Shown here: one piece after another, positions 1 through 64,000 of the stretch | Layout of the letters: every line of letters starts with the position of its first letter | Numbering within the stretch: the first letter of the stretch is position 1 | IMG/VR virus record: IMGVR_UViG_3300040801_002079 | Coordinates: 62,001 to 126,000 of that record | Length of the DNA stretch: 64,000 bases | Direction: 5' to 3' (one strand) | Translations under genes and position numbers: made by a program | Notes under the pieces: model-generated | Database searches by the model: none | What the model was told of the DNA's origin: nothing | Seen by the model: only the letters and a program-made list of their open reading frames with translations

Positions 1-396
1 GCTAGCGAACAGGTGCTCGACATCATCTTCCATTCCAAACAACTTGAGTGATTTGAGAATTCGTGTTATTCTGAGAAAGTTATGATTCTCGGGAGTCACC
101 CACCATTTGTCCATTATATCATAATTCCCTAATTGATAGAAGTTGAACATTCGGGCATACATGTTGGTTATGTTCAAAATGCACGTTGTCGATTCTCGAA
201 CAGCTTCAATGGTCTCTTTGTCCAGTGTTGGAGCATTGACATTGAACGCACTCGGTGTTGTTAATGGAAACACCCACTGGATGTAATCATGAACATACTC
301 TAGTTGGGCATCTTCCCATTCGATGATATCATTAAACCATCTTCCGTGAGTATCGAAAACATTACCTTTCAGGAATAAATGGAGGCGTTCGTTCAT
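1..396 (-). CDS. Opioid growth factor receptor (OGFr) conserved-domain protein, runs off the window start
   Basis: Not in the ORF track; hand translation from ATG 396 gives MNERLHLFLKG...HDYIQWVFPL..PSAFN..AP.L...NHNFLRITRILKSL, the OGFr_N signature motifs. Confidence 0.85.
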   Translation of the reverse strand, partial: MNERLHLFLKGNVFDTHGRWFNDIIEWEDAQLEYVHDYIQWVFPLTTPSAFNVNAPTLDKETIEAVRESTTCILNITNMYARMFNFYQLGNYDIMDKWWVTPENHNFLRITRILKSLKLFGMEDDVEHLFAS

Positions 397-575
397 GCTA
401 CTTTCTTCTCCACGTAGCGATCATTCCATGCTCGTAAGGCATCAAGTTCATTCGGACGCTTTGGTCCTTTGGTTTCACATGATACACAGTATACCTGCTT
501 GTTGAAGCTATTACCATATATCAGCATGTGGTTACATCCACAAAAGGGGCATGGTTTGATGTTCGGGTGTGGCAT
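393..575 (-). CDS. Lar-family restriction-alleviation-like zinc ribbon protein
   Basis: IKPCPFCG...VYCVSCETKGP...A..AWN.R pattern; ATGA overlap with the downstream gene. Confidence 0.75.
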   Translation of the reverse strand: MPHPNIKPCPFCGCNHMLIYGNSFNKQVYCVSCETKGPKRPNELDALRAWNDRYVEKKVA

Positions 576-585
576 GACTTTCTCC

Positions 586-1125
586 TTAACTTCCAAAGTA
601 GGCTTCGATGACCACACCGTCAGGCGTTTTAATAGGATCACTCAGTCCTTCAAAGAATGGACGCGGATCACACCGATCAATCAGTTTCAGCATTTCAGCA
701 AATGTCGTGTCTTTTGACATCTGGCTCTTCACACCATGAATGTCCATAACCCAACTGCTTTCAGGATGAACCTTCTTCAGGGGGCGAACCTCGTAATCAA
801 CACTGATTGCAAAGTTCTTCAGTTCCAACTCTCTGGTAAGTTCGTAGTTGGCATCTCGAACCTTCTCTTCAATCTGATTCTTTCTGATGCGCTTAACGGC
901 ACCAACAATCAGTTTCTTGAAGGTAAGGCGGGCATCATACCAGTAGTTATGTTCGATGTCGGGATGACTTCCCGGAGTGCGGCTGATCAGTTCCATGACT
1001 TGATCAGTATCTTCGTACAGGGGACCAACCACTTGACGAACTTCGTCCTCTGTCACAACCATCATGGCAAAGGAATCATTCTTGTGATACTGGCTCAGGT
1101 ACTCAACTGCTGCTTCGTAGTTCAT
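586..1125 (-). CDS. Hypothetical early protein
   Basis: 179 aa ORF preceded by a TATAAT + CCACGGAG module at 1133-1165. Confidence 0.7.
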   Translation of the reverse strand: MNYEAAVEYLSQYHKNDSFAMMVVTEDEVRQVVGPLYEDTDQVMELISRTPGSHPDIEHNYWYDARLTFKKLIVGAVKRIRKNQIEEKVRDANYELTRELELKNFAISVDYEVRPLKKVHPESSWVMDIHGVKSQMSKDTTFAEMLKLIDRCDPRPFFEGLSDPIKTPDGVVIEAYFGS

Positions 1126-2183
1126 TACAAATCTCCGTGGTTTGTACTATGAGTACATTATACATTACTCAGCGGATTTTTGCAACTCCCTTACCATGCG
1201 AAAGTTCTTATCTTCCATTTTGAGCAGGGCTTCACGATGATAAGAGGAACCGTCAATAGCACGTTGATGAACAAATGCTGCTGCTTCCAAATCTGTGTTG
1301 AATTCGGTATCCTCATCCCACCGCTGCAAGTCATACCATCCGTTAGGAATGTAGTGACTTCCCTCACAGCATGAAATGCACCATCCTTCTTTCCGTGCTT
1401 GGGTATCGTCAAAACCTTTCATTTTGTCTTTCCTGTGATAAAATAGGCAAGGGGTCCTTCAGCATGTAGATGCTTCAGGTCATCCTCATCAAGAGGAGTA
1501 AGAGGATTATAGCACAAATGGTGGTATTTTGCAACACACCACCGTGTGAAACGATAGCGTGATCCCACCCAGAATAGAACCCCACTAGTAATATAGTGGA
1601 TTTTTTGCAAGAATGTTATCATCTTCTTTGAACTCCTGTGCCCAGTCTTGTTCATCGGCTTCGATAACGTCATCCCACCCATGGAGGTGTGCATGAAGTT
1701 CTGCTTGTTTACGGATAGAATCCATGTCGAGATTGTCATCATCAATGTCAACAGTTTTCTTCTTGATGGTGGTTTCCATCTTGTAGTAAGTCATTTTCAT
1801 TTTTCTTTGTAGTCCCCTACAGAAATGTTTGCTCGTGGCGTGTGGTCCATGTCAACAATGTAATCAGCTAACCGTTTTGACATGTCTTTCAACTCAAACC
1901 GTGCAACGCGAAAATCACTTCGAAGATTTTCCAACACAACTTCAATGTCAGCAATCAGTGCGGCAGCATCCGGATTATTAGATGCGTAGGCTTGTACTTG
2001 ACATTCACCGACTCGGTGCCATATGGTAGATAACTCGTTGGTATAAACAAACTCAGGACCTGTTAAGTCCAAGTAGAGTTCAATCTCCAGAAGGAGGTAG
2101 CGCAGATTGACGGGCAACAGTGCTGCTGCTTTATCAATGGTTTCTTGTGGATAATCAATCATGTGATGACTATAGCACAGGTT

Positions 2184-2453
2184 TTATTTTTTATCAAGGT
2201 TTCCTAGACCGGAACCAGCAATTTTACCACCAATGCGTCTTACGACACGATCCACAACAGTTCCTTTGTTAAGGGCATTGACATCACCCAACACTTTATT
2301 GGCACCAAGAAGGAGTTCACGTAATGAATTGATACCAGATTTGGCATTTTTACGTTTACCCTTATGGGTCTTGGATTGATAAGGTGTTCTCATGGGTTTT
2401 GCCTTGTAAGGCTTTCTACCCGTTTTTGCTCTGTATGGAGTTCTCATGCTCAT
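2184..2453 (-). CDS. Small very basic late protein with repeated (M)RTPY motifs
   Basis: TATAAATA at 2459-2466, 5 nt before ATG 2453; Lys/Arg-rich; MRTPY occurs twice. Confidence 0.65.
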   Translation of the reverse strand: MSMRTPYRAKTGRKPYKAKPMRTPYQSKTHKGKRKNAKSGINSLRELLLGANKVLGDVNALNKGTVVDRVVRRIGGKIAGSGLGNLDKK

Positions 2454-3428
2454 GATACTATTTATACGCTGCAAGCAGTTCCTCTAAATTATCGACATCT
2501 ACTGTAGTGTCAAGTGGCTCATAATCCAGAACAAGTTCGTCAATGTACTCCTCATTCACATCTGGAATCTCTTTATACCATGAATCTCCGTGTCTGTGTT
2601 CCATGTCCAGAACGTTAACAACACGTTCCATGAACTGAAAGGCTTCTTCTTCAGTGGATGCACACCACTTGAAGATGGGATAAGGATCAGCGAAAATACC
2701 GCTGCTTTTGTAAAGTGTGAGAGTGACTAGGAACATTGCTCTTCCTTTAATTCGATGATACCCTTATTATACCATTCCAGAAGGAAAGTGTAAAGTTCGG
2801 GGGATGCGGGCACTGATTCCCATCCGGGTTCAAGGTTCATGAACCCCTTATAGTATGACTCTTTATCCTGTGTTACTTCATTGGTCTCACGGTTAATGTA
2901 AATTGGAATAATTGTACCATACCGACGATTTTCAATGATGGGATTGTTGAGCAGAATACAAAGCACTTCAGCTTCAAATCCTGCATAACGTCCCAGTGTT
3001 ACATCCCCACCTTTCTTCCATACACGAAGATTAAGATCGGGGCGACACCACTGCATATAGTTTGCAGCATATAGTTTCTGAAACTTAAACCCCTGCTTCT
3101 TCAGCTTGGAGTAATCACCATTAAAGCGAATGTATCGTTTCTTCATCATGGTAGCATCTATCGTGCTAACATGTGTGCATGGAGTGCACTGCACACGGGA
3201 TAAAAATAGGAGTTTTCCAAAACCGTGATGTAATCAGGTCCATCATCACCGTAACGAACGAGGTAATCATAACGTGAACCTTCACAAGTACGATACGCAT
3301 CCATGATGCAATTTTCACGCGGGTCCAAGAATGAACCAATGTACTTGCACTTGTTGCAATCATGGATGTAATGTGACATGTTCTTTCTCCGTGGATGATG
3401 GAGACATTATAACATAGTTAAAGGGTTA

Positions 3429-3542
3429 GAGCAAGATGGGTGTCGCACCCACATTTTCACTAACTATACTGGGAAACCTCATTATAAGGGTTGCAACCAT
3501 TCCCAGACGCTTCGTTGACTAGTATTGAAGCTTACATTGCTC
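3429..3542 (-). ncRNA. Candidate tRNA-like RNA (cloverleaf with enlarged loops)
   Basis: GAGCAA/UUGCUC closing stem, GCUUC/GAAGC arm, CUGGGAA/UUCCCAG arm, T-arm-like GUGGG-UGCGACA-CCCAU; no standard anticodon loop. Confidence 0.5.
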
Positions 3543-3545
3543 ATT

Positions 3546-3740
3546 GTGAGAGTAACACAGACCTCTCTATGCATTTTAGAATCAGGTAAACGACTGATCC
3601 ACTCTCAGGTGAATAAAAAGGGAAGTGAGGGAAGGGTAGATACCAACCTACCTTAGTTTTCTGATTCGGGTTCCCTGTATGCCTGTGTTCCTCATATGGA
3701 CCATCAAAGCAAGCAGTACAGTGGCATCCCCCACTTCCAA
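3546..3740 (-). ncRNA. Candidate structured RNA downstream of a sigma70 promoter
   Basis: ORF-free; GGAAGUGGGGGA/UUCCCUCACUUCC and UGAGAGU/ACUCUCA stems; promoter TTGACA-17-TATAAT at 3776-3748. Confidence 0.45.
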
Positions 3741-3747
3741 TAAATTC

Positions 3748-3776
3748 ATTATACTAAAATGATAATGGGTTGTCAA
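3748..3776 (-). promoter_or_regulatory. Consensus sigma70 promoter
   Basis: TTGACA (3776-3771), 17 nt spacer, TATAAT (3753-3748). Confidence 0.8.
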
Positions 3777-3924
3777 GTCCTTAGCGGGAAGCAGGCAGTC
3801 AATCTGCGTTCCCTGTAGCCGTTACATTGAGTTAGTCAATGATCTGACCCCTGAGTCACGGGGTAGGCTAACAGACAGTAGGTTAGCTGGTGACTAAATC
3901 CAGCCCTGCTCCCTGCTAAGGACT
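3776..3924 (-). ncRNA. Candidate multi-hairpin RNA directly 3' of tRNA-Leu
   Basis: About 20 bp closing stem AGUCCUUAGCAGGGAGCAGG/CCUGCUUCCCGCUAAGGACU enclosing several short hairpins. Confidence 0.55.
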
Positions 3925-3931
3925 CTTTATT

Positions 3932-4018
3932 TGGTGCCGAGGGCGGGACTCGAACCCGCATGGGATTTCTCCCGGCAGATTTTAAGTCTGCTGTGTATAC
4001 CAGTTCCACCACCCCGGC
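3932..4018 (-). tRNA. tRNA-Leu(TAA)
   Basis: GCCGGGG acceptor, GCAGA-CTTAAAA-TCTGC anticodon arm, long variable arm, GGTTCGAGTCC, encoded CCA. Confidence 0.97.
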
Positions 4019-4240
4019 AAAAACTTATTATATCACTCCCATTCAGTTCCTTCAAGTAGATATTACCAGAGTCTCCCATTGTGTACAATCAGTCTAGCGT
4101 ACATGATTGCTGCTAACGGCATAAGAATCAGGTTGACAACTTCCAGAGTAGTGGGGTAACCTCGTGCTTGAACACTCATTACCATACTACCAGCAATCAG
4201 ACCCGTTAAAAAGATAACGCAGGAACGAAAATAATTCATT

Positions 4241-4912
4241 TTATTCTCCAATCACTTCACAGTGTGCAATTTCAAGGTTAGTATGCGTAGCAAAGATTCT
4301 TCCGGCTTTCCATAGTCCACCATCAGTTTTACCCCACATACCATCGTAAACAAAGTTATGTCCTTTATCCCGACCATCACCGTAACCAAACATGAACTCG
4401 TTGGCATACACATCCTGAAGCGCAGGTTTCTCAATATCTCTGTGGTCATTGAACTGGGGAGGATCATACCGCACCTCACGTTCACACTCTTCATAGACAT
4501 TGTAACACAGGAACTTGTGGTAAGGCTTAAGTCCCAATTTCTTCATGTCGGGAGTCAGAGCTTCATCTTCACGACCATAGAACGGATCGTCATAGACGAG
4601 CACCATGATGTTGTCATCACGGCACGTTACATGATCCTGAATGATGATTACATGACGGTAATTTTCATGATTCTCCACCCAAATGGTTGCGTCCATATCA
4701 CCATATTCAAAACCATTCTCTTTACCCACATACCCTTTTTCGGTACAATAGTCATAGAGTTCTTTGAACAGGGTAAGGTGGTTATCAGCAATAAACTTAC
4801 CGAGAACACTGTCCATCATCCACTCAAGAGCGAGTTTAGGACACCCAGTTTCTTCCATTGCTTTGTTAATAATAGTGGCGAGTTTATTCGCTACTTTTGA
4901 TGTACCAGTCAT
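4241..4912 (-). CDS. Hypothetical protein
   Basis: 223 aa ORF, ATGA-coupled to 4909..5373. Confidence 0.7.
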   Translation of the reverse strand: MTGTSKVANKLATIINKAMEETGCPKLALEWMMDSVLGKFIADNHLTLFKELYDYCTEKGYVGKENGFEYGDMDATIWVENHENYRHVIIIQDHVTCRDDNIMVLVYDDPFYGREDEALTPDMKKLGLKPYHKFLCYNVYEECEREVRYDPPQFNDHRDIEKPALQDVYANEFMFGYGDGRDKGHNFVYDGMWGKTDGGLWKAGRIFATHTNLEIAHCEVIGE

Positions 4913-5373
4913 GCTGCTTCCTTCAATTCAAAGGTTTGAAAGTAGAAGTCACCTTCAACCGTCAGGACACCACGGTCCTGAAGGATTTGGGTAAGTGCGT
5001 CAAAATGCTCGTTACCACCCTTCCAGCAGTACCGCAGATAACCGAAGTCATCACGGGGATCGGCATTACGCAGATATTCCTCTACGTCACGCAGAGCAGA
5101 TTCACTAACTTCAAGGAGTTCATAACCCTGATAAACGTGCTCATAGTATTCATTGTAGTCACCCAGACCATACTTGCTGTTATCACGAACCAGCAGTTCA
5201 TAGTCCTTGGGGGACATGTCGGTAACTTCCGACAGAGAAAGTTCTGCGACCACAACTTCATCACCACCCTTGTTCTTCCAATACTGGGGGCATTCACCTT
5301 CACCGTCCCAATCGTGGGCACCGTAGTTCTCGCGCACTTGATAGAAAGCTACTACGATGAAAGATGCGTTCAT
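4909..5373 (-). CDS. Conserved hypothetical phage protein (ENYGAHDWDG.GECPQYWK.KGG motif)
   Basis: 154 aa ORF behind a CCACGGAG module; motif recalled from T4-like phage hypotheticals. Confidence 0.7.
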   Translation of the reverse strand: MNASFIVVAFYQVRENYGAHDWDGEGECPQYWKNKGGDEVVVAELSLSEVTDMSPKDYELLVRDNSKYGLGDYNEYYEHVYQGYELLEVSESALRDVEEYLRNADPRDDFGYLRYCWKGGNEHFDALTQILQDRGVLTVEGDFYFQTFELKEAA

Positions 5374-6226
5374 GTTGTTCTCCGTGGGTTCGTTCAGTTG
5401 ATAAGTACATTATACCAACTTACGGGGAAAAGTCAAGTCATTGCGGTATTATAAATCAGAATTGATCCAATCACTGTCATGGGAACAAACAATAATGCTC
5501 TCACCAATTTAACCCCAATTGATGCACGATCATCGTTTAGAATAAGGTCCACCACTGATATGAAAAACAGAATGGTGCTGGCGATAAGGTAGAATTTCAA
5601 CATTATTCACTATCCTCCAGATAACCGTCACAGTAGTTATAACCAATCACATCCTCAACCAGTCCTGCTCTAAACAACTTGAACTGGTAGTCCATGTAGT
5701 GGTAGTCTTTCCATCCCATGTAAATAACTGCAAGCAGCACTAAGATGATAAATTCAAGGATGCCTCTTTTCCAAACTTCTTTCGTGTGTAGTCCAAAACC
5801 CATTTTAACCCCATGCGGTAGATACTAAACTGGTAGAATGATACCATACCACAACTGTAACCAAATGTCAAGCACTAAAGAGTTCTGCTACCTTCTCCCG
5901 GCACTTGATGCGTTTCAACACTTCCTTTTTGGGAAGAAATTCAACATTAGGTTCATGGTATCCATCCCCATACGGAAGATGCAACAGGAATGAACGCACA
6001 CCTGAACCAACAGGACCTTCAACCATCATGTACTGTGCGTATCCGTCAGCAACGGGTTCCTGAAAGATTTTACCACTGTTCTTACCAGTGTACCCCTGTT
6101 CCTGTAACCATTCACGAATGGATTCACGGTGAAGTTCCTCGTCTTTCCCCCATTCCTCAAAAGTCTGATTAATGTAATCAGGCTCGGGAATGGTGGCTTC
6201 AAGTTCTTCGGGTAAGGAATAGATTT

Positions 6227-6742
6227 TCATGCTACACTCTCCATCATGTAATCCGCAGACACATGTGCTTGTGCGCGGCAGAAACCAAGATCATCATAAC
6301 CCCAACAGGAGTCGATGGGTTCTCCGTGCTCGTCAGTAATGATATAACCGTAAGCTTCACCACGAAGGTACTTGTCATAGGTATCCACTTCGACGGACAG
6401 ATGGGCTTTCACCTTCTCAATAAGTTCATCGGTAACCGTGGTCACACCATACTCTTTGCGAATGTCATCAAGGGACACGTAGATGTAACCCACCATTCCA
6501 GAATCCCATGGGCAACTGAACGGTTCCGTGCTCATGGTGATACCACTATGGTCGTACAAGTACAGGGGAAGATAGATGTAATCTTCTTCCGGTGGGGGCG
6601 CATCCTTGTCTCCAAGATCATAACGATTGTGGAGACAGAACATGGTCCCCAAGTTATCATCTTCGCGGGGGTTCATGGGTTCATCGTCGTAATACAGACT
6701 GATAACCATGTCGTGATATTCGTGGGTTTCAAAAGGTTCCAT
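6227..6742 (-). CDS. Conserved hypothetical protein (LPLYLYDHSG...WDSGxVGYIY family)
   Basis: Motif recalled from phage/ICE hypotheticals; early module upstream. Confidence 0.7.
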   Translation of the reverse strand: MEPFETHEYHDMVISLYYDDEPMNPREDDNLGTMFCLHNRYDLGDKDAPPPEEDYIYLPLYLYDHSGITMSTEPFSCPWDSGMVGYIYVSLDDIRKEYGVTTVTDELIEKVKAHLSVEVDTYDKYLRGEAYGYIITDEHGEPIDSCWGYDDLGFCRAQAHVSADYMMESVA

Positions 6743-6842
6743 CAAACTGTTCCGTGGTTTCAATGTAGGGATATTATAACAGATTGTAAGGAAGAAGTAA
6801 AGTGGTGGGCCGTGTAGGGATCGAACCTACAACCTACCGATT

Positions 6843-7612
6843 CACGTTTGTGTGCATTTCTACACTCCGTGGACTATATCACCACCCTCGTCATTAACGT
6901 TAGGGTGCGGGTCGCTCTAGCTGGTCATTAAGGGGACTTTACCCCTCCAGTAGTCTCTGCACCTTCCTAGAGTGTACTCTAGGCTTGGCTCAAGGTTTTC
7001 ATAGTAACCCATACTTTCTTGCCCATTTTCGTGCTCCATTGTCGCTGACATTATATTTCCTTCCTATGGCTAACCATGAAAGGTGATTCATGTCTTGCTT
7101 CAATTCGCCCTTAGTGGGCTTTGTTTTCCCTCTTTGCTGCTGGTATTTTAACTCTTTATACTTACCAGCACATTCTTTCGAACAGGTGTGCTTCTGCTTT
7201 GCCTGTAGAGTTTGAAAACAAATCTCACAGTATGTCGGTTCGGTTACCTTAGAGTTCCCTGAATTCAACCCGTTCCTTTCATAACTTTCGTGTATGAAGG
7301 CACCAGTATCAATCCAGTTATGTATTTTAACATGGTCTCCCCGACTAAGAACAATGAGATTCTCACTCCTGTTATTAGATCGGTTACAATCAAGATGATG
7401 AACAACTTCATTACTTTCTAGCTGTCTACCTAGATTGGATTCCACGACAAGAATGTGTTCGTAAACCCATCCCTTCCAGTTATCACAATCCATACTTGAT
7501 TGATAATCAGGTCTATACAACAACCTGTAACCATTTAAATACCGAACTGTCTTTTTACTTGTATCCATATGACTATTTATATCATATTCGAACCAAAGAT
7601 ACAAGTTTTTTG
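6843..7612 (-). mobile_element. Group I intron (IC3-like) in the tRNA anticodon loop, carrying an HNH gene
   Basis: Inserted after exon U, ends in G; P (GGGTTGAATTCAGGGAACTC), Q (AACCTTGAGCCAAG), R (GTGCAGAGACTA) and S (GATATAGTCC) elements present. Confidence 0.92.
6999..7568 (-). CDS. Intron-encoded HNH homing endonuclease with C-terminal Zn-finger and HTH
   Basis: YEHILV...EVVHHLDCNRSNN..ENL...H...H; CEIC..CSKEC; WLAIGRKYNVSDNGARKW; TATAAATA at 7574-7581. Confidence 0.9.
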   Translation of the reverse strand: MDTSKKTVRYLNGYRLLYRPDYQSSMDCDNWKGWVYEHILVVESNLGRQLESNEVVHHLDCNRSNNRSENLIVLSRGDHVKIHNWIDTGAFIHESYERNGLNSGNSKVTEPTYCEICFQTLQAKQKHTCSKECAGKYKELKYQQQRGKTKPTKGELKQDMNHLSWLAIGRKYNVSDNGARKWARKYGLL

Positions 7613-7902
7613 ATGAGTCGGTTGCTCTAACCAATTGAGCTAACGGCCCTTTACTTCAAAAGTAATTCTACCACAATGATGTTACTATTTCAACTTGGTA
7701 TTTGGTTTGACTCCACCACCCGTTCCGGTGCCACCACCAGTTCCATCGGCTTTATCATTCTTGGCTTTAACAACTCTCCAAGCAACAAATCCAACAAATA
7801 AAACAACAATTCCTGCTACTAGATATGTTTCCATGATTATATCCTCCTTTGAGGGTATTTATCCCCCGAATGATCGGGGGATTATCATGGTCCAGTGTTT
7901 GA

Positions 7903-8256
7903 TTAGGAAGTGGAGAAGGAGAGACCCATCTTGCGAACCTGTGCGTCGATGGCGGGTTCACTGCGCTTCATCTTCTTTGCAACTTCCGCACGGCTAAGAC
8001 CACCAAGAACAAGAGAAGCAATCTGCTTGTTCATTGCACCCGTATAGCGAACATACGAATTCTCAGCAGTGGAGGGGGAGCGAGTGGCTTTCTTGCGATC
8101 CCACTTGCGGCGAACCAACTCTTCCTTCAACTGGTAGACCAGTGCACGATCCGCATCAGATGCGAAACGCTCTACGTAGCGCTCTACCTGCTTCTCGGAG
8201 TTGACCAGTGCGGGGGCACGACCATCGGGAAAGATAATCATAAAACGTTTTTTCAT
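7903..8256 (-). CDS. Putative DNA-binding protein with C-terminal HTH
   Basis: GLSRAEVAKKMKRSEPAIDAQVRKMGL. Confidence 0.55.
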   Translation of the reverse strand: MKKRFMIIFPDGRAPALVNSEKQVERYVERFASDADRALVYQLKEELVRRKWDRKKATRSPSTAENSYVRYTGAMNKQIASLVLGGLSRAEVAKKMKRSEPAIDAQVRKMGLSFSTS

Positions 8257-8607
8257 GCTATTTACTCCGTGTAGTAAATGATTTGTGGTGTGCTGATTTC
8301 GGCCTGTGTTCCTAATCTCAGCGTGGGTATATACTAACAAAAGTTAGATGTTTTGTCAAGCTATGAAATGTAATTATCGGGGTCTAAACCCATCATTCCT
8401 CTGAGTTCACGAATGTGATATGCACCAACTGCAAGTTCAAACACATAAACAAGTTCTTCTTGAGTGAATTTACCCAAGTCAAGTTCAAACAATGTCCCAG
8501 CGTTACCAGAAACTTCCTGTATCCAGCGCTTCTGTTTCAATAAATCATCGTCTTTAAGAGCAGGAAGATACTTCTCTTCTAACCGTTTCTGCATTAATGA
8601 ACATGCG

Positions 8608-9513
8608 TCATTCATTGATAATTTCCTTGATTTTCCGCAGTTTATCGGCAGCAACCTGTTCGCTACCTTCCAAGTTGAAGTAGGCTGAGAGTGACCCATA
8701 GCGGGCTTCCAAGCAACTCATCAACAGAGGTTTTAGTTTATCATACTGTGGCAGCAGGGGCAAGGTGCTGTTAATATAAAGCGTATCCAGATCGGCTTGA
8801 CGCTTCTCAAACCATGATTCCAACTGCTCCAGAGTCCACTCACCGTTACGAACATCCTTCAGGAGTTCACGATTGGCTTCCAGATCAAGATCACCCGTTG
8901 AGAGCACCATTTCACACTGTTGAACCAGTCTTACGACATGATAGGCAAATTTGACATCATATCCAAACTTTGCAATAGTGTCTTTACGTTTACCAACAGG
9001 GTCTTTAGTGCGAAGCTTACGCAACTGGCTGTATGCATACCCTGACAGTTTCTTCTGGATACCACGATGAAGGAACAATCTACGGTTCTCACGCATAATG
9101 TCCCCAACCTCGTCAGAATGGACTACACACCGTTCAGGGACGAACAGGGAGTCGATCATGTTAGGATTGTTATCCGCACACAGCTTGAAGTAGTTGACGA
9201 TATTGTAAAGGGCAATGTCATATTCCTTACCCGTGTCCTCGTCAATGATGTGATGCTTTTGAACAACATCAATCACTTGGGGCTGAGGACCGAAACCGGG
9301 AATGTGACCAGCAGCATGAGGGAACACCATGTCAATGGGTGGAACAAATGCACCGTAGACATCGACATCAGAACCCATGTTAGAGACACCATAGGCAAAT
9401 GATCCCATGATGACCTCGTAACACGTTTCTTTAACAAACGGCTTCCACGGGGGCAGGAGTTCTTTCTTCTCCAGCTTCCGTACAATGCTTCCTCTGTCTT
9501 TTCCTGATGACAT
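8608..9513 (-). CDS. Pol-beta superfamily nucleotidyltransferase (RlaP/Nuc-transf type)
   Basis: GSFAYG....SDVDVYG, NPN, GYDVKFAYHVVRL and L.DVRNG motifs. Confidence 0.88.
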   Translation of the reverse strand: MSSGKDRGSIVRKLEKKELLPPWKPFVKETCYEVIMGSFAYGVSNMGSDVDVYGAFVPPIDMVFPHAAGHIPGFGPQPQVIDVVQKHHIIDEDTGKEYDIALYNIVNYFKLCADNNPNMIDSLFVPERCVVHSDEVGDIMRENRRLFLHRGIQKKLSGYAYSQLRKLRTKDPVGKRKDTIAKFGYDVKFAYHVVRLVQQCEMVLSTGDLDLEANRELLKDVRNGEWTLEQLESWFEKRQADLDTLYINSTLPLLPQYDKLKPLLMSCLEARYGSLSAYFNLEGSEQVAADKLRKIKEIINE

Positions 9514-12500
9514 GGTTATCTCCGTGGTTGATGGAGATATTATAACACAACACTAAGTGTTATGCAACGGAACAATCTGCTTCTATTCTATCATCCATTG
9601 ATCGAATTTCAATGTCCCACACTGAGCAATCATGTGCTTCTGCATATTCTTCAGGGGAACCAAAGCGACATTGATCTTCTCTACAATCTCCGTTAAAATT
9701 CCACGGATGATAGTGATCGCAGATTCCACATTCGAAAATGATATGCATGTTTTACTCCTGATCGTCACCATCAGTGCGTTTCATCTTCGGCTTACTAACT
9801 GATGCTTTGGCGGCACCACGAGCAAGACTGCGTGGAATACCACGTTCAATCAGTTGCTTCAGTTTCTTGCGAAAGATCGGCTGGCGCTGATCCCATTCGT
9901 ATTCCGCAGATGCGCGGGGCTGTGCTGTATCTTTCATTTTATTTCCTCAATCGAATTCCAATGTTTTCAAGCGTTTTCTTTTTCCATGCACGAACCGCAT
10001 CTTCGTTCATTCTGCGAGTCGTAACCTGAAAAGGAAAGTTAAGTACACCTTCTTCCTCTGCATTGGACAGGGCTTCCAGAATATCCTCGGCTTCCTGTTC
10101 GTGGCAAACGGTGATGGTCATTTCAATCATGTTCTTTCTCCGTGGTTGATGGAGATATTATAGCACAGTGGATTTAGTTATTCAAGCTTGTCTGGGATTT
10201 CATCCGGGATTTGTTCTAACAGCACTTTCCATCTTCTGAGAAGTCTTCTAAACTTCTGAACGTCAAACTGTCCTTGTGTTATTTCAAATACGATGGGATC
10301 ATTGGTGGGATTCTTTCTTGATTTCATCATACCTTCAACTTGATAAAGTAGTTGGTCTAATTTCTCTATGAGGTAAAATGCCTGTTGCTGTTCTTCTGTG
10401 TACGCCATAGATGTATTTATCGCGCACCTTTACATTTATTCATTATTCATGTCAATTGCTTCATCAATGTCATCAGCATCACCTCTCCAGATGTGACGCA
10501 TGTATCCCACTTCGCTATAATCATTAGCTGGGTGCTCATAATGTCCGTTATCCGTCCAATAAGCAATGCCCAGAATGTCCCACTCTTTTGGAAAGGGGAT
10601 GTGATTACTGTTGCAAAACTTTTCCAAACGGTTCAAATCGAACTTGGTAATGTTACTATATTCTTCTGGAAGGGTATCGGGGTAAGGAATACCATCACCT
10701 CGAACAAGGATTTCACCGAATGTTGAGTGAATGCGGATCATGCATGACCCTCTGCAAACCACGGGCTGGTCATTTCATCAAAACGACCATGACGGGCATG
10801 ATTCTCATACTCGGCTTCAATACCCAGACGGGATTCAAGAGAGTGAGAGAAGAAGTCATGGAAGTACCAGTGATCTTCGTTGATGGAACCAACTTCCTCA
10901 ACCCGCTGGGCAAGACGCTTTGCGGCTTCCAGACCGTCCTTCGACCAACGCATCGCAGAACCGGAGTCCCTGAAGGAAACATTGTGAACCAGAGTGCGAC
11001 CATCTTCCAGATCGGCGCAGACAAACAGGATGGTGTCGAAGTACTGGGTATCTTCGATGAACTCACCCTCTACGACCCAATCGCTGATGTAAACATTGAT
11101 GACCTTGATCCGTGACATTTGTTTGCTCCGTGGGTGTTTCCGATTTATGAGTCTATTATAACACAACCACCGGTAGTGTCAAGGGAGTTTCCCAAGATTT
11201 TCTGTGATATAATCCCACTTCATCTTCTCTGCAATTTCCCTCAACCAGAAGTGGGGGGCTTTACCATCAAGAGCATTGTTCATGTGATCAATCATCTCAG
11301 CGGCAATCCATCCAATATGCTCTTCGGGGGGATACTCACCTTTTTCACCCTCTTCCCGTGCTAACTCACGAAGTGAATCCATTACAAATTCCGGAGTCAG
11401 AAATTCATCGTTTCCTGTGAAGATTTTCATCAGATCAGTACTCCAGTTCAGGAATGTAACCAACGTGGGCTTCCAACTCAGCATAGACCTTCATGTAGTA
11501 GCTGTACTTACGCTGGGCTTCAGCATTGCTGATTTCACCGTCACAGTGCAGGTTCTCGGGGCTGAGGTCACCCTCAAGGTTGTACACGATCTTTTCCGCG
11601 TCATCACGGGAAAGGGGGAACGTCATCAGGGGACGCTTCGACAGTTCATTCCAGAAGTTCAGGCGTTCAACGTAGTTCTTCAGGTTCTGCATTGACTTTC
11701 TCCGTGGTTGATGGAATCATTATACCACAGTCATTCGTCAAAGTAAAACAATGCTCCTGCATAACCATCATCTTCTTCATTTGTGAATGGGCCTGCGCCC
11801 AGCACATGAGTGTGTGGCTTTTGTTTGGAACTGTGCTCGGTATACACAACAAGTTCCCCATCAGCATTGACACCCATTTCAATATCCCACTCACCCAGCG
11901 TCATTTTGATAACTTCCGGCATCAGTCTACTCCGTATGCTTCCTTACATGGCAATACATCAGAAGTGGTTTCTCGTTGACCGTTAAAGGGATTATAAAAG
12001 TGGTCAATTGAATCAAGAAATGAAGAATCTACCCCCATTATACCACCAGATTCATTATCTTTCCATAATTCCAGTTCAACCAGACCCCCGCTTGTGGGGT
12101 CTATGACTTCAACCGTTGTTATAAATGTATAAGGTTTCATCCTGTTCCATGTCCTTCAATCATGCTGTTGCACCCTTTACTTCGGGGGTGAACAATGCGT
12201 CACGATCCCACATCAGTTTGAGTTCTTCAACTTCACTCAGAAACTGATCCCACATCCATCCATCAATCTCAATGATTTCAGGGTTATACAGATTGTCAAT
12301 GTTAACAAACTGGGCATCACCCAAATCACTATCCTCACTACGGAGATACGTCTTACCGTTCTTCGCTTCAAGGATCATGTTCCAGTATCCATTTTCATAC
12401 ACCCCTATGGATACCACACCAAGACACCCGATATTCAGGGTCTTTTCCCTATGGTCAATCATTAAATTTCCCCTTTAAACACTCAATTCCTCTGCGGCTT

Positions 12501-13851
12501 TCAGTTCTTCGACAACACACCGTGCATCTTCAAACGAGATGTACCTGTCGTTCTTGTCATCGTAAATGAATTCCTCGTCATCTGCATCAAGGAGTTCACT
12601 CTTGATAGATTCCAAGCAATTCAGCACCGTTTCCAGCACATCAGCTTCCGATGAATATTGTGACATTCTTTTCATTTGCTTTCTCCGTGGTCAATGCGTA
12701 TATTATATCACAAATGCATACCCAGTACAACAGCAGAACTTACTGCAAGCACACTGGACATGGTGCGAAAGAGTTTCGGTGAACCCTCAATAGAGGGCAC
12801 AAAGATGGAAAAGAACATTCCAAACAACATTGAACCCAACAGCATCCATTCAAGAGTATTCATAGCATTGTTGTCCTTCTGTTTGATTTCGGAAAGAATA
12901 CCAGTTCTGTGACAGGAAAGCAAATTTCATCTTTCCAATCGGGCTTTACACCGTTAATAATGACAGAACGGTTCTGCAACCAGCGGCGTTTTTCACTGTT
13001 GGAAGCTACAACTGCTTGGTTCCCATTGAATTGCATGGGAACATGGGGCAGGGAACATAAGAACTTCCAAGCTTGCATGACTATCTCCGTGGTTTTGTTT
13101 ATTATACCACGAAGATTAATTCATATCAACTCGTTCAACACTCAGAGTGTCTTGTTCAAAATCTTCAGGCATACCGTCATTGAGAACACTGAAAATCTGA
13201 TGTGCTTCTTCAACAGCTTCATCTTCCGTTTGAGCATTCACTTCGTATGTCTTGGTTACTATTGCTTGGATTGTTACCCTGTAGACATTTTCCATGCTGA
13301 AGTTCAATCCACGGTTCACCCAGAGCACGGGGAAATCGGGATCAGCGTTAACAGACTGTTCTTCTGCATGTTCAGCATCTTCTGCTTCACAGATGAAATA
13401 ATCCCACTCACCTTCGTCCTCACGAATGACTACAAAGGTTTTGAGTCCCTGATCCAAATGTTGATCGGCAATATAATTAATCATTATCATCCTCCAGTGC
13501 TGCGAGTAGATTGTTCAGAACAGGTTTCGGAACGGCATATCCGTGTGTGTCGCAAATGCTCTGCAATCCACCCTGCAATGTAGCCAGCTTCGCTTCCAGT
13601 TCGTCATTCTTCTTCGCTAACTGGTCGCATTCACCTTGATAAAACTCTTGCCAGTAGACTTCTGCTTTTTCTAGTTCAGCGATGCGGTCTGCATCCTCTT
13701 TACGAATCCCGCAAAGCCGACACCGTGGAGCACTCCATGCTCCTCGTACCCAATCGTGATTGCATTCACTCATTCCTGCTTCTCCTTTATGCACCGCTTT
13801 CTCCATTCGTATGAATCCAGTTCGTACTGCGTGTACTTCTGGTTGTATCGG

Positions 13852-14952
13852 TTACACATCGTCATTATCCTCCACAAACTGCTTGAAGTTCTTTACGAGC
13901 ATTTCCTCGTAATCGACAGTACCACCGGTAAACAAACGCATGGCACAATTGAATTCCATTCGGTTCAAGTCATTCTGTCCCTTGATTGCATAGGACTTGC
14001 GATCTAAATGCTTGTTTTCCTTATGGAAGCTTTCAACAGAGTGTACCATAGAATTCAATGCATGTCCAGCAATTCGCTCCATTTCCTCAATTCGATTCAG
14101 AGTGTATGCATCATCATGGAACAATGAACGCAGATCATCGGTAGCACCACGAACAGCAACCTCAAACAATCGACGGTTCGACTGGATTGAATCCTTTGCA
14201 CGATGTAGACTAAAGTATTCCTCGGTCTTGATCTTGATACGTTGACCACTTCCCAGACCCATAATGAACCCTTCAATACCCTTCATGGTGGGAATTTCGG
14301 CAGCAAATGACACAGAATCATCTACCATATGGGTATGATCCTCCACCATGTACTCATGTCCGAAGATTTCATAGAGAAGATCATAGTCCCAATAACTCAA
14401 GTCGGAGTTATTACGGACAGCAAGCACACGCAGTTCACACTCCTGATAAGGGAGCACGATACGATTCTTTGGAGAAGTATACTCCATGATGACAGTAGAA
14501 TCTTCAGATGCAACACGCTGCACCATGTCACGGAAGTATTCATCCTTGTTAAGAAGGTTGGTTGCTTCCAATGCTTGATCGGATGCGATAGCAGTCTTGG
14601 ACTTCAGGCACAGCATGTCCTCATGAAAGAAGGTGCTGATTAAAGAACCATCACGCTTTTCATGAACAAACCGGACATCGGATAAGTCCAAGTTCATGGT
14701 CATTGGATTCTCGTTCAAGTTAAAGAACTTCTCTAACGGTGCTGAAACAAGTTCAACGTCGGCACCGTCAACACGAAACATGTGACCACGACACTCAAGG
14801 GCATCTGGCTCAAGGAAATCAGTGTAAGATGCTAACCGGTAAGTGAACACACGATAAAGCACTCCGTTGATGTTGTGGTCAACGAAATAGAATGCTTCAT
14901 TGACATCAACCAATCGCATTAGGTTGTTATAAAGTTCTTGTACTCGGTTCAT
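13852..14952 (-). CDS. rnlA: RNA ligase 1 (T4 RnlA family)
   Basis: LECRG, PLEKFFNLNEN, motif I KRDGSL, EYTSP.NRIV, EGF, KIK...Y..LH. Confidence 0.92.
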   Translation of the reverse strand: MNRVQELYNNLMRLVDVNEAFYFVDHNINGVLYRVFTYRLASYTDFLEPDALECRGHMFRVDGADVELVSAPLEKFFNLNENPMTMNLDLSDVRFVHEKRDGSLISTFFHEDMLCLKSKTAIASDQALEATNLLNKDEYFRDMVQRVASEDSTVIMEYTSPKNRIVLPYQECELRVLAVRNNSDLSYWDYDLLYEIFGHEYMVEDHTHMVDDSVSFAAEIPTMKGIEGFIMGLGSGQRIKIKTEEYFSLHRAKDSIQSNRRLFEVAVRGATDDLRSLFHDDAYTLNRIEEMERIAGHALNSMVHSVESFHKENKHLDRKSYAIKGQNDLNRMEFNCAMRLFTGGTVDYEEMLVKNFKQFVEDNDDV

Positions 14953-14954
14953 TG

Positions 14955-15131
14955 TTATACGTCTTTTATCTGATGCTTCCCACAACGTTCACACGTTCTC
15001 TCATGTGCTAGCACTTTATCAATCACCACTTTCTCCGGTTCACCACACCATGCATAATGTATGGTCTTTTTGAACAACTGGGGGGCAGAAAACTTTCCCC
15101 ACTTGTGGATTCCAAATGTACAAAGGTTCAT
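14955..15131 (-). CDS. Small Cys/His protein (C..GIHKW...C.RCG)
   Basis: 58 aa, hand-translated, below the ORF track cutoff; early-type promoter upstream. Confidence 0.55.
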   Translation of the reverse strand: MNLCTFGIHKWGKFSAPQLFKKTIHYAWCGEPEKVVIDKVLAHERTCERCGKHQIKDV

Positions 15132-15179
15132 GATAGTATCCGTGTCCGTGTTAAGTAAGGCTATTATAACACAATAGAA

Positions 15180-15495
15180 AAGAAAAGTCCACCCTAGCTA
15201 CCTTCAGGTGGACAATCATTTTTACGGTAGCAAACCGGTTCCCGCCGGATGCGATGGGAATTTCAAGTAGGTAGTCCCACCGTTCACCTTTCTCTTTCGG
15301 CCTTGAGGGTTCACGTTCATCCGTCGATTACTGGTACTTCCCCTCAGACCTTACTCTTCACATTTACAAGTCGGGAAACCATGCTAGCAAGGGTGATGTA
15401 GCGTCCTACATCCTTTTTTCCGATCCTCTGAGTCTAGCTGACCGTTACGTACACATCGTTTCGTTTGTCTATTAGTTCCTTTGGTTCTCTTGAGT
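15180..15495 (-). ncRNA. Candidate ~310 nt ncRNA with its own promoter and terminator
   Basis: TTGCAA-17-TATACT at about 15528-15500; terminator GTCCACC...GGTGGAC-TTTTCTTTT at about 15213-15178; no credible ORF between. Confidence 0.5.
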
Positions 15496-16161
15496 ATTTA
15501 GTATATCATCCCGCTTTAAACTTTGCAAGTTCTTCTCGCAGTTCTCCGAGCACTTCGTGGACATATTCCTGATCTTCCTTGGATTCACACCGGTACTCGA
15601 AGTAATCATCAATCTTGTTCATCGCGGCGATGTACAGATTCAGGTAGATTGCAGTCAGGTCATCACTCATGATTCACTCTCCCTCAATCCCCACTCATCG
15701 GCAACATCAAGCAGTTCTTTACTTTCTTTGGTCTTATGTTCGCACTTGCGATATCCACATGCAATCCAATATTTTTCATTCTTTTCGTTTTGGAAAATCA
15801 TACCATTGTAATGACCGCAATCAGGGCAAGCGTCCAGATCAGAAATCGTGATACCCAGTTCACCCATTTGACTTCTCCGTGGTTGGTACAACCATTATAC
15901 CCTAAAGAGTTTAGAATGTCAATATCCAAGACCAGCACAACAGTGCAACAATGAATGGTTTTAACATGGGAAATACTGTGCGCACACCGCGTAAAGTATC
16001 CATGTCCCTTTCAAATTGGGTATAGGTTACTGCACCATAAAGTCGCAAGGAAAGTAATGCGGTTGAACCCAAACCCAAAACCCATGCAATAATTGTAATG
16101 AATGTGATAAGTTTTTCCATTTAACTTCTCCGTGGGTAATAGATGCATTATAACACAATGC

Positions 16162-16740
16162 TCAAACGGATGCAATTCCTTTATTCAATGATGACCAGAT
16201 TTCCAAGTCCATTTCGGCAGGAGTTTTACCCATTTTCTCACAAAATTCGAGGAATTTCTTCTCTAATTCCCGGTATTTCCCACCATTTGGGGTAACTTTG
16301 GGGACATTTTCATCCAAATTGACACTCAACCACTTCAGAATGTGGGTATCAAGCACTGCAAACTGTTGATTTGGTCGTGAATGAGTCAGAAAAAAACGTG
16401 CAGTCTTCGGACCAACACCAAAAACGGATTCCAAATCCTCAACCGTGCAATTACGCAGATCAAGTTTCAGGCTTTCAACGAAGCAACGGTGTACACGTTT
16501 GTACTGACCCAGCTTTTCTGCTTTGATGTCTTCGTCCAGATACTTGTGTTGACGCAAATCTATGTAACGAAAAGGTGAAATTCCCACCGAAGCGGCAGGT
16601 TTCAGGAAATTTGCAAGCTTTTTGGCTTGAACTTGTGAGTTTTTACCCGCAACCAGTACACAAAACAACCAAAATGCTTCAAGGTCTTCGTCTGAGCGGT
16701 TAAAATCAGTGATGTTATGTGGATCAATGAGATAACGCAT
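16162..16740 (-). CDS. HhH-family DNA glycosylase/AP lyase (Ogg-like)
   Basis: HhH motif L..VFGVGPKTARFFL, AVLDTHIL, Y..LE and C-terminal DLEIW. Confidence 0.8.
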   Translation of the reverse strand: MRYLIDPHNITDFNRSDEDLEAFWLFCVLVAGKNSQVQAKKLANFLKPAASVGISPFRYIDLRQHKYLDEDIKAEKLGQYKRVHRCFVESLKLDLRNCTVEDLESVFGVGPKTARFFLTHSRPNQQFAVLDTHILKWLSVNLDENVPKVTPNGGKYRELEKKFLEFCEKMGKTPAEMDLEIWSSLNKGIASV

Positions 16741-17654
16741 AACTTACTCCGTGGTTTTGTTTATTATACCACAGACTGTTTAGCAAATCCAGCATCAATC
16801 CGCATTTGAATTAGGTCTTTTCCTTCATCTGGATGACAGCAATAGCGAATAAGCGGAATGTTAGGCGGGACTCCCATTTCCTTTTCTGCTTCAGCAATTT
16901 CATTGTCCCATGATCCGTTATAGATCATACCGAGACGTTCCAACCGGTCACATTCAGGGCACCACCGGTAATATCCTTTACCACAATAATCATCAGATAT
17001 CACATATTTCCATGGATGATCATGGAAACGTTTTAACAATTTACCCTTTCGTTTTATATGGGGTTTCATACACGAAGTTCCTTCTTTGCGGCACGACGAG
17101 CAGCACGGTTAGCAACTGCATGACGTTCCTTTCCGGGGCGACCCCAAGAACCGGCAACGCGGCGACCATAGTGCTTTACGCAACGGGAATTGGTAACAGG
17201 TGCTTTCATTTTTCCTTCTTCATCTTGTTATGAAACAAAGCTTCGGCTTTACTGAGTTTTTCCAGAACATCAGTTAAACTATTTAAAACTTGGTGCGCTT
17301 CATCTAGTTCATTAACCGACCATAGTTTAGATGTCCTAAGGACATCCTTTATATCCAACACTGTAAGTTTAGCAGTGTACGACATATCCCGAAGGTGGGT
17401 CAGGAGTTCTTTATCAGTTGCTGTTCCCATGATGATCCGATCCGTGTTGACTTTTACTTCAATTGTGATAATTATATATGTAAGGGGAAGAAAAGTCAAG
17501 TCAAAGGAGACATTATGACAAAAAAAGAAAAGGTGTTAACTAAACCCGTAAAGATTGGACACGGTATTCACCGTGCTAAGAAGACCAACCATAAAGATCA
17601 CACTCGTGATTTGAAGCATGAACAGAAATGGATTGAAAGAAAGCTAGACAACAA

Positions 17655-17850
17655 GTAGAAAAGGGGATACCGGCGTAATCCGATATCCCCTCTCCCTTTT
17701 ACGTGTCGGCCCGGAGGTTTGATGGGAAGGATTTCCCCCTCCGTGACCGACCACCACGGATTTGCGTGGTTGCTTCAGTTTTAGTGCGAAGCAACCGAAG
17801 TCACTGATTCCAACAATCACAAAGGAGGTCTATCACCTCGAAACCTATTA
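17655..17850. ncRNA. Candidate structured intergenic RNA ending in a terminator-like hairpin
   Basis: Stacked stems GGGGATA/TATCCCC, GTCGG/CCGAC, CGGAGG/CCTCCG, GGTTGCTTC/GAAGCAACC, GAGGT/ACCTC. Confidence 0.4.
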
Positions 17851-18774
17851 TACTAAACGTACTCGTCGTTGTCAAGTGCTTCGTTAATTTCATCGTCAGT
17901 AATGAAGTCACCAGCCTCAATCTCAACAACTTCAGTTGATCCATCTTCCTTCACAACCACAACACTCTTGGGAATGAAATCCTCAGGAACATAGAAGTCA
18001 TCCATCGGCAAATCAACATCGTCTATAATGCGACCAGCCTCTTCGTTCTCGCGTTTACACTCTTCGCATGTGGTTACGATCACATAAGTGCCAGTAACAG
18101 TGTCTAGGACGTTGTACGTGCTCTCATCACTGTTATACCATTCAGCCGGAATATCGTGTGGGCAACTTCCCACATAATGTGTCTGTTCCATGTAAGTCTC
18201 CTATAAATATACTCAAGTAGTATAACACACAAGGGAAACTTACACAATGGGTGAACACCAATTTCTAAAATTGCTTGCCAGAGTTATAAAACTGCACAAA
18301 GATGTCAGAATTTACAACACCGGTTATACCAGATTTGAATATGAACTTACCGAAGCAAATGGGACATTATTTCTAACGGTCCAGTTTCCAAGTCATAACA
18401 ATAAAGTTACCGTATCGTATGAAACCAAACAATACGATAACTTTCTTGAAAAACTGAATGAAGCAGAAGAATACCTTTACGACAAACAGCATTTAACCCG
18501 AAGATATTTTTAAATCTTCTTCGGGAACCCACTCTCTGTCCACTCATCTGAAAACGTAACGTTTGCGTTATCGTCCCAGAGGGAAGTGTACATGTCTCGC
18601 AGGGTTTCCCTCACGCTTTCACGTTCCTCGTCATCAAGGAAGTCTTCAACACCGAGAGGAACCTCAATGTTATAACCGTAGATACCGACACCGGGATCAC
18701 CGTGGCTAATAACGGATGCAGTGAGTTCAGTCATGTTTGTGTCTCCGTGGTTGATGTGTGTATTATATCACACT

Positions 18775-19059
18775 TCAATCATCGGAGTCAAGTTGAATAA
18801 GGTTATTGTCTACCCAATGCATTGCTTCTTTCATTGTCATTCGGGATTCATTGCGAACATACTTGATAATGTCAACACGATCAAGACCATTATCACGCAT
18901 ATTCTGTGCTTCAGACTTCCATTCAGACTCTAAACCACTTAGAATCTCAACGAAAAGATCAGGGCGACGAGTTGCAACCTCAACCCCGAACTGCTCCCAG
19001 TCAACCCCGGAAGCAGTTGCTTTGATGATTTGGGCAAAGGTGTCTTTACTGAGTTCCAT
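18775..19059 (-). CDS. Protein with a ribosomal L7/L12 C-terminal-like motif
   Basis: IIKYVRNESRMTMKEAMHWVD resembles IK.VR..TG.GLKEAK..V. Confidence 0.5.
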   Translation of the reverse strand: MELSKDTFAQIIKATASGVDWEQFGVEVATRRPDLFVEILSGLESEWKSEAQNMRDNGLDRVDIIKYVRNESRMTMKEAMHWVDNNLIQLDSDD

Positions 19060-19301
19060 TATTCCTCAAATTCCTCCCCAAAGAATCCCGGTTCTCCACC
19101 CATGTTGTAAGATTCTTCGATAAGTTCTTCTTTTGTAAGGGATTTGGTTGAATCAACTTTCCATCTTCCCATGAAATCCCCAAAGGTCATCTGATAGTTC
19201 AAATCCTCCAGTGAGGCATGATCCAGACTTTCAGTGTCGGCAAGCACTTCAATGGTGATGGTGTGCTTGTAGATTCCCGTGTTTTCAGACATGATTATTC
19301 C

Positions 19302-19778
19302 TTAGTTGCTCTGTGACTGGCTAAACCCAATGTTCCCCTGCACCTGTCCATTGTAGTAACCAATGTTACCATGGCGGTGCGTTGAGTTCAAGTTTCCATT
19401 ACATCCACTCGTAGATGATCCACTACTGAACCCAAAGTTACCATAGATTTGTCCATTGTAGTAACCAATGTTACCATGACGGCTTGCATGATTACCGTTA
19501 CAGGGATAACCACCATAACCATAACCGGGGTGAGGGTAATGTCCAATCGGAGGATACGGACGATAACCGGGGCGATAACCGTAATAGTTCGTGCTTCCAC
19601 CAGCACCCGTGCATCCGTAAACAGAATACATGCAGTGAGCACCACCAACACCAACCGGGGGATTGTGACCACCGTAGGGCATACCGTTCTGATCGACATA
19701 GCGACCTCGTGACTGTGCTTCGGCTGAAACCGAGAACAGGATCATAAGCGTGGCAAGTAGCGTGGCAAGAAATTTCAT
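19302..19778 (-). CDS. Signal-peptide Gly/Tyr/Asn-rich protein with an internal repeat
   Basis: MKFLATLLATLMILFSVSAEA signal peptide; RHGNIGYYNGQ..GN.GFS twice. Confidence 0.7.
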   Translation of the reverse strand: MKFLATLLATLMILFSVSAEAQSRGRYVDQNGMPYGGHNPPVGVGGAHCMYSVYGCTGAGGSTNYYGYRPGYRPYPPIGHYPHPGYGYGGYPCNGNHASRHGNIGYYNGQIYGNFGFSSGSSTSGCNGNLNSTHRHGNIGYYNGQVQGNIGFSQSQSN

Positions 19779-19835
19779 GACTTTCTCCTTAAGTATGGCG
19801 ATAGTATAACACAAAACTACCGTCGATACAAGTAT

Positions 19836-20498
19836 TTAGAGATAGGTAAGACTTTTGATCCCATTGGAAACAGGGGCATGACGTAAATCCTGATAGAAGG
19901 AAAGCTGTTCAACCGTCTTGCGTCCATTCATGAAAGCAACCCACTCATCCCTCTTGATGAGGAACAACTTACCAAGGGTGTTCTTGCGTCCACGCATGTA
20001 GCGGGAAGAAAGGCGTTTCGGAAAACGATGGTAACCCGTTTCCAAATCCTCAACCTGACCATTGTTGACCAGCACCAGTCTCCACGGCTGGATTTCAACC
20101 TTACGGGCATTACCAGCAGAAGAGGCAGAGGGGGCTTTAACACCCACCTTACGGGCAACACGCTTCCATTCTGCACCATGCGGGGCAACCTTGCGAACCC
20201 ACTTGCGACCCGTCCAACGACGAGCAAAGAAATCTTCACGCTTACCGGCATCCACATATTCTTCGTAATGCAGGGCATGGGCAATCTCGTGGCGAATGGT
20301 GTTGACCACATCTTCCTTCGAATCGTGATCCACACGCTGACGGGAAATGGACAGTCTTTTTGCATTGTAGTTGCACAGACCATGACGGGACTTGGCATTG
20401 TCAACCTTGAACGTCCATCCCTTTTGCACCAAACCCCATGCATTCATTTCAGCAATGGCAAGGGCAACGACATCTGAGTAAGTGGAAAACTGGGACAT
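19836..20498 (-). CDS. SprT-like zinc metalloprotease
   Basis: R.GLC.Y, TIRHEIAHAL, HGAEWKRVA. Confidence 0.85.
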   Translation of the reverse strand: MSQFSTYSDVVALAIAEMNAWGLVQKGWTFKVDNAKSRHGLCNYNAKRLSISRQRVDHDSKEDVVNTIRHEIAHALHYEEYVDAGKREDFFARRWTGRKWVRKVAPHGAEWKRVARKVGVKAPSASSAGNARKVEIQPWRLVLVNNGQVEDLETGYHRFPKRLSSRYMRGRKNTLGKLFLIKRDEWVAFMNGRKTVEQLSFYQDLRHAPVSNGIKSLTYL

Positions 20499-20562
20499 TG
20501 ATTCGCTCCGTGGTTAGCTATTCAATGTAGAACATTGTATCAAAAATCTTTGAGCATTGCAA

Positions 20563-21177
20563 CTACTTGGAGTAAATTTTATATCCCTCTGTGCTCTTGT
20601 CGATGTTATATCCCTTGTTCTCAAGCTTGGGAATGCGTTGAAATCCACGGGATGTCTTGGAACCGTGCATGGCAAAGTCCATAATGTTATCATCACTCAG
20701 GTCACCACCACCGAATTCCTTTTCAAAGAACTCAGTGACAGTAGGGTCTTTGCGTTCCAATGCCTTCTTGAATGATGTGAAGATGTCTTTGTTGCGAGTG
20801 ACATGTATATTACGTTTTGCTAATCCATGCATGTTCTTAAGGATTTCATCTTCAACATTGTCCGGGACAACATTCAAAACAAAGCAGGAGAGTCCCACAT
20901 CAAACGTGTCATCAGGGAGTTTATTGGATACGCCTTCCCATCCATCGCAGTCAGTTCCATGGTAGGGATCATAGGTGTATACCTTAACCCCTCTATCACG
21001 CAACCATTTAGCGTTACGCCCCGTTTTACCAGCACCATAGTCCAACACCTTCATTCCATCCGTTATGTCGTTCTGGAGGAACAGGTGGCGTACAGCAGGG
21101 GCTACACCGGCTGAGATGGATGTACCACCCTCTTCAAGTGGTTCACCTTGGTATACTTTTAGGTCTTTGAGTTTCAT
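20563..21177 (-). CDS. Class I SAM-dependent methyltransferase (late, N-terminally tagged)
   Basis: VLDYGAGKTGRNA, YDPY, FD.....FVLNVV; TATAAATA-N5-ATG. Confidence 0.82.
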   Translation of the reverse strand: MKLKDLKVYQGEPLEEGGTSISAGVAPAVRHLFLQNDITDGMKVLDYGAGKTGRNAKWLRDRGVKVYTYDPYHGTDCDGWEGVSNKLPDDTFDVGLSCFVLNVVPDNVEDEILKNMHGLAKRNIHVTRNKDIFTSFKKALERKDPTVTEFFEKEFGGGDLSDDNIMDFAMHGSKTSRGFQRIPKLENKGYNIDKSTEGYKIYSK

Positions 21178-21384
21178 GCATGTATTTATAAATCCGTGAT
21201 CGACACAGTATAGCACAAATTAACTTTGTGTCAAGCTTGATAAATAAAATTACATGTGATAGGATATCAGAATGCGAAATCATAATTTATTACGAAAGGC
21301 TATAACATTGAGAAGTACAGAAACGATTATAAACAAAGAAGGCTTCATTGAGTATGAAGATTGATCCCATCAATCCTTAGTTAC

Positions 21385-21476
21385 GTTGCAGTGGCAGAGT
21401 CTGGTTATGCGCTGGATTGCAAATCCAGTTAGTGCTCGAAAGGGCCACGCGGGTTCAAATCCCGCCTGCAACTCCA
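21385..21476 (+). tRNA. tRNA-Cys(GCA) with an atypical long variable arm
   Basis: GTTGCAG/CTGCAAC acceptor, U73, CCA; CTGGA-TTGCAAA-TCCAG anticodon arm; about 20 nt variable region. Confidence 0.88.
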
Positions 21477-21520
21477 ACCTTCCAAACATACATTATGTTT
21501 CAATTACTATAAATAGTAAT

Positions 21521-21937
21521 ATGAAATATTGTCCAGTTTGTGAAACAACCAAAGAATTATCTGAATTTAATAGAAATAAAGCAAAGAAGAACGGGGTTGC
21601 TTCTACGTGTCGTGAGTGTATGAAAATTTATAGGTCACGATATTACAAGAAAAACAAAGAACTTGTAATGGAGAAGGCATCTAAGCGTCGAATTGAACTT
21701 AAAGAATGGCTTGAAGATTATAAATCTGATAAAAAATGCATTAAATGTGGAATGGATCATCCAGCAACACTAGACTTCCATCATCGTGATGAATCAGAAA
21801 AAGAATTTAGTATTGCTACTGGCATTGGTCAATTGGGTAAAGGAAAACAATCGTTATTGGATGAAATAAATAAGTGTGATATACTATGTTCAAATTGCCA
21901 TAGAATATTACATTACGAAGAACGTAAGCGGGAGTAG
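21521..21937 (+). CDS. Free-standing HNH homing endonuclease
   Basis: CPVC..CREC N-terminal Zn motif; CIKCG....LDFHH...K...EINKCDILCSNCHR.LH; late promoter 21508-21515. Confidence 0.88.
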   Translation: MKYCPVCETTKELSEFNRNKAKKNGVASTCRECMKIYRSRYYKKNKELVMEKASKRRIELKEWLEDYKSDKKCIKCGMDHPATLDFHHRDESEKEFSIATGIGQLGKGKQSLLDEINKCDILCSNCHRILHYEERKRE

Positions 21938-22003
21938 CTCAGTTGGTAGAGCATCGGCCTTCCAAGCCGATTGTCGCGGGTTCGATCCCCGTCTCCCGCT
22001 CCA
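21928..22003 (+). tRNA. tRNA-Gly(TCC)
   Basis: GCGGGAG/CTCCCGC acceptor, TCGGC-CTTCCAA-GCCGA, GGTTCGATCCC, TCCA; 76 nt. Confidence 0.97.
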
Positions 22004-22006
22004 AAC

Positions 22007-22038
22007 AAAAAGGGAACCATCAGGTTCCCTTTCTTTTT
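22007..22038. terminator. Bidirectional intrinsic terminator
   Basis: AAAAAGGGAACC-ATCA-GGTTCCCTTTCTTTT between convergent units. Confidence 0.8.
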
Positions 22039-25000
22039 ACTTAATCGTTCTTGACAGCAGTTCCGAACAAAAGCTGGGTAAGGATCATCAGACCCCACAT
22101 ATCAACCCAACCAATGCTATTAATCATGGGAAACACATCAATCAAGACATTATTCCACAACCACATAGCGGGCCATGCTAGAAGGAATGACACCACGACT
22201 GCAAAGGCAATCATTCCTAAAAACGCTACAGCAATTTTCATAGACCTCTCCTTACTTGTTTTATTACCCCAATTATAGCAACAACTGCAACGAAAATGCA
22301 AATACCCTGTAAAATTTCCATCTCAACCTCTGGTAGTAGGTTAAAAAGATGCCCACCTCCGTCTCTGGTCCCTGCATACTGGGTTATGGCGTAAACATCA
22401 GGTCAGGACTTTTAGTTTCGATGCAATACCAATTCGATTCTAACGAGGTATGTATGCTTCCCGTTACGTGAAACCAATTTCTTTTCGCTTAAAACCTCCG
22501 TGGCTGATATAGGTGAAGAAAGGGGGTGCGGTTCGCTCCCAGAGGTGCAGTGCGCTCCTCTTCAATTCTCCGCCTAATCTTTAATGTGGTTGAGGTTGTT
22601 TCTTCAGTGTGTATATAGTACTACAAGTCGGATTCCATGTCAACCCTTCGAAGGGCGATTTCCATATCAATTTCCATTCCCTGAACCCACCATTCATCAC
22701 CGTAAGTGCTGTTACCGTCAATGTCCCAGTGTGTCTTTTCATTATTAGGGACAATGGCAGAGCACCCAGAAAGGAATAGGATTGATATAATGATTAGTTT
22801 CTTCATGACAATATTTATTCCACTACCGCAATGTCACCAATGTCATCATCATAGACATTGGAGATACCAGTAAGGGTATATTCATCAACCCATGAGAGTC
22901 CACACTCGTTACACATAATGGACTGCCATGCAATGTTGTTATCAACTTGAATGGAATCACCTTCAAAGTCACATCCCCCACAACGGGGACAGACACTTGA
23001 ATGTTCAAGGTACTTGGAATTTGAGATTGTTTGCACTGATAAAGACCTCTAGCGTATCAATTGCTTTTTGAGCAGAAGTACGATATTTTGAGTGATGGTA
23101 AAATGCACTACCACCTGACAATACATACCTCTCTCGGGTCAAAACATCCTTTGCATCAGAGAGCATAGCAAATATCTCTCGCTCAGTCAAAGACCATGTA
23201 ACATAGTTGCGGGTTTCATCTTCAATAAACCCCAACTCTGGAACACCATCATGAATCAGCAGACTGCTGAACAATGCTGGCAACTGTACTTCATAATATC
23301 TGTTCATACCACTCCCCTTGTGAAAGGATCAGGGGGAGTTTCCTCCCCCGTACCTTACAGGTGGCGACTAATTCTCAATTCTATCGTGTACTGGAACTGC
23401 ACCGTAGAAACGATGACCCAGCATCTTCTCAATTGCGTTACTGAAACGCGAGTCGGAAGTTGCGGCATAGTTTCCACCGAACATCGTCCACTGTCCCTCC
23501 CCCTCAAGAGGAACTAAACGTACACTGTTCAACGGACCCTTTTCCAGTTTGACCGCAGGACAATCATCCTTCGGCTCAAAGGGACCATCGACGTTCACAA
23601 CACAAAGTTCATTGTAGCGATTGGTGACACCGTTGCGGGTGCAATCGTAGGAATCTCGGGTGGTGTAAACGCTAACGATCATTCCCATGTCTCTTCTCCG
23701 TGGTGTGTTTCAGTAGGTATATAGTACCAAAACACACCCTCGAAGTCAAGTCATTGGAGTGAGTTTATAAAACTCCAGTATGGTATCATTGATAATGAAC
23801 CCAGACCCGAACGGTTTGGCTTTTTCAAAATCGTCACGGTCAAAGTAATATTCGTAATACTGTCCATCAAGATCATTACCGTAGATGGAGCAACACCACT
23901 CATCATCAGGATCATCGGGGTTCCATCCATAGTTCTGAGTAGCACATCCGTTTACGTACAGGATATGAGACTGTTCAAGCTGTTCAAAGATATCCATTAC
24001 TGTAATCCCCGTGAACCCATAGGAGCAATCTCCATGACTTCAACATAGTCCTCATTCGGATCATACTGTGACGTACCAGTTTGATCCCCGATTGTGTCCA
24101 GTGCAATACGATCTGCTTCTTCTTCATTAGCAGCATCAATCTCGTATTCACCAGAGACGTAGTAGGTCTTTGACCAATGTACAAGGTAACGTGGCATCAG
24201 TAAAATTTCCTCATGTTACGATGTGATGGGTCCACCGGATTCTTTGGTGGAGGATCAATCCCCAAATCGCAAATTTCACTGCAACCGGGATTACTGAAAT
24301 TGGCATGAATAAAGGGATCAATCTGTGATTCCCTTTCAAACGGACCATACATGGTACAGTCATTTTCTGAGTAAGCGTGTTCGAAGTTACCCAACTGAAG
24401 ATACCATTTACCGTCAGTGGCTTTGAACTTGATACAGGCACGAAGCTGAGACATCACTCTTCCTTCTGAATCTCGTCACAAGCGATTTCAAAATCTTCCA
24501 GTACACTCATACGGGAACGGTTGTACTCTTCCCCGATTCGTCCACAGGCACTTTCAACATCGTTGTAGGTGAAACTGCTGTTCATATAGGCATCCGCAAC
24601 TTCGAATACCTTTTCCATGTAAGTGTGATACGGTGTTCTCATTGTTGCTCCATTATAACATCACGAAACTTGGATTTCCACTCTGTAGAACCAAGGCAGG
24701 CGTGTTGTGCCCACGCATAGACCGGAACTTCTTCTGTATCCAGAGTTCGTCTCCAGATAACTTTCCCGAAGAGCAGGGTTTCTTCAACAAGGTACTGCAT
24801 CTTGTACGGTTCCTCATTAAAAGAACGGGCTAGCACTCGTTTACGAGTCGTGAACATTATTCGTTCTCCCACTTCTCGTAAAGGCGATCACTCATTTCCT
24901 GTACGTCACGATGGTTCACATTCATAATGGCGGCAATGTCACCAGTGGCGTGTGTCAGTGTAACGTAAGAGATGAGTCCATCGAAGTACAGAGAAGTGAC

Positions 25001-25084
25001 TTTCTCAATTGCTTCTTCAAGAACGTGATCCATGATGTTCTCCGTGATTTGATGGACACATAATACCAAAAGAGGGAATGCTTG

Positions 25085-25417
25085 TCAAGCGACAAGCATC
25101 CCGGTCATCGGATTGAAGGTGTAGCGAACACCCTTCAGGGAGCAGGACTTGACCTGTTCCAGATTGATCCGGCGAAATGCACCCTTGGTATCACCCGTGC
25201 GCTCCACCACGTTCATGTCGTACACGGTGAGGACGTTATTGCGCTTGTCCTCTGCTTCCCGGTGACCCTTGGGCAGAACACCCTTGACACCCTTCTTAAC
25301 GTGCATCCGGGCATTCATGGTGCGCAGGGAACCGTCAGTCTTCTTGACGAAGGTGACACCAAAGACCTGATCGGAGTTCCGAACCCGCTCGACAAATTCC
25401 TGAATCGTCATTTCCAT
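25085..25417 (-). CDS. SH3/WYL-like beta-barrel protein
   Basis: FGVTFVKKTDGSLRTM.A...VYDM.....FRRINL pattern. Confidence 0.6.
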   Translation of the reverse strand: MEMTIQEFVERVRNSDQVFGVTFVKKTDGSLRTMNARMHVKKGVKGVLPKGHREAEDKRNNVLTVYDMNVVERTGDTKGAFRRINLEQVKSCSLKGVRYTFNPMTGMLVA

Positions 25418-25495
25418 TGTAGTGCTCCCGTGGTTGATTTCCTTAATGTCTGGTAGACATTGTACACGAATATGGGATAGGTGTCAACCCCTTTG

Positions 25496-25530
25496 AAAAA
25501 GAAAAAGCCCCCGAGTTACTGGGGGCTTCT
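25496..25530 (-). terminator. Intrinsic terminator
   Basis: AAGCCCCC-N8-GGGGGCTT with a T-run on the minus strand. Confidence 0.75.
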
Positions 25531-25532
25531 CT

Positions 25533-25792
25533 TGGTGCATTGGACATGTACACCACATATATAAGTTTCATCCCACATGCCTGAGACTACATCCATTATT
25601 CGCATGGATTACGCCCACTCCGTGACAATAATAGGAGCAACATCCGGGTATATTACGTCAGGAGAGTTATGGATGCCTATAACTTCCTCAGATTCCTGAA
25701 AGATTGTCATGTCCCCATCATATATGGGGTATAGGGCTTTCAGTCGCATTCTCGCTGACCCTACTCAGCAAAGTGGGTGATCAGTCCACGAT
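25533..25792 (-). ncRNA. Candidate ~260 nt highly paired RNA
   Basis: Nested pairings CCCACU/AGUGGG, UGACAAU/AUUGUCA, UCAGGA/UCCUGA, CCCCAU/AUGGGG, AUCCAU/AUGGAU; followed by a terminator. Confidence 0.5.
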
Positions 25793-26067
25793 TCATATAG
25801 TATCAAATCCCTGTGTCCGTGTCAACCCATGGGGAATCAGAAAAGTGAATTGCGAAATCTTCAGACAGTATATGGTTACCGTCTCTGTCCCAATACACAC
25901 GGTATATAACATGGAAGAGACCGCAACGGCGCAACTCACGTACTCGGAATATATGATAGTGCTCACCCTCTTCAGGAACGTAGGAAGCGGCATATTCCTC
26001 AACGGTTTGATTTCCCAGATCAATAAACATGATGACATTATATCATGAAAAAAGTACTACCGAAAGC

Positions 26068-26253
26068 TTGACAGGCACCCTTGTTTTTAGTATAATGTAC
26101 CTACAGTCAAAGGAGAACTAACCCACTCCCAACAGCAAACAATAGGGTTAGGAAGTACCGGAGAGAGGGCCATGAGCAGGGGGAAATCTGTCTTTTTTAT
26201 TTTTTGCGCGAACCTGCTACTACCAGTATAACATATTTTCCAAGAGAATACAA
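26068..26253. ncRNA. Convergent-promoter small RNA module, copy 1
   Basis: TTGACA-17-TATAAT (+) faces TTGTAT-17-TATACT (-); CTAACCC/GGGTTAG stem with a CCCAACAGCAAACA loop. Confidence 0.55.
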
Positions 26254-26308
26254 GCTTGTTTCGAAGTTATTTTTGTGTTAAGCTCTTGGGGCTATGAGAA
26301 AATTGTAC

Positions 26309-26480
26309 TGTTGCATTTTTGCAACACAGTCGCCTATGTGTGGTAAAAAAACAACGGAAGTAAAATTCCGGAATCCCACTGTGCTTGGGTGTTATACCTC
26401 GGTACAACACCACCGTACCACATCACCCCACCAGACCAGAGACTGAATCTCCAATGGGTAAACCCCAATGGGGTTTTATC
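26309..26480. repeat. Origin-like module, copy 1 (TGTTG-N8-CAACA boxes and CACCCCACCAGACC / CCCAATGGGGTTTTA blocks)
   Basis: Direct sequence similarity to 35778-35970. Confidence 0.7.
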
Positions 26481-28399
26481 TATGGGGGTTACATTACGCA
26501 GAGCAGAAAGATAAAGTAACACCAATGTTATAACCTGTTGTACTTCAGGAAATGTCTTTATATTAGATAATGCTAATAAGGTACCATTTCACACTGTACC
26601 ACATTGCATTACATTGTATTACACATGCTTTTAGTAAAACAGGAACACGGTGTGCCTACAATGAGGGCAGTGTTTCTTTACCATGCCCTGATCAACGATG
26701 CCATCCTTTGAATAGGGTAGCAGCACACTGGTAACATTGTATCGATGCACTCTGAGCTTGCAGAGAAGGCTTCTAAGCCGGTTGTTTATAGTATTCAAGA
26801 ACTTCATCATATGATGCTGGGCGACAGCCCTCCTTAGGTACAACGAAGGGTGGAAGACCTTTGCAGCTTCCGTCCAGTAGTATTCCGTTAGGTCTATGCT
26901 CAATGTATGGGAAATAACAATTGCATGATGCTACGTAATACCACTCCCTCTCCATTAGTTTGTGTATATGCTTCATAGCTAAAAACAATTAGGGTTTTCG
27001 ATTTGAAAACCGAAATATCGTTTATGTATTTAGACCGGTAAATCGTTTTTAGGAATCATTCCTACTAACTTGGACACAACTTCTCCTTTGAGAGTTTCAT
27101 CCTCATAGTCAAAAGCGGAGTCATCGAACTCTGACTTTAACAGTAGACCATACCACTCGTCTATGTCACTATCGTATGACACGCAGTAGAGATGACGAGG
27201 ATTCTCATCACAGAACTCATAGTCTGTATATCCCTCATGACGTTGTACTATACCGCAATATTTAAACATGTTACCAGCCTCGTGTTAGGGCATCAAACCC
27301 CTCCGAATGATGCGTTAATGTGACAGGGCCAAATCATCATCATTCCAACTGAGTTTGCCACGTTCCCGGAGACCCGTGTGTTGTTATAGTCTCCTCAAAT
27401 TATTTTATAGTTGGAATGATGCCTGTATTATAGCACTTTCTTCGGCTCCTCTCCAGTGAACAACCGGTGAAAGAAACCGAATAACTTCCATGCAATCCAC
27501 CCCAAGCAAACCAGTGCAAGGGCAAACCAATGGAACCCGAGCATGAATGCATACACAATCAAACCGATTGTGAAGTACACGGCTGCGAAGGTTATGGCAA
27601 ACCCGATAAGGGCGAATATGAAATTGAAAAAGAGTTGAAGTAAGAACATGTCTACACCATGAAGAAAGGCTTTCTTTCTGTCTTCAGATAATGATAAGTC
27701 AGGGGATCATCCTTGGGGTGATCTGCTGGGTACACTTTCCGGAACCAGACTTCGTACTCACTCCAGAACTTCCACCATGGTGAGGTGAAGACGTACTCTA
27801 TGAACACGTAGTGATATTCTTTACCGGTAACCGGCTCGAAGAAGTATTGGGTCTTCCGGGGCTTGTCACTGAAGAGTTTCATCGTTCTGATATCACCTCA
27901 GAGACCCAGAAATCGATAACGTCCCAGTTGATACCAATCTCAGCGTCGAAGCGTCTCCTCAGGTTGTAGAGAACCGTCTTAAGCTCCACCTCAGACAGGG
28001 TGGTGTCATAGTTCTCCTCAGCAATGCTCATTACGTCCTCAGCGCTCCAGAGAATGGCAATGGCAAGACCGTCTTCAATCTTGTCAAGGTTACGCTCCAG
28101 TTGCTGGGCATGATCATATGCTGCATTAGTAAGGAATTGAATCATGATTATACCTCGAAGTCTCCGCTAAGCTCACAGTAGTCTGCAACCCACTCCACCT
28201 CAATACCATCGTGATTGAAACCACGAACGAGGAAGGAATGGTCATTAAGCTTCTTGATAAGTGAGACAGTACTACCTGCGCAGTCCTGTCGGGTGGAATC
28301 CTTGCGGGGCTGGTACGTAACGAACATGTTGTTAACTCCAGTTGGTTTTTGATGATGTAAACATTATAACCGATCATGCCCGAGATGTCAATCCCTCAT

Positions 28400-28430
28400 A
28401 AAAAAAGAGGGTGGATTTCTCCACCCTCTT
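28400..28430 (-). terminator. rII operon terminator
   Basis: AAGAGGGTGGA-GAAA-TCCACCCTCTTTTTTT on the minus strand. Confidence 0.85.
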
Positions 28431-28432
28431 CC

Positions 28433-28537
28433 CAACCTGCTGTTGGGTCTGGTACTCAACACAGGCACTTAGAAAGGAAACCAGACCGTTACCCCTTAGT
28501 ACGTTACACGGATCGCTTCTTAAGGGGACAGCAGTTG
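28433..28537 (-). ncRNA. Three-way-junction structure in the rIIB 3' region
   Basis: CUGCUGU/ACAGCAG closing stem, CCCCUUA/UAAGGGG and GGUCUGGU/ACCAGACC arms. Confidence 0.5.
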
Positions 28538-28544
28538 TCTCCCT

Positions 28545-29759
28545 CTAGGGCAATACGTGAGTCCAGCTTTCCCAATCACGAATCCTGCGAATGGTACGGT
28601 CACTGACACCGAACATCTTGGCAAGTGACGTAAGACTGTCGTAAGCACCCTGTTTCAGAATCTGTCGAATCTGCTTCACGGTCTTATCGTTCAGCTTGGC
28701 ACTTGCAGACGCTACAGGCGCATCATCCTCATCGTCCGTTGCTTCTGTATCATCCCAATCAAAGACTTCATCATCGGAATAGTCATCTGCTTCTACTTCG
28801 AACGCTCCCTCGTTGACACGGGCACCCGCAACAACTTCTTCGTTTAGAGCATCCCAAATGTACTGATCAGGATCACCAGCGCGGAAGTCTCGCGCACCCT
28901 GTCGAGTAACAAACGCATCGACAAGGACATCAGTGTCAGTGTCACGAACTTCCCAACGGAAACCGGACGTATCGAAATCAATTTCATCCTTGACTTCCGG
29001 TGACGGTTCCGAGTACTCGTTGGTGAACCACGGCTTGATGATATCATCCCAAGAGATTGCATCAACAATTTCGTACTTGCAAGCACGACCTTTGGCATTG
29101 TTGTAATCAGTAGGAATGGAAGTCACATCACGGGGATTGACTTTGACCACGACCACCTGATCATGGTTCTCCGTACCATACTGACCGAGATACCCTTCCG
29201 AGCAGAAGTGCAGACCCGTAGAGCAGGTACGTCCACGATTGAAATCACAGTCTGCACGGTTCATTTCCAGAACCTGTCCAACGCTGTTGTCCATCGTGCG
29301 AGTGTAGATATCCTTGAAGTCAGGAGTGACCATCTTGTATGCAAGGAAGTGACCATCAGCAGTGATGGGAAGATTGCAGGCTTCGATGAAACCGTAAATC
29401 TCTTCCACGATGGTTCCGCTCTCATTCGGATTGCTCATCACATTGTCGAGGAACAGAGTCAACGGAGTGATATCAAATCCTTCCTTGAACATTTCCACGA
29501 TACGGGTAGCAAGCAGAGCAGGAATCTTCTCGTACTTCTCTGAGCGGAGGATACCGTTCAGCAGGTACAGACCACCGTTACTTTCGGAAATCAGGCGACC
29601 CTTGATATCCAGAATCGTCGGGACCAGATCAAAGTTCTTGTCACGAATCGCGGCACGAACTTCATTGTATCGGTCATCACCTTTGTTGACTGTCATCGGC
29701 TTACCATCAATCACAAAGACGATGGAAGTCGGAGTCACGGTGTAAGCTAAATTACTCAT
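28545..29759 (-). CDS. rIIB: rIIB lysis-inhibition protein with acidic linker and C-terminal HTH
   Basis: LPITADGHFLAYK, MDNSVG...M.R..CD.....CSTGLH, KVNPRDVTSIPTDYNNAKGRACKY. Confidence 0.95.
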   Translation of the reverse strand: MSNLAYTVTPTSIVFVIDGKPMTVNKGDDRYNEVRAAIRDKNFDLVPTILDIKGRLISESNGGLYLLNGILRSEKYEKIPALLATRIVEMFKEGFDITPLTLFLDNVMSNPNESGTIVEEIYGFIEACNLPITADGHFLAYKMVTPDFKDIYTRTMDNSVGQVLEMNRADCDFNRGRTCSTGLHFCSEGYLGQYGTENHDQVVVVKVNPRDVTSIPTDYNNAKGRACKYEIVDAISWDDIIKPWFTNEYSEPSPEVKDEIDFDTSGFRWEVRDTDTDVLVDAFVTRQGARDFRAGDPDQYIWDALNEEVVAGARVNEGAFEVEADDYSDDEVFDWDDTEATDDEDDAPVASASAKLNDKTVKQIRQILKQGAYDSLTSLAKMFGVSDRTIRRIRDWESWTHVLP

Positions 29760-32158
29760 TTGTTTTCTCCTGTGTTGATACTAACGTTAGCGTAGTCAAT
29801 CACCGCTTTCTGGAACTCTTCTTTCTCACCTGAATACCACGGGGAGGAAACGTGATCCAGAAGTTTTAATTGACTGTTTACATTATCCACCATTTCGGTG
29901 TATTTGTCAACCGTTTCGGCAACAAAATCCGAGGGTTCTGGCAGATCAGAGTCACCCATGAAGCGCACCAATGCTTGAATTGCTTCGAACTTGGCTGACG
30001 GGTAACGCTTGTTAAAAAGTTTCTTAAAGCGAATCAGGGTGCGAACAGGATGGTTCTCATCCAAACGATCAAACTCTTCTTCGCTTACGGATTCGATTCG
30101 GGAAACAACTTTGGATTCACGAATCTTTTCACGAACCGCAATCAGGTTATTACGATTAACCAAATCAACCGGAACTTCCACATTCTCTCGCAGTTCCTTG
30201 ATCAAGTCCTGAATAGGCTTGAAACCGTATGTCAGGGCTTTATCGTACCGTGCGCGAGACAGGGCAAGGATAACCGTATTATCGTGGTCAAAATCCATCT
30301 CACTGTTCAGGTAGTGCTGGATGAATTGCAGATCGTCATATTCCAGACCTTCGATTTCGCACCTGTGCGTTTGGATAATGTACGCATCAGTATCAATCTT
30401 GGTCAGCGGAGTGTAGACATCCGTCCAGTACTTAGTAGAACCAAAACTGTGCTTCTCATGCTTGAACATCCGAGCAACAGGCGTGGTATTCGAACCGTAT
30501 GCAACCGTGCTGATGTTCTTGGGCAGTTCGATACTGGACAGGTAAACCAGTGTCAGATTATCATCGACAACCTCTTCCAGCATTTCCAGTGCATCATCAT
30601 CGTAGGTATCCAGAGTCAGCACTTCGCTACCTTGCAGACCATTTTCTTCTAAGTAGAACTTGATCTTTTTCAGGAACGAGTAACTATTGTCCCTGATGAA
30701 AACAATCCTGCTCTCAGTAGGGTTAATGAAAACATCACTGTTCAGGCGCGAGGTTTTACCATTGTGCTCATTGTACTCTGACCAGCGCAGTTTGTACTGG
30801 CGGTAGTGACCGTGGTTGGCAAGCTTCGTTTCCACGTTACCCTGATCATCTTCAATGTCAATCCATTTCAGGGAAGTGTAGTCACCCCAACCCGTGAGAG
30901 GCAGAGAGATAGCATTCTTGCTGTAACGGAAATTCGGATTTCCGACCATCTTGCGAACACGCTTCGATGACAGGTCAACAATGCTGAAATTGCGATTCAG
31001 GAAAACGGCTTTCTCATAGTCCGTCATAGAATCATCGTCAATGGAATCCAGCACGTAACCCGTGTACTCATCCATCGCTTCACGTTCACGTTCCTGAATC
31101 TTGGCAATCGTATCATCGTCGTACTGCAAATCCTCACGGGAGGCAGTAACCATGACTTCACCAATGTCAAACCGTGCAACCAGATTCTGCTGGAACAGGT
31201 TATTGCTCAGGTAACGAATGTTGTACGCATTATTACCAACGCAAGCGAATCCCTTGTTCCACGAATCACTGTCCAAATCCTCTTCGAACAGGATGAAGTG
31301 TTCACCCTTGTAAGCAACCTTCGGGAACTCCACTTCATCGTTCAACACGACAGGCAGGGGATCAAAGTACTTCAACTGATCCACAATCGCTTTCTTGAAC
31401 GTATGGTAGTCATCGGGAGCAACGGCAATCTTCACTTCCAGACCATTGTCCTCATCAGTATCAACCGTCATCATCAGATTGATTTGCGGCATACCGTGTT
31501 CGTTGGTCAGAATGTTGTAGACCCGCTTGATTCCATTGTACCGATTAGTAACAATGAAGTTATCGGTGTAGGCAAGCGGAGTCTTTGAACCGAGTCCAAA
31601 GGCACCCGTGAAGTCATTCGACTGTTCCTTCGTAGAACGAAAGTAGGTGCTGTAGAGAACCAACGTATCGTCAAACTCGACTGCAACGTCCTTACCGGAG
31701 AAGTCACCGGGAACACGCAGAACCGTTTGCTTGTTGGTATTGTCATACAGGATGGCACCAATGTTAACCGTCTCAGTTTCACCGAGAACGACCATGTTGA
31801 TACCTTCGATTTCCTTGCGGATATCACCGTCAATGAAGATGGTGGATTCACCTTCGTGCTCATTGACAATGTTAGCATTGTGCTTGAAGTAGCGCAGACC
31901 CGTACCGAAATCCTTCACTTCAAAATGAGGATCAAAGGCAGACGGGCAGGATACTTCGAACGGTACTTCCGGCTTACCAGCGGCGATATGTGCATCGTAA
32001 GCATTGGAGCACAGTTCACGAACAATCGTGGATTCGATTTCGGAGTACATTCCACTGGACAGAACGTTAAAGGCTTTACCGTTCATATCAATGCTGAAAT
32101 CGACATTGATGCTCATTCCAGCAGACTGTACAGACTTGGCTTGTGTATTGAGTTTCAT
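29756..32158 (-). CDS. rIIA: rIIA protein (GHKL ATPase N-domain)
   Basis: KAFNVLSSGMY...VRELCSNAYDAH, DFGTGL, STK..SN.FTGAFGLGSKTP.AYTD; ATGA-coupled to rIIB. Confidence 0.95.
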   Translation of the reverse strand: MKLNTQAKSVQSAGMSINVDFSIDMNGKAFNVLSSGMYSEIESTIVRELCSNAYDAHIAAGKPEVPFEVSCPSAFDPHFEVKDFGTGLRYFKHNANIVNEHEGESTIFIDGDIRKEIEGINMVVLGETETVNIGAILYDNTNKQTVLRVPGDFSGKDVAVEFDDTLVLYSTYFRSTKEQSNDFTGAFGLGSKTPLAYTDNFIVTNRYNGIKRVYNILTNEHGMPQINLMMTVDTDEDNGLEVKIAVAPDDYHTFKKAIVDQLKYFDPLPVVLNDEVEFPKVAYKGEHFILFEEDLDSDSWNKGFACVGNNAYNIRYLSNNLFQQNLVARFDIGEVMVTASREDLQYDDDTIAKIQEREREAMDEYTGYVLDSIDDDSMTDYEKAVFLNRNFSIVDLSSKRVRKMVGNPNFRYSKNAISLPLTGWGDYTSLKWIDIEDDQGNVETKLANHGHYRQYKLRWSEYNEHNGKTSRLNSDVFINPTESRIVFIRDNSYSFLKKIKFYLEENGLQGSEVLTLDTYDDDALEMLEEVVDDNLTLVYLSSIELPKNISTVAYGSNTTPVARMFKHEKHSFGSTKYWTDVYTPLTKIDTDAYIIQTHRCEIEGLEYDDLQFIQHYLNSEMDFDHDNTVILALSRARYDKALTYGFKPIQDLIKELRENVEVPVDLVNRNNLIAVREKIRESKVVSRIESVSEEEFDRLDENHPVRTLIRFKKLFNKRYPSAKFEAIQALVRFMGDSDLPEPSDFVAETVDKYTEMVDNVNSQLKLLDHVSSPWYSGEKEEFQKAVIDYANVSINTGENK

Positions 32159-33291
32159 ATGACCTTCCGTGTAAAGGTTAATCTCTAAATGTGGATACAT
32201 TATAGGTGATATCGTATCCAATGTCAAGTGCTTAGTGAAACTTTTTTTAAACTAGATTTCGGGCTTCCATTTCATCGATGATGTTCTGGTACAACTGGAA
32301 CACCTCTGGGGGCGGAGTACATTCTTCACACATAGAGTTTAGGGTGCCTTCCACACTCTTGTGCATCATTTGTAAATCTTCATCCGCAAGTTCTGATAGT
32401 ATTATAGGACTACCTTTCTGCATTGTCAAGGTACTCGTTTCCAGAGTCAACCAATAAGTTTACCACATTTTTACTGATCATGTCAAATATCGTACTGAAC
32501 TCATCTTCCTTGGTTTGCTCTGGTACAGCCGCAAGAGATGGATTACATAGGGCAAACTCCAGAAGCATACGAGATTGAACAGCAGCAGCATCCTCAGCGT
32601 GTTTTCGCATGTTGGCTCGTATGGCATCAACATCCGCTTTATGTTCGCTTAGACGTTGCTCCAGAAATAATTCGAATTGTTGTACTTTCTTATCCCAAGG
32701 GTTCATAATGTTATAGTTATCCTTTCAGTACTCTTATTTATAGAAATCAGGACAACAAGTTAACTTTGGGAACAAACTCAATCATATCCATGACAGTGTA
32801 TGCTGTATCCCATTCTTCTGGCATTGGGAGAGTCGGGATCACTTCATCGATGTACAGACCGACATCTGGACGATAGGGTTCAAAGTTAACATGATCCTGA
32901 ATGTCAGAAACAATATCATCAGCGTGATCCTCAGAGGTTGCTTCCACAATAAAGAAGGCAGGGACAATGTAACGTTTCGTAGACATCATAGTTTCCTCTA
33001 GATGACTTCACCGTCAAACACTTCCAGATCACGAATGAGCATGTTATCCATGGTCCAGTTGGTCATCAGGGAATTAACGTATTCAATGACTTTGGCATTG
33101 ACTGAGTTTAGATCAACAGTGCTATAGATGCAGCGGCTTGATCCCGAATCGGGGCGGCACATTACAAGGTAATCCAGATCACTAATGCGATAGCTTGCAA
33201 TGAGAGGTCCTTCATGCTGGTACTTCTCAAAGTGAAGCTTGGCTAGCATTTCATTCGTGCTGGGCATAATGTTCTCCGTGTAAAGAAAAAG

Positions 33292-33453
33292 TGGTGGTCA
33301 GGTAGGCTTCGAACCCTACATAGGACAATGTTGTCAAACGGTCTTGTGTTTCTGTTTCGGACGCATCCTACTACAGAAAGCTTTTCCTGTTTTCCTGTGA
33401 ATGTACCGGGGCATATCTTTGGGCAAATGATACATTCATTAAACTACTGACCA
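33292..33453 (-). ncRNA. tRNA-mimic RNA (acceptor and T arm with about 115 nt of unrelated internal structure)
   Basis: UGGUCAG-UAG start, GUAGG-GUUCGAAG-CCUAC-CUGACCA-CCA end; internal GAAUGUAUC/GGUACAUUC and UUUCUGU/ACAGAAA stems. Confidence 0.65.
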
Positions 33454-35121
33454 CTCCGATTCATGTACTATGTGGAAATCAATTGGCAAAATGCCTAGCA
33501 CATGAACCCAACGTTCTGGTGATGCTCCCCCGCCCTGTGCATGGGGTTAAAAAGGGAGCACCACACTCCATTCAATCAACTCGGGTGACAAACACCTCAC
33601 CGTCCTTGATAAAGGACATTATAGCATACTGGTACATATATGCAACCTCTCCATCACGTTCCCACTTCACAAGCGGAAACAGATCGGGGTCTTCAGGGTA
33701 ACGGTAGACACCATTGGCATCAACTTCACCACCCTTCATTTCAAACAAACCGAATCCATAGTTGTCATCAACCTGCTTCTGAAATGAATCTTCAGTCGTG
33801 ACATCAATCCAGTACGGAATCAATCCACATGCGTCCACCAGATACTCAGGTTCAACGTCACTGAAATGATCAGTCGGGTCAACCTCAAACCGATGCTGGG
33901 GATGAATAGACATAGTTGACATACTGTGTACTCCGTGTTTGTTTAACGATGAAACAATGTTACCACAGTGAAATCAGGATTGCAACCCTGCGGCACGTTT
34001 ATACAGATTGTACCCTGCTTTGTGATCGTTTGCATCACCATCACTTGACCATGTAAAATCATCATTAACCGCTTCCAATGCAAACAGGGTAGCGACCACG
34101 ATTTCATCATAGGGTCTACGGGCAGTCTTACAGAATTCTCCTCTGGCACCATCCCGGTAAACCACGAAGGTTTCATAACCATCGTCATCGACACCGTTGA
34201 AGCGAATCCTGTCTCCATCAATCATCGGAGGTTTGGGAACATCATATTCAAACTGTACCGGGACGCTTGAAGCATTGATGATCTTACCAGCAAGCTCAGT
34301 AGCTTTCTTCCACTGCTCGGGGGTAAACCCACGGTGACTCCAATAATGCGTGTAACCCATGTTAGTGCTCCTGTGTGTAATGAGAGAGGTCAGTATACTC
34401 CACTTCACGGGAAAATACAACCGCAATCAGTTCATCCAGATAACGAATATGCTTAATGAACCATGCAACATCCGATTCATTACCGGCTTGCTTATGTTCA
34501 ATAAGTCGTTCGACACAATGCATTTGATCCCTTCGTAAAACTCTCCAGAGATTCTCGGTATCAGTAGCATCCAGTTCGAATTCAAATTTCATCCAAACTA
34601 TCCGTATATGAATTAACGATAATAGCGATAATTTCTAAATGCATGTCAACCATCCATGGCTCAGGGGCATCTTTTATTTCTTCACCTACCGGCTCAACGA
34701 AGATATTACATCCATCAGTGAATTCAATAAAGAGATTAAGGTCTGATTCCATTTCAACTGTCTTAATCGTTTTACCTATCAAGTGCTGAAGGTCTGATTC
34801 GTGTGTTACTATTTTATGCATGGTTATATACCCATTTAGTTACAAGTTACTATCGAACCGTCCGTATTATACTTCACAGACGCACCAGAGGTGAACTGGA
34901 GGTACTGAACACCGTCTACACAGATTTCACTGTACCCTGTAAACTTGGCACCAACCCGTTCCATCTGACCACAACCGGACATTGCTACAGCAACAATGAT
35001 AATAGACGGTAGGAACATGAGCACCGGGAGGATACGACTAATGTATTTGTTTTCTTCTTGCATGACATTCTCCATTCAAATGTTGCGACATTATAACATG
35101 GAAAAAAGTTAGGGTAAAGGC

Positions 35122-35308
35122 TTGACAATGCTGGCAGCATTTGGTATTATACTAACCATCAAAGGAAGTTGAAGCAGACGCACCCAACAACCAACATATA
35201 TGTCTGCGAAGTAACCTACGAAGCACTGCGGTTGTCGAAGTCTATCTTTTTTATATAAAAGGAAACATCCGCTACTATAAGTATATCATAATAGCGGATG
35301 CATTGCAA
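35122..35308. ncRNA. Convergent-promoter small RNA module, copy 2
   Basis: TTGACA-17-TATTAT (+) faces TTGCAA-17-TATACT (-); GCAGAC/GTCTGC stem with a CCCAACAACCAACA loop. Confidence 0.55.
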
Positions 35309-35317
35309 GTGATGTGT

Positions 35318-35527
35318 TTAACTGCCCCGATTGACAGTATGTGAAATATCCAATAGCTGATCAATGAAGTTCTTTACGACATCTTTATCCAATCCGGATT
35401 TTTTAATGTCCATCGCAAGCTGTTTGCATTTCCCAGCAACAACTGATCCCAAATCCTCACCTTCGGTTATAACCTCATCATTAGATTCAACCAACAGATC
35501 ATTCCATTTGTCTTCCCAGTTTTTCAT
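35318..35527 (-). CDS. Small late protein with LVES/ITEG putative protease-cleavage motifs
   Basis: GATAAATA at about 35550 and a GGAG RBS upstream. Confidence 0.6.
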   Translation of the reverse strand: MKNWEDKWNDLLVESNDEVITEGEDLGSVVAGKCKQLAMDIKKSGLDKDVVKNFIDQLLDISHTVNRGS

Positions 35528-35559
35528 AACATTCTCCAGTGTTTACATTATTTATCAAA

Positions 35560-37400
35560 TTGCTTGACTTGATAACATCGTTTTGGTATAATGTACTTAA
35601 TGGAGATACATGAGAGACGGTAGGGGGGAGGGTGGACGATTATATTATAAATTCCTAATTTAGTACTAATTGATATTCCTCAAGGGGGTTGACACTTGAT
35701 CCCCAATTTGATACAGTATACCCATCATCATCATTCTAGCTGACGCTGGAAGGGTGGTGTTCGCCCTCATGAAAGTTTGTTGTATAAATACAACAGACTA
35801 CAGGAGAGTGTTGCTTATGTACAACATTGTGGTAAAAAAACAACAGAACCAAACTTCTGTTGTATCCCCGCAACATAGGTGTACTACTACACTACAACAC
35901 CACCGGGGTACGACACCCCACCAGACCCCGAAACGGAAAAGCCAATGGCAATTCCCAATGGGGTTTTAAAATCCCAATGACAATTTCCAATAGACATTCA
36001 CAATAGAAAAAATAGACATTTTTGCATATAGTCAAAACGGTCAAATTTGATATATACTTATAACATGCGCGGTTTTTGAAAACGGAATTAAAAGTGGGAC
36101 TTCCCTGTCCCTTTGGGCCTCGAACTTCCCTTTCAAGAATTACTCAACTGAACTTGGGTCGGAGGAATATAAAAGGTAACATTCCTCACGAATTAACCTT
36201 TCTCCTCCGGTAGCATAAAGAACCATTCCATCTGGTCCCATATTAACACCCGATATAACATGAAAACGAACCTGACCATTTTCTCCAATGGTTGCAACTG
36301 TATCATTCATCTGAGGAGTCAGTTCACTCTCTTCAGTGCACGGTCCATATAATTCTATTTCTAGTCTTCTGTTCATAAACGTATTTAGCTCCCTTTTCAA
36401 AAGTTGTATTTTTACCTGTTAACGGTTTTTTACAATGCTCATACTGTTTTAATTATACTATTATTTAGAATGCCAAAAACAATTAGGGTTTTCAAAACCA
36501 AAACCGAAATATCGTTTAGGGGTTTTGAAATGAAAACCGAAATATCGTTTGGAATATTGTCTAATATTCTGCTTCAGTATACTTGCAACAGTTTGAGCAT
36601 TGTGTTATAATACACTCTGTTAAACAACATAGGAAAGTACAATGCCACAAGACTTAATGACATGGGTTGCTGGATTCTCTGTTGCAGGGTTCATCTACCT
36701 TCTCTACCGTAACTGGATAATGTCCCACGCTATTCAAACCTTGTGGGAAACGTTCAAATCGGAAACTGAACGCATGGAGTCTGATCATCATCTTGAAAAA
36801 GCACTTAACGATACTCTGATTGGTAGTTTTATTGAAACGATTGAGAGGTTCGATGAGCGTTTGAACATTATTGAAAAGGGTATGGACATTGTAGAAGAAC
36901 AATCAGGAGAAACTAATGAATGACCTTAAGGCATTAGGGACTATTATATCTTTGGGTGGAGCTTTCTTACTCCATGATATGCCATGGAATCATTTTGTAG
37001 GTATAATACTAATGGTTATAGGATTCTTTTTCTGGATGAGGGAATTAGATTAGATTAGAAAAAACTAATATATTAATCCCGTAGGGGTAAAGTAAACTAA
37101 GTCTTTGATTTAGTTGAAGATTAAGTTTTTGCCTATTTGTAGGAAAAACAATTTGGGCATTGATCGCGCCCTATGGTAAAACCGATTTATATGCATTCTC
37201 CCCACAAAAATACCACAATGTCCCAACTTTCCCCACAAATTGCCCCGTTATTGACCTTTTCTATTCTGTTGAAAGCCTTGATCTATAGCCATTTTCTTCT
37301 ATTTATATCAGAATGATATCACAATGATATCACAATGCCATCAAAGTGGGTTTTTCGGGGTAATTTTCTGTTCACATAATTGATCTATCCCCCTTCCTGT
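35560..37400. other. Putative replication origin / strand-divergence region
   Basis: Gene orientation switches divergently here; four TGTTG-N8-CAACA boxes, CCAAT repeats, tandem AAAACCGAAATATCGTTT repeats, a G-run after the promoter at 35564, AT-rich stretches. Confidence 0.5.
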
Positions 37401-38059
37401 GTTATAATGTTACCACTTTAACACTTAGAGTACTAAAAATGTATAGCGACGAAGAACTGATTGAGCGAATACTAAACCATGAGTTTCCACCGTATCCATT
37501 TGATGACAAGTACGTTAACGTATCTGAAAAGAAATTAAAAGAGTTCATTGAACCCTATCTACTGCTGAGGATATATTACGATAACTTACTTGATGAATTG
37601 AAGCAACTGGAAAGTGAAAATTCTATTCCCGTATCAACCATTAAGAGGCTTATAAATTGCTATGAATACTAGAAAGCGTGAACGTGAACCGTTTAGAAAT
37701 CTGGACCCCCAAGCATTCTTTGAGGACTGTGGAAGGCCATTGGATCGTCAACGAGAACTTAAAGTAATAAACAAAAGAGTGCGGTGGTTACAGAATGAAA
37801 TGGAAAACCATGGCTATGAACCTACAAAGCGAGATATTGAATGCATGGCTGAGAACTTTGTAGAGGTTCTTGATATGATTGCCCACATGGAGATGGGCCT
37901 GATTGATATCTACAGACTTACCTTCCCTGCTTATAGTCCACACCATTATGGATGTGAAGTTGGTCCTAATGGAAGATACCGTGACAATGAAATAATTGAT
38001 GCCATGGTGGGTATTGGTAGAATTCTGGAATTGATTGCACCCTACGAACGGAGAAACTT

Positions 38060-39097
38060 ATGGTAGAAGAAGCCTACGTCTATCTGTGGAGAGATTCTGT
38101 AAACAAGAAATTCTATCTTGGGTATCATAAAGGATCACCTGATGATAACTATGCCCATTCATCATCGGTTATGGAATCCTTTAAAATGAATTCTGTCCCT
38201 AATGGGTATAAACGTAGAATACTTGCGTTTGGATCAAGGGAAGAGATGTTAGCACTTGAGGAAACTCTGCTTAAGAATAGAAAGGAACGAGGTCGGTGGC
38301 ATAAGTATCATAATATGAAGACATGCTCATTTCCTTATCTCTGGGATGATCCTGAGTATCGTGAGAAGATGAAAGCGTTATGGGATGATCCTGAGTTTTA
38401 TAAGATGAGGTCTGAAGAAACATCCGCTAGACTTAAAGAAATGTGGAAGGACCCTGAGTATCAGAAAATGCAGTCGGAACTGATGTCAGCTAGAAATAAA
38501 GAGTGGTGGGATGACCCTGAGTATCGTGAGAAGATGGCAAAAATGATGTCGATTCGAAGCAAGGAGTGGTGGAATGACCCTGAGTATCGTGAGAAGATAT
38601 GTGCCGCATTGAAAGCGGCATGGGATGATCCTGAGTATCGTGAGAAAATGGCTGAGATTATGTCAGTTCGTGTTAAAGAACTATGGAAAGACCCTGAATA
38701 TCGTGAGAAGATGGCTGAGATTATGTCAGTTCGAAGCAAGGAGTGGTGGAATGACCCTGAGTACAGACAGATGAAATCTGAAAGTATGTCGATCCTACAC
38801 AAAGAACTATGGAAAGACCCTGAATATCAGAAGAAAATGTCTAAGAAGCGAAAGGCTATGTGGAAAAACCCCGAGTATCTAAAAAAACAAGCTGAAAATA
38901 TGGCAGTTCGAAGTAAAGAACTATGGAAAGACCCTGAATATCGTGAGAATATTTCTAAAAAAATGAAAAAAAAATGGGAAGACCCTGAGTATCGTAAAAA
39001 GATGCGGGCTATTTGTACGGTGTGCGGGCACGAATCTCAAAAATCAGTAATAACACGATACCATAACGATAACTGTAAGTTTAAGAACAAACAATAA
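38060..39097 (+). CDS. GIY-YIG (Seg-like) endonuclease with 12 tandem W.DPEY repeats
   Basis: YVYLW......KFYLGYH.G...D.Y..SS N-terminal domain; repeat array; C-terminal CTVCG...RYHNDNCK. Confidence 0.85.
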   Translation: MVEEAYVYLWRDSVNKKFYLGYHKGSPDDNYAHSSSVMESFKMNSVPNGYKRRILAFGSREEMLALEETLLKNRKERGRWHKYHNMKTCSFPYLWDDPEYREKMKALWDDPEFYKMRSEETSARLKEMWKDPEYQKMQSELMSARNKEWWDDPEYREKMAKMMSIRSKEWWNDPEYREKICAALKAAWDDPEYREKMAEIMSVRVKELWKDPEYREKMAEIMSVRSKEWWNDPEYRQMKSESMSILHKELWKDPEYQKKMSKKRKAMWKNPEYLKKQAENMAVRSKELWKDPEYRENISKKMKKKWEDPEYRKKMRAICTVCGHESQKSVITRYHNDNCKFKNKQ

Positions 39098-39298
39098 ATA
39101 CATGTATGAACGATTGTGTAACATATGATGATTTGTTTCGAATATTGCAGTGGGTTGTGGTAATTATCACAATCATGTTTATAGCATATACCGGTCAATT
39201 AAAAAAACTTACTTCCAACTCATGGGTAAAACCCATTATCATTGGTGTCATCATCATTGTTCTTTCCGAGGTCATCATACGAGCAGTGGGGGCATGAT

Positions 39299-39727
39299 AT
39301 GAAACTCAAACATCTTTTTGAATCACACGAAGCTCTTGAATTTGTCACACCCCATGAAGAACGGGATGACATGTATGAGTTAATGGATCAGGCCGAGAAG
39401 CTTGTGCATGAGCGGGGGCTTCGTATGCTTCGTAACGATGAAATCAGTGAGGTAGTGGTTCACGGTGATAAAGTAGTGGGGGTTCTGTACAATGGACACT
39501 ATGACAATGAATTAACTTCTTCTATAGCTGTTGATCCATCTTATGAAGGCCGAGGGCTGGCTAAAGAATTATTTTCCCGTATTCCTTTTGATCAATATGA
39601 GCCACTTGTGAATACTCATGTCTGTGAAGTTCTTCCACCTTATACCATGGAAAAATTTCTGGTCCGTAATGGATATGAACACACTGAAACGGATCGGGAT
39701 ATCAAAATCTATAAAAAGGAAATTTAA
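39299..39727 (+). CDS. GNAT acetyltransferase with N-terminal MKLKHLFE tag
   Basis: IAVDPSYEGRGLAKEL acetyl-CoA motif; FL..NGY. Confidence 0.82.
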   Translation: MKLKHLFESHEALEFVTPHEERDDMYELMDQAEKLVHERGLRMLRNDEISEVVVHGDKVVGVLYNGHYDNELTSSIAVDPSYEGRGLAKELFSRIPFDQYEPLVNTHVCEVLPPYTMEKFLVRNGYEHTETDRDIKIYKKEI

Positions 39728-39729
39728 AC

Positions 39730-40095
39730 TTGAAACTCAAAGAACTGATAACCGAAGGATTCAAACAAAAAAACGGAATGTTTCTTGGCTACCGTGTGGT
39801 CAATCTTACGGATGATGGACGCATACAATCCCAAGCGGATAAAAGAGTTCACCTTCCATTGAAATTAAATGCAGTGCATCATGTTCCAAACGGGGGTTAC
39901 TGGGTGACCAACGATCCTCAATATGCACTCGACTATTACAGCAACGGTAGCTGGGAAGAGGATGAACCTCGACAGGCATTACTCACTTATGGATTTACCA
40001 AGGACAATGTTCAATCCGGTGACATGGATGATATTGAACCTGAGTTGAGTATCAATGGTGCGGTTCTGTTGAATGCAAAGGAACTACCGCTGTAA
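39730..40095 (+). CDS. Hypothetical late protein with MKLKELITE tag (possible ADP-ribosyltransferase-like fold)
   Basis: TTG start; YR...G.WVT.D..YA..Y...EPE pattern is only weakly ART-like. Confidence 0.5.
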   Translation: MKLKELITEGFKQKNGMFLGYRVVNLTDDGRIQSQADKRVHLPLKLNAVHHVPNGGYWVTNDPQYALDYYSNGSWEEDEPRQALLTYGFTKDNVQSGDMDDIEPELSINGAVLLNAKELPL

Positions 40096-41710
40096 CCTGC
40101 CTTCACGCCCCTTCTCCATATCACACATAGGACATTCGGTGTTTACATCATCAGTTTGGAACACAGACTTGCCTACACCATTACCAGCAGAGAAAATGTT
40201 TAATCTTCCTGCCTTGATACCACCATCACATTTTTCATCGTCAATAATCTTTACGATAACGGGAACTCCGGGTTCTAGCATTCTTAATCTAAACATCTTC
40301 TTCCTCATTTAATTTTACCAGTACGTATCCAGTTCTTTCTCAGTGAGAGTAATCTTCTTGGCGTTATCAAAGATACACAGAAATTTATTACCATCAACCT
40401 GAGTGTCACAACAGATCATTGTATAACCATTCGCTTCATAAACGTATTTGTTAAGAAACCGTTGACGGTAAATGGAGTTGCTGTAGTATTCGCCACCTGA
40501 TGCATCACGAAGATGCTCCTCTTTTTCAGCAAATAAAACGTCATCATCCCCCTCTTGATAAACCCAATAATAATCACGGTTATCTTCTAGAGGAATAACC
40601 ACCCAATTTTCCACGTAGCCAAAGGCATCATGGATTTTCTGTTTAATGCTGAAATAGTCATCAATCAGTTGTTTCATTTTAACTCATTAGCTCCATGCAA
40701 AAGTAAGTAAAAGCCTTTTCTGCTTCCTCTTCAGTATCGAATGCAAATATTTTTTTGATATCGTCACCGAATACAGTTATCTCATTATTGATAATACTAG
40801 CACGGTTAATGGCATCCTTTTTAATCACCCAATTCTTTAATCTTACAAAATCAGTCATTGTTTATTTCCTCATCTTAAATACTTCAAATACGCCTTTCCA
40901 TGCATCAAACCGCTTAATAATGTTTCCCAGCATTTCAAGTTCATAAGATGATGCATCATCTATAAATTCTCTAATTTCCTTACGATTCCATTCATCTATT
41001 GCTGCTTGCTGTTCACGTTCTACTGCGTCATAACAATCGTCATAATGTCCCATGGTTTATTGCTCCATTTTCTCAAGGTGTTTTTCATACTCTTCTCTGT
41101 GTTCTGGATGTACTTCCAGATAACGCTCCATCAGTTCTCTTTGACGAATCCTGTCTTCCTCAACGTCCTTTCCTTTGATTCTTCCCCCACAAGAAGGACA
41201 GTACCTATAAGGGGATGATGGAAGGTTTTTCATGTAGCCACATTCTGCAAGCCAATGTTGATTGGGTATTAATTTGTATTCGCAAGTCCTATTGGCTTTG
41301 GTTTCAAGACGCTCAATTTCATTTGCGGCCCAATCGGGATCACGCTTGCATCTCATGAACAAGTAGTTAGTCATTAATGTCTCCTTGTGAAAGTATTATA
41401 ACCCAATTGCGTTCTACATGCAACCTCATTCTATTCATTACCGCTTGGTAATAAATATTATTATTCAATGGGAGAAGTATAATGAAAGAACTTATTTTTG
41501 GAACAGTAACGGTGCATACTCGTGATCCCGGCTTTCAATATGTGTTGGAAACGGAAGATGGCGAATACAAAGAACTTTTGTTTTTTGATCATGGTGGTAT
41601 GAGTGTGGTTGACATGCCATACAATAGACCCATCGGTGTCTATGTCAGAAAATATGATGAAGAAAAATATGAAGTCGCAGAAGAACTAGAACAATGGTGG
41701 GTGGAAGATC

Positions 41711-43372
41711 ATGGATAAGAAAAAATTACATATCGGTGTTTATAGAAAATTAGGTACCAGTGCGACTGATGATGAACTAGAAGATGCTGTTGGATTTATT
41801 TCAAAATACTCGCTGGAACTCCAGCGGTTTTATCGTTTCTATGCAGAAAATATCTTTGATGTAAAAACGAAGCCGTTTGCCTATAAATCTAATACGAATA
41901 CTTCCCCTACTGCTGGTTATGGTGGAAGAGATCGAAGAGAAGTTGATAAGGGAGACTTCGAAGAAACTCACGCCGCTGTTTATGGTGGAGCACCCCCAGA
42001 CGGTAGACACATTTGTGGACAAGGTGGTTTGGGTGGTACTTCTTCGGTTACTTACGAAGGCTGTTTGCCAAGAACAATGATCCATGAAGTTGGACATAAT
42101 CTGACTCTTCATCACGCAAATGATGGATTCCCCGACAAGTTGGAAAGTTACGAATACAAAGATGAAACTTCTGTCATGGGTTCAAATGGCAACAACCCCG
42201 GTTTGAATGCCCCCGATATGATCTTTTTGGGCGTAACAACAGATCGTGAAATTCGAAACGTAACCCAGACTGAGCAAGTGATTCTTCGTCCTACTGAACT
42301 TCCTGAAAGTGGATTGAAGAATGGTGAATACAAGTATGCTGTAATTGAAAAGGGTGAGAACAAATATGTTGTATCGATCCGAAAGAAGAAGGGTATTCAT
42401 TGGCACGTAGGTCGTGCGGGTGGACATGATCACATGAAAAACAATTATGTTTATGTTCATCGTATGGAGCCGATGGACCATAAACGATCCGCTTTGATCA
42501 ACCCCATGATTCAAGCGGGAGAGCAAATGGATTTGTTGGGGGATATTCGCGTTGAAGCAGTTGAGTATCAAGATGAAGCAGCAAGAGTCAATATCTATTA
42601 TAATCTTGATGACGAAACCCCCTCCGATTTAATAATTGATCAATCCCTTCCCAAAAGAGAGAATACGCTAGAACTGAATGAAGCATTCAACGGCATTTGG
42701 TATAATTCCAATATGGTCGGGCAAGGCATTGATTTACATATAAAAAATGATCGTCAAGTAATGTATTGGTATACATTTGGCATGGATAGTAATATGCCAC
42801 CCACCTTTATCTATTCAGATGAAGAAGGTAATCTGTATCGAACCGAATTTGGTTATTTTGATGATCCTACAGTAGCGCGAAATATTCATATCGGAACCTA
42901 TTCAATCGAAGCGCTTGCTCCAAATCGAATCGTCTTTGATTATGACACGACTGATTATGGGCGCGGTTCAATTATGATGAAGCCAATTCTTACGAATCAA
43001 GATGAAAGATCAGGCATTTTATACCCAGAAGGTAAAGAGAAATCAGGGTTTTCTGTTCAATTTCATAACGACACCTGTGTTATGTACTGGTATACCTATG
43101 GACAATCACGGACTAATTTTATGGGTGGGCAAATTCGCAACAATCAGCAATGGTTCTTATGTCAAGGTGAAAGAAAGGAAGATGGGACATATGATTTAAC
43201 GATTTATAATTCACCAGAAAATGTTCTGTTTTGTGAGCGTGTATATGAAAATGAATTAAGTGATCTGGAAGTTCTTGGTACAGCAAACTACAATCCAGAA
43301 ACAAATGAATTTACATATAATTTAGAAAGATACAATAAGGCTGGCTCATACAATTTAGTGCGTTTACTATAG
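41711..43372 (+). CDS. Metzincin-type metallopeptidase (M11-like) with two C-terminal beta-repeat domains
   Basis: HEVGHNLTLHHA, EY.D..SVMG Met-turn; G.WY....GQG...YWYT(F/Y) module present twice. Confidence 0.8.
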   Translation: MDKKKLHIGVYRKLGTSATDDELEDAVGFISKYSLELQRFYRFYAENIFDVKTKPFAYKSNTNTSPTAGYGGRDRREVDKGDFEETHAAVYGGAPPDGRHICGQGGLGGTSSVTYEGCLPRTMIHEVGHNLTLHHANDGFPDKLESYEYKDETSVMGSNGNNPGLNAPDMIFLGVTTDREIRNVTQTEQVILRPTELPESGLKNGEYKYAVIEKGENKYVVSIRKKKGIHWHVGRAGGHDHMKNNYVYVHRMEPMDHKRSALINPMIQAGEQMDLLGDIRVEAVEYQDEAARVNIYYNLDDETPSDLIIDQSLPKRENTLELNEAFNGIWYNSNMVGQGIDLHIKNDRQVMYWYTFGMDSNMPPTFIYSDEEGNLYRTEFGYFDDPTVARNIHIGTYSIEALAPNRIVFDYDTTDYGRGSIMMKPILTNQDERSGILYPEGKEKSGFSVQFHNDTCVMYWYTYGQSRTNFMGGQIRNNQQWFLCQGERKEDGTYDLTIYNSPENVLFCERVYENELSDLEVLGTANYNPETNEFTYNLERYNKAGSYNLVRLL

Positions 43373-44532
43373 CTATTGTTTAAAAATACAATTCATGATA
43401 TAATGTTTCCATGAAGCATGAAGATGAACGAAGCATTAATGGCTGGACTCCTACCACTCGCCCATGGATTGTGTGTGCTGCAAATCGATATGGCGATACA
43501 ATCATCACTGGTGCACGACATCATGACAACATCATGAGAGCAGCGGTGGCAGCAATTGGTGGGTCATTTGATGCACAGGATCATGATGCATGGAAACGAG
43601 GTCATAGTGTATTGATGAGTCGTGTTCCGGAAGGTGGGCGTGAGGAGCAGGGGTTCATTGATCAATTTGGTCGGTTCTATGATCGGGAAGAAGCCATGCA
43701 ACTGGCTCTTCAAAATGATCAGGTTAATAACCATAAGGGCGAACGTTTTTTATGCAGTGAACACTTGTATTGATTAACAATGATGTGGTAGACTACGACA
43801 ATGAAAAAACTTATTATATTATTGACACTTTTAGTGCTTACAGGTTGTAAAATGGATTTAGAAGTTGAAGACCCCGCCATCGTGAAGTGTACAGATTTTC
43901 GTGATAACGAGGTTTGGCATTTTGATAATCGAACAGCCCGTGATGGAGTAATGCATATGAGCGGTGAGGCGACATATATCGTTACTGATACCAATGGAAA
44001 TAAAAGAGAAATGCGTCACCCCCTTCCTGATTACCTTAAATGTGATATTCACGAGGAACTAAAGTGATTACTTTAAATTCAAAAAACATTTTTGTCGATT
44101 TTGCACTACGAAACAGCATAACAGATAATTGGAAGCAGCCCCGAGACATCTGCTCCTTATTTAATAAGTTTGTAAAATCCTTTTTTGCTTGTTGTTTTGC
44201 CTATGGATTACTGATAATGTCAGTAGTATCTGCTTTATTTGTATTATTGGTGGGCACCCATATGTATTTTACAACTGACAGTCTTAATGTTTTACAAGAT
44301 ATTCAACGTGGGGTATACAACATGTTTACCATGTTTATGCTATGGGGAATAGGGTCATTATTTTTTATCTTTGCAATTGGTTTGATGATGGCTTATTCGG
44401 CAATAGAAGACTTATATAGAGCCACTTTTCGCCCTAAAAACAAATCGAATAACATGTTTAAAGAATGGGTTAAAGCAAAGCGAGATAAATTATGCCCACT
44501 TGTAGAATACAAATAGGATATTAAAAGAGAAA

Positions 44533-44799
44533 ATGACCATCGATAAAGAAAAAGAAGACGAGATAACTGTAAAATGTAATCTCTTTGTTCCCTTAATTTT
44601 TGGCCTTATGCAAAAATGGGACGATCTATACTCAATTGATCCGAAAATAATAGCCGAGGAACTTCAATTAACGGTGACCGAAGTGCATTATCTATTATCA
44701 AATCAGATAAGTCAATTCTCTTTGCAACAGATAATCGCAATTGGAGAAATTGCTGGAATTTGGGATTCACAGGTGCCTCCCCCACTTGAAAATGATTAG
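44533..44799 (+). CDS. Putative XRE-like HTH protein
   Basis: IAEELQLT...V..LL...ISQFSLQQI. Confidence 0.5.
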   Translation: MTIDKEKEDEITVKCNLFVPLIFGLMQKWDDLYSIDPKIIAEELQLTVTEVHYLLSNQISQFSLQQIIAIGEIAGIWDSQVPPPLEND

Positions 44800-46824
44800 A
44801 TGCGTTTTAACGTAAAATTAGAGGAGTAAATTATGCACGAAGATTTGGGTTATAGTTCCACAAAATTACATTTTCCCTTTTGGGTGAAATTTATCATAGC
44901 GTTTATCGGTCTTGCCTTGTTTTACATTGCTGGAATTTATTTAATAAAGGGTTTTATATTTTTAGTAATGACCTATCCGACACCTTCACTGATTGTAATA
45001 ATGGGTTCACTTATTTCACTTCTTGCTGGTTTGATAGCATCCTTATGGCACTATAGTTAGGAGATTAAAATGGAAATTATTGGATTTGATGCCTTCGCCT
45101 TTATTTTTTTCGGCATTGTGTTGGCCTTCGGTTGGTACATGTTGTTTCATAATGCACCTTTTACCATTCAATTTATCACGGAGTGACTTATGAAAGAACT
45201 TAGTGCTTCAAACTCAATTATTGCAGATTTCTTATTGAATGGGACGTTTAGTGTTACAAGGGGACGGACAGACATTTGTGAGTTAATGGTTGATTTCATT
45301 GCCCAGTTTGTGTTTACTTCATTTATGTTTTTATCCCTCATTGTTATCACATGGACATCCCTGTTTTCTTCTGTAATGGTGCTTGATTTTTTTGTTGGGC
45401 CTCAGTATTTTACGGATTTCTATTTGTATGTGAGGGAATTTAATACGCCATCTGCACTTTTTTGGATTACATCATTGATGGGGGGTCTGATGACTACACC
45501 CATTGTAATTATTGGACTGCTTATTACATTTATCAAGAAGCACCGATCTGATAGTGAATCTTTTATCGGAAATTGGTGGAAATCAAAGCGTCAGAGGATG
45601 TGCTTCGATATTAAAGTTGTGCCATAAATATTAGAGAGACTAGAATTATGAGAGAACCAACTCATTATCTATGTGATAATCACCCCTTGCATGATTTCTA
45701 TGCCAAAGAGGATCATCCGCGTAAGGAAGTAGATGGTGAAATGGTAGTACAGTGCCCTTATTGTATGGCTGTTACCATTCGATATCTCAACGAGAAAATG
45801 GTATTGTTTAAAAAATACATTAATCATGTGGGTGAGTGTGAAGGTATAGATTTTACGGGAAATTCATTAACCTGTTCAGATAAATTTACGGATGAAGAAA
45901 AGAAAGATTTACGTATTATAGCTAAAGCCGCTTGGGAGGAAAGTCAATGAAACCTATCGTTATTATATTCTTAATTGTACTAGCAGCATTTATATTCATG
46001 GTCAAGAAGGATGTTAAAACATATCACATCACTTGTCAGATCGATGGACTTTCTTTGTATGATGGAATTGGAACACAACTTGAGTACCCTGACAGTGGGG
46101 AAAATCAGCTAATCTTTGTTGATGAAAATGGAGATGAGGTTGCCATTTCAAACAAGGCAACCTGTCAAATTAAATAGTTATTTTTCTATTCACCTAATGC
46201 GTCAATGGCGTTTTTGCAGTCAATGCTCAAACGCCCCTTTTCCCAGCATTCTTCGAACTCTGCTTGCGCATAACGAATCTTTTCTTTCAGTTCTCTTAAT
46301 TCCTTGCGCTCTACCTGCAAACGGTTAGCTGCCCATTCGGGGGATTTCTTGCACAACTTCAGTAGAGTCATAAATTCTTCGTGTCGTGGATCAAAACCAC
46401 CTTCTATAATTACCATGTTTAATTTCCTTTATTTAAAAAGATTTCATGATCAGTATCATACCACATCATTTGCTTCATATCAACCATTGTGTTATAATTC
46501 ACCCCGTTAATTTTAGCAGGAGAAGAAAATGTTTAAGGCCAGAAAATGTGTCGTAAAAAATGTTAACGCAATTTGCAAACCTAATAATAGCCGCAGGATG
46601 GATTGGCGTAAATATGCCTTTTTGTATATTGTAAGTAAGGCTGAATTGGAAAACTGTGATTATAGCAATGCGTGTGGTATGCATGATAATGATGGTATCC
46701 ATCTATGGTGGGACAATCGTGATGCACTTGTCAGGTTTGCATGGAAGTATAAAGATGAGCCTGACCTCAAGTGGAAAATTTATAAAGAGTTTGTTACAGA
46801 ATAAATATAAAAAAGGAGTTTAAA

Positions 46825-47247
46825 ATGAAACTTGATCAAATTTTAAATGAAAGATGGTATGAAGATGAATGGGAAGATGAAGATGGTGATTATGGATGGT
46901 TGCCCATTTCATCTAGAGAAAATGGATTCTGGTTCGAAAATTTTGACAGTGTTGATAAACATAATAGTTGGTTTGATGGCATCGGAAAAGATTTATATGA
47001 ACTAGGCAGTGAAAAGTTCAATAAGAAATTTGACGATCTTCGTTGGGAAGAATACTACTTCCCCCCAGATTGGCAAGAGGTTGTTTCTAGAATGCCCGAT
47101 CCGAGGAAATTCGGAATTGATCCCACACGACCCGATAATACAGATATTAATGCTGGTAAACAATTTTTGGATGCATTTACTGACTGGTTTGAATCGGAAG
47201 AGTTAAACGATAACATTAAGCTTGAGGGCGATTTAAGGAGTTTATAA
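46825..47247 (+). CDS. Acidic late protein with MKLDQILNE tag
   Basis: AATAAATA at about 46800 and AGGAG RBS. Confidence 0.7.
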   Translation: MKLDQILNERWYEDEWEDEDGDYGWLPISSRENGFWFENFDSVDKHNSWFDGIGKDLYELGSEKFNKKFDDLRWEEYYFPPDWQEVVSRMPDPRKFGIDPTRPDNTDINAGKQFLDAFTDWFESEELNDNIKLEGDLRSL

Positions 47248-47582
47248 TGAAACTTGATCAAGTATTAAATGAATGGAATGACTGGGATGACTTGAGTGGT
47301 CATCATCGTGCGGGAGCGTCAGAAGCAGATCGTGAAGAAATAATTAATGACATTTATCAGTATCTCAATCAGCCCCATATGAAACGTCACATGGAAAAAC
47401 ATTGTCCCCGACTATTAGCATCCAATAGTTTAGATGCAATTGCGGATCAAGTCGCATTTACTCCCATTGATGGAAAGAATGTGATTGATTGGATTGATGG
47501 AGATGAATATTACACAGATGATGACTTTGAAGATCAAGTAGAAGATGCACTTCAAAAACTAGAAGAACCCCTCTGGCACTAA
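47247..47582 (+). CDS. Acidic late protein with MKLDQVLNE tag
   Basis: RBS and first 9 codons nearly identical to 46825; remainder unrelated. Confidence 0.7.
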   Translation: MKLDQVLNEWNDWDDLSGHHRAGASEADREEIINDIYQYLNQPHMKRHMEKHCPRLLASNSLDAIADQVAFTPIDGKNVIDWIDGDEYYTDDDFEDQVEDALQKLEEPLWH

Positions 47583-48984
47583 CACTCTTCCATTACTGGT
47601 AATTAATATAAAAATCAATAACTTGTATATTCCTCAATTACTCCGTTCAGGTCATCAGCCCAGACATGCTTTACTCCGGGAGGTGCCATTGGTGTTTGTT
47701 GTGCATTTTCCAAAAGTGCTCCCAGATCATTAAGTAGGTTGTTTGTAAAAGCGAACTCTGTTGAGTATCCCTCCATAAACTCTATAATCATGGGACGAAG
47801 ATTATCACTCATGTCCTCATTGATTATCGCTTCAACCAAATCATTATATCTTTCACCCGTCATTCTTTTCATATTAATATCTCCTATTTCCTTCAGTGTA
47901 ATATTGTATTTGCTTACTGTCAACAGGTGTGATATGATTTAATCTCGTGGAGGATTAAAATTATGCAAGAATCTGTAGAGCAGTTTATGAATCAGTTTCC
48001 AACACTGAATGATTGGGTGGATTGGGTAATAGCCCTTTTATTCTTTTCAGTTGTTTGGCTATCGGGATCGGTAGACTCTATTCGAAAAGTTGTAGAACAT
48101 AAAATAATGTGGCTTGCTAATCCGTTGGGAATTATTCTTATAGTTGGAGGACATGCGTTTGTCACATATGTTTTGTTTAAGTTAATTCTAACAAATGAGG
48201 TTTTATTCCAATGAATAGAATTGAAGAACTTCTTGATCGCCTAGAAAACATGGCAGAGAATTGGCGACTCGCTGAAAAGTATGATCCAGTGTGGTTTCCG
48301 GGAATTCGAGAACCTCGTCTGGATGGCAATGATTGTTCAAAAGAACTTCGTGAATTAATTGAGGAGTATAGAAATGGCTGATTGTGTTATGTGTGGAAGT
48401 TGGGTTCCAGATGGTCAACGCACATGTTCAATGTGCTATGGCGATCCAGAATATGGAAGTGATGGATATTACAAAGATTTTTTACGACAACAGGAAGAGC
48501 AAGAGCAGAGAATTCGAGAGTATGAGAGACAATATGAAGAAGAAGGTCCCCCACCCTAAACCGGGAGTCATGAGCAAGGAAGAGTTTTTTGGAAGATTCA
48601 TTGTTCCAGCCAGTAAAAAATATTTTAACCCTAAGCCCAATGGAAAGGCTAAATGAAGATATACGATGAAGAATATGAACATCCACCCGAGTGGATTGAG
48701 GACAACATCAATGACATGCTTTCTGGATATGATGATATCCGAGAACTGTTTAAATTAGAAAAAAGCTTTGAGTTTGTCATTCATGATCTACGTTCATTTT
48801 ACTGGAGTGAGGCGGAAAATAATCAATTGGCTTGCATTCTAAATGGCAGACAATCTTTCTGGCCTATTGCACAGTCAGTCAAATTAGGTTATACTACTTT
48901 AGTGTTATTCAAGGGATTACCCCCAAGTCGGGTATTCGTATTGAGTAACAATTGTAAAATTCCAATGGAACGATTCAGGACAAT

Positions 48985-49200
48985 ATGATGAGCACAAAAC
49001 GAGAGGTTGTACTTTGCTGGGACTGTAATGGCACTGGGGAACGTGAAATACCCGGAGAGCTTTATGACTATCATAAAGGTCTCTATCACGACTCAGCTAC
49101 GGAAACATGTTCAACATGCGATGGCTTGGGGCGATTGGTTGTTACTACTACGGTTACAGTTTCAACCCTGAGTCAAGCGTCAGGGCCTCCACATAATTAA
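48985..49200 (+). CDS. DnaJ-type CxxCxGxG zinc-finger protein
   Basis: CWDCNGTG and CSTCDGLG. Confidence 0.7.
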   Translation: MMSTKREVVLCWDCNGTGEREIPGELYDYHKGLYHDSATETCSTCDGLGRLVVTTTVTVSTLSQASGPPHN

Positions 49201-49212
49201 TAGGAGATTGAA

Positions 49213-49602
49213 ATGACACAAATGATTTATAGTGCAATGCGAACCCCCGATGGGACTATTATTGAAAGTACCCATCGACATGATTATGTGACTCATACTG
49301 ATGCCAATGGTCGTGAGTACATGCTAGATGGGGGGCATGATTATGTTCGATCTTCTGCATGGGGTGATGAGGAATATATCATTCATACAATGGATGAGGA
49401 TCATGAAATTCGCCGTGAATTTTTCAGGTGGGGATCATGGGGTAAGGATGGAAAAGGTCCGTTTAAGCGAATCCCATTGAAAGACTTAACTGATGAGCAT
49501 ATTGCTGCTATTTTGGAAACCCAAGAGCAGATTAGAGGAACATATGTTGAAGAACTAATGATCGCTGAACAGAACTATCGCAAGGAGAACCCTGATGTAT
49601 AA
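49213..49602 (+). CDS. Conserved hypothetical phage protein (ES.HRHDY...DGG.DY.R)
   Basis: 129 aa ORF with AGGAG RBS and a recognisable phage motif. Confidence 0.7.
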   Translation: MTQMIYSAMRTPDGTIIESTHRHDYVTHTDANGREYMLDGGHDYVRSSAWGDEEYIIHTMDEDHEIRREFFRWGSWGKDGKGPFKRIPLKDLTDEHIAAILETQEQIRGTYVEELMIAEQNYRKENPDV

Positions 49603-51892
49603 AGATGGTTACATTGTTTTTAGCACAAACGGTGAGTTCTTTGACACCGAATTTGATTGTGTATGTGATGAAGTTGAAGACCTTCGTGAAGATGGTGAGA
49701 TTGTAAGTATATGGGTTGGTGAACTTGATGAAGTTAATCACCGGGATTACATTAATGCTCACTATATTGTCGAACAAATGGCTGATGCGGCATATGATGA
49801 TTTAGATGACTTTACAGAAGGTTATCTGGATGATGTAACCATGAAGCAACTTGACGAATTGGAAGAAGTTATCTCCAATTGGTTCGATGAGAATGTTTCA
49901 AAACCATCGTTTTTCAGGGTTCGAAACATGAGAGAGGTTAGTTTTAAAGTGGGTCAACGGGATAAGGCATGGAAGGCAATACATGACGGATAAAATAAGA
50001 CCACTATCTGAATATCTTGATGAAAGTTGGGAAGACCCGCATAAGCGTAAGTATTTGAAAGAGGCGGTGTTTGACTATAATCGCAGACTTCGTGAAGAAA
50101 ATGAGGCTCTTATTGCTTTTATAGATGAATATATGGGAGTTCCCGATGGGACCAGACTGTGGCCCATGTTTGAACATGCTAATAGAGTCGTTAAGCGATT
50201 TGAAAAAATGGACCAAAGAATATCCCAACTGGAAGAGGTTATAGAAATTCTACGCAACTGTGACCCCGTTACTATACAAATGCCCGTTGGTGGTAACGTT
50301 CCATTTGTACCATATAGTAAAATTAGAAGATTACTGGAGAAAGTTTAATGACTAAAGAAAAGGGCAATAACAACCCCTTCAAGTCTGCAATAGAAAAAGC
50401 TAAAAAGGATTTAGAAGGATTCGATGAAGCCATGGAGATTGTTAAAGAGTTGAGAAACCCAACAAAGAATAGGCCGTTTATTCACAAAGAGCGGGTACAG
50501 AAAGGACCCTATGAGGTTGTGGAAGAAGAAACCACGTATGATGAAATTGATGAAATTTTTGGTACGGATGGTAACAATCTTGTAAGTTCAATGATGCAAA
50601 GAATTCGTGATTACGAAGATGTAATTAAAACTTTAACCGATGAAAATAAAAGATTAAAGAATTCTAATAAAATTTCGGTCATTTCTGAGGACATTTCCAG
50701 TCTAAGAGATTGGATTTTAGGGGAATCCAAAAGGCTAAATGATGAAATTAGGAATATATCTAAAGTTGTCAAGGATGTTAAAAAGTGCAAGGTTTATGTA
50801 CTAGATTCAAGAGGTAATATGATTGAAGAGAGTGATGATACACCGTTATCTGCAATTAGATATATACAAAGAGATGATGTATTAAGAGTTTTTAAAAACA
50901 GGAGGCTGGTTGATAAAAATGGCTAATAAAACTTTAGAAGTTTGGTACAGATATGATGATGACTATGATGGAAATGTGCTCTGCACAAAGTATGAAGTAT
51001 TAAAGCATACCCCGAAAGGTGTTTGGTTAAAGTTTGGAAACAATGATAAATTTGTACTAAAAGGTGCTAGGAAGCGTTTTGCATGTCCAGATAAGGATTC
51101 AGCATTAGAGTCTTTTATAGCTAGGAAATATTCACAGCGCAAAATTGTTAGAAGACAGGTTGATAGGGTGGAAAAGGCAATACTTTCTGCACAAACAATT
51201 CAGGCTGGATTAAAACCACATAGATTTACACAAGTATATACCATAGGGAGCTTTACGCATGACTATCCATAACAATAATGAATTAGACTGGGCTAGATTA
51301 TTAAAAGAACAAGAAGAAGAAACCAAACGATATAAAGCTTTATATGAAACACGAGAAAAGCAATTGGAATGTGCTCATAAGCGAATTCGTGACATAAAGC
51401 GATGTCAGAGATATAGTATTGATAAAAACGGCAATCCAGTTGAATGGAGATTCGGAAAGTGGATCATTCATGAAGAAATGGTAAAAGCTGCGGCCCTTCC
51501 CCATGAAGATGACGAGAGGTAAAAACAATGTTTCCTGATACATATTGTGCATTCTGTCATAATAGAACAGCAACCGGATGTGAACATTGCAACCCCTCTG
51601 TTCATGGACGCATTGACTTTTTTCCCGATCCCCCCGATTTGGAAAGAGAAATTGAAGAGATTAAAAAGCGGTTAGATAAGCTGGAGAATAAAGATGTTTA
51701 GTTGGGTGTTATTACTGGCAAGTCTTATATTATTAGCTGGTGTAATGTTAATGGCTGGGTATGACTTTAAAAAGCAAACCGTGCCCGTACTTATAGGGGC
51801 GACACTTCTTTGGGTATTGATTACATTGGCAAATTTTATATCTCCAACCACATAGCTTTCTATAAATACGGATAATAATCCGAGGATTTGCT

Positions 51893-53212
51893 ATGAAAAT
51901 TAATGAAGTCATGGGCGGTGAAAAACGAGCCGCGATAAAAAAGGGTACGAAAAGACCCATGGGACTTTCCCATAAAATCAATAAACAGTCTAAGAAACTC
52001 CAAAATAAAGCTGCTAGACGCAAAAGCAAGCGTGAATTGGAATTGTCTGAGTCTATAAATGTAATTCTATTTGAAAAACTAAAATTACTCCATGATAAGA
52101 AAAATGGAGTTCTCGCTGTGGCTTCCGACGAAACTGACCCCAAAAAGGCAAGCCGAGAAACGTATCGCAATAAAGATGCTCTTAAGTCTGCTGGTTTTAA
52201 ATGGTCTGGTGGCAACTGGACTATTAGTGATTCTGAGTTTGAAAAAGCCAAGTCTACATTAACCACAATTAACAAAACAGAATACCTGATTAATAAACTG
52301 GAAGATGTTCAGGAATTTATCGGTGATGCTACCAGTGACCCTAAGAAGGGGAGATTAACCGATATGATTCAGGGTTATATTGATGACTTGGCAAGTGCTA
52401 CAGATGAAGCCGCTGCTGCCGAAGAAATACGTAAGTATTTGGATTTCTTCTCTAATTTTTATCAGTACAGTTTCTTCAATAAGATTTTAATCTATATTCA
52501 GAACCCGGATGCAACTCAGGTTGCTAGCTATAAAAACTGGAGGAAAAAGCATCGTCAGGTTAAGAAGGGCGCTAAAGGTATGCAGATTCTCGTACCTATA
52601 TTCCCAAAGGGACGCAATCCAAAATATGATGATGTGGATGAGGATGATAAAGCTCAGCCAGTAAGATTCATTGTTGGCAGCGTGTTTGATATTAAGGACA
52701 CGGAAGCTATAGATGAAAGAGGTGAGGCTCCTGAAGAACCAGAGTGGTGGGGTGACAATACTCCAAGTGAAACGGCTAAAGACCTATTCAATTTGGTTGT
52801 CAAGGCAGCAGAAGCTGAAGGCATTGATATAACCTCTGATGATGCGAAAGGGGGAGAGAAGGGCTACAGTTCTGGTGGACATATTAACATCACATCGAAT
52901 GTAGAAGGTGTGGGTGAAGTTTCCACGATGGTTCATGAGTTTGCACACGAATTAATGCACTGGAAGGATCGCTCCAAGTTTTATGTTGGTGATGAGGCCG
53001 CTGGAAACAGGAAACTTAAAGAACTACAAGCCGAGAGTGTGTCATATGTTGTCCTGAAGCATTATAAGCTTCCAGTTGAGCATCACACTAAATATCTTGC
53101 TTTGTGGAGAGCAACCGGTGAAAAAATCAAGAACAACATTGAAACAATTTCAAAAGTTGCTCATTACATTATTAAAAAGATTGACGCTCAAGCAGAAAAG
53201 AAATCTAAATAA
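51893..53212 (+). CDS. ArdC-like ssDNA-binding domain plus zincin metallopeptidase (anti-restriction/polyvalent type)
   Basis: YSFFNKILIYIQNPDATQVASY..W....RQVKKGAKG..IL.P, VFDI..TE, HEFAHELMH, ELQAESVSY; TATAAATA at 51861. Confidence 0.88.
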   Translation: MKINEVMGGEKRAAIKKGTKRPMGLSHKINKQSKKLQNKAARRKSKRELELSESINVILFEKLKLLHDKKNGVLAVASDETDPKKASRETYRNKDALKSAGFKWSGGNWTISDSEFEKAKSTLTTINKTEYLINKLEDVQEFIGDATSDPKKGRLTDMIQGYIDDLASATDEAAAAEEIRKYLDFFSNFYQYSFFNKILIYIQNPDATQVASYKNWRKKHRQVKKGAKGMQILVPIFPKGRNPKYDDVDEDDKAQPVRFIVGSVFDIKDTEAIDERGEAPEEPEWWGDNTPSETAKDLFNLVVKAAEAEGIDITSDDAKGGEKGYSSGGHINITSNVEGVGEVSTMVHEFAHELMHWKDRSKFYVGDEAAGNRKLKELQAESVSYVVLKHYKLPVEHHTKYLALWRATGEKIKNNIETISKVAHYIIKKIDAQAEKKSK

Positions 53213-53248
53213 GTTGACACCTGATACGTCATACCGTATAATGGCGGT

Positions 53249-54055
53249 ATGACTACACATAGAGAACAATTTTTAAATCAATGCGCCTGTATTGATTTTG
53301 AAACAACGAGCTTAGAACCCGAAGAAGCTGAAATCATTGAGCAAGGCATAAGTGTATACGAAGATGGGAACTGGACTGTGGCAACTTCTATGTTGCACGA
53401 CTGTAAAGCTCCAGATGTTCCAGCCGAAGCATCCGCTGTAAACAACATTACGAAGCCAATGCTAAAAGGTTACGGCCCATTCAGTCTTGATAATTTCGGA
53501 TTATTATCTATAAAGCCTCATAGGAATATATTAATTTCACATAATGTCAAATATGACAGCATGGTATTAAAGAACTATGTTGATCCCGAGACATTTGAAG
53601 CACTTTCTTCTAATTGGCTATGCAGCTATCGTATGGCTAAAAAGTTATATGTTAATCGTCCCGAGTATAAATCATTAAGCCTTGCCTATCTACGGTACAG
53701 GCGCAAGCTATGTGAATTTGTTAAAATTCCAACCGAGCCTCACAGAGCGGGATATGATTCGTACATCAATGGCCTTCTTTTGGAGGACATTATCGACATA
53801 TTAGAAGAGGCTAATATATTGGATAAGGATAAACCATACTTTGGACAACTAAAAGATTGGCTGAAGCCACCTATAATGTTGGAATACATGCCCGGATTTG
53901 GTAAACATGCTGGGGAACGGTTGGACGAACTTGATTTCGGCTATTTGAAATGGGTGTTCGAAAATACCGACAGATGTGATGAGGATAGTCCCGAGTATGA
54001 TATTGATCTGGCAACTACATTAGCTGGATATATGGCAAAAGCTTATAAGGGTTGA
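53249..54055 (+). CDS. DnaQ-like DEDDh 3'-5' exonuclease (ExoX-like)
   Basis: IDFETT, SHNVKYD, HRAGYD; C-terminal FGKHAG......GYLKW. Confidence 0.88.
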   Translation: MTTHREQFLNQCACIDFETTSLEPEEAEIIEQGISVYEDGNWTVATSMLHDCKAPDVPAEASAVNNITKPMLKGYGPFSLDNFGLLSIKPHRNILISHNVKYDSMVLKNYVDPETFEALSSNWLCSYRMAKKLYVNRPEYKSLSLAYLRYRRKLCEFVKIPTEPHRAGYDSYINGLLLEDIIDILEEANILDKDKPYFGQLKDWLKPPIMLEYMPGFGKHAGERLDELDFGYLKWVFENTDRCDEDSPEYDIDLATTLAGYMAKAYKG

Positions 54056-54352
54056 TATAAATGGATGATTTTTATAAAGAAATTATAGATTATATTCGCA
54101 AATCTGATGAAAAGAAGGTTCACTTAGCAGAGTTATGGGATGTTTTCTTTGAAGGAAAAGATATTCCTGCCGGGGCTATCATGATGGGGCTATCTCATGA
54201 TAGCATTAAACGGGTCATAGGCTTGTTTTCTCCGTATACTGGAAACCTATTAGAAACATATGATTCTCTTGGGGATATTCCGTATACATGGGATGAAGAT
54301 GGGGCATCATTTGAAATTAATGATACACATATCAGCGTGTGGTATGAATTAA

Positions 54353-54391
54353 ATGAGTAAGGTTGGCTTCACATGCTCAACGTTTGATTTA
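54353..54391 (+). pseudogene. Stranded original 5' end of the cytidylyltransferase gene (MSKVGFTCSTFDL)
   Basis: Peptide matches MKIGFTCSTWDL at 55100 and is separated from it by the endonuclease gene. Confidence 0.8.
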
Positions 54392-54437
54392 ACATATTGG
54401 ACTTCTGATAAATATAATCAGAAAGAGGAGTCTTTAT

Positions 54438-55103
54438 ATGTTTGGGTATATCTATATAACAACAAACCTGATTAATGATAAGAAATATATTGGAAAAAGA
54501 TATGGTGCGTTTGATTCAACATATTATGGATCAGGCACTATATTAAAAAAGGCTATAGAGAAGTACGGACTTAAAAACTTTAACACTGTACTCTTGAAAG
54601 AATGTTGCAATGAAGAAGATATTAATAAATCAGAAAAAATATTAATACGTGTATTGAATCCGGAATATAACATAGCTGAAGGTGGAGCAGGAGGGAACAC
54701 TCTACTACATGCGTCAGATGATCATAAATTAGAGGTGATTAAAAAAAGGTCTATATCCTTAAAGAAAGCATGGGATCGTAAAGATAGGAAAAAGTGGGGC
54801 AAAGCTATAAGTGAGGCAAAAAAAGGTAAAAGGTGTGGCGGGGTTAAAGCACATACTGATGAAACTAAATTGAAAATATCAAAAAGTAATAAAATTGCGG
54901 CTAAAAATAGACCGGAATCATGGAAAGTTAATCACCAAATTGCGTCAGAAAAGAGGAAGGGTATTCCAAATAAAAAATGCATGAAACCCCTAATCCTAGA
55001 TGGTAAAAAGTATAATAGTAGAAAAGAGGCAGCGAAGAAACTTGGTGTAACGGGATCAATGATAACTTACTATATTAAAAAGGGTAGAGGTAGATATTTA
55101 TGA
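54438..55103 (+). CDS. GIY-YIG homing endonuclease (Seg-like, NUMOD/HTH C-terminus)
   Basis: GYIYITTNLIN.KKYIG, YYGSG..L..AI.KYG..NF, YNIAEGGAGG, HTDETKLKIS, YNS.KEAAK.LG. Confidence 0.9.
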   Translation: MFGYIYITTNLINDKKYIGKRYGAFDSTYYGSGTILKKAIEKYGLKNFNTVLLKECCNEEDINKSEKILIRVLNPEYNIAEGGAGGNTLLHASDDHKLEVIKKRSISLKKAWDRKDRKKWGKAISEAKKGKRCGGVKAHTDETKLKISKSNKIAAKNRPESWKVNHQIASEKRKGIPNKKCMKPLILDGKKYNSRKEAAKKLGVTGSMITYYIKKGRGRYL

Positions 55104-55516
55104 AAATAGGGTTTACGTGCAGTACATGGGATTTATTACATTCCGGGCATATTATCATGTTACGACAAGCTAAAGCACAGTGTGACTACCTGATTTGTGG
55201 ACTCCAAGTTGATCCATCTGTTGACCGCTCTGAAAAAAATTCTCCCGTGCAAACATTGGTTGAGCGATATATTCAATTATCTGCTGTCAAATATGTTGAT
55301 GAAATTATAACCTATCAAACTGAAAAGGATTTAGAAGATATATTGCAAATGATTGATATTGATGTCAGAATACTAGGCGAGGAATACCGAGAAAAAGATT
55401 TTACCGGTAAAGCAATTTGCAGAAAAAGAGGTATTGACTTATTCTTCAACAAGAGGGATCATAGATTTTCTACTTCCGATTTAAGGAAGCGAGTTATGGA
55501 GGCAAACAATGTCTGA
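55100..55516 (+). CDS. tagD: Glycerol-3-phosphate cytidylyltransferase-like (TagD family)
   Basis: DLLHSGH (HxGH), DYLICGL, ER...L...KYVDEI, R....STS. Confidence 0.85.
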   Translation: MKIGFTCSTWDLLHSGHIIMLRQAKAQCDYLICGLQVDPSVDRSEKNSPVQTLVERYIQLSAVKYVDEIITYQTEKDLEDILQMIDIDVRILGEEYREKDFTGKAICRKRGIDLFFNKRDHRFSTSDLRKRVMEANNV

Positions 55517-55715
55517 TTGGATTAATATTGACGAAGAACGTCCCGTTAAAATAAAGAAATACAAAGTTTTATTGAATGAAGAGCATGAATACGAAGCAAC
55601 GTGGCATCCGGGTAAAGGAGAAAATGGAATGTTCGTTGATATTAACCTCATGATGGAGCTTCCTGATGTAACACATTGGAAGGATAATACTAAATATCTA
55701 AGAGGTACCGAATAA
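55509..55715 (+). CDS. DUF551-like small protein
   Basis: MSDWINIDEERP...VTHW. Confidence 0.65.
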   Translation: MSDWINIDEERPVKIKKYKVLLNEEHEYEATWHPGKGENGMFVDINLMMELPDVTHWKDNTKYLRGTE

Positions 55716-57443
55716 TGGAAATTAGTAAAGATATTTTAAATAGTGTGCTTGAAAATGGTGAATATGAAGCAATAATAGAAAAAAATCTTCATAGTGGACC
55801 CCATTATAGTATGGTATTCGAAATGGATGATAAACTGTATAAGGCTTATTATATAGAGGGGTCACATGGACCCCGTTGGTTATCACCCAAACCTTCAAGC
55901 GAAACGGCTGAATGCACTGAGGTTGTACGAAAGGAAGAAACTCGTATCGTAATTGGATACGTTGATGTACACGAGGAACCCTCTACTACACCCATGTCAT
56001 TGGATTATTATCTATAGGTATTAGCCGTTAGTTCTCTAGCTACCGATTGGTGGCATGGATAAGTATGAAAAGAAATGGAGGATAGTCATGAGCGAAAACT
56101 ATCAGAAAACGATACGTGAGCTTAATGCAACCATCGAAGAATTACAGTACAGATTGTCCCATTGTGTTGAGTTATTAAAGACTGCCAAGTGTCCATCAGG
56201 GTGTAATGGTAAATGCACATGGTGTTATGAGAGAGAAATAGAGGTCAGAGCACATTAATGAAAAGTGATTGCAAATTAAGCACAGATTTTTATCTGGGAC
56301 TTGTCAGTTTAGAAAAATATAAAGATGCTAAATCCACGGCAATGGCTAGATTTGGTATAAAAAAGAGTAAACGAGTTCATTATAATGATGTTATGGACGA
56401 AGTAATCAAGATATTAATAGAATATAATGCTGTAACATTCGAAGATGAATTCACCCTTGAATAAAAATAATGAGATAAATATGACCGTGTACTCACAAAT
56501 GATTAAAGAATTGGATACGATTATCAATTCAAGTGAGCGTACAGAACTGGAAAAGGACTTGGCTGAGACCTTGAAGCTGAGTATTAATTATATTAAGGAT
56601 ATGAAAAATGATTATAAAGTGTGACCTTTGTGGTAAAAAGACAACCCAGATAAATTCCCCCGCCAGTATGTTGAAAGATGTTGAAAACCTTGATGGCATG
56701 TGTAACGATTGCATGGAGCGAATGAATGTCGCTTTAAAGGAAGCCAGAGTTGTGGCCCATAAAGTCATCAGTGATGCGATGGTCGCAGAAGCTGAAAAAA
56801 TAAGGAATGAGCAGTGAAAACCAGCATTCTTTATCTACTGTTAAGTGTTTTCTTCATTTTAACATGGTTGGGATTTTATAATTCCTACGCTATGAAAGAA
56901 GAAATTAACGGCCTGAATGCCTCACTTGGAAACCTGTTTGCAGATTATTGTAAAGACCATGGCGGTGTTACTATTGTAAAAGATGTGCAGATTTACTTAC
57001 CTGATATTAAAAATAAGGAAGACCTTACGATGGCCTCATGCCGAGATGGAGACTATTACGGGATTCTTCTCATTAATAAGCACACACAAAAAGTTATCTA
57101 TTACATAACCGAGGATTAATATGCAAGGATTTATAACAGGAACCATACTTGGCGTAGCCGGGGGCATCATAGGATCATATCTATTTTTTAAATTCGTAAT
57201 TGCTCCCAAACTTCTCAACATTCAAATAGCTTATAATAATTTAAGAGTAGCTTCTACCGCACTTTTTAAAGACAGTTCAGTTTTACTGGCGTTTCAAAAT
57301 GTATTTGCACAGAGATTAATTGACGTTGAGGAAAAGCTGGACATAGAAAGCTTAACACCCGAAGATTACAAAGCCATTCAATATGATGTTATCGCATCTA
57401 TTGAATCTTATGCAAAAGAACCGGACTTTTAATAAATAATATT

Positions 57444-57674
57444 ATGAAACTACACGAAGTATGCAAAGATGCATTGGATAAACCAACACCGACTCTTGAT
57501 GATTTGGTAAAAAAGTATGACCTTTCAAAAGAGGAACTTCAATCTCAGCTTGACATGGGCATTGAAGTAGAATTTGAGCACACATCGGATAAAAAGGTAG
57601 CTAAGGAGATTGCATTAGATCATCTAGCCGAAGACCCAAAATATTACGATAAACTCAAAAAAGTTGAAGAATAG
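57444..57674 (+). CDS. DUF5661-like late protein
   Basis: QL.MGIEVE.EHT.D...A.EIALDHL.EDP.YY.KL; AATAAATA-N5-ATG. Confidence 0.75.
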   Translation: MKLHEVCKDALDKPTPTLDDLVKKYDLSKEELQSQLDMGIEVEFEHTSDKKVAKEIALDHLAEDPKYYDKLKKVEE

Positions 57675-59004
57675 TTTGCATCTCACCTCCTAATATTGTA
57701 TAATTAGTCCAAATAATGTTGATACTGTCTATAGTTCTAGCATTACTAAGCTGTTCAGTAACAACGTATGTACTTTTTAAAGATCGCTCATCCTTTGTGA
57801 GCAGAGAATCAAGTACAACCAATAAAGTCCTTATAATTTTAAGTGTAACGCTCATAATTATAACATTATTGGTCTACCTTTTGGAGAAATTTGGATGATG
57901 TTTTTACAAATCGGAATTTATGTATTGATTGCCATAGTAACCTCCCTTCTGATTGCCGCATATGATGGTGGACAGCGATGGGGAGCCGGAACGTGTTTAT
58001 TTTTGGGAGCAACATGGCCCATATCCCTTTCCATTATGCTGTGGATTGTAATTCGTAGAAAAATAGGGGGAAGATAATGATTTATAATGTTCCAAAAAAT
58101 ATGAAAGTAGAGGAAACACACAAGGTTTGTGAACACCACAAGAAGCATCCCGATGATGTATCTTATCCCGGATGCACATGCTACCACTCTTGGACGGCAA
58201 AGTTTGACATTCCACTTCCAACATATTATGGTGTATCATTATGCATGTAAAAGAATTTAACATTATAACCGACTACACCAAAACTGGCACCATAGAGTGT
58301 GAGGACGGCACAATTGCCGTGGCTAATAATCTTTCATGCGGAGTATGTGGTGACGATACCGAATTTGAGCCTCTCATATCGGATGGAAACAACTGGCACT
58401 GTGTTAAATGTTGGACTGATGCTGGTCACGAGCCTCCAACTGAAGGCACCAAGATGCGATTGAATGAAGCTAAAATGACCACACGAATGAATTGCCTTAT
58501 CAGGAATATGTGATGAGATACGCAGTTATAGCAACCATCATAACCATAGCATTAACTGTTATGCTTGCCGTAACGTTTTTAAGCTTTATGACCAGCTATA
58601 ACAATGATAGTGCTTCAATACGCGATATCATAGGGAATGGTATGCTATTCCTTTCCTTTTTGATATCATCTTGCATCATTGTTCAAATATTCTTTGTGTG
58701 GGTTTTCTCCAATCAAGTTGAGAAACTGAAGAGTATTTTGGATACCAAAAATAAAGAAATTAGTGCCTTGCGCGGTGAAGTAAAGCGAGTGAAGGAAGAC
58801 GTAGACTTGCTGCTATGAAAAATCTAATGAATTTCATCGATGATTATATTCTAACATCGTGGCATTTCTTTGTAGCAGTCTCGCTGGGTACAATTTTCGG
58901 CTTAGAAAACGTAATACCCATATATTCTCTTATCTGGCTTATGTTATTCGGGGCAGCATCTTTTCTATTTTTATTCAAGTATCGTAAAATGTATAAATAC
59001 TCAC

Positions 59005-59469
59005 ATGAAACTCAAAGACATCAAAAAGCCAGAAAAGCGTAACCCCGTAGCTAAAAATATGGGCATTAATAAAGCTTCTACTCATAAAGATAAGAAGAAA
59101 GCCCAAAGAACTCCTCGTAAGAACCAAAAGCATAAAGGTAAAATGTTTGAATCCTTTATAGTTCTTTGTGAGGAAGCTAAGGTTTGGACAAAAGATGAAA
59201 TCAAAGAAAAGCTTAAAACAGATGACCGATGGCTTATTCGTGCACTATTAGCAATCTACAACAAGCAAACAGAGGATGAGCAGGCAAATGACATGACTGC
59301 ACATTATAATAATGTTGGATTTAACGGTCTAGATGCTGAATGGCTTTCAAAGATGGCTAGGTTTTACAAAGATCGTGGGTTCCTATCGCCTAAGCAATTA
59401 ATGCACGTTCGTAAAAAAATGCTAAAATATTCAGGCCAACTGGCTAAGATCGCAAATAAAAAGATTTGA
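59005..59469 (+). CDS. Late protein with a basic N-terminal peptide fused to a conserved QT.DEQ...N.VGF..D...LS.KQ domain
   Basis: TATAAATA-N5-ATG; NPVAKN...HKDKKK; MFESF linker. Confidence 0.7.
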   Translation: MKLKDIKKPEKRNPVAKNMGINKASTHKDKKKAQRTPRKNQKHKGKMFESFIVLCEEAKVWTKDEIKEKLKTDDRWLIRALLAIYNKQTEDEQANDMTAHYNNVGFNGLDAEWLSKMARFYKDRGFLSPKQLMHVRKKMLKYSGQLAKIANKKI

Positions 59470-61108
59470 TTTCCTAAGATTATCGTAGTATAATTGTGCC
59501 ATGAATAAATGGCATGATGACATAACCCCCTCCGACCTAACATTCACAGGTATGAATACGACTGAATTTGCTCGTAGCTCCCTGCTTACCCGACTGTTAA
59601 GCGATCTATCAAATCGTAAAATATCACTTGGTGTATCGCATGGGACAGTGGTTGATACCTTTTCTGTATTGACTCAAAATGAAGATGTGCCAAACATTAT
59701 AGAACATTTAATGGTTGATATGCTTGCCACTTTAATTTGTGAAAATCCCAAATTTATAGAGGATTATATTGAAGCAAATATCGGCAGAAAATTGCAGAAG
59801 GCGGCGTTAGAAGAAATTGCAGGGAAGTTTGAGATAGATGATCTGAAAAAAGAACCCCCTTTTCCCTTTAATTCACCATGGTCCAATGAGCTTAATAAAT
59901 TAAAAAATGAACAATTTAATTTTTGGTGGGATTATGAAGATGATGAGGTTGTCATATTTGCGGAATATGCGGGCATAGATGGTGAAATATGTCGAATATT
60001 TTTCGAGGATGAATATGAACAACAGGATGCTGAGAATGAAGCTGAACGCATCATACAGAAATTATATAATGATGAAGTAAACATCGGAGATTTCATTAAG
60101 TCCGATCAATCTTTAATATTAGTCGATGATTTGCCAGAATATATTAAGAGTTGGATTAATCGCTCTAGTACGATGTTTTCATCAGGATCAGATGATTATT
60201 TGGTGTGGGATTCTACTAATGCATCATCTTATTCTAAATTAACTGCCGTTACTACCTCAGCAACAGGATATACTAAATGGTGGAACCCATGATAGGCTCA
60301 GAATATATTTGTGAAATACATGGTAAGTATATACAAGAGGGTGAATCAAAGGAATGCCCTGTTTGTGAATATTACAAGTACACCAATTTCCCGGAAGAAT
60401 ATGAGTGGGATGAAGAGGAAGACTAAATGTACATGAAAGAAGTTTTTAGAGTGTTCGATATTGTCATTGAAGACTGTCCCGCCCATCTGAGCCTGACTCA
60501 AGCTGTGTGGGCTGCGCATAATCACCTTCAGACAATAGATGGTGCATCGGTTGAGTGGTCTCCTTCTACCCCATCTACAATACGTTTACGATTTGAGGAA
60601 CATGTTAGTGCCCACAATGTGATGCTTGATATTATAGATGAACTATCATCAATGGGTTATAAATAGTTGTATGATTGATTTTGATTTCAAATTCAGATGG
60701 TTCAGGCTACTATATGTTGGCGTTATTTCGGCAACCATATTTTTCTTTTATGGGTGGATTCCAGCCGCGTTATGTATGCTTACCGTTATAGATATTAATT
60801 TTGATGAAGACCTATTTAAAGTTGAATCTTCCGATGAAGATGATTTAGTCGATTTATTAAATGAAGATGATCGGGGATACGGACCCAACTCGTAATGGTT
60901 TTTACTCAACTGCTCTTACTTTCCGTTCTTATAATGTTAGTAGGAGCACTAGCCCCATTAGGACTTTTTCATTTATTACCAGCCGCTTTTAGTAATATCT
61001 TAGGTTTTGTAGGAATAATGACCATATCCATTGGACTTATAGTTTATGGTGTGTTATTATATGCTTCAACATTGCAGATTTTATTTAAGAGATTAGGTTG
61101 GATAAAAA

Positions 61109-61837
61109 ATGGATAAAACAAATTTAGGTGACCGCATGAAAGGCTATGAGGTTGTACCACGAGTGCAACTGATGCGCCGTACACCTGTTATTATGCGATT
61201 AGATGGAAAGGCGTTTCATACTTATACTCGTCATGAACTGTATAATGATGAAGGAGCGTTCAGTAATCGCTTAAAGGAAATCTTTGCTAACTCCGTGTTC
61301 AGCCTGATTCAAGAAATTCAGGGTGCCGCGTTTGCATATTTGCAATCAGATGAAGTTTCCATCTTAATTACTGATTGGAAAAAGTTAACGACCCACGCAT
61401 GGTTTAATTATAACACTCAAAAAATCACAAGTGTTGCGGCATCAATGTTCACATACTTCTTCAACGAAGAGGCTCGAATGAGAGGCATTGAGTCTCCAGC
61501 ATTTTTTGATGCAAGAGCGTTCAATCTGCCTTTTGAAGAAGTTACAAATTATTTCATCTGGCGACAACAGGATGCAACCAGAAATAGCATTCAGATGCTG
61601 GGAAGGGAATACTTTTCCCACAAGGAATTAAATGGTAAAAATGTGTCTAATATTCAGGACATGTTAATGAATGTGCATGGAGTAAACTGGAATGATATTC
61701 CGACTTGGCACAAGCGAGGGTTTGCTATTAAGTCATTTTTACATGAAGATCGTAGAACTTTTGGAATCGATCCCGAAATTCCAGTGTTTACAAAGAATAG
61801 AGGGTATATAGAAAAACATCTTGTATTTGAAGATTAG
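61109..61837 (+). CDS. Thg1-like tRNA(His) guanylyltransferase / 3'-5' polymerase
   Basis: LGDRMK.YE, RLDGKAFH, YLQSDEVS, FDAR, NYFIWRQQDATRNSI, NWND.P...KRG. Confidence 0.93.
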   Translation: MDKTNLGDRMKGYEVVPRVQLMRRTPVIMRLDGKAFHTYTRHELYNDEGAFSNRLKEIFANSVFSLIQEIQGAAFAYLQSDEVSILITDWKKLTTHAWFNYNTQKITSVAASMFTYFFNEEARMRGIESPAFFDARAFNLPFEEVTNYFIWRQQDATRNSIQMLGREYFSHKELNGKNVSNIQDMLMNVHGVNWNDIPTWHKRGFAIKSFLHEDRRTFGIDPEIPVFTKNRGYIEKHLVFED

Positions 61838-62111
61838 ATAAATACAAGTAGTAAATTTGAAAATAACGCTGGCTAGGGAATTCTCTAGCCAGTGCTATTA
61901 TGGGAGAACTGAAATGTTCAAAAAACTTAAATTAAATCATTACGTTAGCGATTATTTTTGGGAAGATGTGAAGAACCTATCCATTACTTTGCTAATTGTC
62001 ATCGTTATTGGTGGGGCTTGCACCCTAGCAATTTATCATCCGTACATTATTGATTGACACAGATCAATTTATTTGGTAAAGTATTAAAACTTTCACTCAA
62101 TAGGTAAGACT

Positions 62112-62726
62112 ATGAAAATTTTATTTTTGTCGATATGGCTATCGGCTGCGTATTTTTTATACTCAATTCCTTACGAGGATTATATCATCGAAGAGGATTT
62201 GGTTCCCGTGTCTGATGCGGAACTCAATCTTCCTGTTCGTAAAGTTCCACCCAAGGTGGGGCTAGAACCTCTTTTTTCTGAAAGCGAGGTTTTGTGTCTG
62301 CAACAAAACATATTTTTTGAAGCCCGCAATCAGGGCTACGAAGCTAAGATCGCAGTCGCATGGGTTACTTTAAACCGAGTTAACCACTCTCGCCATGCAA
62401 ATGATATATGCGGGGTAGTGAAACACGCTATCTATAAAAATGGTTTGCCGGTTAAAAATCGATGTGCATTTAGTTGGTTCTGTGATCGAAAGCCAGATCG
62501 TCCATCAAATAATAAAATAGAATTACGTGCATGGGACGAAGCCGGATATATTGCGCGAAAATTTTTAATGAATTGTTTAGATGGTAAAACGGAGTTGTGC
62601 CCGGAAGACCCCACTCACGGGGCAACATTTTATTTTAACCCAACTTTAGCTGATCCACACTGGAAAAATGTAAAGGTTAAAACTGTGGCTATCGATGATC
62701 ACGTTTTTTATCGATATAATGATTAA
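62112..62726 (+). CDS. SleB-like cell wall hydrolase (Hydrolase_2)
   Basis: CL..NIFFEARNQ.....AVAWVTLNRV, CAFSWFCD, DPT.GAT.Y, IDDHVFY; N-terminal hydrophobic segment. Confidence 0.9.
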   Translation: MKILFLSIWLSAAYFLYSIPYEDYIIEEDLVPVSDAELNLPVRKVPPKVGLEPLFSESEVLCLQQNIFFEARNQGYEAKIAVAWVTLNRVNHSRHANDICGVVKHAIYKNGLPVKNRCAFSWFCDRKPDRPSNNKIELRAWDEAGYIARKFLMNCLDGKTELCPEDPTHGATFYFNPTLADPHWKNVKVKTVAIDDHVFYRYND

Positions 62727-62969
62727 AATGCTATGAATTGAAATCTTTGACCTTATTGGCTTCAAGTATTTCAAATAACTCAAACACATTCAATGATACC
62801 AACGTGCTACCACCAACTCTTTTTACTAAAAAGAAGGGTACAGGTTTAGCGTCAAACAGCATGTATATGTTTGCAGAAGTCCCATCTAAAAGTGGGAATG
62901 ATTTGCCAACCAAATCATTTAGATTAATATACTCATCCATTATTGTATTTAGTGTTATTTTGAGGTATA

Positions 62970-63482
62970 ATGTTTCATATGAACATTTTAAGTGAAAAAT
63001 GGTGCGTTAGATTTTTACATCTGGCGAGAACTGTATCTAGATGGTCTAAGGACCCCTCAACTCAGGTTGGGGCGGTTATTACATCTATGGAAGGTGATCC
63101 TATATCTTTTGGATATAATGGATTCCCAAAGGGTGTGAGAGAATCTGATGAACGCCTAGAGCGTCCACAAAAATATGATTTCTCTGAACATGCCGAAAGG
63201 AATGCAATATACCTTTCACGGAGAGACTTACGGGATATGGTCATGTATGTGACCTGTTTGCCATGCTGCGACTGTGCCAGAGCTATTATACAATCAGGAA
63301 TAAACATTCTAGTAGTAGATGGTGAGTATCAAAAGACGATAAGGGCTGGAAGCTCTATTTTAACGCCAGATTTTAAACGTCAAAAGGAAAATTCAAGAAT
63401 CATGCTGGAAGAAGCAGGGGTTCAGATTATAGAAAAGTTTACAGCTAATGATATTACTAAATGGGAGAATATAAATGGCTAA
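62970..63482 (+). CDS. dCMP deaminase
   Basis: SKDPSTQVGAVI, GYNGFP, HAERNAI, PCCDCARAIIQSGI. Confidence 0.93.
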   Translation: MFHMNILSEKWCVRFLHLARTVSRWSKDPSTQVGAVITSMEGDPISFGYNGFPKGVRESDERLERPQKYDFSEHAERNAIYLSRRDLRDMVMYVTCLPCCDCARAIIQSGINILVVDGEYQKTIRAGSSILTPDFKRQKENSRIMLEEAGVQIIEKFTANDITKWENING

Positions 63483-64000
63483 AGGTAAGAACAGTAAGAA
63501 AAAGAAAGAAGTGATTGAAGATGTGGAAGAAGTGATCAGTGATGTGGTTGAAGAGATAACGGCTGAAACCAAATTTGTTGATAATTCATTTGCTGAATGC
63601 ATTGCGAGTATTACCAGAATTCCATCTGAACTTTTCGGTGATATTCATGCAAACATTGACCGTGTTGGAGTTGAAGAATGGCATAAGCCATACATTGAGG
63701 TTTTGAAACACCACGGCTATGATATGATATTCTTTGAGTATAATCCGGCTGAACCCATTGGTGGGGACAAGAAGCTTGAAAACATTATGTTTGAGCGTCT
63801 TCCCACCGGTAAGTGCATCATGATGGGGCGTGATTCGGTTCACAACTTTAAGAGTGTTACGGCAATTATTAATGACAAACACTTAGCTAAGGTTGTATTT
63901 GATCCAGCACCCAATGCATCGTTTGTTGAATTGTCACATGTCGGGTTCTTTATTAGAACGTTTATGGAAAGTTCTACTGAAGCCGATGGTTCTTAATCAA

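What the first reader, a model, noticed from the sequence alone, without database searches (positions are those of the whole stretch)
1133..33940. Invariant CCACGGAG leader on early genes: gene-cassette repeat and possible CsrA/RsmA site
Seen: more than 20 early units use CACGGAG rather than AGGAG. The copies at 9520 and 10138 are near-identical over ~30 bp. Known: repeated promoter modules mediate gene shuffling in T4-like phages (PeSL-type), and CsrA/RsmA binds CANGGA over the RBS. Inference: early genes are exchangeable cassettes whose translation may be co-regulated by one RNA-binding protein.
Basis: partly seen in the sequence, partly recalled or inferred. Interest (0 to 1): 0.62.

Follow-up and report, generated by a model that had tools for sequence, protein, structure and literature searches.

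The report
Shared early promoter-leader module in jumbo phage
About two dozen early transcription units of an uncultured T4-like jumbo phage start with the same short leader ending in (C)CACGGAG, whose GGAG is the ribosome-binding site. The extra CAC is a clade-specific signature that ribosome pairing does not explain, carried on promoter modules that get shuffled between genes.

Summary
CCACGGAG occurs 17 times in the window (0.9 expected), always on the minus strand. CACGGAG occurs 25 times on that strand between 1133 and 33937. Nineteen exact copies and five one-base variants lie 6-8 nt upstream of an ATG.

The motif is almost confined to the first gene after a sigma70-type promoter. It heads 19 of 26 promoter-proximal ORFs in this cluster and 0 of 37 elsewhere in the 317-kb genome. 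Internal and late genes use (T/A)AGGAG, so the host anti-SD does not explain the CAC.

Five related metagenomic phage fragments carry the same CACGG leader: four have CCACGGAG at 3-11 copies against about 0.3-0.5 expected, and L188 has (A/T)CACGG(A/G). More distant relatives, including XacN1, lack it. Similar promoter-leader modules head unrelated genes, and orthologous genes carry different modules. That fits PeSL-type mobile promoter cassettes, here without the stem-loop.

The CAC is probably an RNA-level class signal on immediate-early leaders, working like the T4 RegA or RegB target sites. No factor was identified. The motif fits the CsrA core CANGGA, but it shows no hairpin presentation, no second site and no flanking consensus, and the phage has no csrA. 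CsrA remains a minority rival. Verdict: a new variant of a known kind, of moderate interest.

The parts
1123..1185 (-). Promoter-leader module: TTGCAA-17-TATAAT, CCACGGAG at 1133-1140, ATG at 1125. Heads a 179-aa ORF (586-1125).
3377..3434 (-). Module: TGTTATAAT, then GTCTCCATCATC, then CCACGGAG at 3387-3394, ATG at 3379. Heads a 73-aa ORF.
5371..5436 (-). Module: TTGACT-16-TGGTATAAT, a 22-nt gap, CCACGGAG at 5380-5387, ATG at 5373. Heads a 154-aa ORF.
6740..6801 (-). Module with the variant CCACGGAA (6750-6757), ATG at 6742. Heads a 171-aa ORF.
8254..8359 (-). Longer leader: promoter at 8359-8331, ACACGGAG (CACGGAG at 8265-8271), ATG at 8256. Heads a 117-aa ORF.
9511..9568 (-). Module with CCACGGAG at 9520-9527, ATG at 9513. 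Heads the RlaP-type nucleotidyltransferase (8608-9513). It is 31 nt near-identical to the module at 10128-10185.
10128..10185 (-). Module with CCACGGAG at 10138-10145, ATG at 10130. Heads a 63-aa ORF.
11116..11182 (-). Module: TTGACA-16-TGTTATAAT, a 22-nt gap, CCACGGAG at 11126-11133, ATG at 11118. Heads a 126-aa ORF. A second CACGGAT lies 10 nt after the ATG.
11690..11747 (-). Module with CCACGGAG at 11700-11707, ATG at 11692. Heads an 85-aa ORF.
12673..12730 (-). Module with CCACGGAG at 12683-12690, ATG at 12675. Heads a 66-aa ORF.
13076..13129 (-). Module with only 9 nt between the -10 and the motif. CCACGGAG at 13085-13092, ATG at 13078. Heads a 72-aa ORF.
15129..15191 (-). Module with the tandem variant ACACGGACACGGAT (15138-15150), ATG at 15131. 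Heads a 58-aa ORF.
15865..15922 (-). Module: TTGACA-17-TATAAT, CCACGGAG at 15875-15882, ATG at 15867. Heads a 66-aa ORF.
16118..16176 (-). Module with CCACGGAG at 16128-16135, ATG at 16120. Heads a 69-aa ORF.
16738..16791 (-). Module with a 9-nt gap, CCACGGAG at 16747-16754, ATG at 16740. Heads the Ogg-HhH-like 192-aa ORF.
17428..17499 (-). Module with the variant ACACGGAT (17440-17446), ATG at 17430. Heads a 74-aa ORF.
18732..18791 (-). Module with CCACGGAG at 18743-18750, ATG at 18734. Heads a 74-aa ORF.
20496..20562 (-). Module with CCACGGAG at 20506-20513, ATG at 20498. Heads the SprT-like 220-aa ORF. The leader AATAGCTAACCACGGAG is conserved in L103, is recognisable in L100, and recurs before a different gene in L104.
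23686..23749 (-). Module with CCACGGAG at 23696-23703, ATG at 23688. Heads a 106-aa ORF (phrog_6045). The same leader heads unrelated genes in L104 and L105.
25031..25088 (-). Module with TCACGGAG (CACGGAG at 25040-25046), ATG at 25033. Heads a 58-aa ORF.
25415..25487 (-). Module with a 5' hairpin (GTCTACCAGAC) and the variant CCACGGGAG, ATG at 25417.
25085..25417 (-). Stand-alone WYL_2 / Sm-like SH3-barrel protein of 110 aa. It is a speculative candidate binder of single-stranded RNA and is not shown to be linked to the motif.
32156..32227 (-). rIIA promoter and leader: TTGACA-17-TATAAT, then ACCTTTACACGGAAGG, ATG at 32158. The leader is conserved in L100, L101 and L103.
33265..33281 (-). ACACGGAG leader (CACGGAG at 33274-33280), ATG at 33267, 89-aa ORF. 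It lies directly after a tRNA-like 3' end, with no clear promoter.
33920..33985 (-). Module: TTGCAA-17-TGGTAACAT, ACACGGAG (CACGGAG at 33931-33937), ATG at 33922. Heads a 116-aa ORF.
6865..6872 (-). CCACGGAG copy that is not a leader. It lies near the 3' end of a group I intron in a split tRNA gene.
22496..22503 (-). CCACGGAG copy with no promoter and no ORF start. It is not a leader.

Best explanation
What it is. (C)CACGGAG is the conserved 3' end, the leader and ribosome-binding site, of a family of about 24 sigma70-type early promoter-leader modules. These modules head the transcription units of the hyperplastic early region of an uncultured 317-kb T4-like jumbo phage related to XacN1.

How expression would run (inferred from consensus geometry). 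Host RNA polymerase starts about 7 nt after an extended -10 (TGnTATAAT). This gives a very short, A/C-rich, essentially unstructured leader, typically 5'-AUCAAC-CACGGAG-N6-7-AUG. GGAG is the Shine-Dalgarno.

The CAC. It does not pair with the anti-SD. It marks only the promoter-proximal cistron of this one gene cluster, and it is conserved in five related phage fragments.

Module mobility. The modules behave like PeSL-type mobile regulatory cassettes. The same module is found before unrelated genes, and orthologous genes carry different modules. The break in homology lies at or just inside the start codon.

Most likely role of the CAC (inferred, not shown). It extends the SD into a class-specific RNA recognition element. 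A trans-acting factor could then treat all immediate-early 5' cistrons alike, by translational repression or by cleavage that inactivates the leader, as T4 RegA and RegB do at early initiation regions. The factor is unidentified.
For: Enrichment and strand bias.

Position. The motif lies a fixed 6-8 nt before the ATG, but a variable 9-27 nt after the -10. It therefore tracks translation start, not promoter geometry.

Promoter-proximal class. With promoters predicted without reference to the motif, 19 of 26 promoter-proximal ORFs in the cluster carry CACGGA, against 0 of 37 elsewhere in the genome. Within the cluster the association has odds ratio 23 and p = 6e-7. Two promoters that drive tRNAs lack the motif.

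Not the anti-SD. Internal genes use TAAGGAG, AAGGAG or GGAGG. The major capsid gene and other large late genes use (T/A)AGGAG.

Selection rather than recent copying. Leader bases next to the motif vary in sequence and length. The CACGG leader recurs in five relatives whose rIIA, RlaP or WYL_2 proteins are only 52-69% identical. CCACGGAG counts are L187 11, L104 6, L105 5 and L103 3, against about 0.3-0.5 expected in each, and almost all are promoter-proximal. L188 has the variant (A/T)CACGG(A/G). L100, L101 and XacN1 have no CCACGGAG copies.

Shuffling. L104_12016 and L105_12788 share a promoter-leader but head unrelated first genes. The W_23688 leader matches the L104_14539 and L105_14723 leaders, yet the W_23688 protein homologue sits behind a SprT-type leader in L104. 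L104_14275 and L105_14476 are 84% identical proteins with different leaders. A 90%-identical RlaP gene (L186) has a completely unrelated upstream region, and homology starts about 20 nt inside the ORF.

Known analogues. PeSLs are defined as a stem-loop, a sigma70 early promoter, an SD and a start codon (PMC4122927). T4 RegB with S1 targets GGAG in early SDs (PMC1702504).
Against: No trans-acting factor was found. RegB, RegA and CsrA profiles give nothing in the genome.

No RNA data exist for this phage. Transcription starts, timing and any cleavage are therefore inferred.

The T4 RegB site carries its information 3' of GGA and none 5' of it (PMC1702504). That is the opposite of what is seen here.

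The motif-rich relatives also have promoter-proximal leaders with TAAGGAG or TAATGGAG, so the CAC is not obligatory.

Related phages use CAC-A-GGAG or CA-rich AAGGA leaders. Part of the signal could therefore be a generic preference for A/C-only leaders, combined with common descent.

The window's modules lack the PeSL stem-loop.
Confidence: 0.5

Rival explanations
1. Host CsrA/RsmA binds CACGGA(G) over the SD of every immediate-early leader. It would either repress or stabilise these mRNAs, or the abundant early leaders would titrate CsrA.
For: The invariant core CACGGA fits the CANGGA core of the RsmE-derived consensus (A/U)CANGGANG(U/A) (PMC6849547). The site overlaps the SD. In relative L188 the base before CAC is A or T, as in that consensus. 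Several leaders carry a second (C)ACGGA nearby, at 11114, 15150 and 17446.
Against: The GGA is not consistently in a hairpin loop and no stem is conserved. A second GGA within 45 nt is not enriched compared with other genes (0.95 against 0.69 per gene, p = 0.13). The base after GGAN is G in only 1 of 21 leaders, and the 5' flank is A or U in only 5 of 21. The phage has no csrA. The host is unknown. Uniform repression of a phage's own early genes has no obvious benefit.
Confidence: 0.12
2. The motif acts only in cis. An A/C-only, structure-free leader with a deliberately minimal 4-bp SD is simply the preferred design for a 5'-proximal cistron on a very short leader. No trans-acting factor reads the CAC.
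For: Leaders are A/C-rich with almost no G upstream of the SD and fold weakly. Relatives without the motif also have CA-rich leaders, such as ATCAACAAGG, ACACAGGAG and CACCACAAGGA. The motif is restricted to first cistrons, which cannot use translational coupling.
Against: A generic A/C preference predicts a mixture of AAA, ACA, CAA and similar triplets before GGAG. Instead CAC precedes the SD in 19 of 26 cases and persists across 52-69%-identical relatives. Thirty-seven other promoter-proximal genes of the same phage do without it. The most highly expressed genes use TAAGGAG.
Confidence: 0.2
3. The motif is a neutral signature of module propagation. The 8-mer is kept alike because the promoter-leader modules descend from one ancestor and homogenise each other by recombination, and the sequence serves at most as micro-homology for cassette exchange.
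For: Module sub-families share 25-31 nt. Modules are demonstrably re-assorted with genes. PeSL elements are thought to spread in this way (PMC2839356, PMC4122927).
Against: The 8-mer is an island of identity. The bases between the -10 and the motif differ in both length (9-27 nt) and sequence, and gene conversion would not leave that pattern. The motif survives in relatives whose -10 variants and flanks have diverged.
Confidence: 0.1
4. The motif acts at the DNA or transcription level. It would be an operator for a phage repressor that blocks early transcription just downstream of the start site, or a promoter-proximal loading site for an antitermination factor, of the nut, boxA or ops type.
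For: The motif is strictly promoter-proximal. Its distance from the promoter is variable, which roadblocks and loading sites tolerate. It is restricted to one regulatory class of sigma70-type promoters.
Against: The fixed 6-8 nt distance to the ATG, and the fact that half of the motif is the SD, point to translation. The two tRNA-driving promoters in the cluster lack the motif. No dyad partner or second half-site was seen.
Confidence: 0.08

Closest known systems
PeSL (promoter-early stem-loop) mobile regulatory cassettes of T4-type phages (Arbiol et al. 2010, PMC2839356; Comeau et al. 2014, PMC4122927)
   Same: Both have a near-consensus sigma70 early promoter, an SD and a start codon at the 3' edge. 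Both occur in many copies in a hyperplastic region full of small ORFans. In both, similar copies flank unrelated genes and are associated with gene replacement between relatives. In relative L187 the -35 even sits in a G5/C5 stem-loop.
   Different: The window's modules show no stem-loop enrichment. The conserved 3' end carries an extra, clade-specific CAC or CCAC before GGAG, which the PeSL descriptions read here do not mention. The phage belongs to a distant jumbo lineage close to XacN1. Exchange was seen here only between relatives diverged to 50-90%, not in near-identical pairs.
T4 RegB/S1 target site at early Shine-Dalgarno sequences, GGAGRAYARAA (Durand et al. 2006, PMC1702504; Uzan and Miller 2010, PMC3014915)
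   Same: Both have GGAG as the SD of early, mostly promoter-proximal cistrons. In both the sequence 3' of GGAG is A-rich and the leader is single-stranded. Both form a class signal that would allow coordinated inactivation of early mRNAs.
   Different: No RegB homologue was found. RegB needs no information 5' of GGA, whereas here the information is 5' (CCAC). Position 7 is not pyrimidine-biased here.
T4 RegA translational operator (reviewed in PMC3014915)
   Same: A short sequence overlapping the initiation region of many early mRNAs would let one protein repress them together.
   Different: No RegA homologue was found. The RegA sites I recall are AU-rich and lie around the AUG (from memory, not checked here). 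RegA targets are not limited to first cistrons.
CsrA/RsmA binding site (A/U)CANGGANG(U/A) (as cited in PMC6849547)
   Same: The core CANGGA is matched exactly, and the site overlaps the SD.
   Different: There is no hairpin-loop presentation, no paired second site, and the flanks do not match. See the membership test.

Membership tests
PeSL-type mobile promoter cassette | Sigma70-like early promoter (-35, about 17 nt, -10) | tested here: met
   21 of 23 scored modules reach at least 9.5 on a -35 / -10 / extended -10 score, and most have TGnTATAAT.
PeSL-type mobile promoter cassette | SD and start codon form the 3' end of the conserved element | tested here: met
   GGAG lies 6-8 nt before the ATG in all modules. 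Homology with L186 breaks about 20 nt inside the ORF.
PeSL-type mobile promoter cassette | Stem-loop (terminator-like) just upstream of the promoter | tested here: not met
   The mean MFE of the 66 nt upstream is -12.1 against -12.8 kcal/mol for random windows (p = 0.75). Few terminator-like sites were found. Relative L187 does have G5-TTGACA-C5 stems.
PeSL-type mobile promoter cassette | Association with gene insertion, deletion or replacement between related phages | tested here: met
   Four cases of re-assortment between module and gene, plus the RlaP upstream replacement. Only diverged relatives were available.
CsrA/RsmA target site | Core A(N)GGA / CANGGA | tested here: met
   CACGGA is present in every aligned leader, which follows from how they were selected. 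It is also present in 19 of 26 independently predicted promoter-proximal leaders.
CsrA/RsmA target site | GGA presented in the loop of a short hairpin, with flanks (A/U)...NG(U/A) | tested here: not met
   There is no consistent hairpin and the unpaired probabilities are scattered. G at the closing position occurs in 1 of 21 leaders, and an A or U 5' flank in 5 of 21.
CsrA/RsmA target site | Two or more sites per target for the dimer | tested here: not met
   GGA counts from the ATG to +45 are 0.95 against 0.69 per gene (p = 0.13). A.GGA is not enriched.
CsrA/RsmA target site | CsrA protein present and binding the RNA | not testable with these tools
   The phage has no csrA. The host is unknown and the source is a microbial mat metagenome.
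T4 RegB/S1 cleavage site | RegB endoribonuclease encoded | tested here: not met
   PF10715 gives no match in six frames of the complete genome.
T4 RegB/S1 cleavage site | GGAG followed by the A-rich 3' consensus RAYARAA in single-stranded RNA | tested here: inconclusive
   Positions 5 and 6 are A in 14 and 13 of 21 leaders, but position 7 is not pyrimidine-biased. The leaders are largely unstructured.
Extended Shine-Dalgarno (anti-SD pairing) | Bases 5' of GGAG complementary to the 16S 3' tail (UAAGGAGG) | tested here: not met
   In CAC only the A can pair, according to the canonical anti-SD (established knowledge). The phage's internal and late genes use (T/A)AGGAG.

The most novel reading that the evidence does not exclude
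CACGGA(G) is a dedicated RNA operator read by a phage-encoded single-strand-binding protein. One speculative candidate is the stand-alone WYL_2 / Sm-like protein at 25085-25417. This protein is itself expressed from a CCACGGGAG leader, and homologues are present in the window phage and in four of the five CACGG-leader relatives sampled (L104, L105, L187, L188). The sampled stretch of L103 lacks it. Together the operator and its reader would form a clade-specific immediate-early translational regulon, analogous to T4 RegA or RegB but unrelated to them.
Probability: 0.12. Interest if true: 0.75.

Novelty: new variant of a known kind. Interest (0 to 1): 0.5.

Why it matters
Early 'host take-over' regions of jumbo phages consist almost entirely of unknown genes, and their regulation is unexplored. 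The 7-8-nt leader signature described here cleanly defines one regulatory class of about 24 transcription units. It is conserved across an uncultured clade and it rides on promoter modules that are swapped between genes.

This has two uses. First, it gives a practical marker for annotating immediate-early units and module boundaries in metagenomic jumbo phages. Second, it poses a concrete, testable question: what reads the CAC? If a dedicated factor exists, it would be a new post-transcriptional control system in phages. If none exists, the case documents how PeSL-like module spread can fix an arbitrary RBS variant across a clade.

Tried and rejected
- Closest phages. Megablast of 5 kb of the region against GenBank phages found nothing. 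A single-protein locus search with rIIA in IMG/VR also found nothing.
- Pattern scan. Scanning IMG/VR for TATAAT-N9-12-CCACGGAG-N5-8-ATG gave 95 single hits, about the number I estimate for chance. No locus had a cluster.
- Distant rIIA loci. Eighty rIIA loci of 40% identity or less from IMG/VR show no motif enrichment.
- Candidate factors. RegB, RegA and CsrA profiles give no match in the genome.
- RNA evidence. No RNA run holds the region. Laying DNA contigs of three runs only re-found the internal repeats and a roughly 95% variant in small pieces, with no usable breakpoints.
- Rfam. It reports only tRNAs and a group I intron.
- Structure and second sites. Hairpin presentation of the GGA and second-site enrichment were both negative. 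An upstream stem-loop was also negative.
- Antisense partner. Outside the cluster CACGGAG occurs at chance level on both strands. The only notable copy is the acceptor stem of the phage tRNA-Pro(UGG), which I regard as coincidence.
- 16S rRNA pairing. From memory, E. coli 16S has CUCCGUG near position 510, which is complementary to the motif. I rejected this as a mechanism. That segment lies on the mRNA-entry side of the ribosome, a 7-mer match somewhere in 1.5 kb is not rare, and the sequence varies among proteobacteria.
- Pause signal. The elemental pause consensus (G-10 Y-1 G+1) is not met, because there is no G at the required upstream position.
- Early proteins. Pfam and PHROG scans of 20 early proteins found no nuclease or known RNA regulator.
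- WYL_2 co-occurrence. It is weakened by a 53% homologue in a phage without the motif (L189).
- Unavailable DNA. The closest relatives, the contigs of P0002 (rIIA 62%) and of P0121 (RlaP 90%, 50 kb), could not be fetched because the sample files were too large.

Full report
**Context**

The window is bases 62001-126000 of a 316,801-bp IMG/VR virus record with direct terminal repeats and 39% GC. It was assembled from a microbial mat metagenome.

The phage encodes a T4-type gp23 capsid protein, rIIA and rIIB, RNA ligase 1 and an RlaP-type nucleotidyltransferase, and 43 tRNAs plus a tmRNA. Its nearest cultured relatives are the Xanthomonas and Stenotrophomonas jumbo phages XacN1, Xoo-sp13, CM1 and RAS14. 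Their capsid proteins are 60-74% identical and their rIIA about 31-34%.

The first 34 kb of the window is a minus-strand cluster of small, mostly unknown genes. Its GC content is 43-48%, against 35-40% further along.

- CCACGGAG occurs 17 times, all on the minus strand, against 0.9 expected.
- CACGGAG occurs 28 times against 3.6 expected, and 25 of these lie on the minus strand between 1133 and 33937.
- Across the whole genome the excess is confined to 61.5-96 kb. Elsewhere the counts are at chance level on both strands.
- Nineteen exact copies lie 6-8 nt before the ATG of a real-looking ORF.
- Five more units carry one-base variants: CACGGAA, CACGGAT, a tandem ACACGGACACGGAT, and CCACGGGAG.
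- Six copies are not leaders. One lies in a group I intron, one has no ORF, and four are inside ORFs or lack a usable start.
- The copies at 9520 and 10138 share 31 nt with one mismatch, running from the extended -10 through GGAGA.

**Anatomy**

Each leader copy lies downstream of a sigma70-type promoter, typically TTGACx, 17 nt, then TGnTATAAT. The distance from the -10 to the motif varies from 9 to 27 nt, with 12 nt the commonest. The distance from GGAG to the ATG is constant.

With a start about 7 nt after the -10, the commonest transcript would begin 5'-AUCAAC-CACGGAG-N6-7-AUG. That start position is inferred from consensus geometry and was not measured. The leader would be about 20 nt long, made almost only of A and C before the SD, and without stable structure.

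**The motif marks a class**

Promoters were predicted without reference to the motif. On that basis 19 of 26 promoter-proximal ORFs on the minus strand of window 1-34,200 carry CACGGA in SD position, and 13 of them carry CCACGGAG. None of 37 promoter-proximal ORFs elsewhere in the genome does.

Within the cluster, the motif goes with being the first gene after a promoter (odds ratio 23, p = 6e-7). Internal genes have TAAGGAG, AAGGAG, GGAGG or AAGGAA. The major capsid gene has TTAAGGAG, and other large late genes have (T/A)AGGAG.

The host therefore has an ordinary anti-SD. By the canonical pairing scheme (established knowledge), CAC leaves a bare 4-bp GGAG duplex.

**Conservation in relatives**

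rIIA homologues of 38-62% identity exist only in metagenomes. RlaP homologues reach 90%. The retrievable fragments divide as follows.

| Locus | Marker used and identity | CCACGGAG copies | Expected |
|---|---|---|---|
| L187 | RlaP 69% | 11 | about 0.5 |
| L104 | rIIA 52% | 6 | about 0.5 |
| L105 | rIIA 52% | 5 | about 0.4 |
| L103 | rIIA 54% | 3 | about 0.3 |
| L100 | rIIA 54% | 0 | about 0.4 |
| L101 | rIIA 47% | 0 | about 0.4 |
| XacN1 | rIIA 34% | 0 | about 1.3 |

- In the four fragments with the motif, nearly all copies lie in promoter-proximal leaders, and always in the orientation of the gene.
- L188 has the variant (A/T)CACGG(A/G) in six promoter-proximal leaders.
- L100 and L101 each keep a CACGGAAGG leader before rIIA, and L100 also has ACACGGAG before its SprT gene. 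Their other leaders, and XacN1's, are CA-rich, for example ACACAGGAG or ATCAACAAGG.
- Eighty more distant rIIA loci from IMG/VR show no enrichment.

The bases between the -10 and the motif differ in length and sequence, and the -10 variants differ between phages. The persistence of the 7-8-mer therefore points to selection on the motif itself, not only to recent duplication.

**Cassette behaviour**

Within the window, near-identical modules head unrelated genes. The two groups are 9513, 10130, 3379 and 11692, and 16740 and 13078.

Between phages, four cases of re-assortment were found.
- L104_12016 and L105_12788 share 27 of 34 upstream bases but have unrelated first genes. L104 has an extra gene inserted right after the leader.
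- The leader of W_23688 matches those of L104_14539 and L105_14723, which are unrelated proteins. The protein homologue of W_23688 in L104 sits behind a leader like that of the SprT gene in the window and in L103.
- L104_14275 and L105_14476 are 84% identical proteins with different leaders.
- The RlaP gene of L186 is 90% identical to the window's. Its upstream region is unrelated, and the homology starts about 20 nt inside the ORF.

The order of the small genes around rIIA also differs between relatives. This is what has been described for PeSL elements of T4-type phages, which are defined as a stem-loop, a sigma70 early promoter, an SD and a start codon (PMC2839356, PMC4122927). The window's modules lack the stem-loop. 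L187 has the -35 hexamer in the loop of a G5/C5 stem.

**What reads the CAC?**

This could not be settled.
- The phage encodes no recognisable RegB, RegA or CsrA.
- T4 RegB with S1 recognises GGAG plus an A-rich 3' stretch and needs nothing 5' of GGA (PMC1702504). Here the sequence after GGAG is A-rich, but the strong information lies 5' of it.
- The CsrA/RsmA consensus is (A/U)CANGGANG(U/A) (PMC6849547), and the core CANGGA is matched. However, the closing G is present in 1 of 21 leaders. The 5' flank is A or U in 5 of 21. The GGA is not consistently in a hairpin loop. A second site is not enriched (p = 0.13).
- A role in promoter geometry is unlikely, given the variable spacing to the -10 and the fixed spacing to the ATG. 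The two tRNA-driving promoters of the cluster also lack the motif.
- No antisense partner was found.

**One lead**

The gene at 25085-25417 encodes a 110-aa stand-alone WYL_2 / Sm-like SH3-barrel protein.
- Fourteen of 23 homologues match PF10902. The window's own copy matches only at E = 0.011, below the family threshold.
- The AlphaFold model has pLDDT 85.
- The best fold matches, all weak, are the WYL domains of PafBC, BrxR and CapW, followed by Lsm and Hfq.
- Homologues are present in the window phage, L104, L105, L187 and L188, all of which have CACGG leaders. In the three of these relatives I examined in detail (L104, L105, L187) it sits behind a CCACGGAG leader itself.
- It is absent from the sampled syntenic stretches of L100, L101 and L103.

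WYL and Sm-like domains bind single-stranded nucleic acids (established knowledge). However, the co-occurrence is confounded by phylogeny, and a 53% homologue sits in a phage without the motif (L189). This is a hypothesis to test, not a finding.

**Verdict**

The cassette inference is largely borne out. The CsrA inference is neither supported beyond the core match nor refuted.

The best-supported account is a PeSL-like family of mobile early promoter-leader modules. Their RBS end carries a clade-specific CAC extension that marks immediate-early first cistrons. The most probable role of that extension is as a common RNA-level recognition element, working like the T4 RegA or RegB targets. A purely cis-acting or historically frozen signature remains a serious alternative.

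Noticed in passing
window 6803-7649 (-): A tRNA gene is split in the anticodon loop by a group I intron of about 770 nt. Rfam RF00028 scores 62 bits at 6850-7320. The intron carries an HNH_3 endonuclease ORF (6999-7568). The anticodon reading (CAU or CUG) depends on the exact splice site. One CCACGGAG copy (6865-6872) lies about 25-30 nt from the intron's 3' end.
   Followed up: partly
window 1-34000 compared with 34000-64000: There is a step in base composition. The early minus-strand cluster has 43-48% GC and the rest of the window 35-40% (genome mean 39%). The relatives rich in the motif are also 46-47% GC.
   Followed up: no
window 25425-25465 (-); genome 57379, 58210, 58876; L104 about 11575-11618; L105 about 12345-12389: A second conserved leader type begins with a 5'-terminal hairpin, GTCT-NNN-AGAC, followed by TTAAGGAAAT or AAAATCGAAAC. 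Orthologous leaders in L104 and L105 keep the stem but have different loops. It may be a 5' stabiliser.
   Followed up: partly
window 25085-25417 (-): A stand-alone WYL_2 / Sm-like SH3-barrel protein of 110 aa with the invariant basic motifs FxVxFxKK and FRRINL. It is present in the window phage, L104, L105, L187 and L188, but also, at 53% identity, in an unrelated phage without the motif (L189). Homologues occur in the jumbo phages SCTP-2, Atu_ph07 and Phosso.
   Followed up: partly
genome C1 complement 237937-238013 (outside the window): The phage tRNA-Pro(UGG) has the acceptor stem CUCCGUG / CACGGAG. Its 3' end, ...ACCACGGAGACCA, shares 10 nt with the leader consensus ACCACGGAGA. With 43 tRNAs, a 7-mer match of this kind has a chance of roughly 0.3% (a post hoc estimate). 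No mechanism is evident.
   Followed up: partly
genome C1 164015-164365 and 207-240 kb (outside the window): The phage encodes a tmRNA with tag peptide ANDSIYDQALAA and a large minus-strand array of tRNA genes. There are 43 tRNAs in all, including one with a CUA anticodon that ARAGORN calls 'Pyl'.
   Followed up: no
L187, e.g. about 4870-4900, 5570-5600, 6255-6285 (+): In this relative the -35 hexamer TTGACA sits in the loop of a G5/C5 stem (GGGGG-TTGACA-CCCCC). This resembles the G(n)-loop-C(n) stem-loops of RB49-type PeSLs, but here the stem overlaps the promoter.
   Followed up: no
window 33281-33330 (-): A tRNA-like 3' end (GGTTCGAAGCCTACCTGACCACCA) lies directly upstream of the ACACGGAG leader of the 89-aa ORF. 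ARAGORN calls no tRNA there. L104 and L105 have the same arrangement. Either the leader's 5' end is made by tRNA-type processing or this is a degenerate tRNA.
   Followed up: no
window 18775-19059 (-): The homologues of this 94-aa ORF in L100 and on the P0002 contig carry a weak precomputed Pfam hit to Ribosomal_L12. The window's own copy gives no Pfam hit at E up to 0.01.
   Followed up: partly

What the first reader, a model, noticed from the sequence alone, without database searches (positions are those of the whole stretch)
2453..60673. Exact NATAAATA-N5-ATG spacing in nine genes predicts systematic leaderless late mRNAs
Seen: the late box ends exactly 5 nt before the ATG at 2453-, 7568-, 10408-, 21177-, 21521+, 39106+, 57444+, 59005+ and 60671+, with no room for a Shine-Dalgarno. 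Known: the T4 late box occupies about -13 to -6, so +1 would fall on the A of ATG. Other late genes here (18247, 41482, 46825, 51893, 54438) have longer leaders with an RBS. Inference: there are two classes of late mRNA, and the leaderless class could be translated by 70S ribosomes when normal initiation is impaired.
Basis: partly seen in the sequence, partly recalled or inferred. Interest (0 to 1): 0.78.

Follow-up and report, generated by a model that had tools for sequence, protein, structure and literature searches.

The report
Late promoters fused to start codons
In this uncultivated T4-related jumbo phage about a third of the T4-type late promoters, and several ordinary early promoters, sit exactly where transcription should begin on the A of the ATG, so these genes are predicted, not yet shown, to be expressed from mRNAs with no leader and no ribosome-binding site.

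Summary
Shuffles predict 0.37. No other short spacing is enriched. The window is bases 62001-126000 of a 316.8 kb metagenomic jumbo-phage contig that carries T4-like genes. Over 147 kb of it, 15 of 75 boxes are fused to gene starts this way. Every fused site has a pyrimidine at -1, none has a Shine-Dalgarno, and independent JGI gene calls use the same ATGs. The geometry matches T4 P23, where the box spans -13 to -6 and +1 is the sixth base after it. T4 itself (100 kb) and 708 kb of more distant relatives show no spike. Close relatives do: TerS-like orthologues keep N5/N6 with different spacers, and one relative has TerL itself at N5. The reading needs widening. Sigma-70-type promoters are fused to ATGs the same way (TATAAT-N6-ATG), also in cultured Xanthomonas phage XacN1. 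So leaderless expression is a lineage habit, not a late-only device. The 70S "impaired initiation" idea is untested. Gating of translation by the promoter fits the gene context better. No RNA data exist.

The parts
2459..2466 (-). TATAAATA box, 5 nt before ATG 2453. The last TA of the box plus G forms the TAG stop of upstream ORF 2458-2736.
2184..2453 (-). Predicted leaderless late gene, 89 aa, very basic protein, no family match.
7574..7581 (-). TATAAATA box, N5 before ATG 7568.
6999..7568 (-). Predicted leaderless late gene, 189 aa HNH endonuclease (PF13392, phrog_15471).
10414..10421 (-). GATAAATA box, N5 before ATG 10408.
10178..10408 (-). Predicted leaderless late gene, 76 aa, no family match.
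21183..21190 (-). TATAAATA box, N5 before ATG 21177.
20563..21177 (-). Predicted leaderless late gene, 204 aa SAM-methyltransferase-like (phrog_14016). Its N-terminus lines up with the start of the family profile.
21508..21515 (+). TATAAATA box, N5 before ATG 21521.
21521..21937 (+). Predicted leaderless late gene, 138 aa HNH endonuclease (phrog_2255), lying between tRNA-Cys and tRNA-Gly.
22812..22819 (-). AATAAATA box, N5 before ATG 22806.
22621..22806 (-). Predicted leaderless late gene, 61 aa lipoprotein-like (MKKLIIISILFLSGC).
39093..39100 (+). AATAAATA box, N5 before ATG 39106. It contains the TAA stop of upstream ORF 38060-39097.
39106..39297 (+). Predicted leaderless late gene, 63 aa small membrane protein.
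57431..57438 (+). AATAAATA box, N5 before ATG 57444.
57444..57674 (+). Predicted leaderless late gene, 76 aa, DUF5661.
58992..58999 (+). TATAAATA box, N5 before ATG 59005.
59005..59469 (+). Predicted leaderless late gene, 154 aa, DUF7230 plus phrog_21015. JGI calls the same start.
60658..60665 (+). TATAAATA box, N5 before ATG 60671. The box end plus G forms the TAG stop of the upstream gene.
60671..60895 (+). Predicted leaderless late gene, 74 aa membrane protein. JGI calls this ATG, not the upstream in-frame ATG at 60638.
53214..54055 (+). Sigma-70-type promoter TTGACA-17-TATAAT-N6 fused to ATG 53249 of a 268 aa exonuclease (predicted leaderless early gene).
59466..60292 (+). TTGATT-17-TATAAT-N6 fused to ATG 59501 (263 aa). 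JGI calls the same start.
1797..2197 (-). TTGATA-17-TATAGT-N6 fused to ATG 2162 (121 aa).
43399..43773 (+). TGaTATAAT-N6 fused to ATG 43411 (120 aa).
25803..26042 (-). TGaTATAAT-N6 fused to ATG 26030 (75 aa).
18202..18249 (+). Example of the leadered late class: TATAAATA, then a 37 nt leader with an SD-like AAGGGA, then ATG 18247. Others precede 41482, 46825, 51893 and 54438.

Best explanation
NATAAATA is the T4-type late promoter of this T4-related jumbo phage. At 10 genes in the window (15 in the 147 kb I could read, plus 2 at N6) the box sits so that RNA polymerase with the phage late sigma should start on the A of the ATG. That would give mRNAs with a 5'-terminal AUG and no leader, translated by the leaderless pathway in which the ribosome recognises the 5' AUG. 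The same fusion is used with host-type sigma-70 promoters (TATAAT-N6-ATG), so leaderless expression is a general habit of this phage lineage and probably suits a host that translates leaderless mRNAs well. Most fused late genes lie directly behind co-directional genes inside blocks full of early promoters. The likely consequence (inferred) is that the AUG is translatable only on transcripts that begin at its own promoter. On read-through early transcripts it is an internal AUG without an SD. The fusion would thus gate translation in time and also save space. Shown: the motif, the exact spacing, the statistics, the absence of SD, conservation of the arrangement in relatives, and the match to T4 geometry. 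Inferred: the transcription start, translation of the leaderless mRNAs, late timing, and the gating.
For: Spike at N5: 10/26 boxes in the window and 17/75 in 147 kb, 15 of them opening ORFs of at least 45 aa. No other spacing from N0 to N16 exceeds 2. P is about 1.7e-12. T4 P23 structure: adenines at -12, -9, -8, so the box is -13..-6 and +1 is the sixth base after it. All 15 fused sites have a pyrimidine at -1 and A at +1. In 34 leadered boxes the sixth base after the box is a purine in 29. There is no -35 conservation upstream of 52 gene-proximal boxes. The box is a conserved element in front of virion and packaging genes. The 976 aa phrog_211 protein has box, about 20 nt and GGAG in all 17 relatives, and tail-fibre-like, TerS-like and TerL genes also carry it. 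Orthologues keep the fusion while the spacer changes: TerS-like is N6, N6, N5 and CTAAATA-N5 in four phages. TerL is at N5 in L102. GIY-YIG genes are at N5 in L117 and L119. Negative controls: T4 1-100 kb has 0/34 boxes at N4-N7, and 708 kb of Thg1-bearing relatives have 3/412. JGI's independent gene calls start at the fused ATGs. The fused genes encode 14 mutually unrelated proteins, so this is not a duplicated cassette. About 76% of the genes predicted by my own heuristic ORF caller (its start choice favoured SD and promoter-fused starts) have an SD, and about 24 of 55 SD-less genes carry a -10 element at the leaderless distance. Sigma-70 promoters at exactly N6 number 5, with none at N3-5 or N7-9. 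XacN1 has them at annotated CDS starts and T4 has none. XacN1 also has (N)TAAATA at N5/N6 before ORF353, ORF323, ORF335, ORF150 and ORF117. Its host genus Xanthomonas has 14% leaderless mRNAs. Context: 11 of 17 sites have a co-directional ORF ending 4-27 nt upstream, and strong early promoters with few terminators lie in the same blocks.
Against: There are no RNA data. Metatranscriptomes of the source sample hold none of the sequence, so neither the start site nor the late timing is shown. No gp55, gp33 or gp45 homologue was detected in the 147 kb read (tblastn with T4 gp55 and gp45), and 170 kb of the contig was not examined. The host is unknown. Stop codons of upstream genes lie 4-11 nt from many of the ATGs, so termination-reinitiation could translate them from polycistronic mRNAs without any leaderless transcript. 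One or two N5 hits are not gene starts (170862-, and the 9-codon ORF before TerL).
Confidence: 0.68

Rival explanations
1. Compaction plus translational coupling. The boxes are late promoters or merely AT-rich gene ends, but the SD-less ATGs are translated mainly by ribosomes that terminate at the upstream stop a few nucleotides away and reinitiate on polycistronic mRNAs. Leaderless transcripts would then be irrelevant or absent.
For: 11 of 17 sites have a co-directional ORF ending 4-27 nt before the ATG. In 8 of them the stop codon lies in or abuts the box.
Against: The stop-to-start distance varies (4, 5, 8, 9, 11, 16, 18, 24, 27 nt) while the box-to-start distance is fixed. Six sites have no upstream ORF ending within 100 nt (83521, 121005, 207707, 136055, 83177, 69568). 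The pyrimidine at -1 in 15/15 and the same fixed spacing for sigma-70 -10 elements are promoter features, not coupling features.
Confidence: 0.15
2. One reading: the leaderless class exists so that late proteins can be made by 70S or specialised ribosomes when canonical initiation is impaired late in infection.
For: None from the sequence. From general knowledge, leaderless mRNAs can be bound by 70S ribosomes and are kasugamycin-tolerant in E. coli.
Against: The virion and packaging genes whose starts were examined keep an SD-type motif, with or without a box. These are the major head protein, the 976 aa phrog_211 protein (box plus GGAG in all relatives) and TerL in this phage. Tail-fibre-like genes carry only weak GGGA-type motifs. 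Late canonical initiation is therefore evidently expected to work. Early sigma-70 promoters are fused to ATGs in the same way, so the device is not tied to the late period.
Confidence: 0.08
3. Start-codon misassignment. The real starts are elsewhere and the N5 ATGs are incidental.
For: Small ORFs of unknown function are hard to annotate. Two sites have weak downstream alternatives.
Against: 13 of 15 have no in-frame SD-led alternative. JGI calls the same starts. Family profiles align from the N-terminus for the methyltransferase, both HNH genes, DUF7230 and DUF5661. Chance cannot give 10 sites.
Confidence: 0.04
4. The box-ATG unit is a mobile minimal expression cassette spread by recombination, and its abundance reflects shuffling rather than selection for leaderless expression.
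For: Many fused genes are small accessory ORFs or homing endonucleases in hyperplastic regions. Orthologues flip between fused and leadered states.
Against: This does not conflict with leaderless expression, since the cassette would still have to work. The flanks and the spacers share no sequence, and the proteins are unrelated.
Confidence: 0.05

Closest known systems
Bacteriophage T4 late promoters (gp55/gp33/gp45-dependent, TATAAATA at -13..-6)
   Same: Same 8 bp element (here NATAAATA), no conserved -35, placed before virion and packaging genes, with a purine at the sixth base after the box.
   Different: In T4 (first 100 kb) none of 34 boxes has an ATG 4-7 nt downstream. T4 late mRNAs have leaders with an SD. 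Here about 30% of gene-proximal boxes are fused to the start codon. The late sigma was not found in the part of this genome that was read.
Leaderless mRNAs of bacteria and archaea (lambda cI from PRM; Deinococcus, Mycobacterium, Xanthomonas), and the genomic signature of a -10 box at a fixed short distance from start codons used by GeneMarkS-2
   Same: A -10-type element 5-6 nt before an ATG, no SD, ATG rather than GTG/TTG, pyrimidine at -1.
   Different: The fused promoters include a phage-specific late class, not only the housekeeping sigma. The phenomenon is concentrated in one phage lineage while most of its genes keep strong SDs.
T4 translational gating of e (lysozyme), soc and I-TevI by RBS-sequestering hairpins that late promoters bypass
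   Same: Genes lie inside early transcription units and their protein should appear only from the late-promoter transcript. Homing endonucleases and small membrane proteins are among them in both cases.
   Different: No hairpin is needed here. The proposed discrimination is 5'-terminal AUG against an internal SD-less AUG. This is an analogy of function, and it is untested.
Xanthomonas jumbo phage XacN1 (AP018399)
   Same: Syntenic RNA ligase-rIIB-rIIA-Thg1 block (rIIA 34% identical). Sigma-70 promoters are fused to annotated CDS starts, and (N)TAAATA sits at N5/N6 before five annotated CDS.
   Different: Distant (about 50% GC, low identity). Its late box appears shorter, and the arrangement was not found discussed in the literature searched.
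Poxvirus late promoters (TAAATG) - from general knowledge
   Same: The late promoter core overlaps the initiator ATG.
   Different: A eukaryotic virus with its own polymerase. Its transcripts acquire a poly(A) leader by slippage. There is no evolutionary relation.

Membership tests
T4-type late promoter | Conserved 8 bp TATAAATA-like -10 element | tested here: met
   TATAAATA occurs 11 times against 3.46 expected. There are 75 ATAAATA boxes in 147 kb. The first base is not conserved, giving NATAAATA.
T4-type late promoter | No conserved -35 element | tested here: met
   Information is at most 0.25 bit at every position from -52 to -13 in 52 gene-proximal boxes.
T4-type late promoter | Precedes virion, packaging and other late genes, conserved among relatives | tested here: met
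   Tail-fibre-like paralogues, TerS-like, TerL and the 976 aa phrog_211 protein carry it, the last in all 17 relatives. In XacN1 it precedes baseplate and structural genes.
T4-type late promoter | Phage encodes the late sigma gp55 with gp33 and the sliding clamp gp45 | tested here: inconclusive
   A gp44/62-like clamp loader, gp32, UvsX/Y/W and gp41 are present. tblastn with T4 gp55 and gp45 found nothing in 147 kb. 170 kb of the contig was not read.
T4-type late promoter | Transcription starts at the sixth base after the box, late in infection and dependent on replication | not testable with these tools
   No RNA covers the phage. Indirect support comes from pyrimidine at -1 and purine at +1 at that position.
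Leaderless mRNA | -10 element at a fixed distance that places +1 on the start codon | tested here: met
   N5 for the late box and N6 for TATAAT. Both have sharp peaks with empty neighbouring spacings.
Leaderless mRNA | AUG start codon and no Shine-Dalgarno | tested here: met
   All are ATG. The GTG sites at N5 are two marginal ORFs. There is no SD motif upstream.
Leaderless mRNA | Mapped primary 5' end on or within a few nt of the AUG, and protein made from it | not testable with these tools
   No transcript or proteome data exist for this uncultivated phage.

The most novel reading that the evidence does not exclude
Promoter-start-codon fusion is used by a lineage of T4-related jumbo phages as a structure-free temporal switch. 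An SD-less AUG is translated only when it is the 5' end of the RNA. A gene buried in an early operon would then be silent on read-through transcripts and expressed only when its own late (or early) promoter fires. The state flips easily in evolution between fused and leadered, even for essential genes such as terminase.
Probability: 0.35. Interest if true: 0.8.

Novelty: new variant of a known kind. Interest (0 to 1): 0.62.

Why it matters
T4-type late transcription is a textbook system, and its mRNAs are thought of as leadered. A lineage in which roughly a third of late promoters abut the start codon would show that phage sigma-directed transcription can be coupled directly to leaderless translation. 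It would also offer a very compact way to restrict translation to one promoter's transcripts. Practically, it bears on gene calling in jumbo-phage metagenomes, because SD-based start prediction will misplace these starts. It may hint at the host, since leaderless-tolerant hosts such as xanthomonads fit. It is also directly testable, because XacN1 is cultured and shows the same signature.

Tried and rejected
RNA evidence: the look-up of sequencing runs found only DNA runs of a microbial-mat metagenome that hold the sequence. The three metatranscriptomes of the same sample gave zero coverage when laid on 57300-61000.

Near-identical phage genomes: none in the phage collection.

Relatives of window genes: single-protein scans of IMG/VR with three window proteins returned only the source contig. 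L011 and L012 were too distant and AT-rich to be informative.

gp55 and gp45: tblastn with the T4 proteins against everything fetched found nothing. Pfam and PHROG scans of unannotated neighbours of gp32 and the clamp loader did not reveal a sigma.

Whole-genome histogram: only 147 of 317 kb could be reached by walking. Two look-ups were lost to a coordinate slip on minus-strand genes.

Duplicated cassette: the idea that the fused genes are one duplicated cassette was rejected, because all-against-all BLASTP gave no hits.

MKL N-termini: the idea that they mark one function (for example a capsid-targeting signal) was not pursued. One relative's MKLNEITRRAFL looks like a Tat signal.

Literature: no paper holds both 'leaderless' and 'TATAAATA'. 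phiKZ and AR9 transcriptome papers report no leaderless phage transcripts.


Full report
WHAT THE WINDOW IS

The window carries rIIA (29756-32227, minus strand), rIIB (28545-29759-), T4-type RNA ligase 1 (13852-14985-), a Thg1-like enzyme (61109-61837+), an ArdC-like protein, an exonuclease, three tRNAs and about a hundred small ORFs. It has no close DNA match among sequenced phages. Its rIIA is 34% identical to that of Xanthomonas jumbo phage XacN1, which has the same RNA ligase-rIIB-rIIA-Thg1 neighbourhood.

The window is bases 62001-126000 of a 316,801 bp viral contig from a microbial-mat metagenome (IMGVR_UViG_3300040801_002079). By walking along the contig I read 62001-209290. The added part holds gp32, UvsX, UvsY, UvsW, a gp44/62-like clamp loader, a gp41-like helicase and a gp31-like co-chaperonin. 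It also holds terminase, the major head protein, a 976 aa phrog_211 virion protein and four tail-fibre-like paralogues. This is a T4-related jumbo phage.

THE OBSERVATION

All nine sites are as described, and there is a tenth at 22806-.
- ATAAATA-N5-ATG occurs 10 times against 0.37 expected from shuffles.
- The window has 26 ATAAATA boxes. Ten have ATG at exactly N5 and no other spacing exceeds 3. Binomial P is about 2e-10.
- Every such ATG opens an ORF of 61-204 aa and none has a Shine-Dalgarno motif.
- In the 147 kb, 17 of 75 boxes have ATG at N5 and 15 of these open ORFs of at least 45 aa. Spacings N0-N16 otherwise hold at most 2. A broad hump at N17-N30 corresponds to ordinary leaders with GGAG-type motifs.
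- Two more genes, a TerS-like gene and a 183 aa neighbour of gp32, sit at N6.
- JGI's own gene calls, made without regard to this motif, start at the fused ATGs wherever I could see them: window 59005 and 60671, contig 129378, 136055 (a 1540 aa protein), 147497 and 182393.
- For 13 of 15 sites there is no in-frame downstream start with an SD.
- The 14 proteins compared are unrelated to each other.
- They include two HNH endonucleases, a methyltransferase, a lipoprotein, two small membrane proteins, DUF5661 and DUF7230.

IS THE BOX A LATE PROMOTER, AND WHERE WOULD IT START?

Four lines of evidence bear on this.
- The sequence equals the T4 late consensus. Upstream of 52 gene-proximal boxes no position from -52 to -13 carries more than 0.25 bit, so there is no -35 element, as in T4.
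- Boxes precede tail-fibre-like genes, TerS-like, TerL and the 976 aa virion protein. For that protein the box, a leader of about 20 nt and GGAG are conserved in all 17 relatives at 35-73% protein identity.
- In the T4 P23 open complex the flipped adenines are at -12, -9 and -8 (PMC7892883). That fixes TATAAATA at -13..-6 and +1 at the sixth base after it, which is the A of the ATG at N5 sites.
- All 15 fused sites have a pyrimidine at -1. In 34 leadered boxes the sixth base after the box is a purine in 29. This is the usual start-site preference.

What I could not show: a gp55, gp33 or gp45 homologue (170 kb unread), or any transcript.

CONTROLS AND RELATIVES

- T4 (first 100 kb) has 34 ATAAATA boxes and none with an ATG at N4-N7.
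- Eighty metagenomic loci encoding Thg1 relatives (708 kb, 412 boxes) have only 3 N5 gene starts. The spike is therefore not a property of the motif or of T4-like phages in general.
- Closer relatives, found with a conserved structural protein, do share it.
- The TerS-like orthologues read CATAAATA-gattcc-ATG here, CATAAATA-atactt-ATG in L101, AATAAATA-gatat-ATG in L103 and CTAAATA-gcgat-ATG in L102. More distant relatives have 20-25 nt leaders.
- TerL is fused at N5 in L102. In this phage and in L103, a 9- or 12-codon ORF starts at N5 and overlaps the TerL ATG, which has its own SD in this phage.
- The 183 aa gene is at N6, N4 or N6 in three lineages and leadered in others. GIY-YIG endonucleases in L117 and L119 are both at N5.

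The fusion is thus maintained while the spacer sequence drifts. It is gained and lost among orthologues, and it is tolerated by essential genes.

NOT ONLY LATE

- Complete sigma-70-type promoters (-35, 16-18 nt, -10) lie with the ATG exactly 6 nt after the -10 at five genes. These include a perfect TTGACA-17-TATAAT before the exonuclease at 53249. There are none at N3-5 or N7-9, and a second peak falls at N26-27.
- Two more have an extended -10 (43411, 26030).
- XacN1 shows the same at annotated CDS starts (ORF097, ORF110, ORF132, ORF153). T4 shows none.
- In XacN1 the shorter box (N)TAAATA precedes 16 annotated CDS in a structural region. It is at N5/N6 before ORF353, ORF323 (baseplate wedge) and ORF335, and before ORF150 and ORF117 elsewhere.
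- XacN1's host genus has 14% leaderless mRNAs and no clear SD consensus (PMC3300014).
- By my own heuristic ORF caller, whose start choice favoured SD and promoter-fused starts, about 76% of predicted genes in this phage have an SD, and about 10% have a promoter at the leaderless distance.

HOW IT MOST LIKELY WORKS

Shown: the geometry, the statistics, the lack of SD and the conservation.

Inferred: late-sigma holoenzyme starts on the A, and the 5'-terminal AUG is used for initiation, as established for leaderless mRNAs in E. coli (Brock et al. 2008, cited).

Further inference: 11 of 17 fused genes follow a co-directional ORF that ends 4-27 nt upstream, and the box often contains that ORF's stop codon. 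The surrounding blocks hold many consensus early promoters and few terminators. Early read-through RNAs will therefore carry these AUGs internally and without an SD. Translation should then depend on initiation at the gene's own promoter. This would do without RNA structure what T4 does for e and I-TevI with RBS-sequestering hairpins (PMC3014915). Homing endonucleases and small membrane proteins are among the genes here as well.

The virion and packaging genes whose starts were examined keep an SD-type motif, weak in the tail-fibre-like genes, and early promoters are fused in the same way.

The main rival is termination-reinitiation on polycistronic RNAs. It cannot explain a fixed box-to-ATG distance with variable stop-to-ATG distances, the six sites without an upstream ORF ending within 100 nt, or the pyrimidine at -1. 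It may still add to expression.

NOVELTY

Leaderless mRNAs and T4-type late promoters are each well known. I found no paper combining them. Published phage start-site maps that mention the point (phiKZ, AR9) report no leaderless phage mRNAs. I rate this a new variant of a known kind. It is well supported as a sequence pattern and unproven as transcription and translation. It is testable in the cultured relative XacN1.

Noticed in passing
window 53214-53251, 59466-59503, 43396-43413, 26028-26045 (-), 2160-2197 (-): Sigma-70-type promoters whose -10 hexamer ends exactly 6 nt before the ATG of real ORFs (exonuclease, 263 aa, 120 aa, 75 aa, 121 aa). They predict leaderless early mRNAs. XacN1 has the same at annotated CDS starts and T4 has none.
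   Followed up: yes
L014:7718-7747 (contig about 191575, minus strand), with L103 and L102: At the TerL late promoter, a 9-codon ORF starts at N5 and overlaps the TerL ATG. L103 has a 12-codon equivalent, and in L102 TerL itself starts at N5. This may be a leaderless upstream ORF coupled to terminase translation.
   Followed up: partly
window 21177-, 57444+, 59005+; contig 129378, 147497; L051, L039, L101, L119: Several unrelated fused proteins begin MKL[KNHDSF][DETL][ILV] (ATGAAACT...). It is unclear whether this is a targeting signal, a preference of leaderless translation or chance.
   Followed up: partly
window 21385-22003: A plus-strand HNH endonuclease gene with its own late box sits between tRNA-Cys and tRNA-Gly inside a minus-strand gene block. 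This recalls T4 segB in the tRNA cluster.
   Followed up: no
window about 36400-36640: Transcription direction switches from minus to plus, and G+C drops from 43-47% to 36-39% across this point.
   Followed up: no
window 2458-2466, 39093-39100, 57431-57438, 60658-60666 and others: The late box doubles as the stop codon of the upstream gene (TAA inside ATAAATA, or TA plus G). A stop lies in or next to the box at 8 of 17 fused sites.
   Followed up: yes
window 41711-43372: A 553 aa protein has a short Peptidase_M66 (zinc metalloprotease) motif match. Its function is unknown.
   Followed up: no
L007:422-5044 (contig 131433-136055, minus strand): A 1540 aa protein with no family match starts at a GATAAATA-N5-ATG site. 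It is the largest predicted leaderless gene.
   Followed up: no
L010:13533-20343 (contig about 172-179 kb): Four tandem paralogues share an N-terminal phrog_15511 domain and are followed by a tail-fibre-assembly-like gene. Two carry late boxes with 20-36 nt leaders.
   Followed up: partly
L124 (XacN1 190001-240000) and L004: In XacN1, (N)TAAATA precedes 16 annotated CDS of the baseplate and structural region. Three start at N5/N6 (ORF353, ORF323, ORF335). This is a cultured system in which the prediction can be tested.
   Followed up: partly

Follow-up and report, generated by a model that had tools for sequence, protein, structure and literature searches.

A predicted HNH homing-endonuclease gene runs through the ribozyme core of a group I intron in a phage tRNA(CAU) gene

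Group I introns with endonuclease genes that touch the core

Reviews state that the ORFs of group I introns sit in peripheral loops and touch the ribozyme core only at their ends (PMC3984707, PMC3073962). In core creep, an ORF terminus is extended to the next stop or start codon so that coding sequence overlaps core helices and the added residues are tails (Edgell, Chalamcharla and Belfort 2011, PMC3073962), and exon-fused ORFs of mitochondrial group I introns also overlap core helices (PMC8393795). In the phage T4 td intron, the ORF of I-TevI overlaps ribozyme structure, translation interferes with splicing, and a late promoter lies inside a hairpin that hides the translation start (PMC2988022; also I-TevII and I-TevIII). 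Introns in the anticodon loop are known from the Azoarcus tRNA-Ile gene, which leaves a 3´ exon of 40 nt (PMC13168695), and from the Synechocystis tRNA-fMet gene, whose mobile intron encodes I-SspI, an endonuclease that targets the tRNA gene (Bonocora and Shub 2001, cited in PMC3984707).

Here, we analyzed a window of 64,000 nt (positions 62,001 to 126,000 of the IMG/VR record IMGVR_UViG_3300040801_002079), in which a phage tRNA(CAU) gene is split by a group I intron. The intron interrupts what is probably the same type of gene, at the same place in the anticodon loop, as the Azoarcus intron and also leaves a 40-nt 3´ exon. In contrast to the Azoarcus intron, which is 205 nt long and has no ORF, it spans 770 nt with a 189-aa ORF, has an L1 of about 290 nt and an L5 of about 230 nt, contains an extra hairpin between P7 and P3´, and has a protein-coding 5´ core. 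I-SspI is probably a LAGLIDADG enzyme housed in one loop, whereas the enzyme described here is an HNH protein spread over two loops with core in between, and the hosts are phages and candidate-phyla bacteria. Compared with the td intron, which shares the modular order of nuclease, linker with zinc finger and HTH, a whole domain lies beyond the core, about 65 nt of core are dual-coding, and the host gene is a tRNA rather than an mRNA. In contrast to core creep, the core lies between two folded, conserved domains (as predicted), and this arrangement is fixed across a large family. Our literature searches, which cover open-access text only, found no report of an HNH endonuclease in a tRNA intron or of a tRNA group I intron in a phage.

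The split tRNA(CAU) gene and its intron

The locus lies on the minus strand of the window and consists of the following features.

7613–7649 (-): tRNA(CAU) 5´ exon, with the acceptor 5´ strand, D arm, anticodon stem 5´ strand and C-U-C-A-U.
6843–7612 (-): group I intron, 770 nt; the 5´ splice site follows U7613 and the terminal G (omega-G) is at 6843.
6803–6842 (-): tRNA(CAU) 3´ exon, with AA of the anticodon loop, the anticodon stem 3´ strand, variable loop, T arm, acceptor 3´ strand and encoded CCA.
6999–7568 (-): predicted HNH homing-endonuclease ORF, 189 aa plus stop; HNH domain about aa 9–88, core-encoded linker about aa 88–110, 4-Cys zinc ribbon aa 114–133, HTH aa 150–189.
7557–7606 (-): leader hairpin pairing the AUG and codons 2–5 with intron nt +7 to +16; the inner stem is AUAUGAU/GUCAUAU.
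7586–7594 (-): conserved, T-loop-like leader motif GGUUCGAAU (family consensus GGUUCRARU).
7574–7581 (-): TATAAATA, a T4-late-type or extended -10-like promoter motif; the A of the ATG is the 6th base after it.

The 5´ exon ends in CTCAT and the 3´ exon starts with AA and ends in CCA. When joined, the exons form a 77-nt cloverleaf that ARAGORN calls tRNA(cat). The intron matches the full Rfam Intron_gpI model (RF00028, model positions 1–253) at 7320–6850 with 62.2 bits (gathering score 50, E 2.3e-13). U7613 can pair with a G of the guide sequence GGUG, and a 3-bp P9.0 just before omega-G covaries in relatives (104/111 paired). The ATG of the ORF is at 7568, 44 nt into the intron, and the TGA stop is at 7001–6999; residues R9–P20 are conserved, which identifies ATG 7568 as the start rather than that of the shorter gene call P0001. 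The product contains Pfam HNH_3 (PF13392; I-HmuI-like) at aa 36–80 (E 2.3e-11; 43.6 bits against 24.8) with invariant H57, H58, N66, N70, H79 and H83, and matches phrog_15471 over its full length. In the AlphaFold model, both domains have pLDDT values above 90 and the linker has values of 54–56. The top PDB fold match is I-HmuI (1u3e), although this match is weak (E 0.17, probability 0.77, TM 0.29), and a profile search of PDB sequences gave nothing significant. Megablast of the locus against 50,697 phage records found nothing, and blastn found only the conserved 3´ core in crAss-like and Flavobacterium phage introns.

The elements of the ribozyme are arranged around and within the ORF as follows.

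7301–7304 (-): internal guide sequence GGUG (P1 3´ strand), pairing with C-A-U of the exon plus intron C+1, inside codons Gly89–Ala90.
7275–7300 (-): P2 hairpin with a GAAA tetraloop, both strands coding (AFIHESYER).
7266–7272 (-): P3 5´ strand CGGGUUG (codons N-G-L), 7/7 pairs with 6914–6908.
7257–7265 (-): J3/4 AAU plus P4 5´ strand UCAGGG (codons N-S-G).
7242–7256 (-): J4/5 AAC, the P5 5´ half of an 11-nt GAAA-tetraloop receptor (UCUAAG) and the P5a 5´ strand GUAACC.
7010–7241 (-): L5 insert, coding the zinc-ribbon and HTH domain.
6990–7009 (-): P5a 3´ strand GGUUAC, the receptor 3´ half UAUGA (containing the UGA stop), J5/4 AAA and the P4 3´ strand CCUUGA (6995–6990), which begins 3 nt after the stop.
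6951–6989 (-): P6/P6a hairpin, J6/7 and the P7 5´ strand (..GCAGAGACUA).
6921–6950 (-): extra hairpin between P7 and P3´ (the P7.1 position), conserved in the family.
6908–6914 (-): P3 3´ strand CGACCCG, downstream of the ORF.
6844–6907 (-): P8 (receptor-like CCUAA..), P7 3´ strand UAGUC, P9.0, P9 with a GAAA loop, and ACAAACGU before omega-G.

The 5´ strands of P1, P2, P3, J3/4, P4, J4/5, P5 and P5a (7304–7242) all lie in frame inside the ORF, with the HNH domain in L1 and the zinc-ribbon/HTH domain in L5. The roughly 65 nt between them are read both as ribozyme core and as a flexible linker of 21–23 residues. The sequence-only reading had proposed that the element CGGGTTGAATTCAGGGAACTC (7272–7252; ..NGLNSGNS..) carries P3/P4 in frame and that the endonuclease spans two peripheral loops with core sequence as its linker. 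Every item that it listed is present in the sequence, and its central reading holds, although the dual-coding stretch also includes the guide sequence, the whole P2 hairpin, the P5 tetraloop receptor and P5a. It had also described the arrangement as an extreme form of core creep; however, core creep as defined cannot by itself place a folded DNA-binding domain beyond the core. The read-through tails in some relatives (..LSQA..EGAETSG..) do fit core creep. The layout of a short P1 between CAU|C and GGUG, GAAA loops on P2 and P9, and receptor motifs in P5 and P8 appears to fit the probable layout of the Azoarcus intron, apart from the extra hairpin after P7. The Rfam alignment of the P2 region is poor. 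P2 and the guide sequence were assigned by comparison with relatives and with the probable layout of the Azoarcus intron.

Dual coding in the core across the intron family

To test whether the in-ORF strands are the core strands, we searched the region upstream of P4´ for alternative partners. The segment 7272–7257 is the only site with 13/13 complementarity to P3´ plus P4´; the next best scores 10/13, and the 44-nt leader holds nothing usable. Leader UGGUUCG is 6/7 complementary to the P3 3´ strand, but it stays constant while P3´ varies in relatives. The same layout recurs in dozens of uncultured phages and bacteria. The 59 split tRNA(CAU) loci from phages and candidate-phyla bacteria are cut at CTCAT|..G|AA, and in 54 of the 59 the intron ends in G. 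Rfam scores of 55–93 bits were obtained at the same relative position in 18 listed loci with HNH relatives (16 distinct), in each of which the hit starts about 230 nt inside the ORF and ends about 150 nt after it.

Across 39 distinct introns, P3 is 98.2% paired with 2–5 pair types per position, P4 is 99.6% paired with compensatory changes, and the first P5 receptor pair occurs as C-G, U-A, A-U and G-C. Together, P3, P4 and P5 are 98.8% paired, against 80.0 ± 1.1% when partners are shuffled (maximum 84.4% in 2000 shuffles). P6, P8, P9 and P9.0 also covary in the alignments, with compensatory changes in P6a. RNAalifold on an ungapped alignment of the P2 region gave only a weak consensus because the hairpins sit in registers one base apart; folded one by one, all 33 distinct family sequences form a 7–10 bp GNRA-capped hairpin (mean z -3.7). 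NGUG sits at a fixed distance in 33/33 distinct sequences although the amino acids differ (GA, GG, SV, CG). Synonymous sites in the core-coding codons are frozen: codon identity is 1.00 at G89, 0.91 at E94, 1.00 at S103, 0.99 at G104 and 0.99 at S106, whereas other Gly and Ser columns score 0.2–0.35.

The L5 insert appears as an insert in the Rfam alignment, and an ORF-less tRNA(CAU) intron on the same contig as an HNH-bearing one (L087, 3440–3762) has the same core with a 30-nt L1 and a GAAA L5. A further relative, L206, lacks only the L5 insert. Free-standing homologues, such as phiKZ gp296, lack the NGxNSGKxK motif or carry a decayed copy, and there the Gly codon is no longer fixed as GGU. 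As with I-HmuI and I-TslI and free-standing enzymes such as T4 SegB in the tRNA cluster (PMC2330249) and, apparently, T3 gene 5.3 (Bonocora and Shub 2009), intronic and free-standing homologues sit at or next to the same target genes: free-standing copies sit inside phage tRNA arrays, and some abut intact tRNA(CAU) genes. They appear in part to be escaped intron genes that keep the intron leader and a fossil ribozyme-coded linker, but the protein tree was too poorly resolved to root or to fix the direction of switches between intronic and free-standing forms, and the origin of the arrangement is not settled.

Splicing, expression and alternative readings

Taken together, these data support with high confidence a group I intron, presumably mobile and self-splicing, in a phage tRNA(CAU) gene, probably tRNA-Ile2. 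We infer that the pre-tRNA folds, splices with guanosine and releases a 77-nt tRNA, and that the protein nicks or cuts intron-less tRNA(CAU) genes of co-infecting relatives, after which repair copies the intron in. Metatranscriptome contigs match intron positions 6942–7113 and 7205–7394 exactly, and none match 3 kb of flanking genes. However, no ligated-exon junction was seen among the assembled contigs examined; the only contig joining the two exon regions (6834/7630) is a different tRNA from another organism, with 24 foreign bases (anticodon arm CUU) and 209 nt of unrelated flank. The long-range P1 has only 4 bp and would have to close a loop of about 290 nt.

The competition between translation and splicing is inferred from geometry: a ribosome crossing 7304–7242 must melt P1 to P5, so one RNA molecule could not both splice and be translated, and the phage probably separates the two jobs. 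On the pre-tRNA, the AUG would be locked in the leader hairpin (-15 kcal/mol, z -2.86). A TATAAATA promoter inside that hairpin would give a transcript that starts at the A of the AUG, lacks the 5´ exon and acts only as mRNA. The 8-mer occurs eleven times in the window against 3.5 expected, and the motif and its spacing are invariant in the relatives L229, L230 and L231. The window ORF has no Shine-Dalgarno sequence, so its expression depends on an unproven leaderless start.

It remains possible, although less likely, that the endonuclease is translated from the pre-tRNA or the excised intron and that TATAAATA is conserved as RNA, since the motif lies in the loop and stem of the leader hairpin and other family members have a Shine-Dalgarno sequence after a leader hairpin. 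The threefold enrichment of the 8-mer, the lack of a Shine-Dalgarno sequence in the window, the precedent of the T4 intron endonucleases (PMC2988022), and the placement of the A of the ATG at exactly the 6th base after the motif in four relatives, while the 5 bases in between vary, argue against this reading.

An elongator tRNA-Met in place of tRNA-Ile2 is likewise doubtful but is not excluded, as ARAGORN labels any CAU anticodon as Met. The tRNA is not an initiator, because the 1:72 pair is G-C and the anticodon stem lacks the three G-C pairs. Pairs 3:70, 4:69 and 5:68 are G-C, C-G and C-G, which are the pairs that E. coli and Burkholderia TilS use as identity elements (PMC11947777), and the Azoarcus intron lies in the anticodon loop of tRNA-Ile (PMC13168695).

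A local P1 just after the 5´ splice site, which would place the HNH domain between P1 and P2, is improbable, although such a helix could compete with the long-range P1 or replace it. Many relatives can pair CUCAU|CUGAACC with GGUUCAAAUGAG or GGUUCAAGUGAG (family pattern GGUUC-R-A-R-U), and the window can pair exon UCAU with leader AUGA. In that helix, however, the splice-site U pairs with A in the window and most relatives instead of the near-universal G, and the exon-complementary tail is not conserved. In addition, the N of the NGUG directly 5´ of P2 covaries with intron +1 (U-A in L087 and A-U in L218, another relative), and ORF-less relatives use exactly this GGUG. Conservation of the linker motif (GA...NGxNSGKSK) for protein reasons alone, with a dead ribozyme or other strands in use, is contradicted, despite amino-acid conservation in many homologues, by synonymous sites frozen only in this stretch, covariation with non-coding partners, loss or decay of the motif in free-standing homologues, the low AlphaFold confidence of the segment and the absence of another P3/P4 partner.

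More tentatively, these introns may represent a widespread, previously undescribed family in which the inter-domain linker of the endonuclease is obligatorily written in ribozyme core. This would be the longest conserved stretch of protein and catalytic-RNA dual coding known in a group I intron, and free-standing HNH genes in phage tRNA arrays, possibly including phiKZ gp296, would be escaped descendants that still carry a fossil of the ribozyme in their linker.

These tRNA(CAU) genes are missed by tRNA finders, so phage and candidate-phyla tRNA sets look incomplete (see PMC8172020). The family provides a natural data set for how RNA-structure and protein constraints are reconciled, with frozen synonymous sites next to covarying helices, a clean system to measure the conflict between translation and splicing and its resolution, and a probable record of endonuclease genes moving between intron-borne and free-standing life next to their target. 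About 65 nt of the core must satisfy ribozyme folding and a reading frame at once, and they have done so across a large, diverged family.

Organization of the split tRNA gene and its intron

The HNH protein is encoded on IMG/VR contig IMGVR_UViG_3300040801_002079 (316,801 bp), a jumbo phage from a microbial mat. The window also encodes rIIA and rIIB, an RNA ligase, a nucleotidyltransferase and three intact tRNAs. The nucleotidyltransferase (phrog_388; 8608-9513, minus strand) and the RNA ligase (phrog_562; 13852-14985, minus strand) lie close to the tRNA genes, and together they may form a tRNA repair or maturation module. The tRNA-Cys(GCA) (21385-21476, plus strand) is 92 nt long with an insertion of about 17 nt in the variable region, which is unusual for tRNA-Cys. 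In addition, a 345-aa ORF (38060-39097, plus strand) shows a weak match to a homing-endonuclease PHROG (phrog_314) and a stronger match to phrog_22215, and may be a second mobile-element gene.

On the minus strand, the two halves of a tRNA are separated by 770 nt that end in G. The 5´ half ends in CTCAT, while the 3´ half begins with AA and ends in CCA, and the joined halves form a 77-nt cloverleaf with anticodon CAU. The group I intron model of Rfam matches 7320-6850 at 62.2 bits (cut-off 50, E 2.3e-13). The only long ORF starts 44 nt into the intron, carries Pfam HNH_3 at aa 36-80 and matches phrog_15471 over its full length. The string CGGGTTGAATTCAGGGAACTC is located in frame within the ORF, whereas its P3 partner lies downstream and the P4 3´ strand starts 3 nt after the stop. 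The sequence-only reading, which had described an HNH ORF threaded through the core of a 770-nt intron next to the CAT anticodon, is correct in each descriptive statement.

To refine the anatomy, we compared the window with contig L087 (Bacteroidales MAG contig JAKSKN010000004.1), in which three group I introns lie within 1.8 kb of a tRNA array (1989-3762). Two tRNA(CAU) paralogues on this contig are split at the same site, one by an HNH-bearing intron and one by a 249-nt ORF-less intron; a third intron lies at 1989-2195. The ORF-less copy shows the basic plan, in which CAU|C pairs with GGUG, GGUG is followed directly by a P2 hairpin with a GAAA loop, and then come P3, J3/4 (AAU), P4, AAA and a 3-bp P5 capped by GAAA. 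In the window the same elements run from 7304 to 7242, and the features of the locus (all minus strand) are as follows.

7649-7613, tRNA 5´ half
7568, ATG of the HNH ORF
7304-7301, guide sequence GGUG
7300-7275, P2 (CCUUCAUACAC-GAAA-GUUAUGAAAGG)
7272-7252, in-frame string CGGGTTGAATTCAGGGAACTC
7272-7266, P3 5´ strand
7265-7263, J3/4
7262-7257, P4 5´ strand
7256-7254, J4/5
7253-7248, UCUAAG
7247-7242, GUAACC
7009-6990, the partners GGUUAC, UAUGA, AAA and CCUUGA
7001-6999, TGA stop of the HNH ORF
6914-6908, P3 partner CGACCCG
6842-6803, tRNA 3´ half

UCUAAG with UAUGA is a variant of the 11-nt GAAA-tetraloop receptor, and the UGA stop is part of this receptor. P9 carries a GAAA loop. The translated stretch is TGAFIHESYERNGLNSGNSKVT. 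So the HNH domain is coded in the P1 loop, about 290 nt between the splice site and the guide sequence, and the zinc-ribbon/HTH domain is coded in the P5 loop, about 230 nt; everything between is ribozyme.

Conservation of the ribozyme core within the ORF

To determine whether the in-ORF core is real, we first examined the relatives of the protein, of which there are 136 at E <= 0.001. In 18 loci with full-length relatives (16 distinct), the Rfam hit (55-93 bits) starts about 230 nt inside the ORF and ends about 150 nt after it. ARAGORN with introns allowed, together with manual placement of the splice sites, gave 59 split tRNA(CAU) loci, all cut at CTCAT|...G|AA. One phage contig (L018) carries a tRNA-Leu(UAA) with a 212-nt group I intron of the classical cyanobacterial type (3349-3644), as well as an HNH-bearing split tRNA(CAU) (2400-3300) that was missed by both ARAGORN and Rfam. 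Phage-encoded tmRNA genes lie next to the tRNA arrays that hold the HNH introns or HNH genes on L003, L007 and L010 (at about 1592-2162) and on L025 (3273-3668).

The helices covary. In 39 distinct introns, P3 is 98.2% paired with 2-5 pair types per position, and P4 is 99.6% paired with up to 4 types. The first receptor pair occurs as C-G, U-A, A-U and G-C, and P5a, which closes the L5 insert, is 78% paired with 5-6 types. When partners are shuffled among sequences, the pairing of P3+P4+P5 drops from 98.8% to 80.0 +/- 1.1%, with a maximum of 84.4% in 2000 shuffles. P2, both strands of which are coding, is a 7-10 bp hairpin in all 33 distinct sequences with a mean z-score of -3.7; its loop is GNRA in 32 of them, 29 being GAAA, and the GAA of the loop is the conserved Glu codon. 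GUG of the guide sequence is kept even where the encoded residues differ (Gly-Ala, Gly-Gly, Ser-Val, Cys-Gly), and the base before it covaries with intron +1: C-G in most, U-A in L087 and A-U in L218, another relative. Synonymous sites are frozen only in the core-coding stretch, as revealed by codon identity among sequence pairs that share the same amino acid. Moreover, 7272-7257 is the only site upstream of P4´ that is 13/13 complementary to P3´ plus P4´, and therefore no alternative P3/P4 outside the ORF was found.

Table. Codon identity among sequence pairs sharing the same amino acid.
G89: 1.00
E94: 0.91
S103: 1.00
G104: 0.99
S106: 0.99
Other Gly and Ser columns: 0.2-0.35

Several relatives serve as natural controls. 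L206 (153-785), a close relative of the window intron, keeps L1, the HNH domain and an intact-looking core but has lost the whole L5 insert, that is, the zinc-ribbon/HTH domain; it is probably a decaying endonuclease in a still-splicing intron. Free-standing relatives, including phiKZ gp296, phage BRkr and the loci L017, L023, L026, L037 and L038, sit between intact tRNA genes. They have no ribozyme, and their linkers are shorter and unrelated. In clades nested among the intron forms, the free-standing linker is a decayed copy (GAP...), in which the Gly codon has drifted to GGA or GGT followed by other bases. Several of these genes abut an intact tRNA(CAU) and keep the intron-type leader. Although the protein tree is poorly resolved, its well-supported branches force at least six switches between intron-borne and free-standing states.

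Predicted protein structure and expression of the endonuclease

The AlphaFold model, generated with 30 homologues, has a mean pLDDT of 87. Both domains score above 90, whereas residues 91-110 score 54-56 and residues 99-103 fall below 50. The best PDB fold match is I-HmuI, although the match is weak. The four invariant cysteines form a CxxC...CSxxC ribbon, and the C-terminus gives HTH-type fold hits. The core-coded part therefore behaves as a flexible tether, which is the usual design of modular phage homing endonucleases.

In the window, the leader is predicted to fold so that the AUG and codons 2-5 are paired (-15 kcal/mol, z -2.86). The motif TATAAATA (7581-7574, minus strand) lies inside that hairpin. 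This 8-mer occurs 11 times in the window (for example at 51861-51868, plus strand, 25 nt before the ORF at 51893) against 3.5 expected, and no shuffle of 100 reached 11; this threefold enrichment suggests that the phage uses T4-type late promoters. In the three closest relatives with DNA (79, 71 and 65% protein identity), TATAAAT is invariant and the A of the ATG is always the 6th base after the 8-mer, while the bases in between vary. This matches the T4 design, in which a late promoter inside an inhibitory hairpin frees the endonuclease start only on late transcripts, and in which untimely translation lowers splicing (PMC2988022). Here the start would be leaderless, and this mode of expression is inferred. 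A T-loop-like motif, GGUUCRARU, also lies about 18 nt after the 5´ splice site (7586-7594, minus strand) and is found upstream of the HNH genes of the relatives L156, L174 and L184. It is conserved across the whole intron family and survives in apparent free-standing descendants, but no covarying partner was found.

Three small metatranscriptomes from the source sample hold contigs identical to 6942-7113 and 7205-7394 and nothing from 5500-6700 or 7780-9500, which fits an abundant intron or precursor RNA. The single contig that appeared to join the exons is a different tRNA from another organism, so splicing is not shown. This 287-nt RNA contig carries a tRNA with anticodon arm CUU (Lys), the first 20 nt of which match the phage tRNA(CAU) at 20/20 (7630-7649) and the last 32 nt at 30/32 (6803-6834). 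Its flank contains GCGATCG-like repeats, and it may be a host tRNA and so a hint to the host.

tRNA identity and comparison with known intron ORFs

The interrupted tRNA is not an initiator. Its 3:70, 4:69 and 5:68 pairs (G-C, C-G, C-G) are those used by TilS enzymes (PMC11947777), and the Azoarcus intron sits in the anticodon loop of tRNA-Ile with a 40-nt 3´ exon, as here (PMC13168695). Ile2 is likely but unproven.

Reviews place bacterial intron ORFs in loops with overlaps only at ORF ends, and explain such overlaps by core creep, the extension of an ORF terminus (PMC3984707, PMC3073962, PMC8393795). Some relatives here do creep further, as their tails (..PTLSQA..EGAETSGEV) translate P4´, P6 and P7. 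However, a folded domain on the far side of the core needs another origin, such as fusion of two loop-borne modules or a rearrangement (the sequence-only reading had inferred an extreme form of core creep). No description of this family was found in full-text searches of open-access literature, which is not proof of absence. The arrangement noticed in the window is confirmed, the interpretation that the ORF is threaded through the ribozyme core is supported, and it extends to a family-wide, dual-coding arrangement.

What the first reader, a model, noticed from the sequence alone, without database searches (positions are those of the whole stretch)
20563..59469. Unrelated late proteins share a capsid-targeting-like N-terminal tag: candidate virion-delivered enzyme set
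Seen: genes behind late promoters begin MKLKDL..PLEE (methyltransferase, 21177-), MKLKHLFE (GNAT, 39299), MKLKELITE (39730), MKLDQILNE (46825), MKLDQVLNE (47247), MKINEV (ArdC-zincin, 51893), MKLHEV (57444), MKLKDI...MFES (59005), and more loosely MKNW..LLVES..ITE (35527-). The protein bodies are unrelated. Known: T4 internal proteins carry an ~10 aa capsid targeting sequence (MKTxxEFIxE type) that prohead protease gp21 removes after (L/I)xE. Inference: this phage packs a methyltransferase, an acetyltransferase, an ArdC-type anti-restriction protein and acidic proteins into its head and injects them with the DNA for anti-defence or host takeover.
Basis: partly seen in the sequence, partly recalled or inferred. 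Interest (0 to 1): 0.88.

Follow-up and report, generated by a model that had tools for sequence, protein, structure and literature searches.

The report
Head-targeting tag on phage enzymes
An uncultured 317-kb T4-like phage puts the short N-terminal tag of its own head-core proteins onto unrelated enzymes (a methyltransferase, an acetyltransferase, an ArdC-type protein and others), so it probably packs them into the capsid and injects them with its DNA; this is a larger, variant form of phage T4's known internal-protein system.

Summary
The window comes from a 316.8-kb uncultured T4-like jumbo phage. I took three tags (MKLNDILLE, MKLNDILVE, MKLSDILTE) from small acidic proteins flanking that phage's own prohead protease, outside the window.

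Supporting evidence:
- Seven of the eight carry an (L/I)xE protease-type site ending at residues 5-16, against 14% of other genes.
- Five have a late-promoter motif directly upstream. The other three sit downstream in the same gene runs.
- Orthologues keep the tag while the codons vary, so selection acts on the protein.
- The methyltransferase and ArdC-like families carry lineage-specific T4-type leaders in many other phages, and none in some.

Corrections:
- PLEE in the methyltransferase belongs to the conserved body.
- The ArdC protein probably has a 53-residue leader.
- 57444 and 59005 are weak candidates.
- 39730 starts with TTG.

Verdict: the capsid-targeting reading is well supported computationally. 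It is a new variant of a known kind. Packaging, cleavage and injection are untested.

The parts
20563..21177 (-). Class I SAM methyltransferase, 204 aa. The leader MKLKDLK is followed directly by the conserved body motif YxGxPLE-E-GGTSI. LEE at residues 14-16 is the only (L/I)xE site in the protein.
   Evidence: Pfam Methyltransf_23/11. AF2 gives pLDDT 91, with residues 1-20 at 61-66 and unstructured. Foldseek matches SAM methyltransferases. 120 homologues have variable CTS-like leaders. Vibrio phage orthologues start MKKFxxFLTE.
21183..21190 (-). Late-promoter motif TATAAATA, 5 nt before the methyltransferase ATG (predicted leaderless late mRNA).
   Evidence: The T4 motif lies at -13 to -6 (PMC1524935).
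21207..21234 (-). Sigma-70-like promoter TTGACA-16-TATACT with an extended TG, upstream of the methyltransferase. It predicts early as well as late expression.
   Evidence: 11 of 12 matches.
39093..39100 (+). Late-promoter motif AATAAATA, 5 nt before 39106. It heads the gene run 39106 / 39299 / 39730.
39299..39727 (+). GNAT acetyltransferase, 142 aa. Tag MKLKHLFE, with the predicted cut after E8.
   Evidence: Pfam Acetyltransf_7/1. Four orthologues start MKLDDILIE-S, MKLNEILTE-S, MKLSEILRE-S and MKLFEI.
39730..40095 (+). Protein of unknown function, 121 aa, with a TTG start. Tag MKLKELITE, with the predicted cut after E9. This is the best-scoring tag in the window.
   Evidence: Score 25. The 71%-identical orthologue P0002 starts MKLNDILTE-GF with ATG. 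Its neighbours carry the tag on unrelated bodies.
46800..46807 (+). Late-promoter motif AATAAATA, 17 nt before 46825 and followed by an AGGAG ribosome-binding site.
46825..47247 (+). Acidic protein of 140 aa (36 D+E). Tag MKLDQILNE.
   Evidence: Score 22. It shares only ~20 N-terminal residues with the next gene.
47247..47582 (+). Acidic protein of 111 aa (27 D+E). Tag MKLDQVLNE.
   Evidence: Score 21.
51861..51868 (+). Late-promoter motif TATAAATA, 24 nt before the ArdC-like gene.
51893..53212 (+). ArdC-like protein, 439 aa, with an ArdC N-terminal domain and an HExxH zincin motif. The leader of about 53 residues starts MKINEVM, is rich in K and R, and ends at LSE53 just before the family-conserved body.
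   Evidence: Pfam ArdcN and phrog_7245. HEFAHELMH read. Family homologues align from query residue ~55, and stand-alone ones start MKLTQLLEE, MLKISTILAE or MKTFLEFLSD.
57431..57674 (+). AATAAATA-N5-ATG followed by a DUF5661 protein of 76 aa starting MKLHEVCKD. Weak candidate: residues from about 6 onward are family-conserved, and position 9 is D.
   Evidence: score 14.
58992..59469 (+). TATAAATA-N5-ATG followed by a 154-aa protein. It has a 12-residue extension MKLKDIKKPEKR, then a DUF7230 module, then a phrog_21015 body. There is no (L/I)xE site before residue 56, so this is an uncertain candidate.
   Evidence: The Yersinia phage JC221 DUF7230 homologue starts MNNPVAK with no extension.
35318..35556 (-). 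69-aa protein starting MKNWEDKWNDLLVE, behind GATAAATA 21 nt upstream. It does not match the main tag. It resembles the start of nt-1 gp23 (MNLTEKWKELLE), so it may belong to a second class.

Best explanation
The shared N-terminus is this phage lineage's version of the T4 capsid-targeting sequence. It is a 7-9-residue propeptide with consensus M-K-L-x-(D/E/Q/N)-(I/L/V)-(L/I)-x-E.

Proposed mechanism:
1. The tagged genes are transcribed late by a gp55-type sigma factor from NATAAATA promoters. Many of these promoters sit exactly 5 nt before the ATG, which predicts leaderless mRNAs.
2. The tag binds the nascent protein to the scaffolding core of the prohead. The core proteins encoded beside the protease carry the same tag.
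3. After the shell closes, the T4-type prohead protease (Peptidase_S77) cuts after the Glu of (L/I)xE.
4. The trimmed protein stays in the head with the DNA and enters the next cell with it.

Candidate cargo in the window:
- Strong: 39730, 46825, 47247, the GNAT (39299) and the methyltransferase (21177).
- Probable: the ArdC-zincin protein (51893), with a longer 53-residue leader.
- Doubtful: 57444 and 59005.

Shown: the tag, the protease sites, the promoters, identity of the tag with those in the head operon, and conservation of the tag in orthologues. Inferred: binding to the core, cleavage, packaging, injection and an anti-defence or takeover role.
For: 1. The contig's head module (L133) holds Portal_T4 and Peptidase_S77. 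The protease is 36% identical to Vibrio phage nt-1 gp21.
2. Proteins flanking the protease start MKLNDILLE, MKLNDILVE and MKLSDILTE. The protease itself starts with ..LLIE and ..IITE sites.
3. The permutation null was never reached in 2000 trials.
4. An (L/I)xE site ends at residues 5-16 in 7 of 8 tagged genes and 21 of 151 others (p = 1.9e-5).
5. Late-promoter motifs are associated with the tag (p = 5e-5). A gp55-like sigma factor is present.
6. Tags sit on unrelated bodies: 46825 against 47247, and L133:829 against L133:10001.
7. Orthologues keep the tag: P0002 starts MKLNDILTE, and the GNAT orthologues keep it too.
8. In the methyltransferase family the body is conserved while the leader ranges from 0 to 45 residues. 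Many leaders are CTS-like, such as MKLKDILTE, MKSFSEFITE and MKTFNQYLEE.
9. In nt-1, MKKFDTFLTE (methyltransferase), MLGNFDSFLSE and MKTFNEFLAE sit on three unrelated proteins.
10. Stand-alone ArdC-like homologues carry such leaders.
11. Codons differ between tags (AAA/AAG; CTT/CTC/TTA/TTG), so selection acts on the amino acids.
12. The methyltransferase leader is predicted to be unstructured.
13. Reviews state that the T4 CTS is a 10-19-residue N-terminal propeptide able to carry foreign proteins into the head (PMC9026906, PMC5694885).
Against: - There is no virion proteome. The phage is uncultured.
- The proteins beside the protease are called core proteins only from their position and acidity. 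They have no PHROG or Pfam hit.
- 59005 has no early (L/I)xE site. In 57444 and 51893 the only early site ends at residue 5, which is too short for a T4-like propeptide.
- Most of the N-terminus of 57444 is conserved across its family.
- (L/I)xE sites are not significantly depleted in the bodies: 10 observed against about 16 expected.
- In the cultured relative XacN1, the enzymes reported in virions (chitinase, lipase) lack the tag (PMC5852040). Packaging without the tag therefore also occurs.
- Only 120 of 317 kb of the genome was surveyed.
Confidence: 0.78

Rival explanations
1. The tag does direct proteins to the prohead core, but some or all tagged proteins are assembly components. They would be core or scaffold subunits, later degraded or retained, rather than effectors delivered to the next host.
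For: 46825 and 47247 are small and very acidic, like the head-operon proteins c95 and c122. In T4, gp67, gp68 and gp22 are cut into fragments (PMC5694885). No function could be assigned to 39730, 46825 or 47247.
Against: A methyltransferase, a GNAT and an ArdC-zincin have no plausible scaffold role. The methyltransferase and 39730 have no internal (L/I)xE site, so they would survive the protease. The T4 Alt enzyme sets a precedent for packaged enzymes (PMC9026906).
Confidence: 0.12
2. The shared start is an RNA-level signal. It would be a translation-initiation enhancer for late mRNAs that lack a Shine-Dalgarno sequence or a leader, and the peptide would be incidental.
For: Seven tagged genes have NATAAATA exactly 5 nt before the ATG and no SD. 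Five tags share ATGAAACTCAAA (13 or 14 of the 14-mer ATGAAACTCAAAGA) including the rare CTC codon. The start is A-rich.
Against: Twelve of the 19 N5-ATG leaderless genes lack the tag. The head-operon tags and 46825/47247 have ordinary SD sites or sit inside operons. Codons vary among tags while the residues are conserved out to position 9, including the Glu. Orthologues keep the pattern with different nucleotides.
Confidence: 0.05
3. The propeptide is a protease-dependent switch, or another kind of localisation signal, that works without packaging. For example, the prohead protease could activate the enzymes in the cytoplasm late in infection.
For: The (L/I)xE sites alone say only that the protease could cut. 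A preprint reports phage prohead proteases acting on non-virion substrates (PMC12991175, abstract only).
Against: The same tag sits on proteins encoded between the portal and the protease. In T4, the N-terminal part of the CTS is what targets proteins to the core, and cleavage is separable from targeting (PMC9026906).
Confidence: 0.04
4. Chance plus the general bias of bacterial and phage N-termini towards M-K-(L/I).
For: Lys is the commonest second residue (33 of 174 gene calls), and MKL or MKI starts 11 genes. An unbiased count of similar N-terminal pairs is only modestly above the control positions.
Against: The permutation null was never reached in 2000 trials. The exact 14-mer recurs. The tag recurs in orthologues and in the head operon.
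Confidence: 0.01

Closest known systems
Phage T4 internal proteins IPI, IPII and IPIII with their capsid-targeting sequence (Mullaney and Black 1996; reviews PMC9026906, PMC3012670)
   Same: A short N-terminal propeptide is shared by otherwise unrelated proteins and ends in (L/I)xE for the gp21 prohead protease. The genes lie in variable accessory regions, sometimes as neighbours with the same tag. The cargo is thought to counter host defences on entry.
   Different: The tag here has 7-9 residues and the consensus MKLx(D/E)(I/L)LxE, rather than the 10-residue MKTxxEFIxE type quoted in the finding. The cargo includes recognisable enzymes of 120-440 aa. At least 10 non-operon genes carry the tag in 120 kb. 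Many are driven by a promoter placed for leaderless mRNA. One head-operon protein (L133:17780-17956) still has a T4-type start, MKRTFIEFLTE.
Phage T4 Alt, a packaged ADP-ribosyltransferase
   Same: An enzyme carried in the head, trimmed by gp21 and injected to act before phage genes are expressed (PMC9026906).
   Different: The enzyme classes here are different (methyltransferase, GNAT, ArdC-zincin). No Alt homologue was found in the surveyed DNA.
Vibrio schizoT4 phages (nt-1, KVP40 group): ORF331, ORF332 and ORF403
   Same: ORF332 is the orthologue of the window's methyltransferase (35% identity). It starts MKKFDTFLTE, has a single (L/I)xE site at residue 10, and lies just after gp24 and gp55.
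   Different: Those phages use the T4-type 10-residue tag, and only three such genes were found in 247 kb. I found no paper in the library describing them as head proteins.
Phage P1 Dar system, and the ejection proteins of giant phages phiKZ and SPN3US
   Same: These are anti-restriction or other proteins packed in the head. In the giant phages their propeptides are removed by a T4-related protease after Glu (PMC5694885, PMC9024508).
   Different: The giant-phage propeptides are mostly longer than 100 residues, and the cleavage motif is AxE or SxE. P1 targeting depends on DarA and Hdf rather than on a short shared tag.

Membership tests
T4-type CTS-tagged internal head proteins | The phage encodes a gp21-type prohead protease (Peptidase_S77) in a T4-like head module. 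| tested here: met
   L133:15384-16007 matches PF03420 at E = 2.9e-22 and is 36% identical to nt-1 gp21. Portal_T4 lies 2.5 kb away.
T4-type CTS-tagged internal head proteins | A short N-terminal peptide is shared by proteins whose bodies are unrelated. | tested here: met
T4-type CTS-tagged internal head proteins | The peptide ends in the protease motif (L/I)xE, about 8-20 residues from the start. | tested here: met
   Met for 39299 (E8), 39730, 46825 and 47247 (E9), and 21177 (E16). Not met for 59005. For 51893 and 57444 the only early site is at E5, although 51893 has LSE53 at the leader/body border.
T4-type CTS-tagged internal head proteins | The same peptide is found on the phage's own prohead core proteins. 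| tested here: inconclusive
   The tag is on three small acidic proteins flanking the protease. Their identity as gp67/gp68/gp22 analogues rests only on position and composition, with no family hit.
T4-type CTS-tagged internal head proteins | Sequence match to the T4 CTS itself. | tested here: inconclusive
   The architecture is the same: M-K, a hydrophobic pair, then x-E. The tag is one residue shorter and has different residues. T4-type versions occur on orthologues in other phages and on one head-operon protein here.
T4-type CTS-tagged internal head proteins | Late expression. | tested here: met
   Sequence level only: NATAAATA motifs are enriched before tagged genes, and a gp55-like sigma factor is present. 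There are no transcript data.
T4-type CTS-tagged internal head proteins | The protein is present in the virion in cleaved form and is injected. | not testable with these tools
   The phage is uncultured, and no proteome of a close relative covers these genes.
ArdC anti-restriction proteins | An ArdC N-terminal domain (Pfam ArdcN) plus a C-terminal HExxH metalloprotease. | tested here: met
   PF08401 at E = 5.5e-10 and phrog_7245 at E = 1.2e-17. HEFAHELMH was read. Anti-restriction activity was not tested.
GNAT acetyltransferases | A match to GNAT profiles above the curated cut-off. | tested here: met
   Acetyltransf_7 scores 27.2 against a cut-off of 27, and Acetyltransf_1 scores 20.8 against 20.7, so the match is marginal. 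Orthologues are annotated as GNAT.
Class I SAM-dependent methyltransferases | A Rossmann-like methyltransferase fold with a glycine-rich SAM-binding motif. | tested here: met
   Methyltransf_11 scores 21.7 against 21.2. D46 and G48/G50 of the DYGAGK motif are invariant, and Y47, A49 and K51 nearly so. The AF2 model has pLDDT 91. Foldseek gives probability 1.0 for SAM methyltransferases, but TM-scores are only about 0.5, so the substrate is unknown.

The most novel reading that the evidence does not exclude
This jumbo T4-like lineage has turned the capsid-targeting peptide into a portable cassette: a late promoter, five bases, a leaderless ATG and the tag. The cassette has been placed in front of a dozen or more unrelated genes, so the virion would deliver a whole enzyme kit (methyltransferase, acetyltransferase, ArdC-zincin and others). 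The methyltransferase and ArdC-like families are head-targeted across many T4-like phages, each with the tag of its own lineage. Tag recognition could therefore serve as a general way to find injected counter-defence proteins in phage genomes.
Probability: 0.5. Interest if true: 0.75.

Novelty: new variant of a known kind. Interest (0 to 1): 0.62.

Why it matters
Proteins injected with phage DNA act before any phage gene is expressed, so they are the first line against restriction and other immediate defences. Only a handful are known, mainly in T4 and P1.

If the tag works as proposed, three things follow:
- A simple sequence rule would predict an injected proteome of ten or more proteins in one phage.
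- That proteome would include enzyme classes not previously linked to phage heads.
- The same logic could be applied, lineage by lineage, to thousands of T4-like genomes. The widely distributed methyltransferase family with lineage-specific leaders would be a conserved head-borne enzyme that has gone unnoticed.

The tag could also serve as a packaging handle for engineering relatives of this phage. The idea itself is not new: T4 reviews already suggest that the CTS lets T4-like phages recruit varied proteins.

Tried and rejected
- **Megablast of 32 kb against cultured phages:** no match.
- **Literature:** no paper on a KVP40-group CTS or virion methyltransferase was found. The KVP40 genome paper is not held.
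- **XacN1 virion proteome:** the chitinase and lipase reported in virions lack the tag, so this gave no support either way.
- **Collection-wide search for ATAAATA-N(5-30)-ATGAAACTCAAA:** It did return a third site on the same contig, which led to the head module.
- **Walking the contig:** three 10-kb extensions (contig 131-141, 219-229 and 250-259 kb) held no further tags.
- **Unbiased pair count of similar N-termini:** only weakly above control positions.
- **Depletion of (L/I)xE inside cargo bodies:** not significant.
- **Covariation in the methyltransferase family:** loss of the leader site goes with PLE-E in the body (p = 1.6e-4). It reflects essentially one clade, so it counts as one event.
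- **Function searches:** PDB sequence searches for the methyltransferase profile and for L133:10001 gave nothing usable. A single-sequence AF2 model of L133:10001 failed (pLDDT 37), so I make no kinase claim for it. The PHROG kinase hit of L133:829 is weak (E = 5.5e-4). NCBIfam added nothing firm.
- **T4 control:** I did not write out or fetch T4's own internal-protein sequences. I used the pattern quoted in the finding and the reviews instead.

Full report
**What the window is.** It encodes rIIA (29756-32158, minus strand), rIIB, RNA ligase 1, a Thg1-like enzyme, homing endonucleases and three tRNAs. No cultured phage is close at the DNA level, and the best RnlA identity is 44%. The window is bases 62001-126000 of a 316.8-kb IMG/VR contig. 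By portal protein, its nearest cultured relatives are the jumbo Xanthomonas and Stenotrophomonas phages Xoo-sp13, XacN1, CM1 and RAS14, at about 49% identity.

**The observation.** The bodies are a class I methyltransferase, a GNAT, an ArdC-N plus HExxH protein, DUF5661, and DUF7230 fused to a phrog_21015 body. Three proteins have no family hit. The neighbours 46825 and 47247 share only about 20 N-terminal residues.

**An independent yardstick.** A DNA-pattern search returned a third copy of 'ATAAATA-N5-ATGAAACTCAAA' elsewhere on the contig. Looking up that gene gave contig 229-250 kb, which is the head module.
- It holds Portal_T4, four small proteins, a 371-aa acidic protein, and Peptidase_S77 (36% identical to nt-1 gp21), followed by 141-aa and 435-aa proteins.
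- The proteins on either side of the protease start MKLNDILLE, MKLNDILVE and MKLSDILTE. The 435-aa protein starts MKLSQITPQQLNE.
- Another small protein starts MKRTFIEFLTE, which is the T4 type. The protease itself starts with LLIE and IITE sites.
- Three plus-strand genes nearby, each with NATAAATA 5 nt before the ATG, start MKLKDLQE, MKLNNILQE and MKLKDLLTE. Two of them were compared and share only MKLKDL.

**Statistics.**
- Using only the three protease-flanking tags, I scored the first nine residues of 159 window genes. The next best score was 8.
- Seven genes score at least 14. Column permutation gives a mean of 1.1, and none of 2000 permutations reached 7.
- A six-frame scan of all 120 kb in hand adds only antisense or deep-internal false positives.
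- An (L/I)xE site ends at residues 5-16 in 7 of 8 tagged genes, against 21 of 151 others (p = 1.9e-5). The rate in the others equals the body density of the motif.
- TATAAATA occurs 11 times against 3.5 expected. A late-promoter motif lies within 30 nt of 5 of 8 tagged genes and 7 of 151 others (p = 5e-5). The remaining three tagged genes are second or third in those gene runs.
- Among roughly 90 minus-strand genes around rII, only the methyltransferase carries the tag. It has both a late motif and a near-consensus sigma-70 promoter.

**Orthologues.**
- *39730:* a 71%-identical protein from another metagenome starts MKLNDILTE-GF. The genes before it start MKLTELLRE and MRLDDVLGE on unrelated bodies.
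- *GNAT:* four orthologues at 37-45% identity start MKLDDILIE-S, MKLNEILTE-S, MKLSEILRE-S and MKLFEI. M1, K2 and L3 are invariant.
- *Methyltransferase:* among cultured phages it occurs only in Vibrio schizoT4 phages, where it starts MKKFxxFL(T/S)E and lies just after gp24 and gp55. In nt-1 the only other such starts are MLGNFDSFLSE on the neighbouring ORF331 and MKTFNEFLAE on the unrelated ORF403.
- *Methyltransferase family at large:* among 120 metagenomic homologues the body begins at YxGxPLExGGTSI, while the leader ranges from none (MANHYTGK...) to 45 residues. Many leaders look like a CTS, such as MKLKDILTE, MRLSDLLTE, MKSFSEFITE and MKTFNQYLEE.
In this phage's clade the leader is only MKLxx(I/L)K, and the body motif reads PLE-E, which creates the sole (L/I)xE site.
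- *Structure:* the AF2 model is confident except for residues 1-20, which are unstructured. Foldseek says only 'SAM methyltransferase'.
- *ArdC-like family:* homologues align from query residue ~55. Many are the C-terminal part of 600-1200-aa proteins. Stand-alone members start MKLTQLLEE, MLKISTILAE, MKTFLEFLSD and similar. Here a basic 53-residue leader starts MKINEVM and ends at LSE53, just before the body.

**Protein-level or RNA-level signal.**
- Five tags share ATGAAACTCAAA (13 or 14 of the 14-mer ATGAAACTCAAAGA), including the rare CTC codon. This points to recent spread by recombination.
- Across all tags, however, the codons vary (AAA/AAG; CTT/CTC/TTA/TTG) while the residues hold out to the Glu.
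- Where an ATG-led ORF follows ATAAATA within 0-15 nt, the spacing is exactly five bases in 19 of 23 cases. In T4 the motif lies at -13 to -6 (PMC1524935), so transcription should start at the A of ATG.
- Twelve of those 19 genes lack the tag, and the head-operon tags are not leaderless.
- The tag is therefore not a translation signal, although promoter, start codon and tag form a compact unit.

**Grading of the window genes.**

| Grade | Genes |
|---|---|
| Strong | 39730, 46825, 47247, GNAT 39299, methyltransferase 21177 |
| Probable | ArdC 51893 |
| Weak | 57444 (N-terminus mostly family-conserved; Asp at position 9) and 59005 (a 12-residue extension over the JC221 homologue, but no early site) |
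| Different motif | 35527 |

Two more tagged genes lie just beyond the window: L001:18374 (MKLNEIASS) and L001:19549 (MKLKQLYE). In all, 17 tagged genes were found in 120 kb.

**Comparison and limits.** The system works like the T4 CTS and internal-protein system and like Alt (PMC9026906, PMC3012670, PMC5694885). It differs in the tag sequence, the breadth of cargo and the promoter design. Nothing here shows that the proteins are physically packaged, cleaved or injected. The proteins beside the protease are called 'core' proteins by position only. 197 kb of the genome remains unread.

Noticed in passing
window 21183-21177(-), 22819-22806(-), 39093-39106(+), 57431-57444(+), 58992-59005(+), 21508-21521(+), 60658-60671(+), 10421-10408(-), 7581-7568(-), 2466-2453(-); also L133, L137 and L139: Where an ATG-led ORF of at least 40 aa follows ATAAATA within 0-15 nt, the spacing is exactly 5 nt in 19 of 23 cases across 120 kb. 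With the T4 late motif at -13 to -6, this predicts that many late mRNAs of this phage are leaderless. They include a lipoprotein, a membrane protein, homing endonucleases and a 1540-aa protein.
   Followed up: partly
window 21207-21234(-): A near-consensus sigma-70 promoter (TTGACA-16-TATACT with TG) lies just upstream of the late motif of the methyltransferase. The gene may therefore be expressed both early and late.
   Followed up: partly
window 59005-59469(+); L006:1495-1632: A DUF7230 module is fused in frame to a phrog_21015 body that stands alone in Xanthomonas jumbo phages. In Yersinia phage JC221 the DUF7230 homologue is an unannotated 45-aa ORF downstream of rIIB and ndd.
   Followed up: partly
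window 32747-32989(-) and 48985-49200(+): Two otherwise different small proteins both start MMSTKR.
   Followed up: no
L133:282-530(-); L139:17112-17795, 17829-18203, 18200-18466(+): Several small proteins near the head module start with twin-arginine-like peptides (MKRRxxLKG followed by a hydrophobic stretch). This is a second recurring N-terminal signal in this phage.
   Followed up: no
window 35318-35527(-); L140:1731-1943: MKNWEDKWNDLLVE resembles the start of nt-1 gp23 (MNLTEKWKELLE) and of a late gene in a related contig (MKFEEKWKRIVE). This may be a second propeptide class.
   Followed up: no
L007:1925-3193; L009:493-: DUF5661, the family of 57444, also occurs inside a DUF2213 head-morphogenesis protein of Vibrio phage VPs20. 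It also occurs at the N-terminus of a 610-aa protein just after the small terminase in cyanophage S-SRM01.
   Followed up: no
L001:18374-18868(+) (contig 129378-129872, just right of the window): A tagged 164-aa protein resembles the C-terminal part of DNA-phosphorothioation-associated methyltransferases (TIGR04096, E = 7e-8, below the cut-off). It is followed by a Methyltransf_21 gene and another tagged gene.
   Followed up: no
window 1-36400 versus 36470-64000: Gene orientation switches near 36.4 kb, and G+C drops from about 44% to about 37%. Codon use differs between the two halves: CTG is 34% of Leu codons in the first half and 13% in the second.
   Followed up: no

What the first reader, a model, noticed from the sequence alone, without database searches (positions are those of the whole stretch)
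26068..35308. Two paralogous small RNAs between convergent promoters, with a covarying stem and conserved CA-rich loop
Seen: 26068-26253 and 35122-35308 share one layout: + promoter, CAAAGGA, hairpin, GAAGTA, TCT(G/A)TCTTTTTT, GCTACTA, then a - promoter facing back. The stems differ completely (CTAACCC/GGGTTAG versus GCAGAC/GTCTGC) while the loop CCCAACA.C.AACA is kept, which is covariation within one genome. Each copy precedes an array of TGTTG-N8-CAACA boxes. Inference: sense/antisense RNA pairs, perhaps regulating priming at the adjacent origin-like modules.
Basis: partly seen in the sequence, partly recalled or inferred. Interest (0 to 1): 0.72.

Follow-up and report, generated by a model that had tools for sequence, protein, structure and literature searches.

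The report
Conserved phage small RNAs, convergent promoters
The two look-alike stretches are real genes for short folded RNAs, each faced by a promoter on the opposite strand. The same design is kept in at least nine related uncultured giant phages, so it is a new phage RNA family whose job is still unknown.

Summary
Modules 26058-26266 and 35112-35320 share one layout and are the only two copies in a 316.8-kb jumbo phage from a microbial mat.

I fetched relatives through rIIA homologues (42-62% aa identity) and found 13 more copies in eight other phage contigs. The transcribed part is 74-89% identical in nucleotides, against 60-70% for the rIIA/rIIB genes.

All 15 copies keep two promoters:
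- a + strand TTGACA-N16-18-TATAAT promoter;
- a facing - strand promoter with a 17-nt spacer and an extended -10, 114-138 nt away.

The 5' hairpin has 13 different stems in 15 copies. All pair, with 6 G.U and no A.C on the + strand. A small 3' hairpin before the U-run changes only G-C to G.U. So the + strand is the folded one.

It is not coding, not in Rfam, and not in GenBank phages.

The loop is only A/C-rich in relatives, not fixed. Copy B is not next to an array. A third, G-rich module (35564-35645) is the positional counterpart of copy A.

My best reading is a countertranscript pair at early promoters. Origin priming is not excluded, but the geometry does not favour it. Metatranscriptome contigs gave no support for transcription.

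The parts
26040..26045 (-). -10 box (TATAAT) of a proximal leftward promoter, back to back with P+ of copy A and 7 nt before the ATG at 26030 (possibly a leaderless gene)
   Evidence: Direct reading; this block aligns with copy B
26068..26096 (+). P+ of copy A: TTGACA-N17-TATAAT
   Evidence: 12/12; kept in all 15 copies with variable spacers
26103..26205 (+). Predicted small RNA A (A-type), about 95-103 nt: SD-like 5' AAAGGAG, hairpin P1, purine-rich core, hairpin P3, U-run
   Evidence: Ends inferred from promoter and U-run. 74-89% nt identity to orthologues against 60-70% for rIIA/rIIB. Not coding
26118..26151 (+). P1 hairpin of A: 7-bp stem, 20-nt A/C-rich loop
   Evidence: 5 of 7 pairs show double changes, 98% of cells paired, 0/500 shuffles
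26178..26205 (+). P3 hairpin (AGGGGG-AAAU-CUGUCU) followed by U6-A-U6: a weak intrinsic-terminator-like end
   Evidence: changes are only G-C to G.U, 97% paired. Missed by the simple terminator scan
26225..26253 (-). P- of copy A: TTGTAT-N17 (ending TGT)-TATACT, an extended -10, with start near 26218
   Evidence: conserved in all 15 copies
35090..35118 (-). Proximal leftward promoter of copy B (TTTACC-N17-TATAAT) for the lipoprotein-like gene 34836-35063
35122..35150 (+). P+ of copy B: TTGACA-N17-TATTAT
35157..35252 (+). Predicted small RNA B (B-type), about 96 nt
   Evidence: 75-86% nt identity to orthologues. Its roughly 40-nt core is identical in three phages
35168..35215 (+). P1a (GUUG/UAAC) plus P1 (GCAGAC/GUCUGC) of B, with a 22-nt loop
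   Evidence: 4 of 6 and 2 of 4 pairs show double changes
35226..35252 (+). P3 of B (CUGCGG-UUG-UCGAAG), a 6-nt spacer, then U6
   Evidence: 100% paired; changes are only G-C to G.U or A-U to G.U
35265..35308 (-). P- of copy B (35308-35280), overlapping the 16-bp terminator hairpin (35301-35265) of the 69-aa gene 35318-35527
35564..35645 (+). Third module type (G-type): a sigma-70 promoter followed by an invariant G-rich core. It is the positional counterpart of copy A in cassette B
   Evidence: (D6)
26305..26480 (.). Array A: a TGTTGC-N6-GCAACA palindrome, a - strand terminator (26370-26340), GGTGT..ACACC, a C/A-rich tract and CCAATGG repeats
35775..35975 (.). Array B: the same composite (- strand terminator at 35863-35840)
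26773..26976 (-). Conserved 65-71-aa cassette gene (A side); confident small beta-barrel model
36140..36376 (-). Conserved 78-81-aa cassette gene (B side); confident five-strand beta-barrel model
26978..27045 (.). 'Tail' of cassette A: a GGTTTTC..GAAAACC hairpin plus the CGAAATATCGTTT motif
36472..36570 (.). 'Tail' of cassette B: two tandem copies of the same unit

Best explanation
Each module is a gene for a short (about 100 nt) non-coding RNA read from the + strand.

How the RNA is built:
- It starts at a near-consensus host sigma-70 promoter.
- It opens with an unpaired AAAGGAG stretch.
- It then folds a 6-7-bp hairpin that holds open a 11-22-nt A/C-rich loop.
- A nearly invariant core follows.
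- It ends in a small G.U-rich hairpin followed by a U-run.

The antisense partner: about 15-20 nt beyond the U-run sits a conserved extended -10 promoter on the other strand. Its transcript must run antisense across the whole small-RNA gene and the + promoter, and on into the next leftward early genes.

Most likely mechanism: the abundant + RNA is a countertranscript. It pairs with the 5' leader of the leftward transcript, starting at the open loop. Head-on polymerase traffic between the two promoters adds to the effect. Together these would throttle or time the leftward transcription that starts at this boundary.

Shown: sequence layout, conservation of both promoters, RNA-type covariation on the + strand, absence of coding.

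Inferred: transcript ends, the pairing, and the regulatory outcome.
For: - Fifteen copies in nine phage contigs or genomes.
- Transcribed part 74-89% identical, against 60-70% for the rIIA/rIIB DNA.
- P1 has 13 distinct stems and 96 pairs, all paired, with 6 G.U and 0 A.C. Covariation beats 500/500 shuffles and all slid controls.
- P3 and P1a vary only through G.U.
- Both promoters are present in 15/15 copies with a fixed architecture and free spacers. The -10 boxes lie 114-138 nt apart.
- Loops vary while stems covary, which is the pattern seen in antisense-RNA recognition loops (my own knowledge of ColE1 RNA I and R1 CopA).
- The gene left of the module is not conserved except in the nearest relative, so the module belongs to the boundary rather than to one gene.
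- B-type copies lie inside leftward gene strings, where only an antisense or insulating role makes positional sense.
Against: - No transcript was seen. Three metatranscriptomes of the source sample gave contigs on a nearby 250-nt transcript and on rIIB, but none on module A, and no sampled words of region B were held. Short RNAs are usually lost from such libraries and contigs cannot show absence.
- A purely cis-antisense role does not explain why the core between P1 and P3 is almost invariant. A 21-nt stretch is identical in 8 A-type copies and about 40 nt are identical in 3 B-type copies.
- The 3' hairpin is weak. In B-type a 6-nt spacer separates it from the U-run, so the 3' end is uncertain.
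- Single-sequence folding is no more stable than shuffles.
Confidence: 0.42

Rival explanations
1. A trans-acting small RNA or protein-binding RNA. The invariant core, the 5' AAAGGAG and the A/C-rich (AAN-repeat) loop would bind a host or phage partner, such as an Hfq-like chaperone, ribosomes or an mRNA. The facing promoter would only tune the RNA's level.
For: - The core is near-invariant across phages whose rIIA proteins are only 42-62% identical.
- There are two or three distinct subtypes, each conserved as an orthologous set.
- The layout of promoter, hairpin, single-stranded stretch and hairpin plus U-run resembles enterobacterial Hfq-dependent sRNAs (my own knowledge).
- Loops carry AAC/AAG/AAA repeats.
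Against: - No complementary site above chance in the phage genome.
- The host is unknown, so host targets could not be searched.
- The resemblance of the B core to 16S rRNA helix 45 (a 9-10-mer) is no better than shuffles.
- No Rfam match.
Confidence: 0.28
2. One reading: the + transcript enters the adjacent repeat array, which is a replication origin. It primes or activates the origin through an R-loop, and the antisense promoter controls this in a ColE1-like way.
For: - A-type and G-type modules always lie just upstream of a conserved array with CCAATGG repeats (2-5 copies) at roughly 11-14 bp spacing.
- The cassette occurs twice, flanking the rII operon, in most relatives.
- Cassette B sits at the strand switch and at a local minimum of cumulative GC skew.
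- The G-type core and the A-type core are G-rich on the non-template strand, which favours R-loops (my own knowledge).
- T4 oriE likewise combines an early promoter, iterons and a transcription switch (PMC3016281).
Against: - The array-directed RNA is the short folded one with a hairpin and U-run.
- The antisense promoter lies between it and the array and points away, so its product cannot enter the array.
- B-type copies, including the second copy of this finding, are separated from arrays by genes on the other strand (470 nt here, 2.4 kb in L071).
- No RNA contig runs from module A into the array.
- GC skew here simply follows gene direction.
- The role of iterons is unproven even in T4.
Confidence: 0.15
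3. DNA-level regulatory cassette only. On this view the modules are composite promoter/terminator punctuation of early transcription units, like the PeSLs of T4-type phages, with no functional RNA.
For: - The window is an early-type region dense in sigma-70 promoters and terminator-promoter composites on the - strand.
- PeSLs are conserved intergenic promoter plus stem-loop units (PMC4122927).
Against: - There are only 2-3 copies per genome.
- The promoters converge rather than following a terminator on the same strand.
- Stem covariation has a strand-specific G.U bias.
- About 60 nt of non-promoter sequence is conserved.
Confidence: 0.07
4. A small-protein gene. In A-type copies GGAG-N8-ATG opens a 19-21-codon hydrophobic ORF, which with the antisense promoter would make a type I toxin-antitoxin-like pair.
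For: In three phages the ORF keeps its length. In L072 the ATG moves two codons upstream in frame.
Against: - The ATG is absent in L078a and L079.
- There are 2-nt length shifts and an early stop in the two L071 copies.
- B-type copies have a 1-nt insertion and 11-nt loop-length differences upstream of a perfectly conserved sequence.
Confidence: 0.03

Closest known systems
Countertranscript (cis-antisense) RNA systems with face-to-face promoters, such as ColE1 RNA I/RNA II, R1 CopA/CopT and pCF10 Anti-Q/Qs
   Same: - Two converging promoters about 130 nt apart.
- A short folded RNA fully complementary to the 5' part of a longer transcript.
- A hairpin that presents an open loop.
- Loops differ between copies while stems covary.
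   Different: - Found in a lytic-type jumbo phage rather than a plasmid.
- A single large 11-22-nt loop instead of several 5-7-nt loops.
- The long transcript feeds assorted early genes, not a replication primer or rep gene.
- A near-invariant core that cis pairing does not require.
- No expression data.
PeSL (promoter-early stem-loop) cassettes of T4-type phages (PMC2839356, PMC4122927)
   Same: Conserved intergenic units built around near-consensus sigma-70 early promoters and a stem-loop, in regions of small variable early genes.
   Different: - A PeSL is a terminator stem-loop followed by a promoter on the same strand.
- PeSLs come in many copies per genome and are proposed to drive recombination.
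- Here there are 2-3 copies, convergent promoters, about 100 nt of conserved transcribed sequence and RNA-type covariation.
T4 oriE-type origin region (early promoter plus iterons near a transcription switch; PMC3016281)
   Same: The surrounding cassette has an early promoter, evenly spaced short repeats, small conserved early genes and, for cassette B, a strand switch with a skew turn.
   Different: No evidence of replication initiation here. The repeats are 7-nt palindromes rather than 12-nt direct repeats. The antisense promoter and folded RNA have no described counterpart at oriE.
Hfq-dependent trans-acting sRNAs of Gram-negative bacteria
   Same: Own promoter, length of about 100 nt, 5' single-stranded stretch, A-rich (AAN) tract, and a 3' hairpin with a U-tail (A-type).
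   Different: The 3' hairpin is weak and spaced from the U-run in B-type. No target was found. The host and any chaperone are unknown.

Membership tests
Cis-antisense countertranscript system | Two promoters on opposite strands whose transcripts overlap | tested here: met
   Promoter consensus and position are kept in 15/15 copies, with the -10 boxes 114-138 nt apart. This rests on sequence only and was not confirmed by RNA data.
Cis-antisense countertranscript system | Short RNA with a stable stem-loop presenting an accessible loop | tested here: met
   P1 covariation. The loop is predicted to be unpaired.
Cis-antisense countertranscript system | Demonstrated effect on the overlapping target transcript | not testable with these tools
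   Needs transcription or expression assays.
ColE1-like primer control / R-loop origin | The regulated long RNA runs into the origin and is the target of the antisense RNA | tested here: not met
   The RNA directed at the array is the short one. The antisense promoter points away from the array. B copies are not adjacent to arrays.
ColE1-like primer control / R-loop origin | Replication initiates at the adjacent element | not testable with these tools
   Only indirect signs: repeats and a skew turn at B.
PeSL cassette | Terminator stem-loop directly followed by an early promoter on the same strand, in many copies per genome | tested here: not met
   Two copies in 316.8 kb, convergent promoters, and a 20-nt loop. 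Definition taken from PMC4122927.
Type I toxin-antitoxin | Conserved small hydrophobic ORF with a start codon and ribosome-binding site | tested here: not met
   Start codon lost in L078a and L079. Frame shifts occur with conserved downstream nucleotides.
Any Rfam family | Covariance-model match | tested here: not met
   No hit at the gathering threshold, nor at E<=10 on either module.
Hfq-type trans sRNA | Rho-independent terminator hairpin immediately followed by a U-tail | tested here: inconclusive
   A-type has a 5-bp G.U-rich hairpin directly followed by U6. B-type has a 6-nt spacer. Neither is picked up by the simple scan.
Hfq-type trans sRNA | Conserved seed complementary to target mRNAs | tested here: inconclusive
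   No phage site above chance. The host genome is unknown.

The most novel reading that the evidence does not exclude
The roughly 1-kb cassettes that flank the rII operon may be the replication origins of a new clade of jumbo phages. Each cassette holds a folded or G-rich promoter-proximal RNA module, a facing promoter, CCAATGG repeats, a small beta-barrel protein gene and a repeat 'tail'. On this reading the small RNA/antisense pair (A- and G-type), or its displaced + DNA strand, would set up or gate an RNA-dependent initiation event. That would be a plasmid-style antisense copy control inside a lytic giant phage.
Probability: 0.13. Interest if true: 0.85.

Novelty: new variant of a known kind. 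Interest (0 to 1): 0.62.

Why it matters
Regulatory RNAs of jumbo phages are almost unexplored, and this clade is known only from metagenomes.

Here comparison alone gives a well-supported new RNA family:
- three subtypes;
- 15 or more copies;
- rich covariation;
- strand assigned by G.U pairs;
- a conserved antisense promoter;
- a fixed position beside a repeat-bearing cassette on both sides of the rII operon.

This offers a concrete, cheap test object of about 250 bp of DNA. It can address how giant phages time early transcription with host polymerase. If the cassette turns out to be an origin, it can also address how such phages start replication.

Tried and rejected
- **Rfam:** no match at gathering or permissive thresholds.
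- **GenBank phages:** megablast and blastn found nothing.
- **Exact module and array patterns:** in IMG/VR and JGI metagenome contigs they gave only chance hits, which I checked by eye. A single-protein search of IMG/VR for rIIA found no close relative.
- **The 69-aa neighbour gene:** it led only to identical copies of the same phage.
- **Coding hypotheses:** a 19-aa hydrophobic peptide in A and a UUG/GUG-started ORF in B were both rejected. Start codons are lost and frames shift while the downstream nucleotides stay conserved.
- **Mimicry of the 16S rRNA 3' end (shared CUGCGGUUG):** not above shuffles against E. coli rrsH.
- **Trans targets in the phage genome:** complementary 10-14-mers occur at chance frequency.
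- **Long-range helix GAAGUA / UACUA (P2):** the boxes are complementary, but the pairs never covary and L079 and L080 break them. I leave it open.
- **RNAalifold on the mixed A+B alignment:** it gave nothing because the stems were misaligned, so the types were analysed separately.
- **Bacterial genomes:** the A-core pattern was absent. My B-core pattern had the wrong spacer length, so its null result means nothing.
- **Cassette proteins:** Pfam and PHROGs were silent on them. Fold searches gave only weak SH3/Tudor/Sm-like similarities (E > 0.05).


Full report
**What the window is.** The window is bases 62001-126000 of a 316,801-bp virus record with direct terminal repeats. It was assembled from a microbial-mat metagenome. 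rIIA (29756-32227, -) and rIIB (28545-29759, -) lie between the two copies of the finding. The nearest named phages are Xanthomonas jumbo phages, at only 31-34% rIIA identity. There is no nucleotide match in 50,697 GenBank phage records. The region is dense in near-consensus sigma-70 promoters and small genes on the - strand. In that respect it resembles a T4-type early region.

**Checking the observation.** The two stretches align throughout and have the stated order of elements. The composite motifs occur exactly twice in the genome. Scans of IMG/VR and JGI metagenome contigs with the same composites returned only unrelated sequences. The hairpins are 26118-26151 and 35174-35207.

Taken alone they are unimpressive. 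The minimum free energy is no better than for shuffles, and Rfam has nothing. The box pattern TGTTG-N8-CAACA is enriched: 11 matches with up to one mismatch against 3.7 expected, and all four exact matches lie next to the modules. However, copy A has a single exact box. Copy B's boxes begin about 470 nt away, beyond a 69-aa gene on the - strand and two further + promoters.

**Relatives.** Neighbouring small proteins led only to identical assemblies of the same phage. rIIA homologues of 42-62% identity gave contigs with 10-kb flanks. A profile of the modules found 12 further copies there. An invariant 21-mer found one more in IMG/VR. That makes 15 copies in nine phage genomes or contigs.

They fall into an A-type (eight copies) and a B-type (seven copies, three of them divergent). 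Both types are usually present in one phage at the same places relative to rIIA/rIIB, so the duplication is old. The transcribed part is 74-89% identical to the window's copies, while rIIA/rIIB DNA is 60-70% identical. The small flanking proteins are 47-60% identical. That level of nucleotide conservation in non-coding DNA points to function.

**Promoters.** In all 15 copies the + promoter keeps TTGACA (or a close variant), a 16-18-nt spacer and a TATAAT-like box. The - promoter keeps a TTG-type -35 box, a 17-nt spacer ending in TGn, and TATACT or TATAAT. The spacers themselves differ freely. The two -10 boxes are 114-138 nt apart. Immediately left of the + promoter, a second leftward promoter serves the next gene (26045-26040; 35118-35090).

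As a check on such predictions, the sample's metatranscriptomes contain contigs covering 25526-25779. These match a predicted - strand promoter (25825-25797) and terminator (25531-25502).

**RNA structure.**
- *P1 hairpin.* It has 13 different stem sequences in 15 copies. All 96 positions pair, with six G.U and no A.C.
- *A-type alignment.* Five of seven P1 pairs show changes on both sides and 98% of cells pair. The covariation score exceeds all 500 shuffles and all slid controls.
- *B-type alignment.* Four of six P1 pairs covary. An outer 4-bp helix changes in step as GUUG/UAAC, GGUG/CACC and AGUG/UACU.
- *P3 hairpin.* This small hairpin sits before the U-run. It is 97-100% paired and varies only between G-C or A-U and G.U.

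Every one of these wobble pairs would be an A.C mismatch on the other strand. So the + strand is the one selected to fold. This cannot separate + RNA from displaced + strand DNA.

In A-type the P3 hairpin abuts U6-A-U6, which is terminator-like. In B-type six bases intervene, so the 3' end is an inference.

The loop is not conserved in sequence among relatives. It stays A/C-rich and contains AAN repeats. The core between P1 and P3 is nearly invariant.

**Not coding.** An SD-ATG in A-type opens a 19-21-codon hydrophobic frame. The ATG is missing in two copies, and 2-nt length changes or an early stop occur in two others. In B-type, a 1-nt insertion and 11-nt loop-length differences lie upstream of perfectly conserved sequence.

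**Context.** Each phage carries two cassettes of about 1 kb flanking the rII operon. Each cassette holds, in order:
- a promoter-proximal module;
- an 'array';
- a small conserved gene on the - strand;
- a 'tail' of repeated units.

The array is composite. Part of it is simply a - strand intrinsic terminator; the conserved A-run is that terminator's U-tract. The TGTTG..CAACA palindromes vary in relatives without compensation, which suggests protein sites rather than RNA stems. CCAATGG occurs 2-5 times at roughly 11-14 bp spacing.

Cassette B sits at the switch from leftward to rightward genes and at a local minimum of cumulative GC skew. This is not independent of gene direction.

In cassette B the element that corresponds in position to module A is not module B. 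It is a third, G-rich module (35564-35645). It is conserved in four relatives and in some is followed by the same - promoter box. B-type modules lie further left, between genes of the leftward string.

The two cassette proteins give confident small beta-barrel models with only weak SH3/Tudor/Sm-like matches.

**Interpretation.** The safest statement is that these are genes for folded + strand RNAs of about 100 nt, each overlapped by a conserved antisense promoter. I rank the mechanisms as follows.
- *Countertranscript or transcription-interference unit (0.42).* It would act on the leftward transcript that starts at the facing promoter. This fits the geometry of all copies, the variable loop with covarying stem, and the lack of a conserved downstream gene.
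- *Trans-acting or protein-binding RNA (0.28).* This best explains the invariant core, but no target was found.
- *Origin priming (0.15).* The cassette looks origin-like and T4 oriE offers a parallel. However, the antisense promoter points away from the array, the array-directed RNA is the short one, and copy B is not next to an array.
- *PeSL-like punctuation and a small toxin gene.* Both are unlikely.

**Limits.**
- There is no direct evidence of transcription from either promoter of the modules.
- The host is unknown.
- Transcript ends are inferred.
- Copies within one clade are not independent, so shuffle counts overstate significance. The many distinct stems show several independent events.

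Noticed in passing
window 35564-35645: A third conserved promoter-proximal element. A sigma-70 promoter is followed by an invariant G-rich core (GG..GGGGGG.GGG.GG) with no convincing helix. It could form a G-quadruplex or favour an R-loop. Orthologues are in L070, L073, L075 and L076, sometimes with the same facing-promoter box as the A/B modules.
   Followed up: partly
window 25526-25779 (-): The only strongly covered stretch in three metatranscriptomes of the source sample (word depth 23-34, against 3-5 on rIIB). It fits a - strand transcript of about 270 nt from promoter 25825-25797 to terminator 25531-25502, carrying a 46-aa ORF (25609-25749).
   Followed up: partly
window 26978-27045, 36472-36570; genome 59592-59637 (outside the window): A repeated unit containing a GGTTTTC..GAAAACC hairpin and the CGAAATATCGTTT motif. 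There is one copy at cassette A, two in tandem at cassette B and a third locus elsewhere. It is conserved in relatives just upstream of the small cassette genes and may be an operator or terminator.
   Followed up: partly
window 26773-26976 (-) and 36140-36376 (-): Two unrelated small proteins conserved in the cassettes of relatives (31-69% identity). AlphaFold models are confident (pLDDT 87). Both are small beta-barrels with only weak SH3/Tudor/Sm-like matches, and there are no Pfam or PHROG hits.
   Followed up: partly
window 26030-26045 (-): The 75-aa gene 25803-26030 has no Shine-Dalgarno sequence. A TATAAT box ends 7 nt before its ATG, so the mRNA may be leaderless.
   Followed up: no
window 6850-7320 (-): A group I intron (Rfam RF00028, 62 bits). 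tRNA genes lie at 3932-4018 (-), 21385-21476 and 21928-22003.
   Followed up: no
window 25459-25531 (-): A strong terminator hairpin is directly followed by a consensus early promoter on the same strand. This is a PeSL-like composite, and several similar ones lie in the leftward gene string.
   Followed up: no
L079 1990-5702 and 8856-12252: One relative's contig carries two rIIA-rIIB pairs in tandem, about 3 kb apart.
   Followed up: no
window 24501-30400 (run X5): A food metagenome from 2022 holds short contigs of a phage about 95% identical to this one. One of them matches the cassette-B tail.
   Followed up: no
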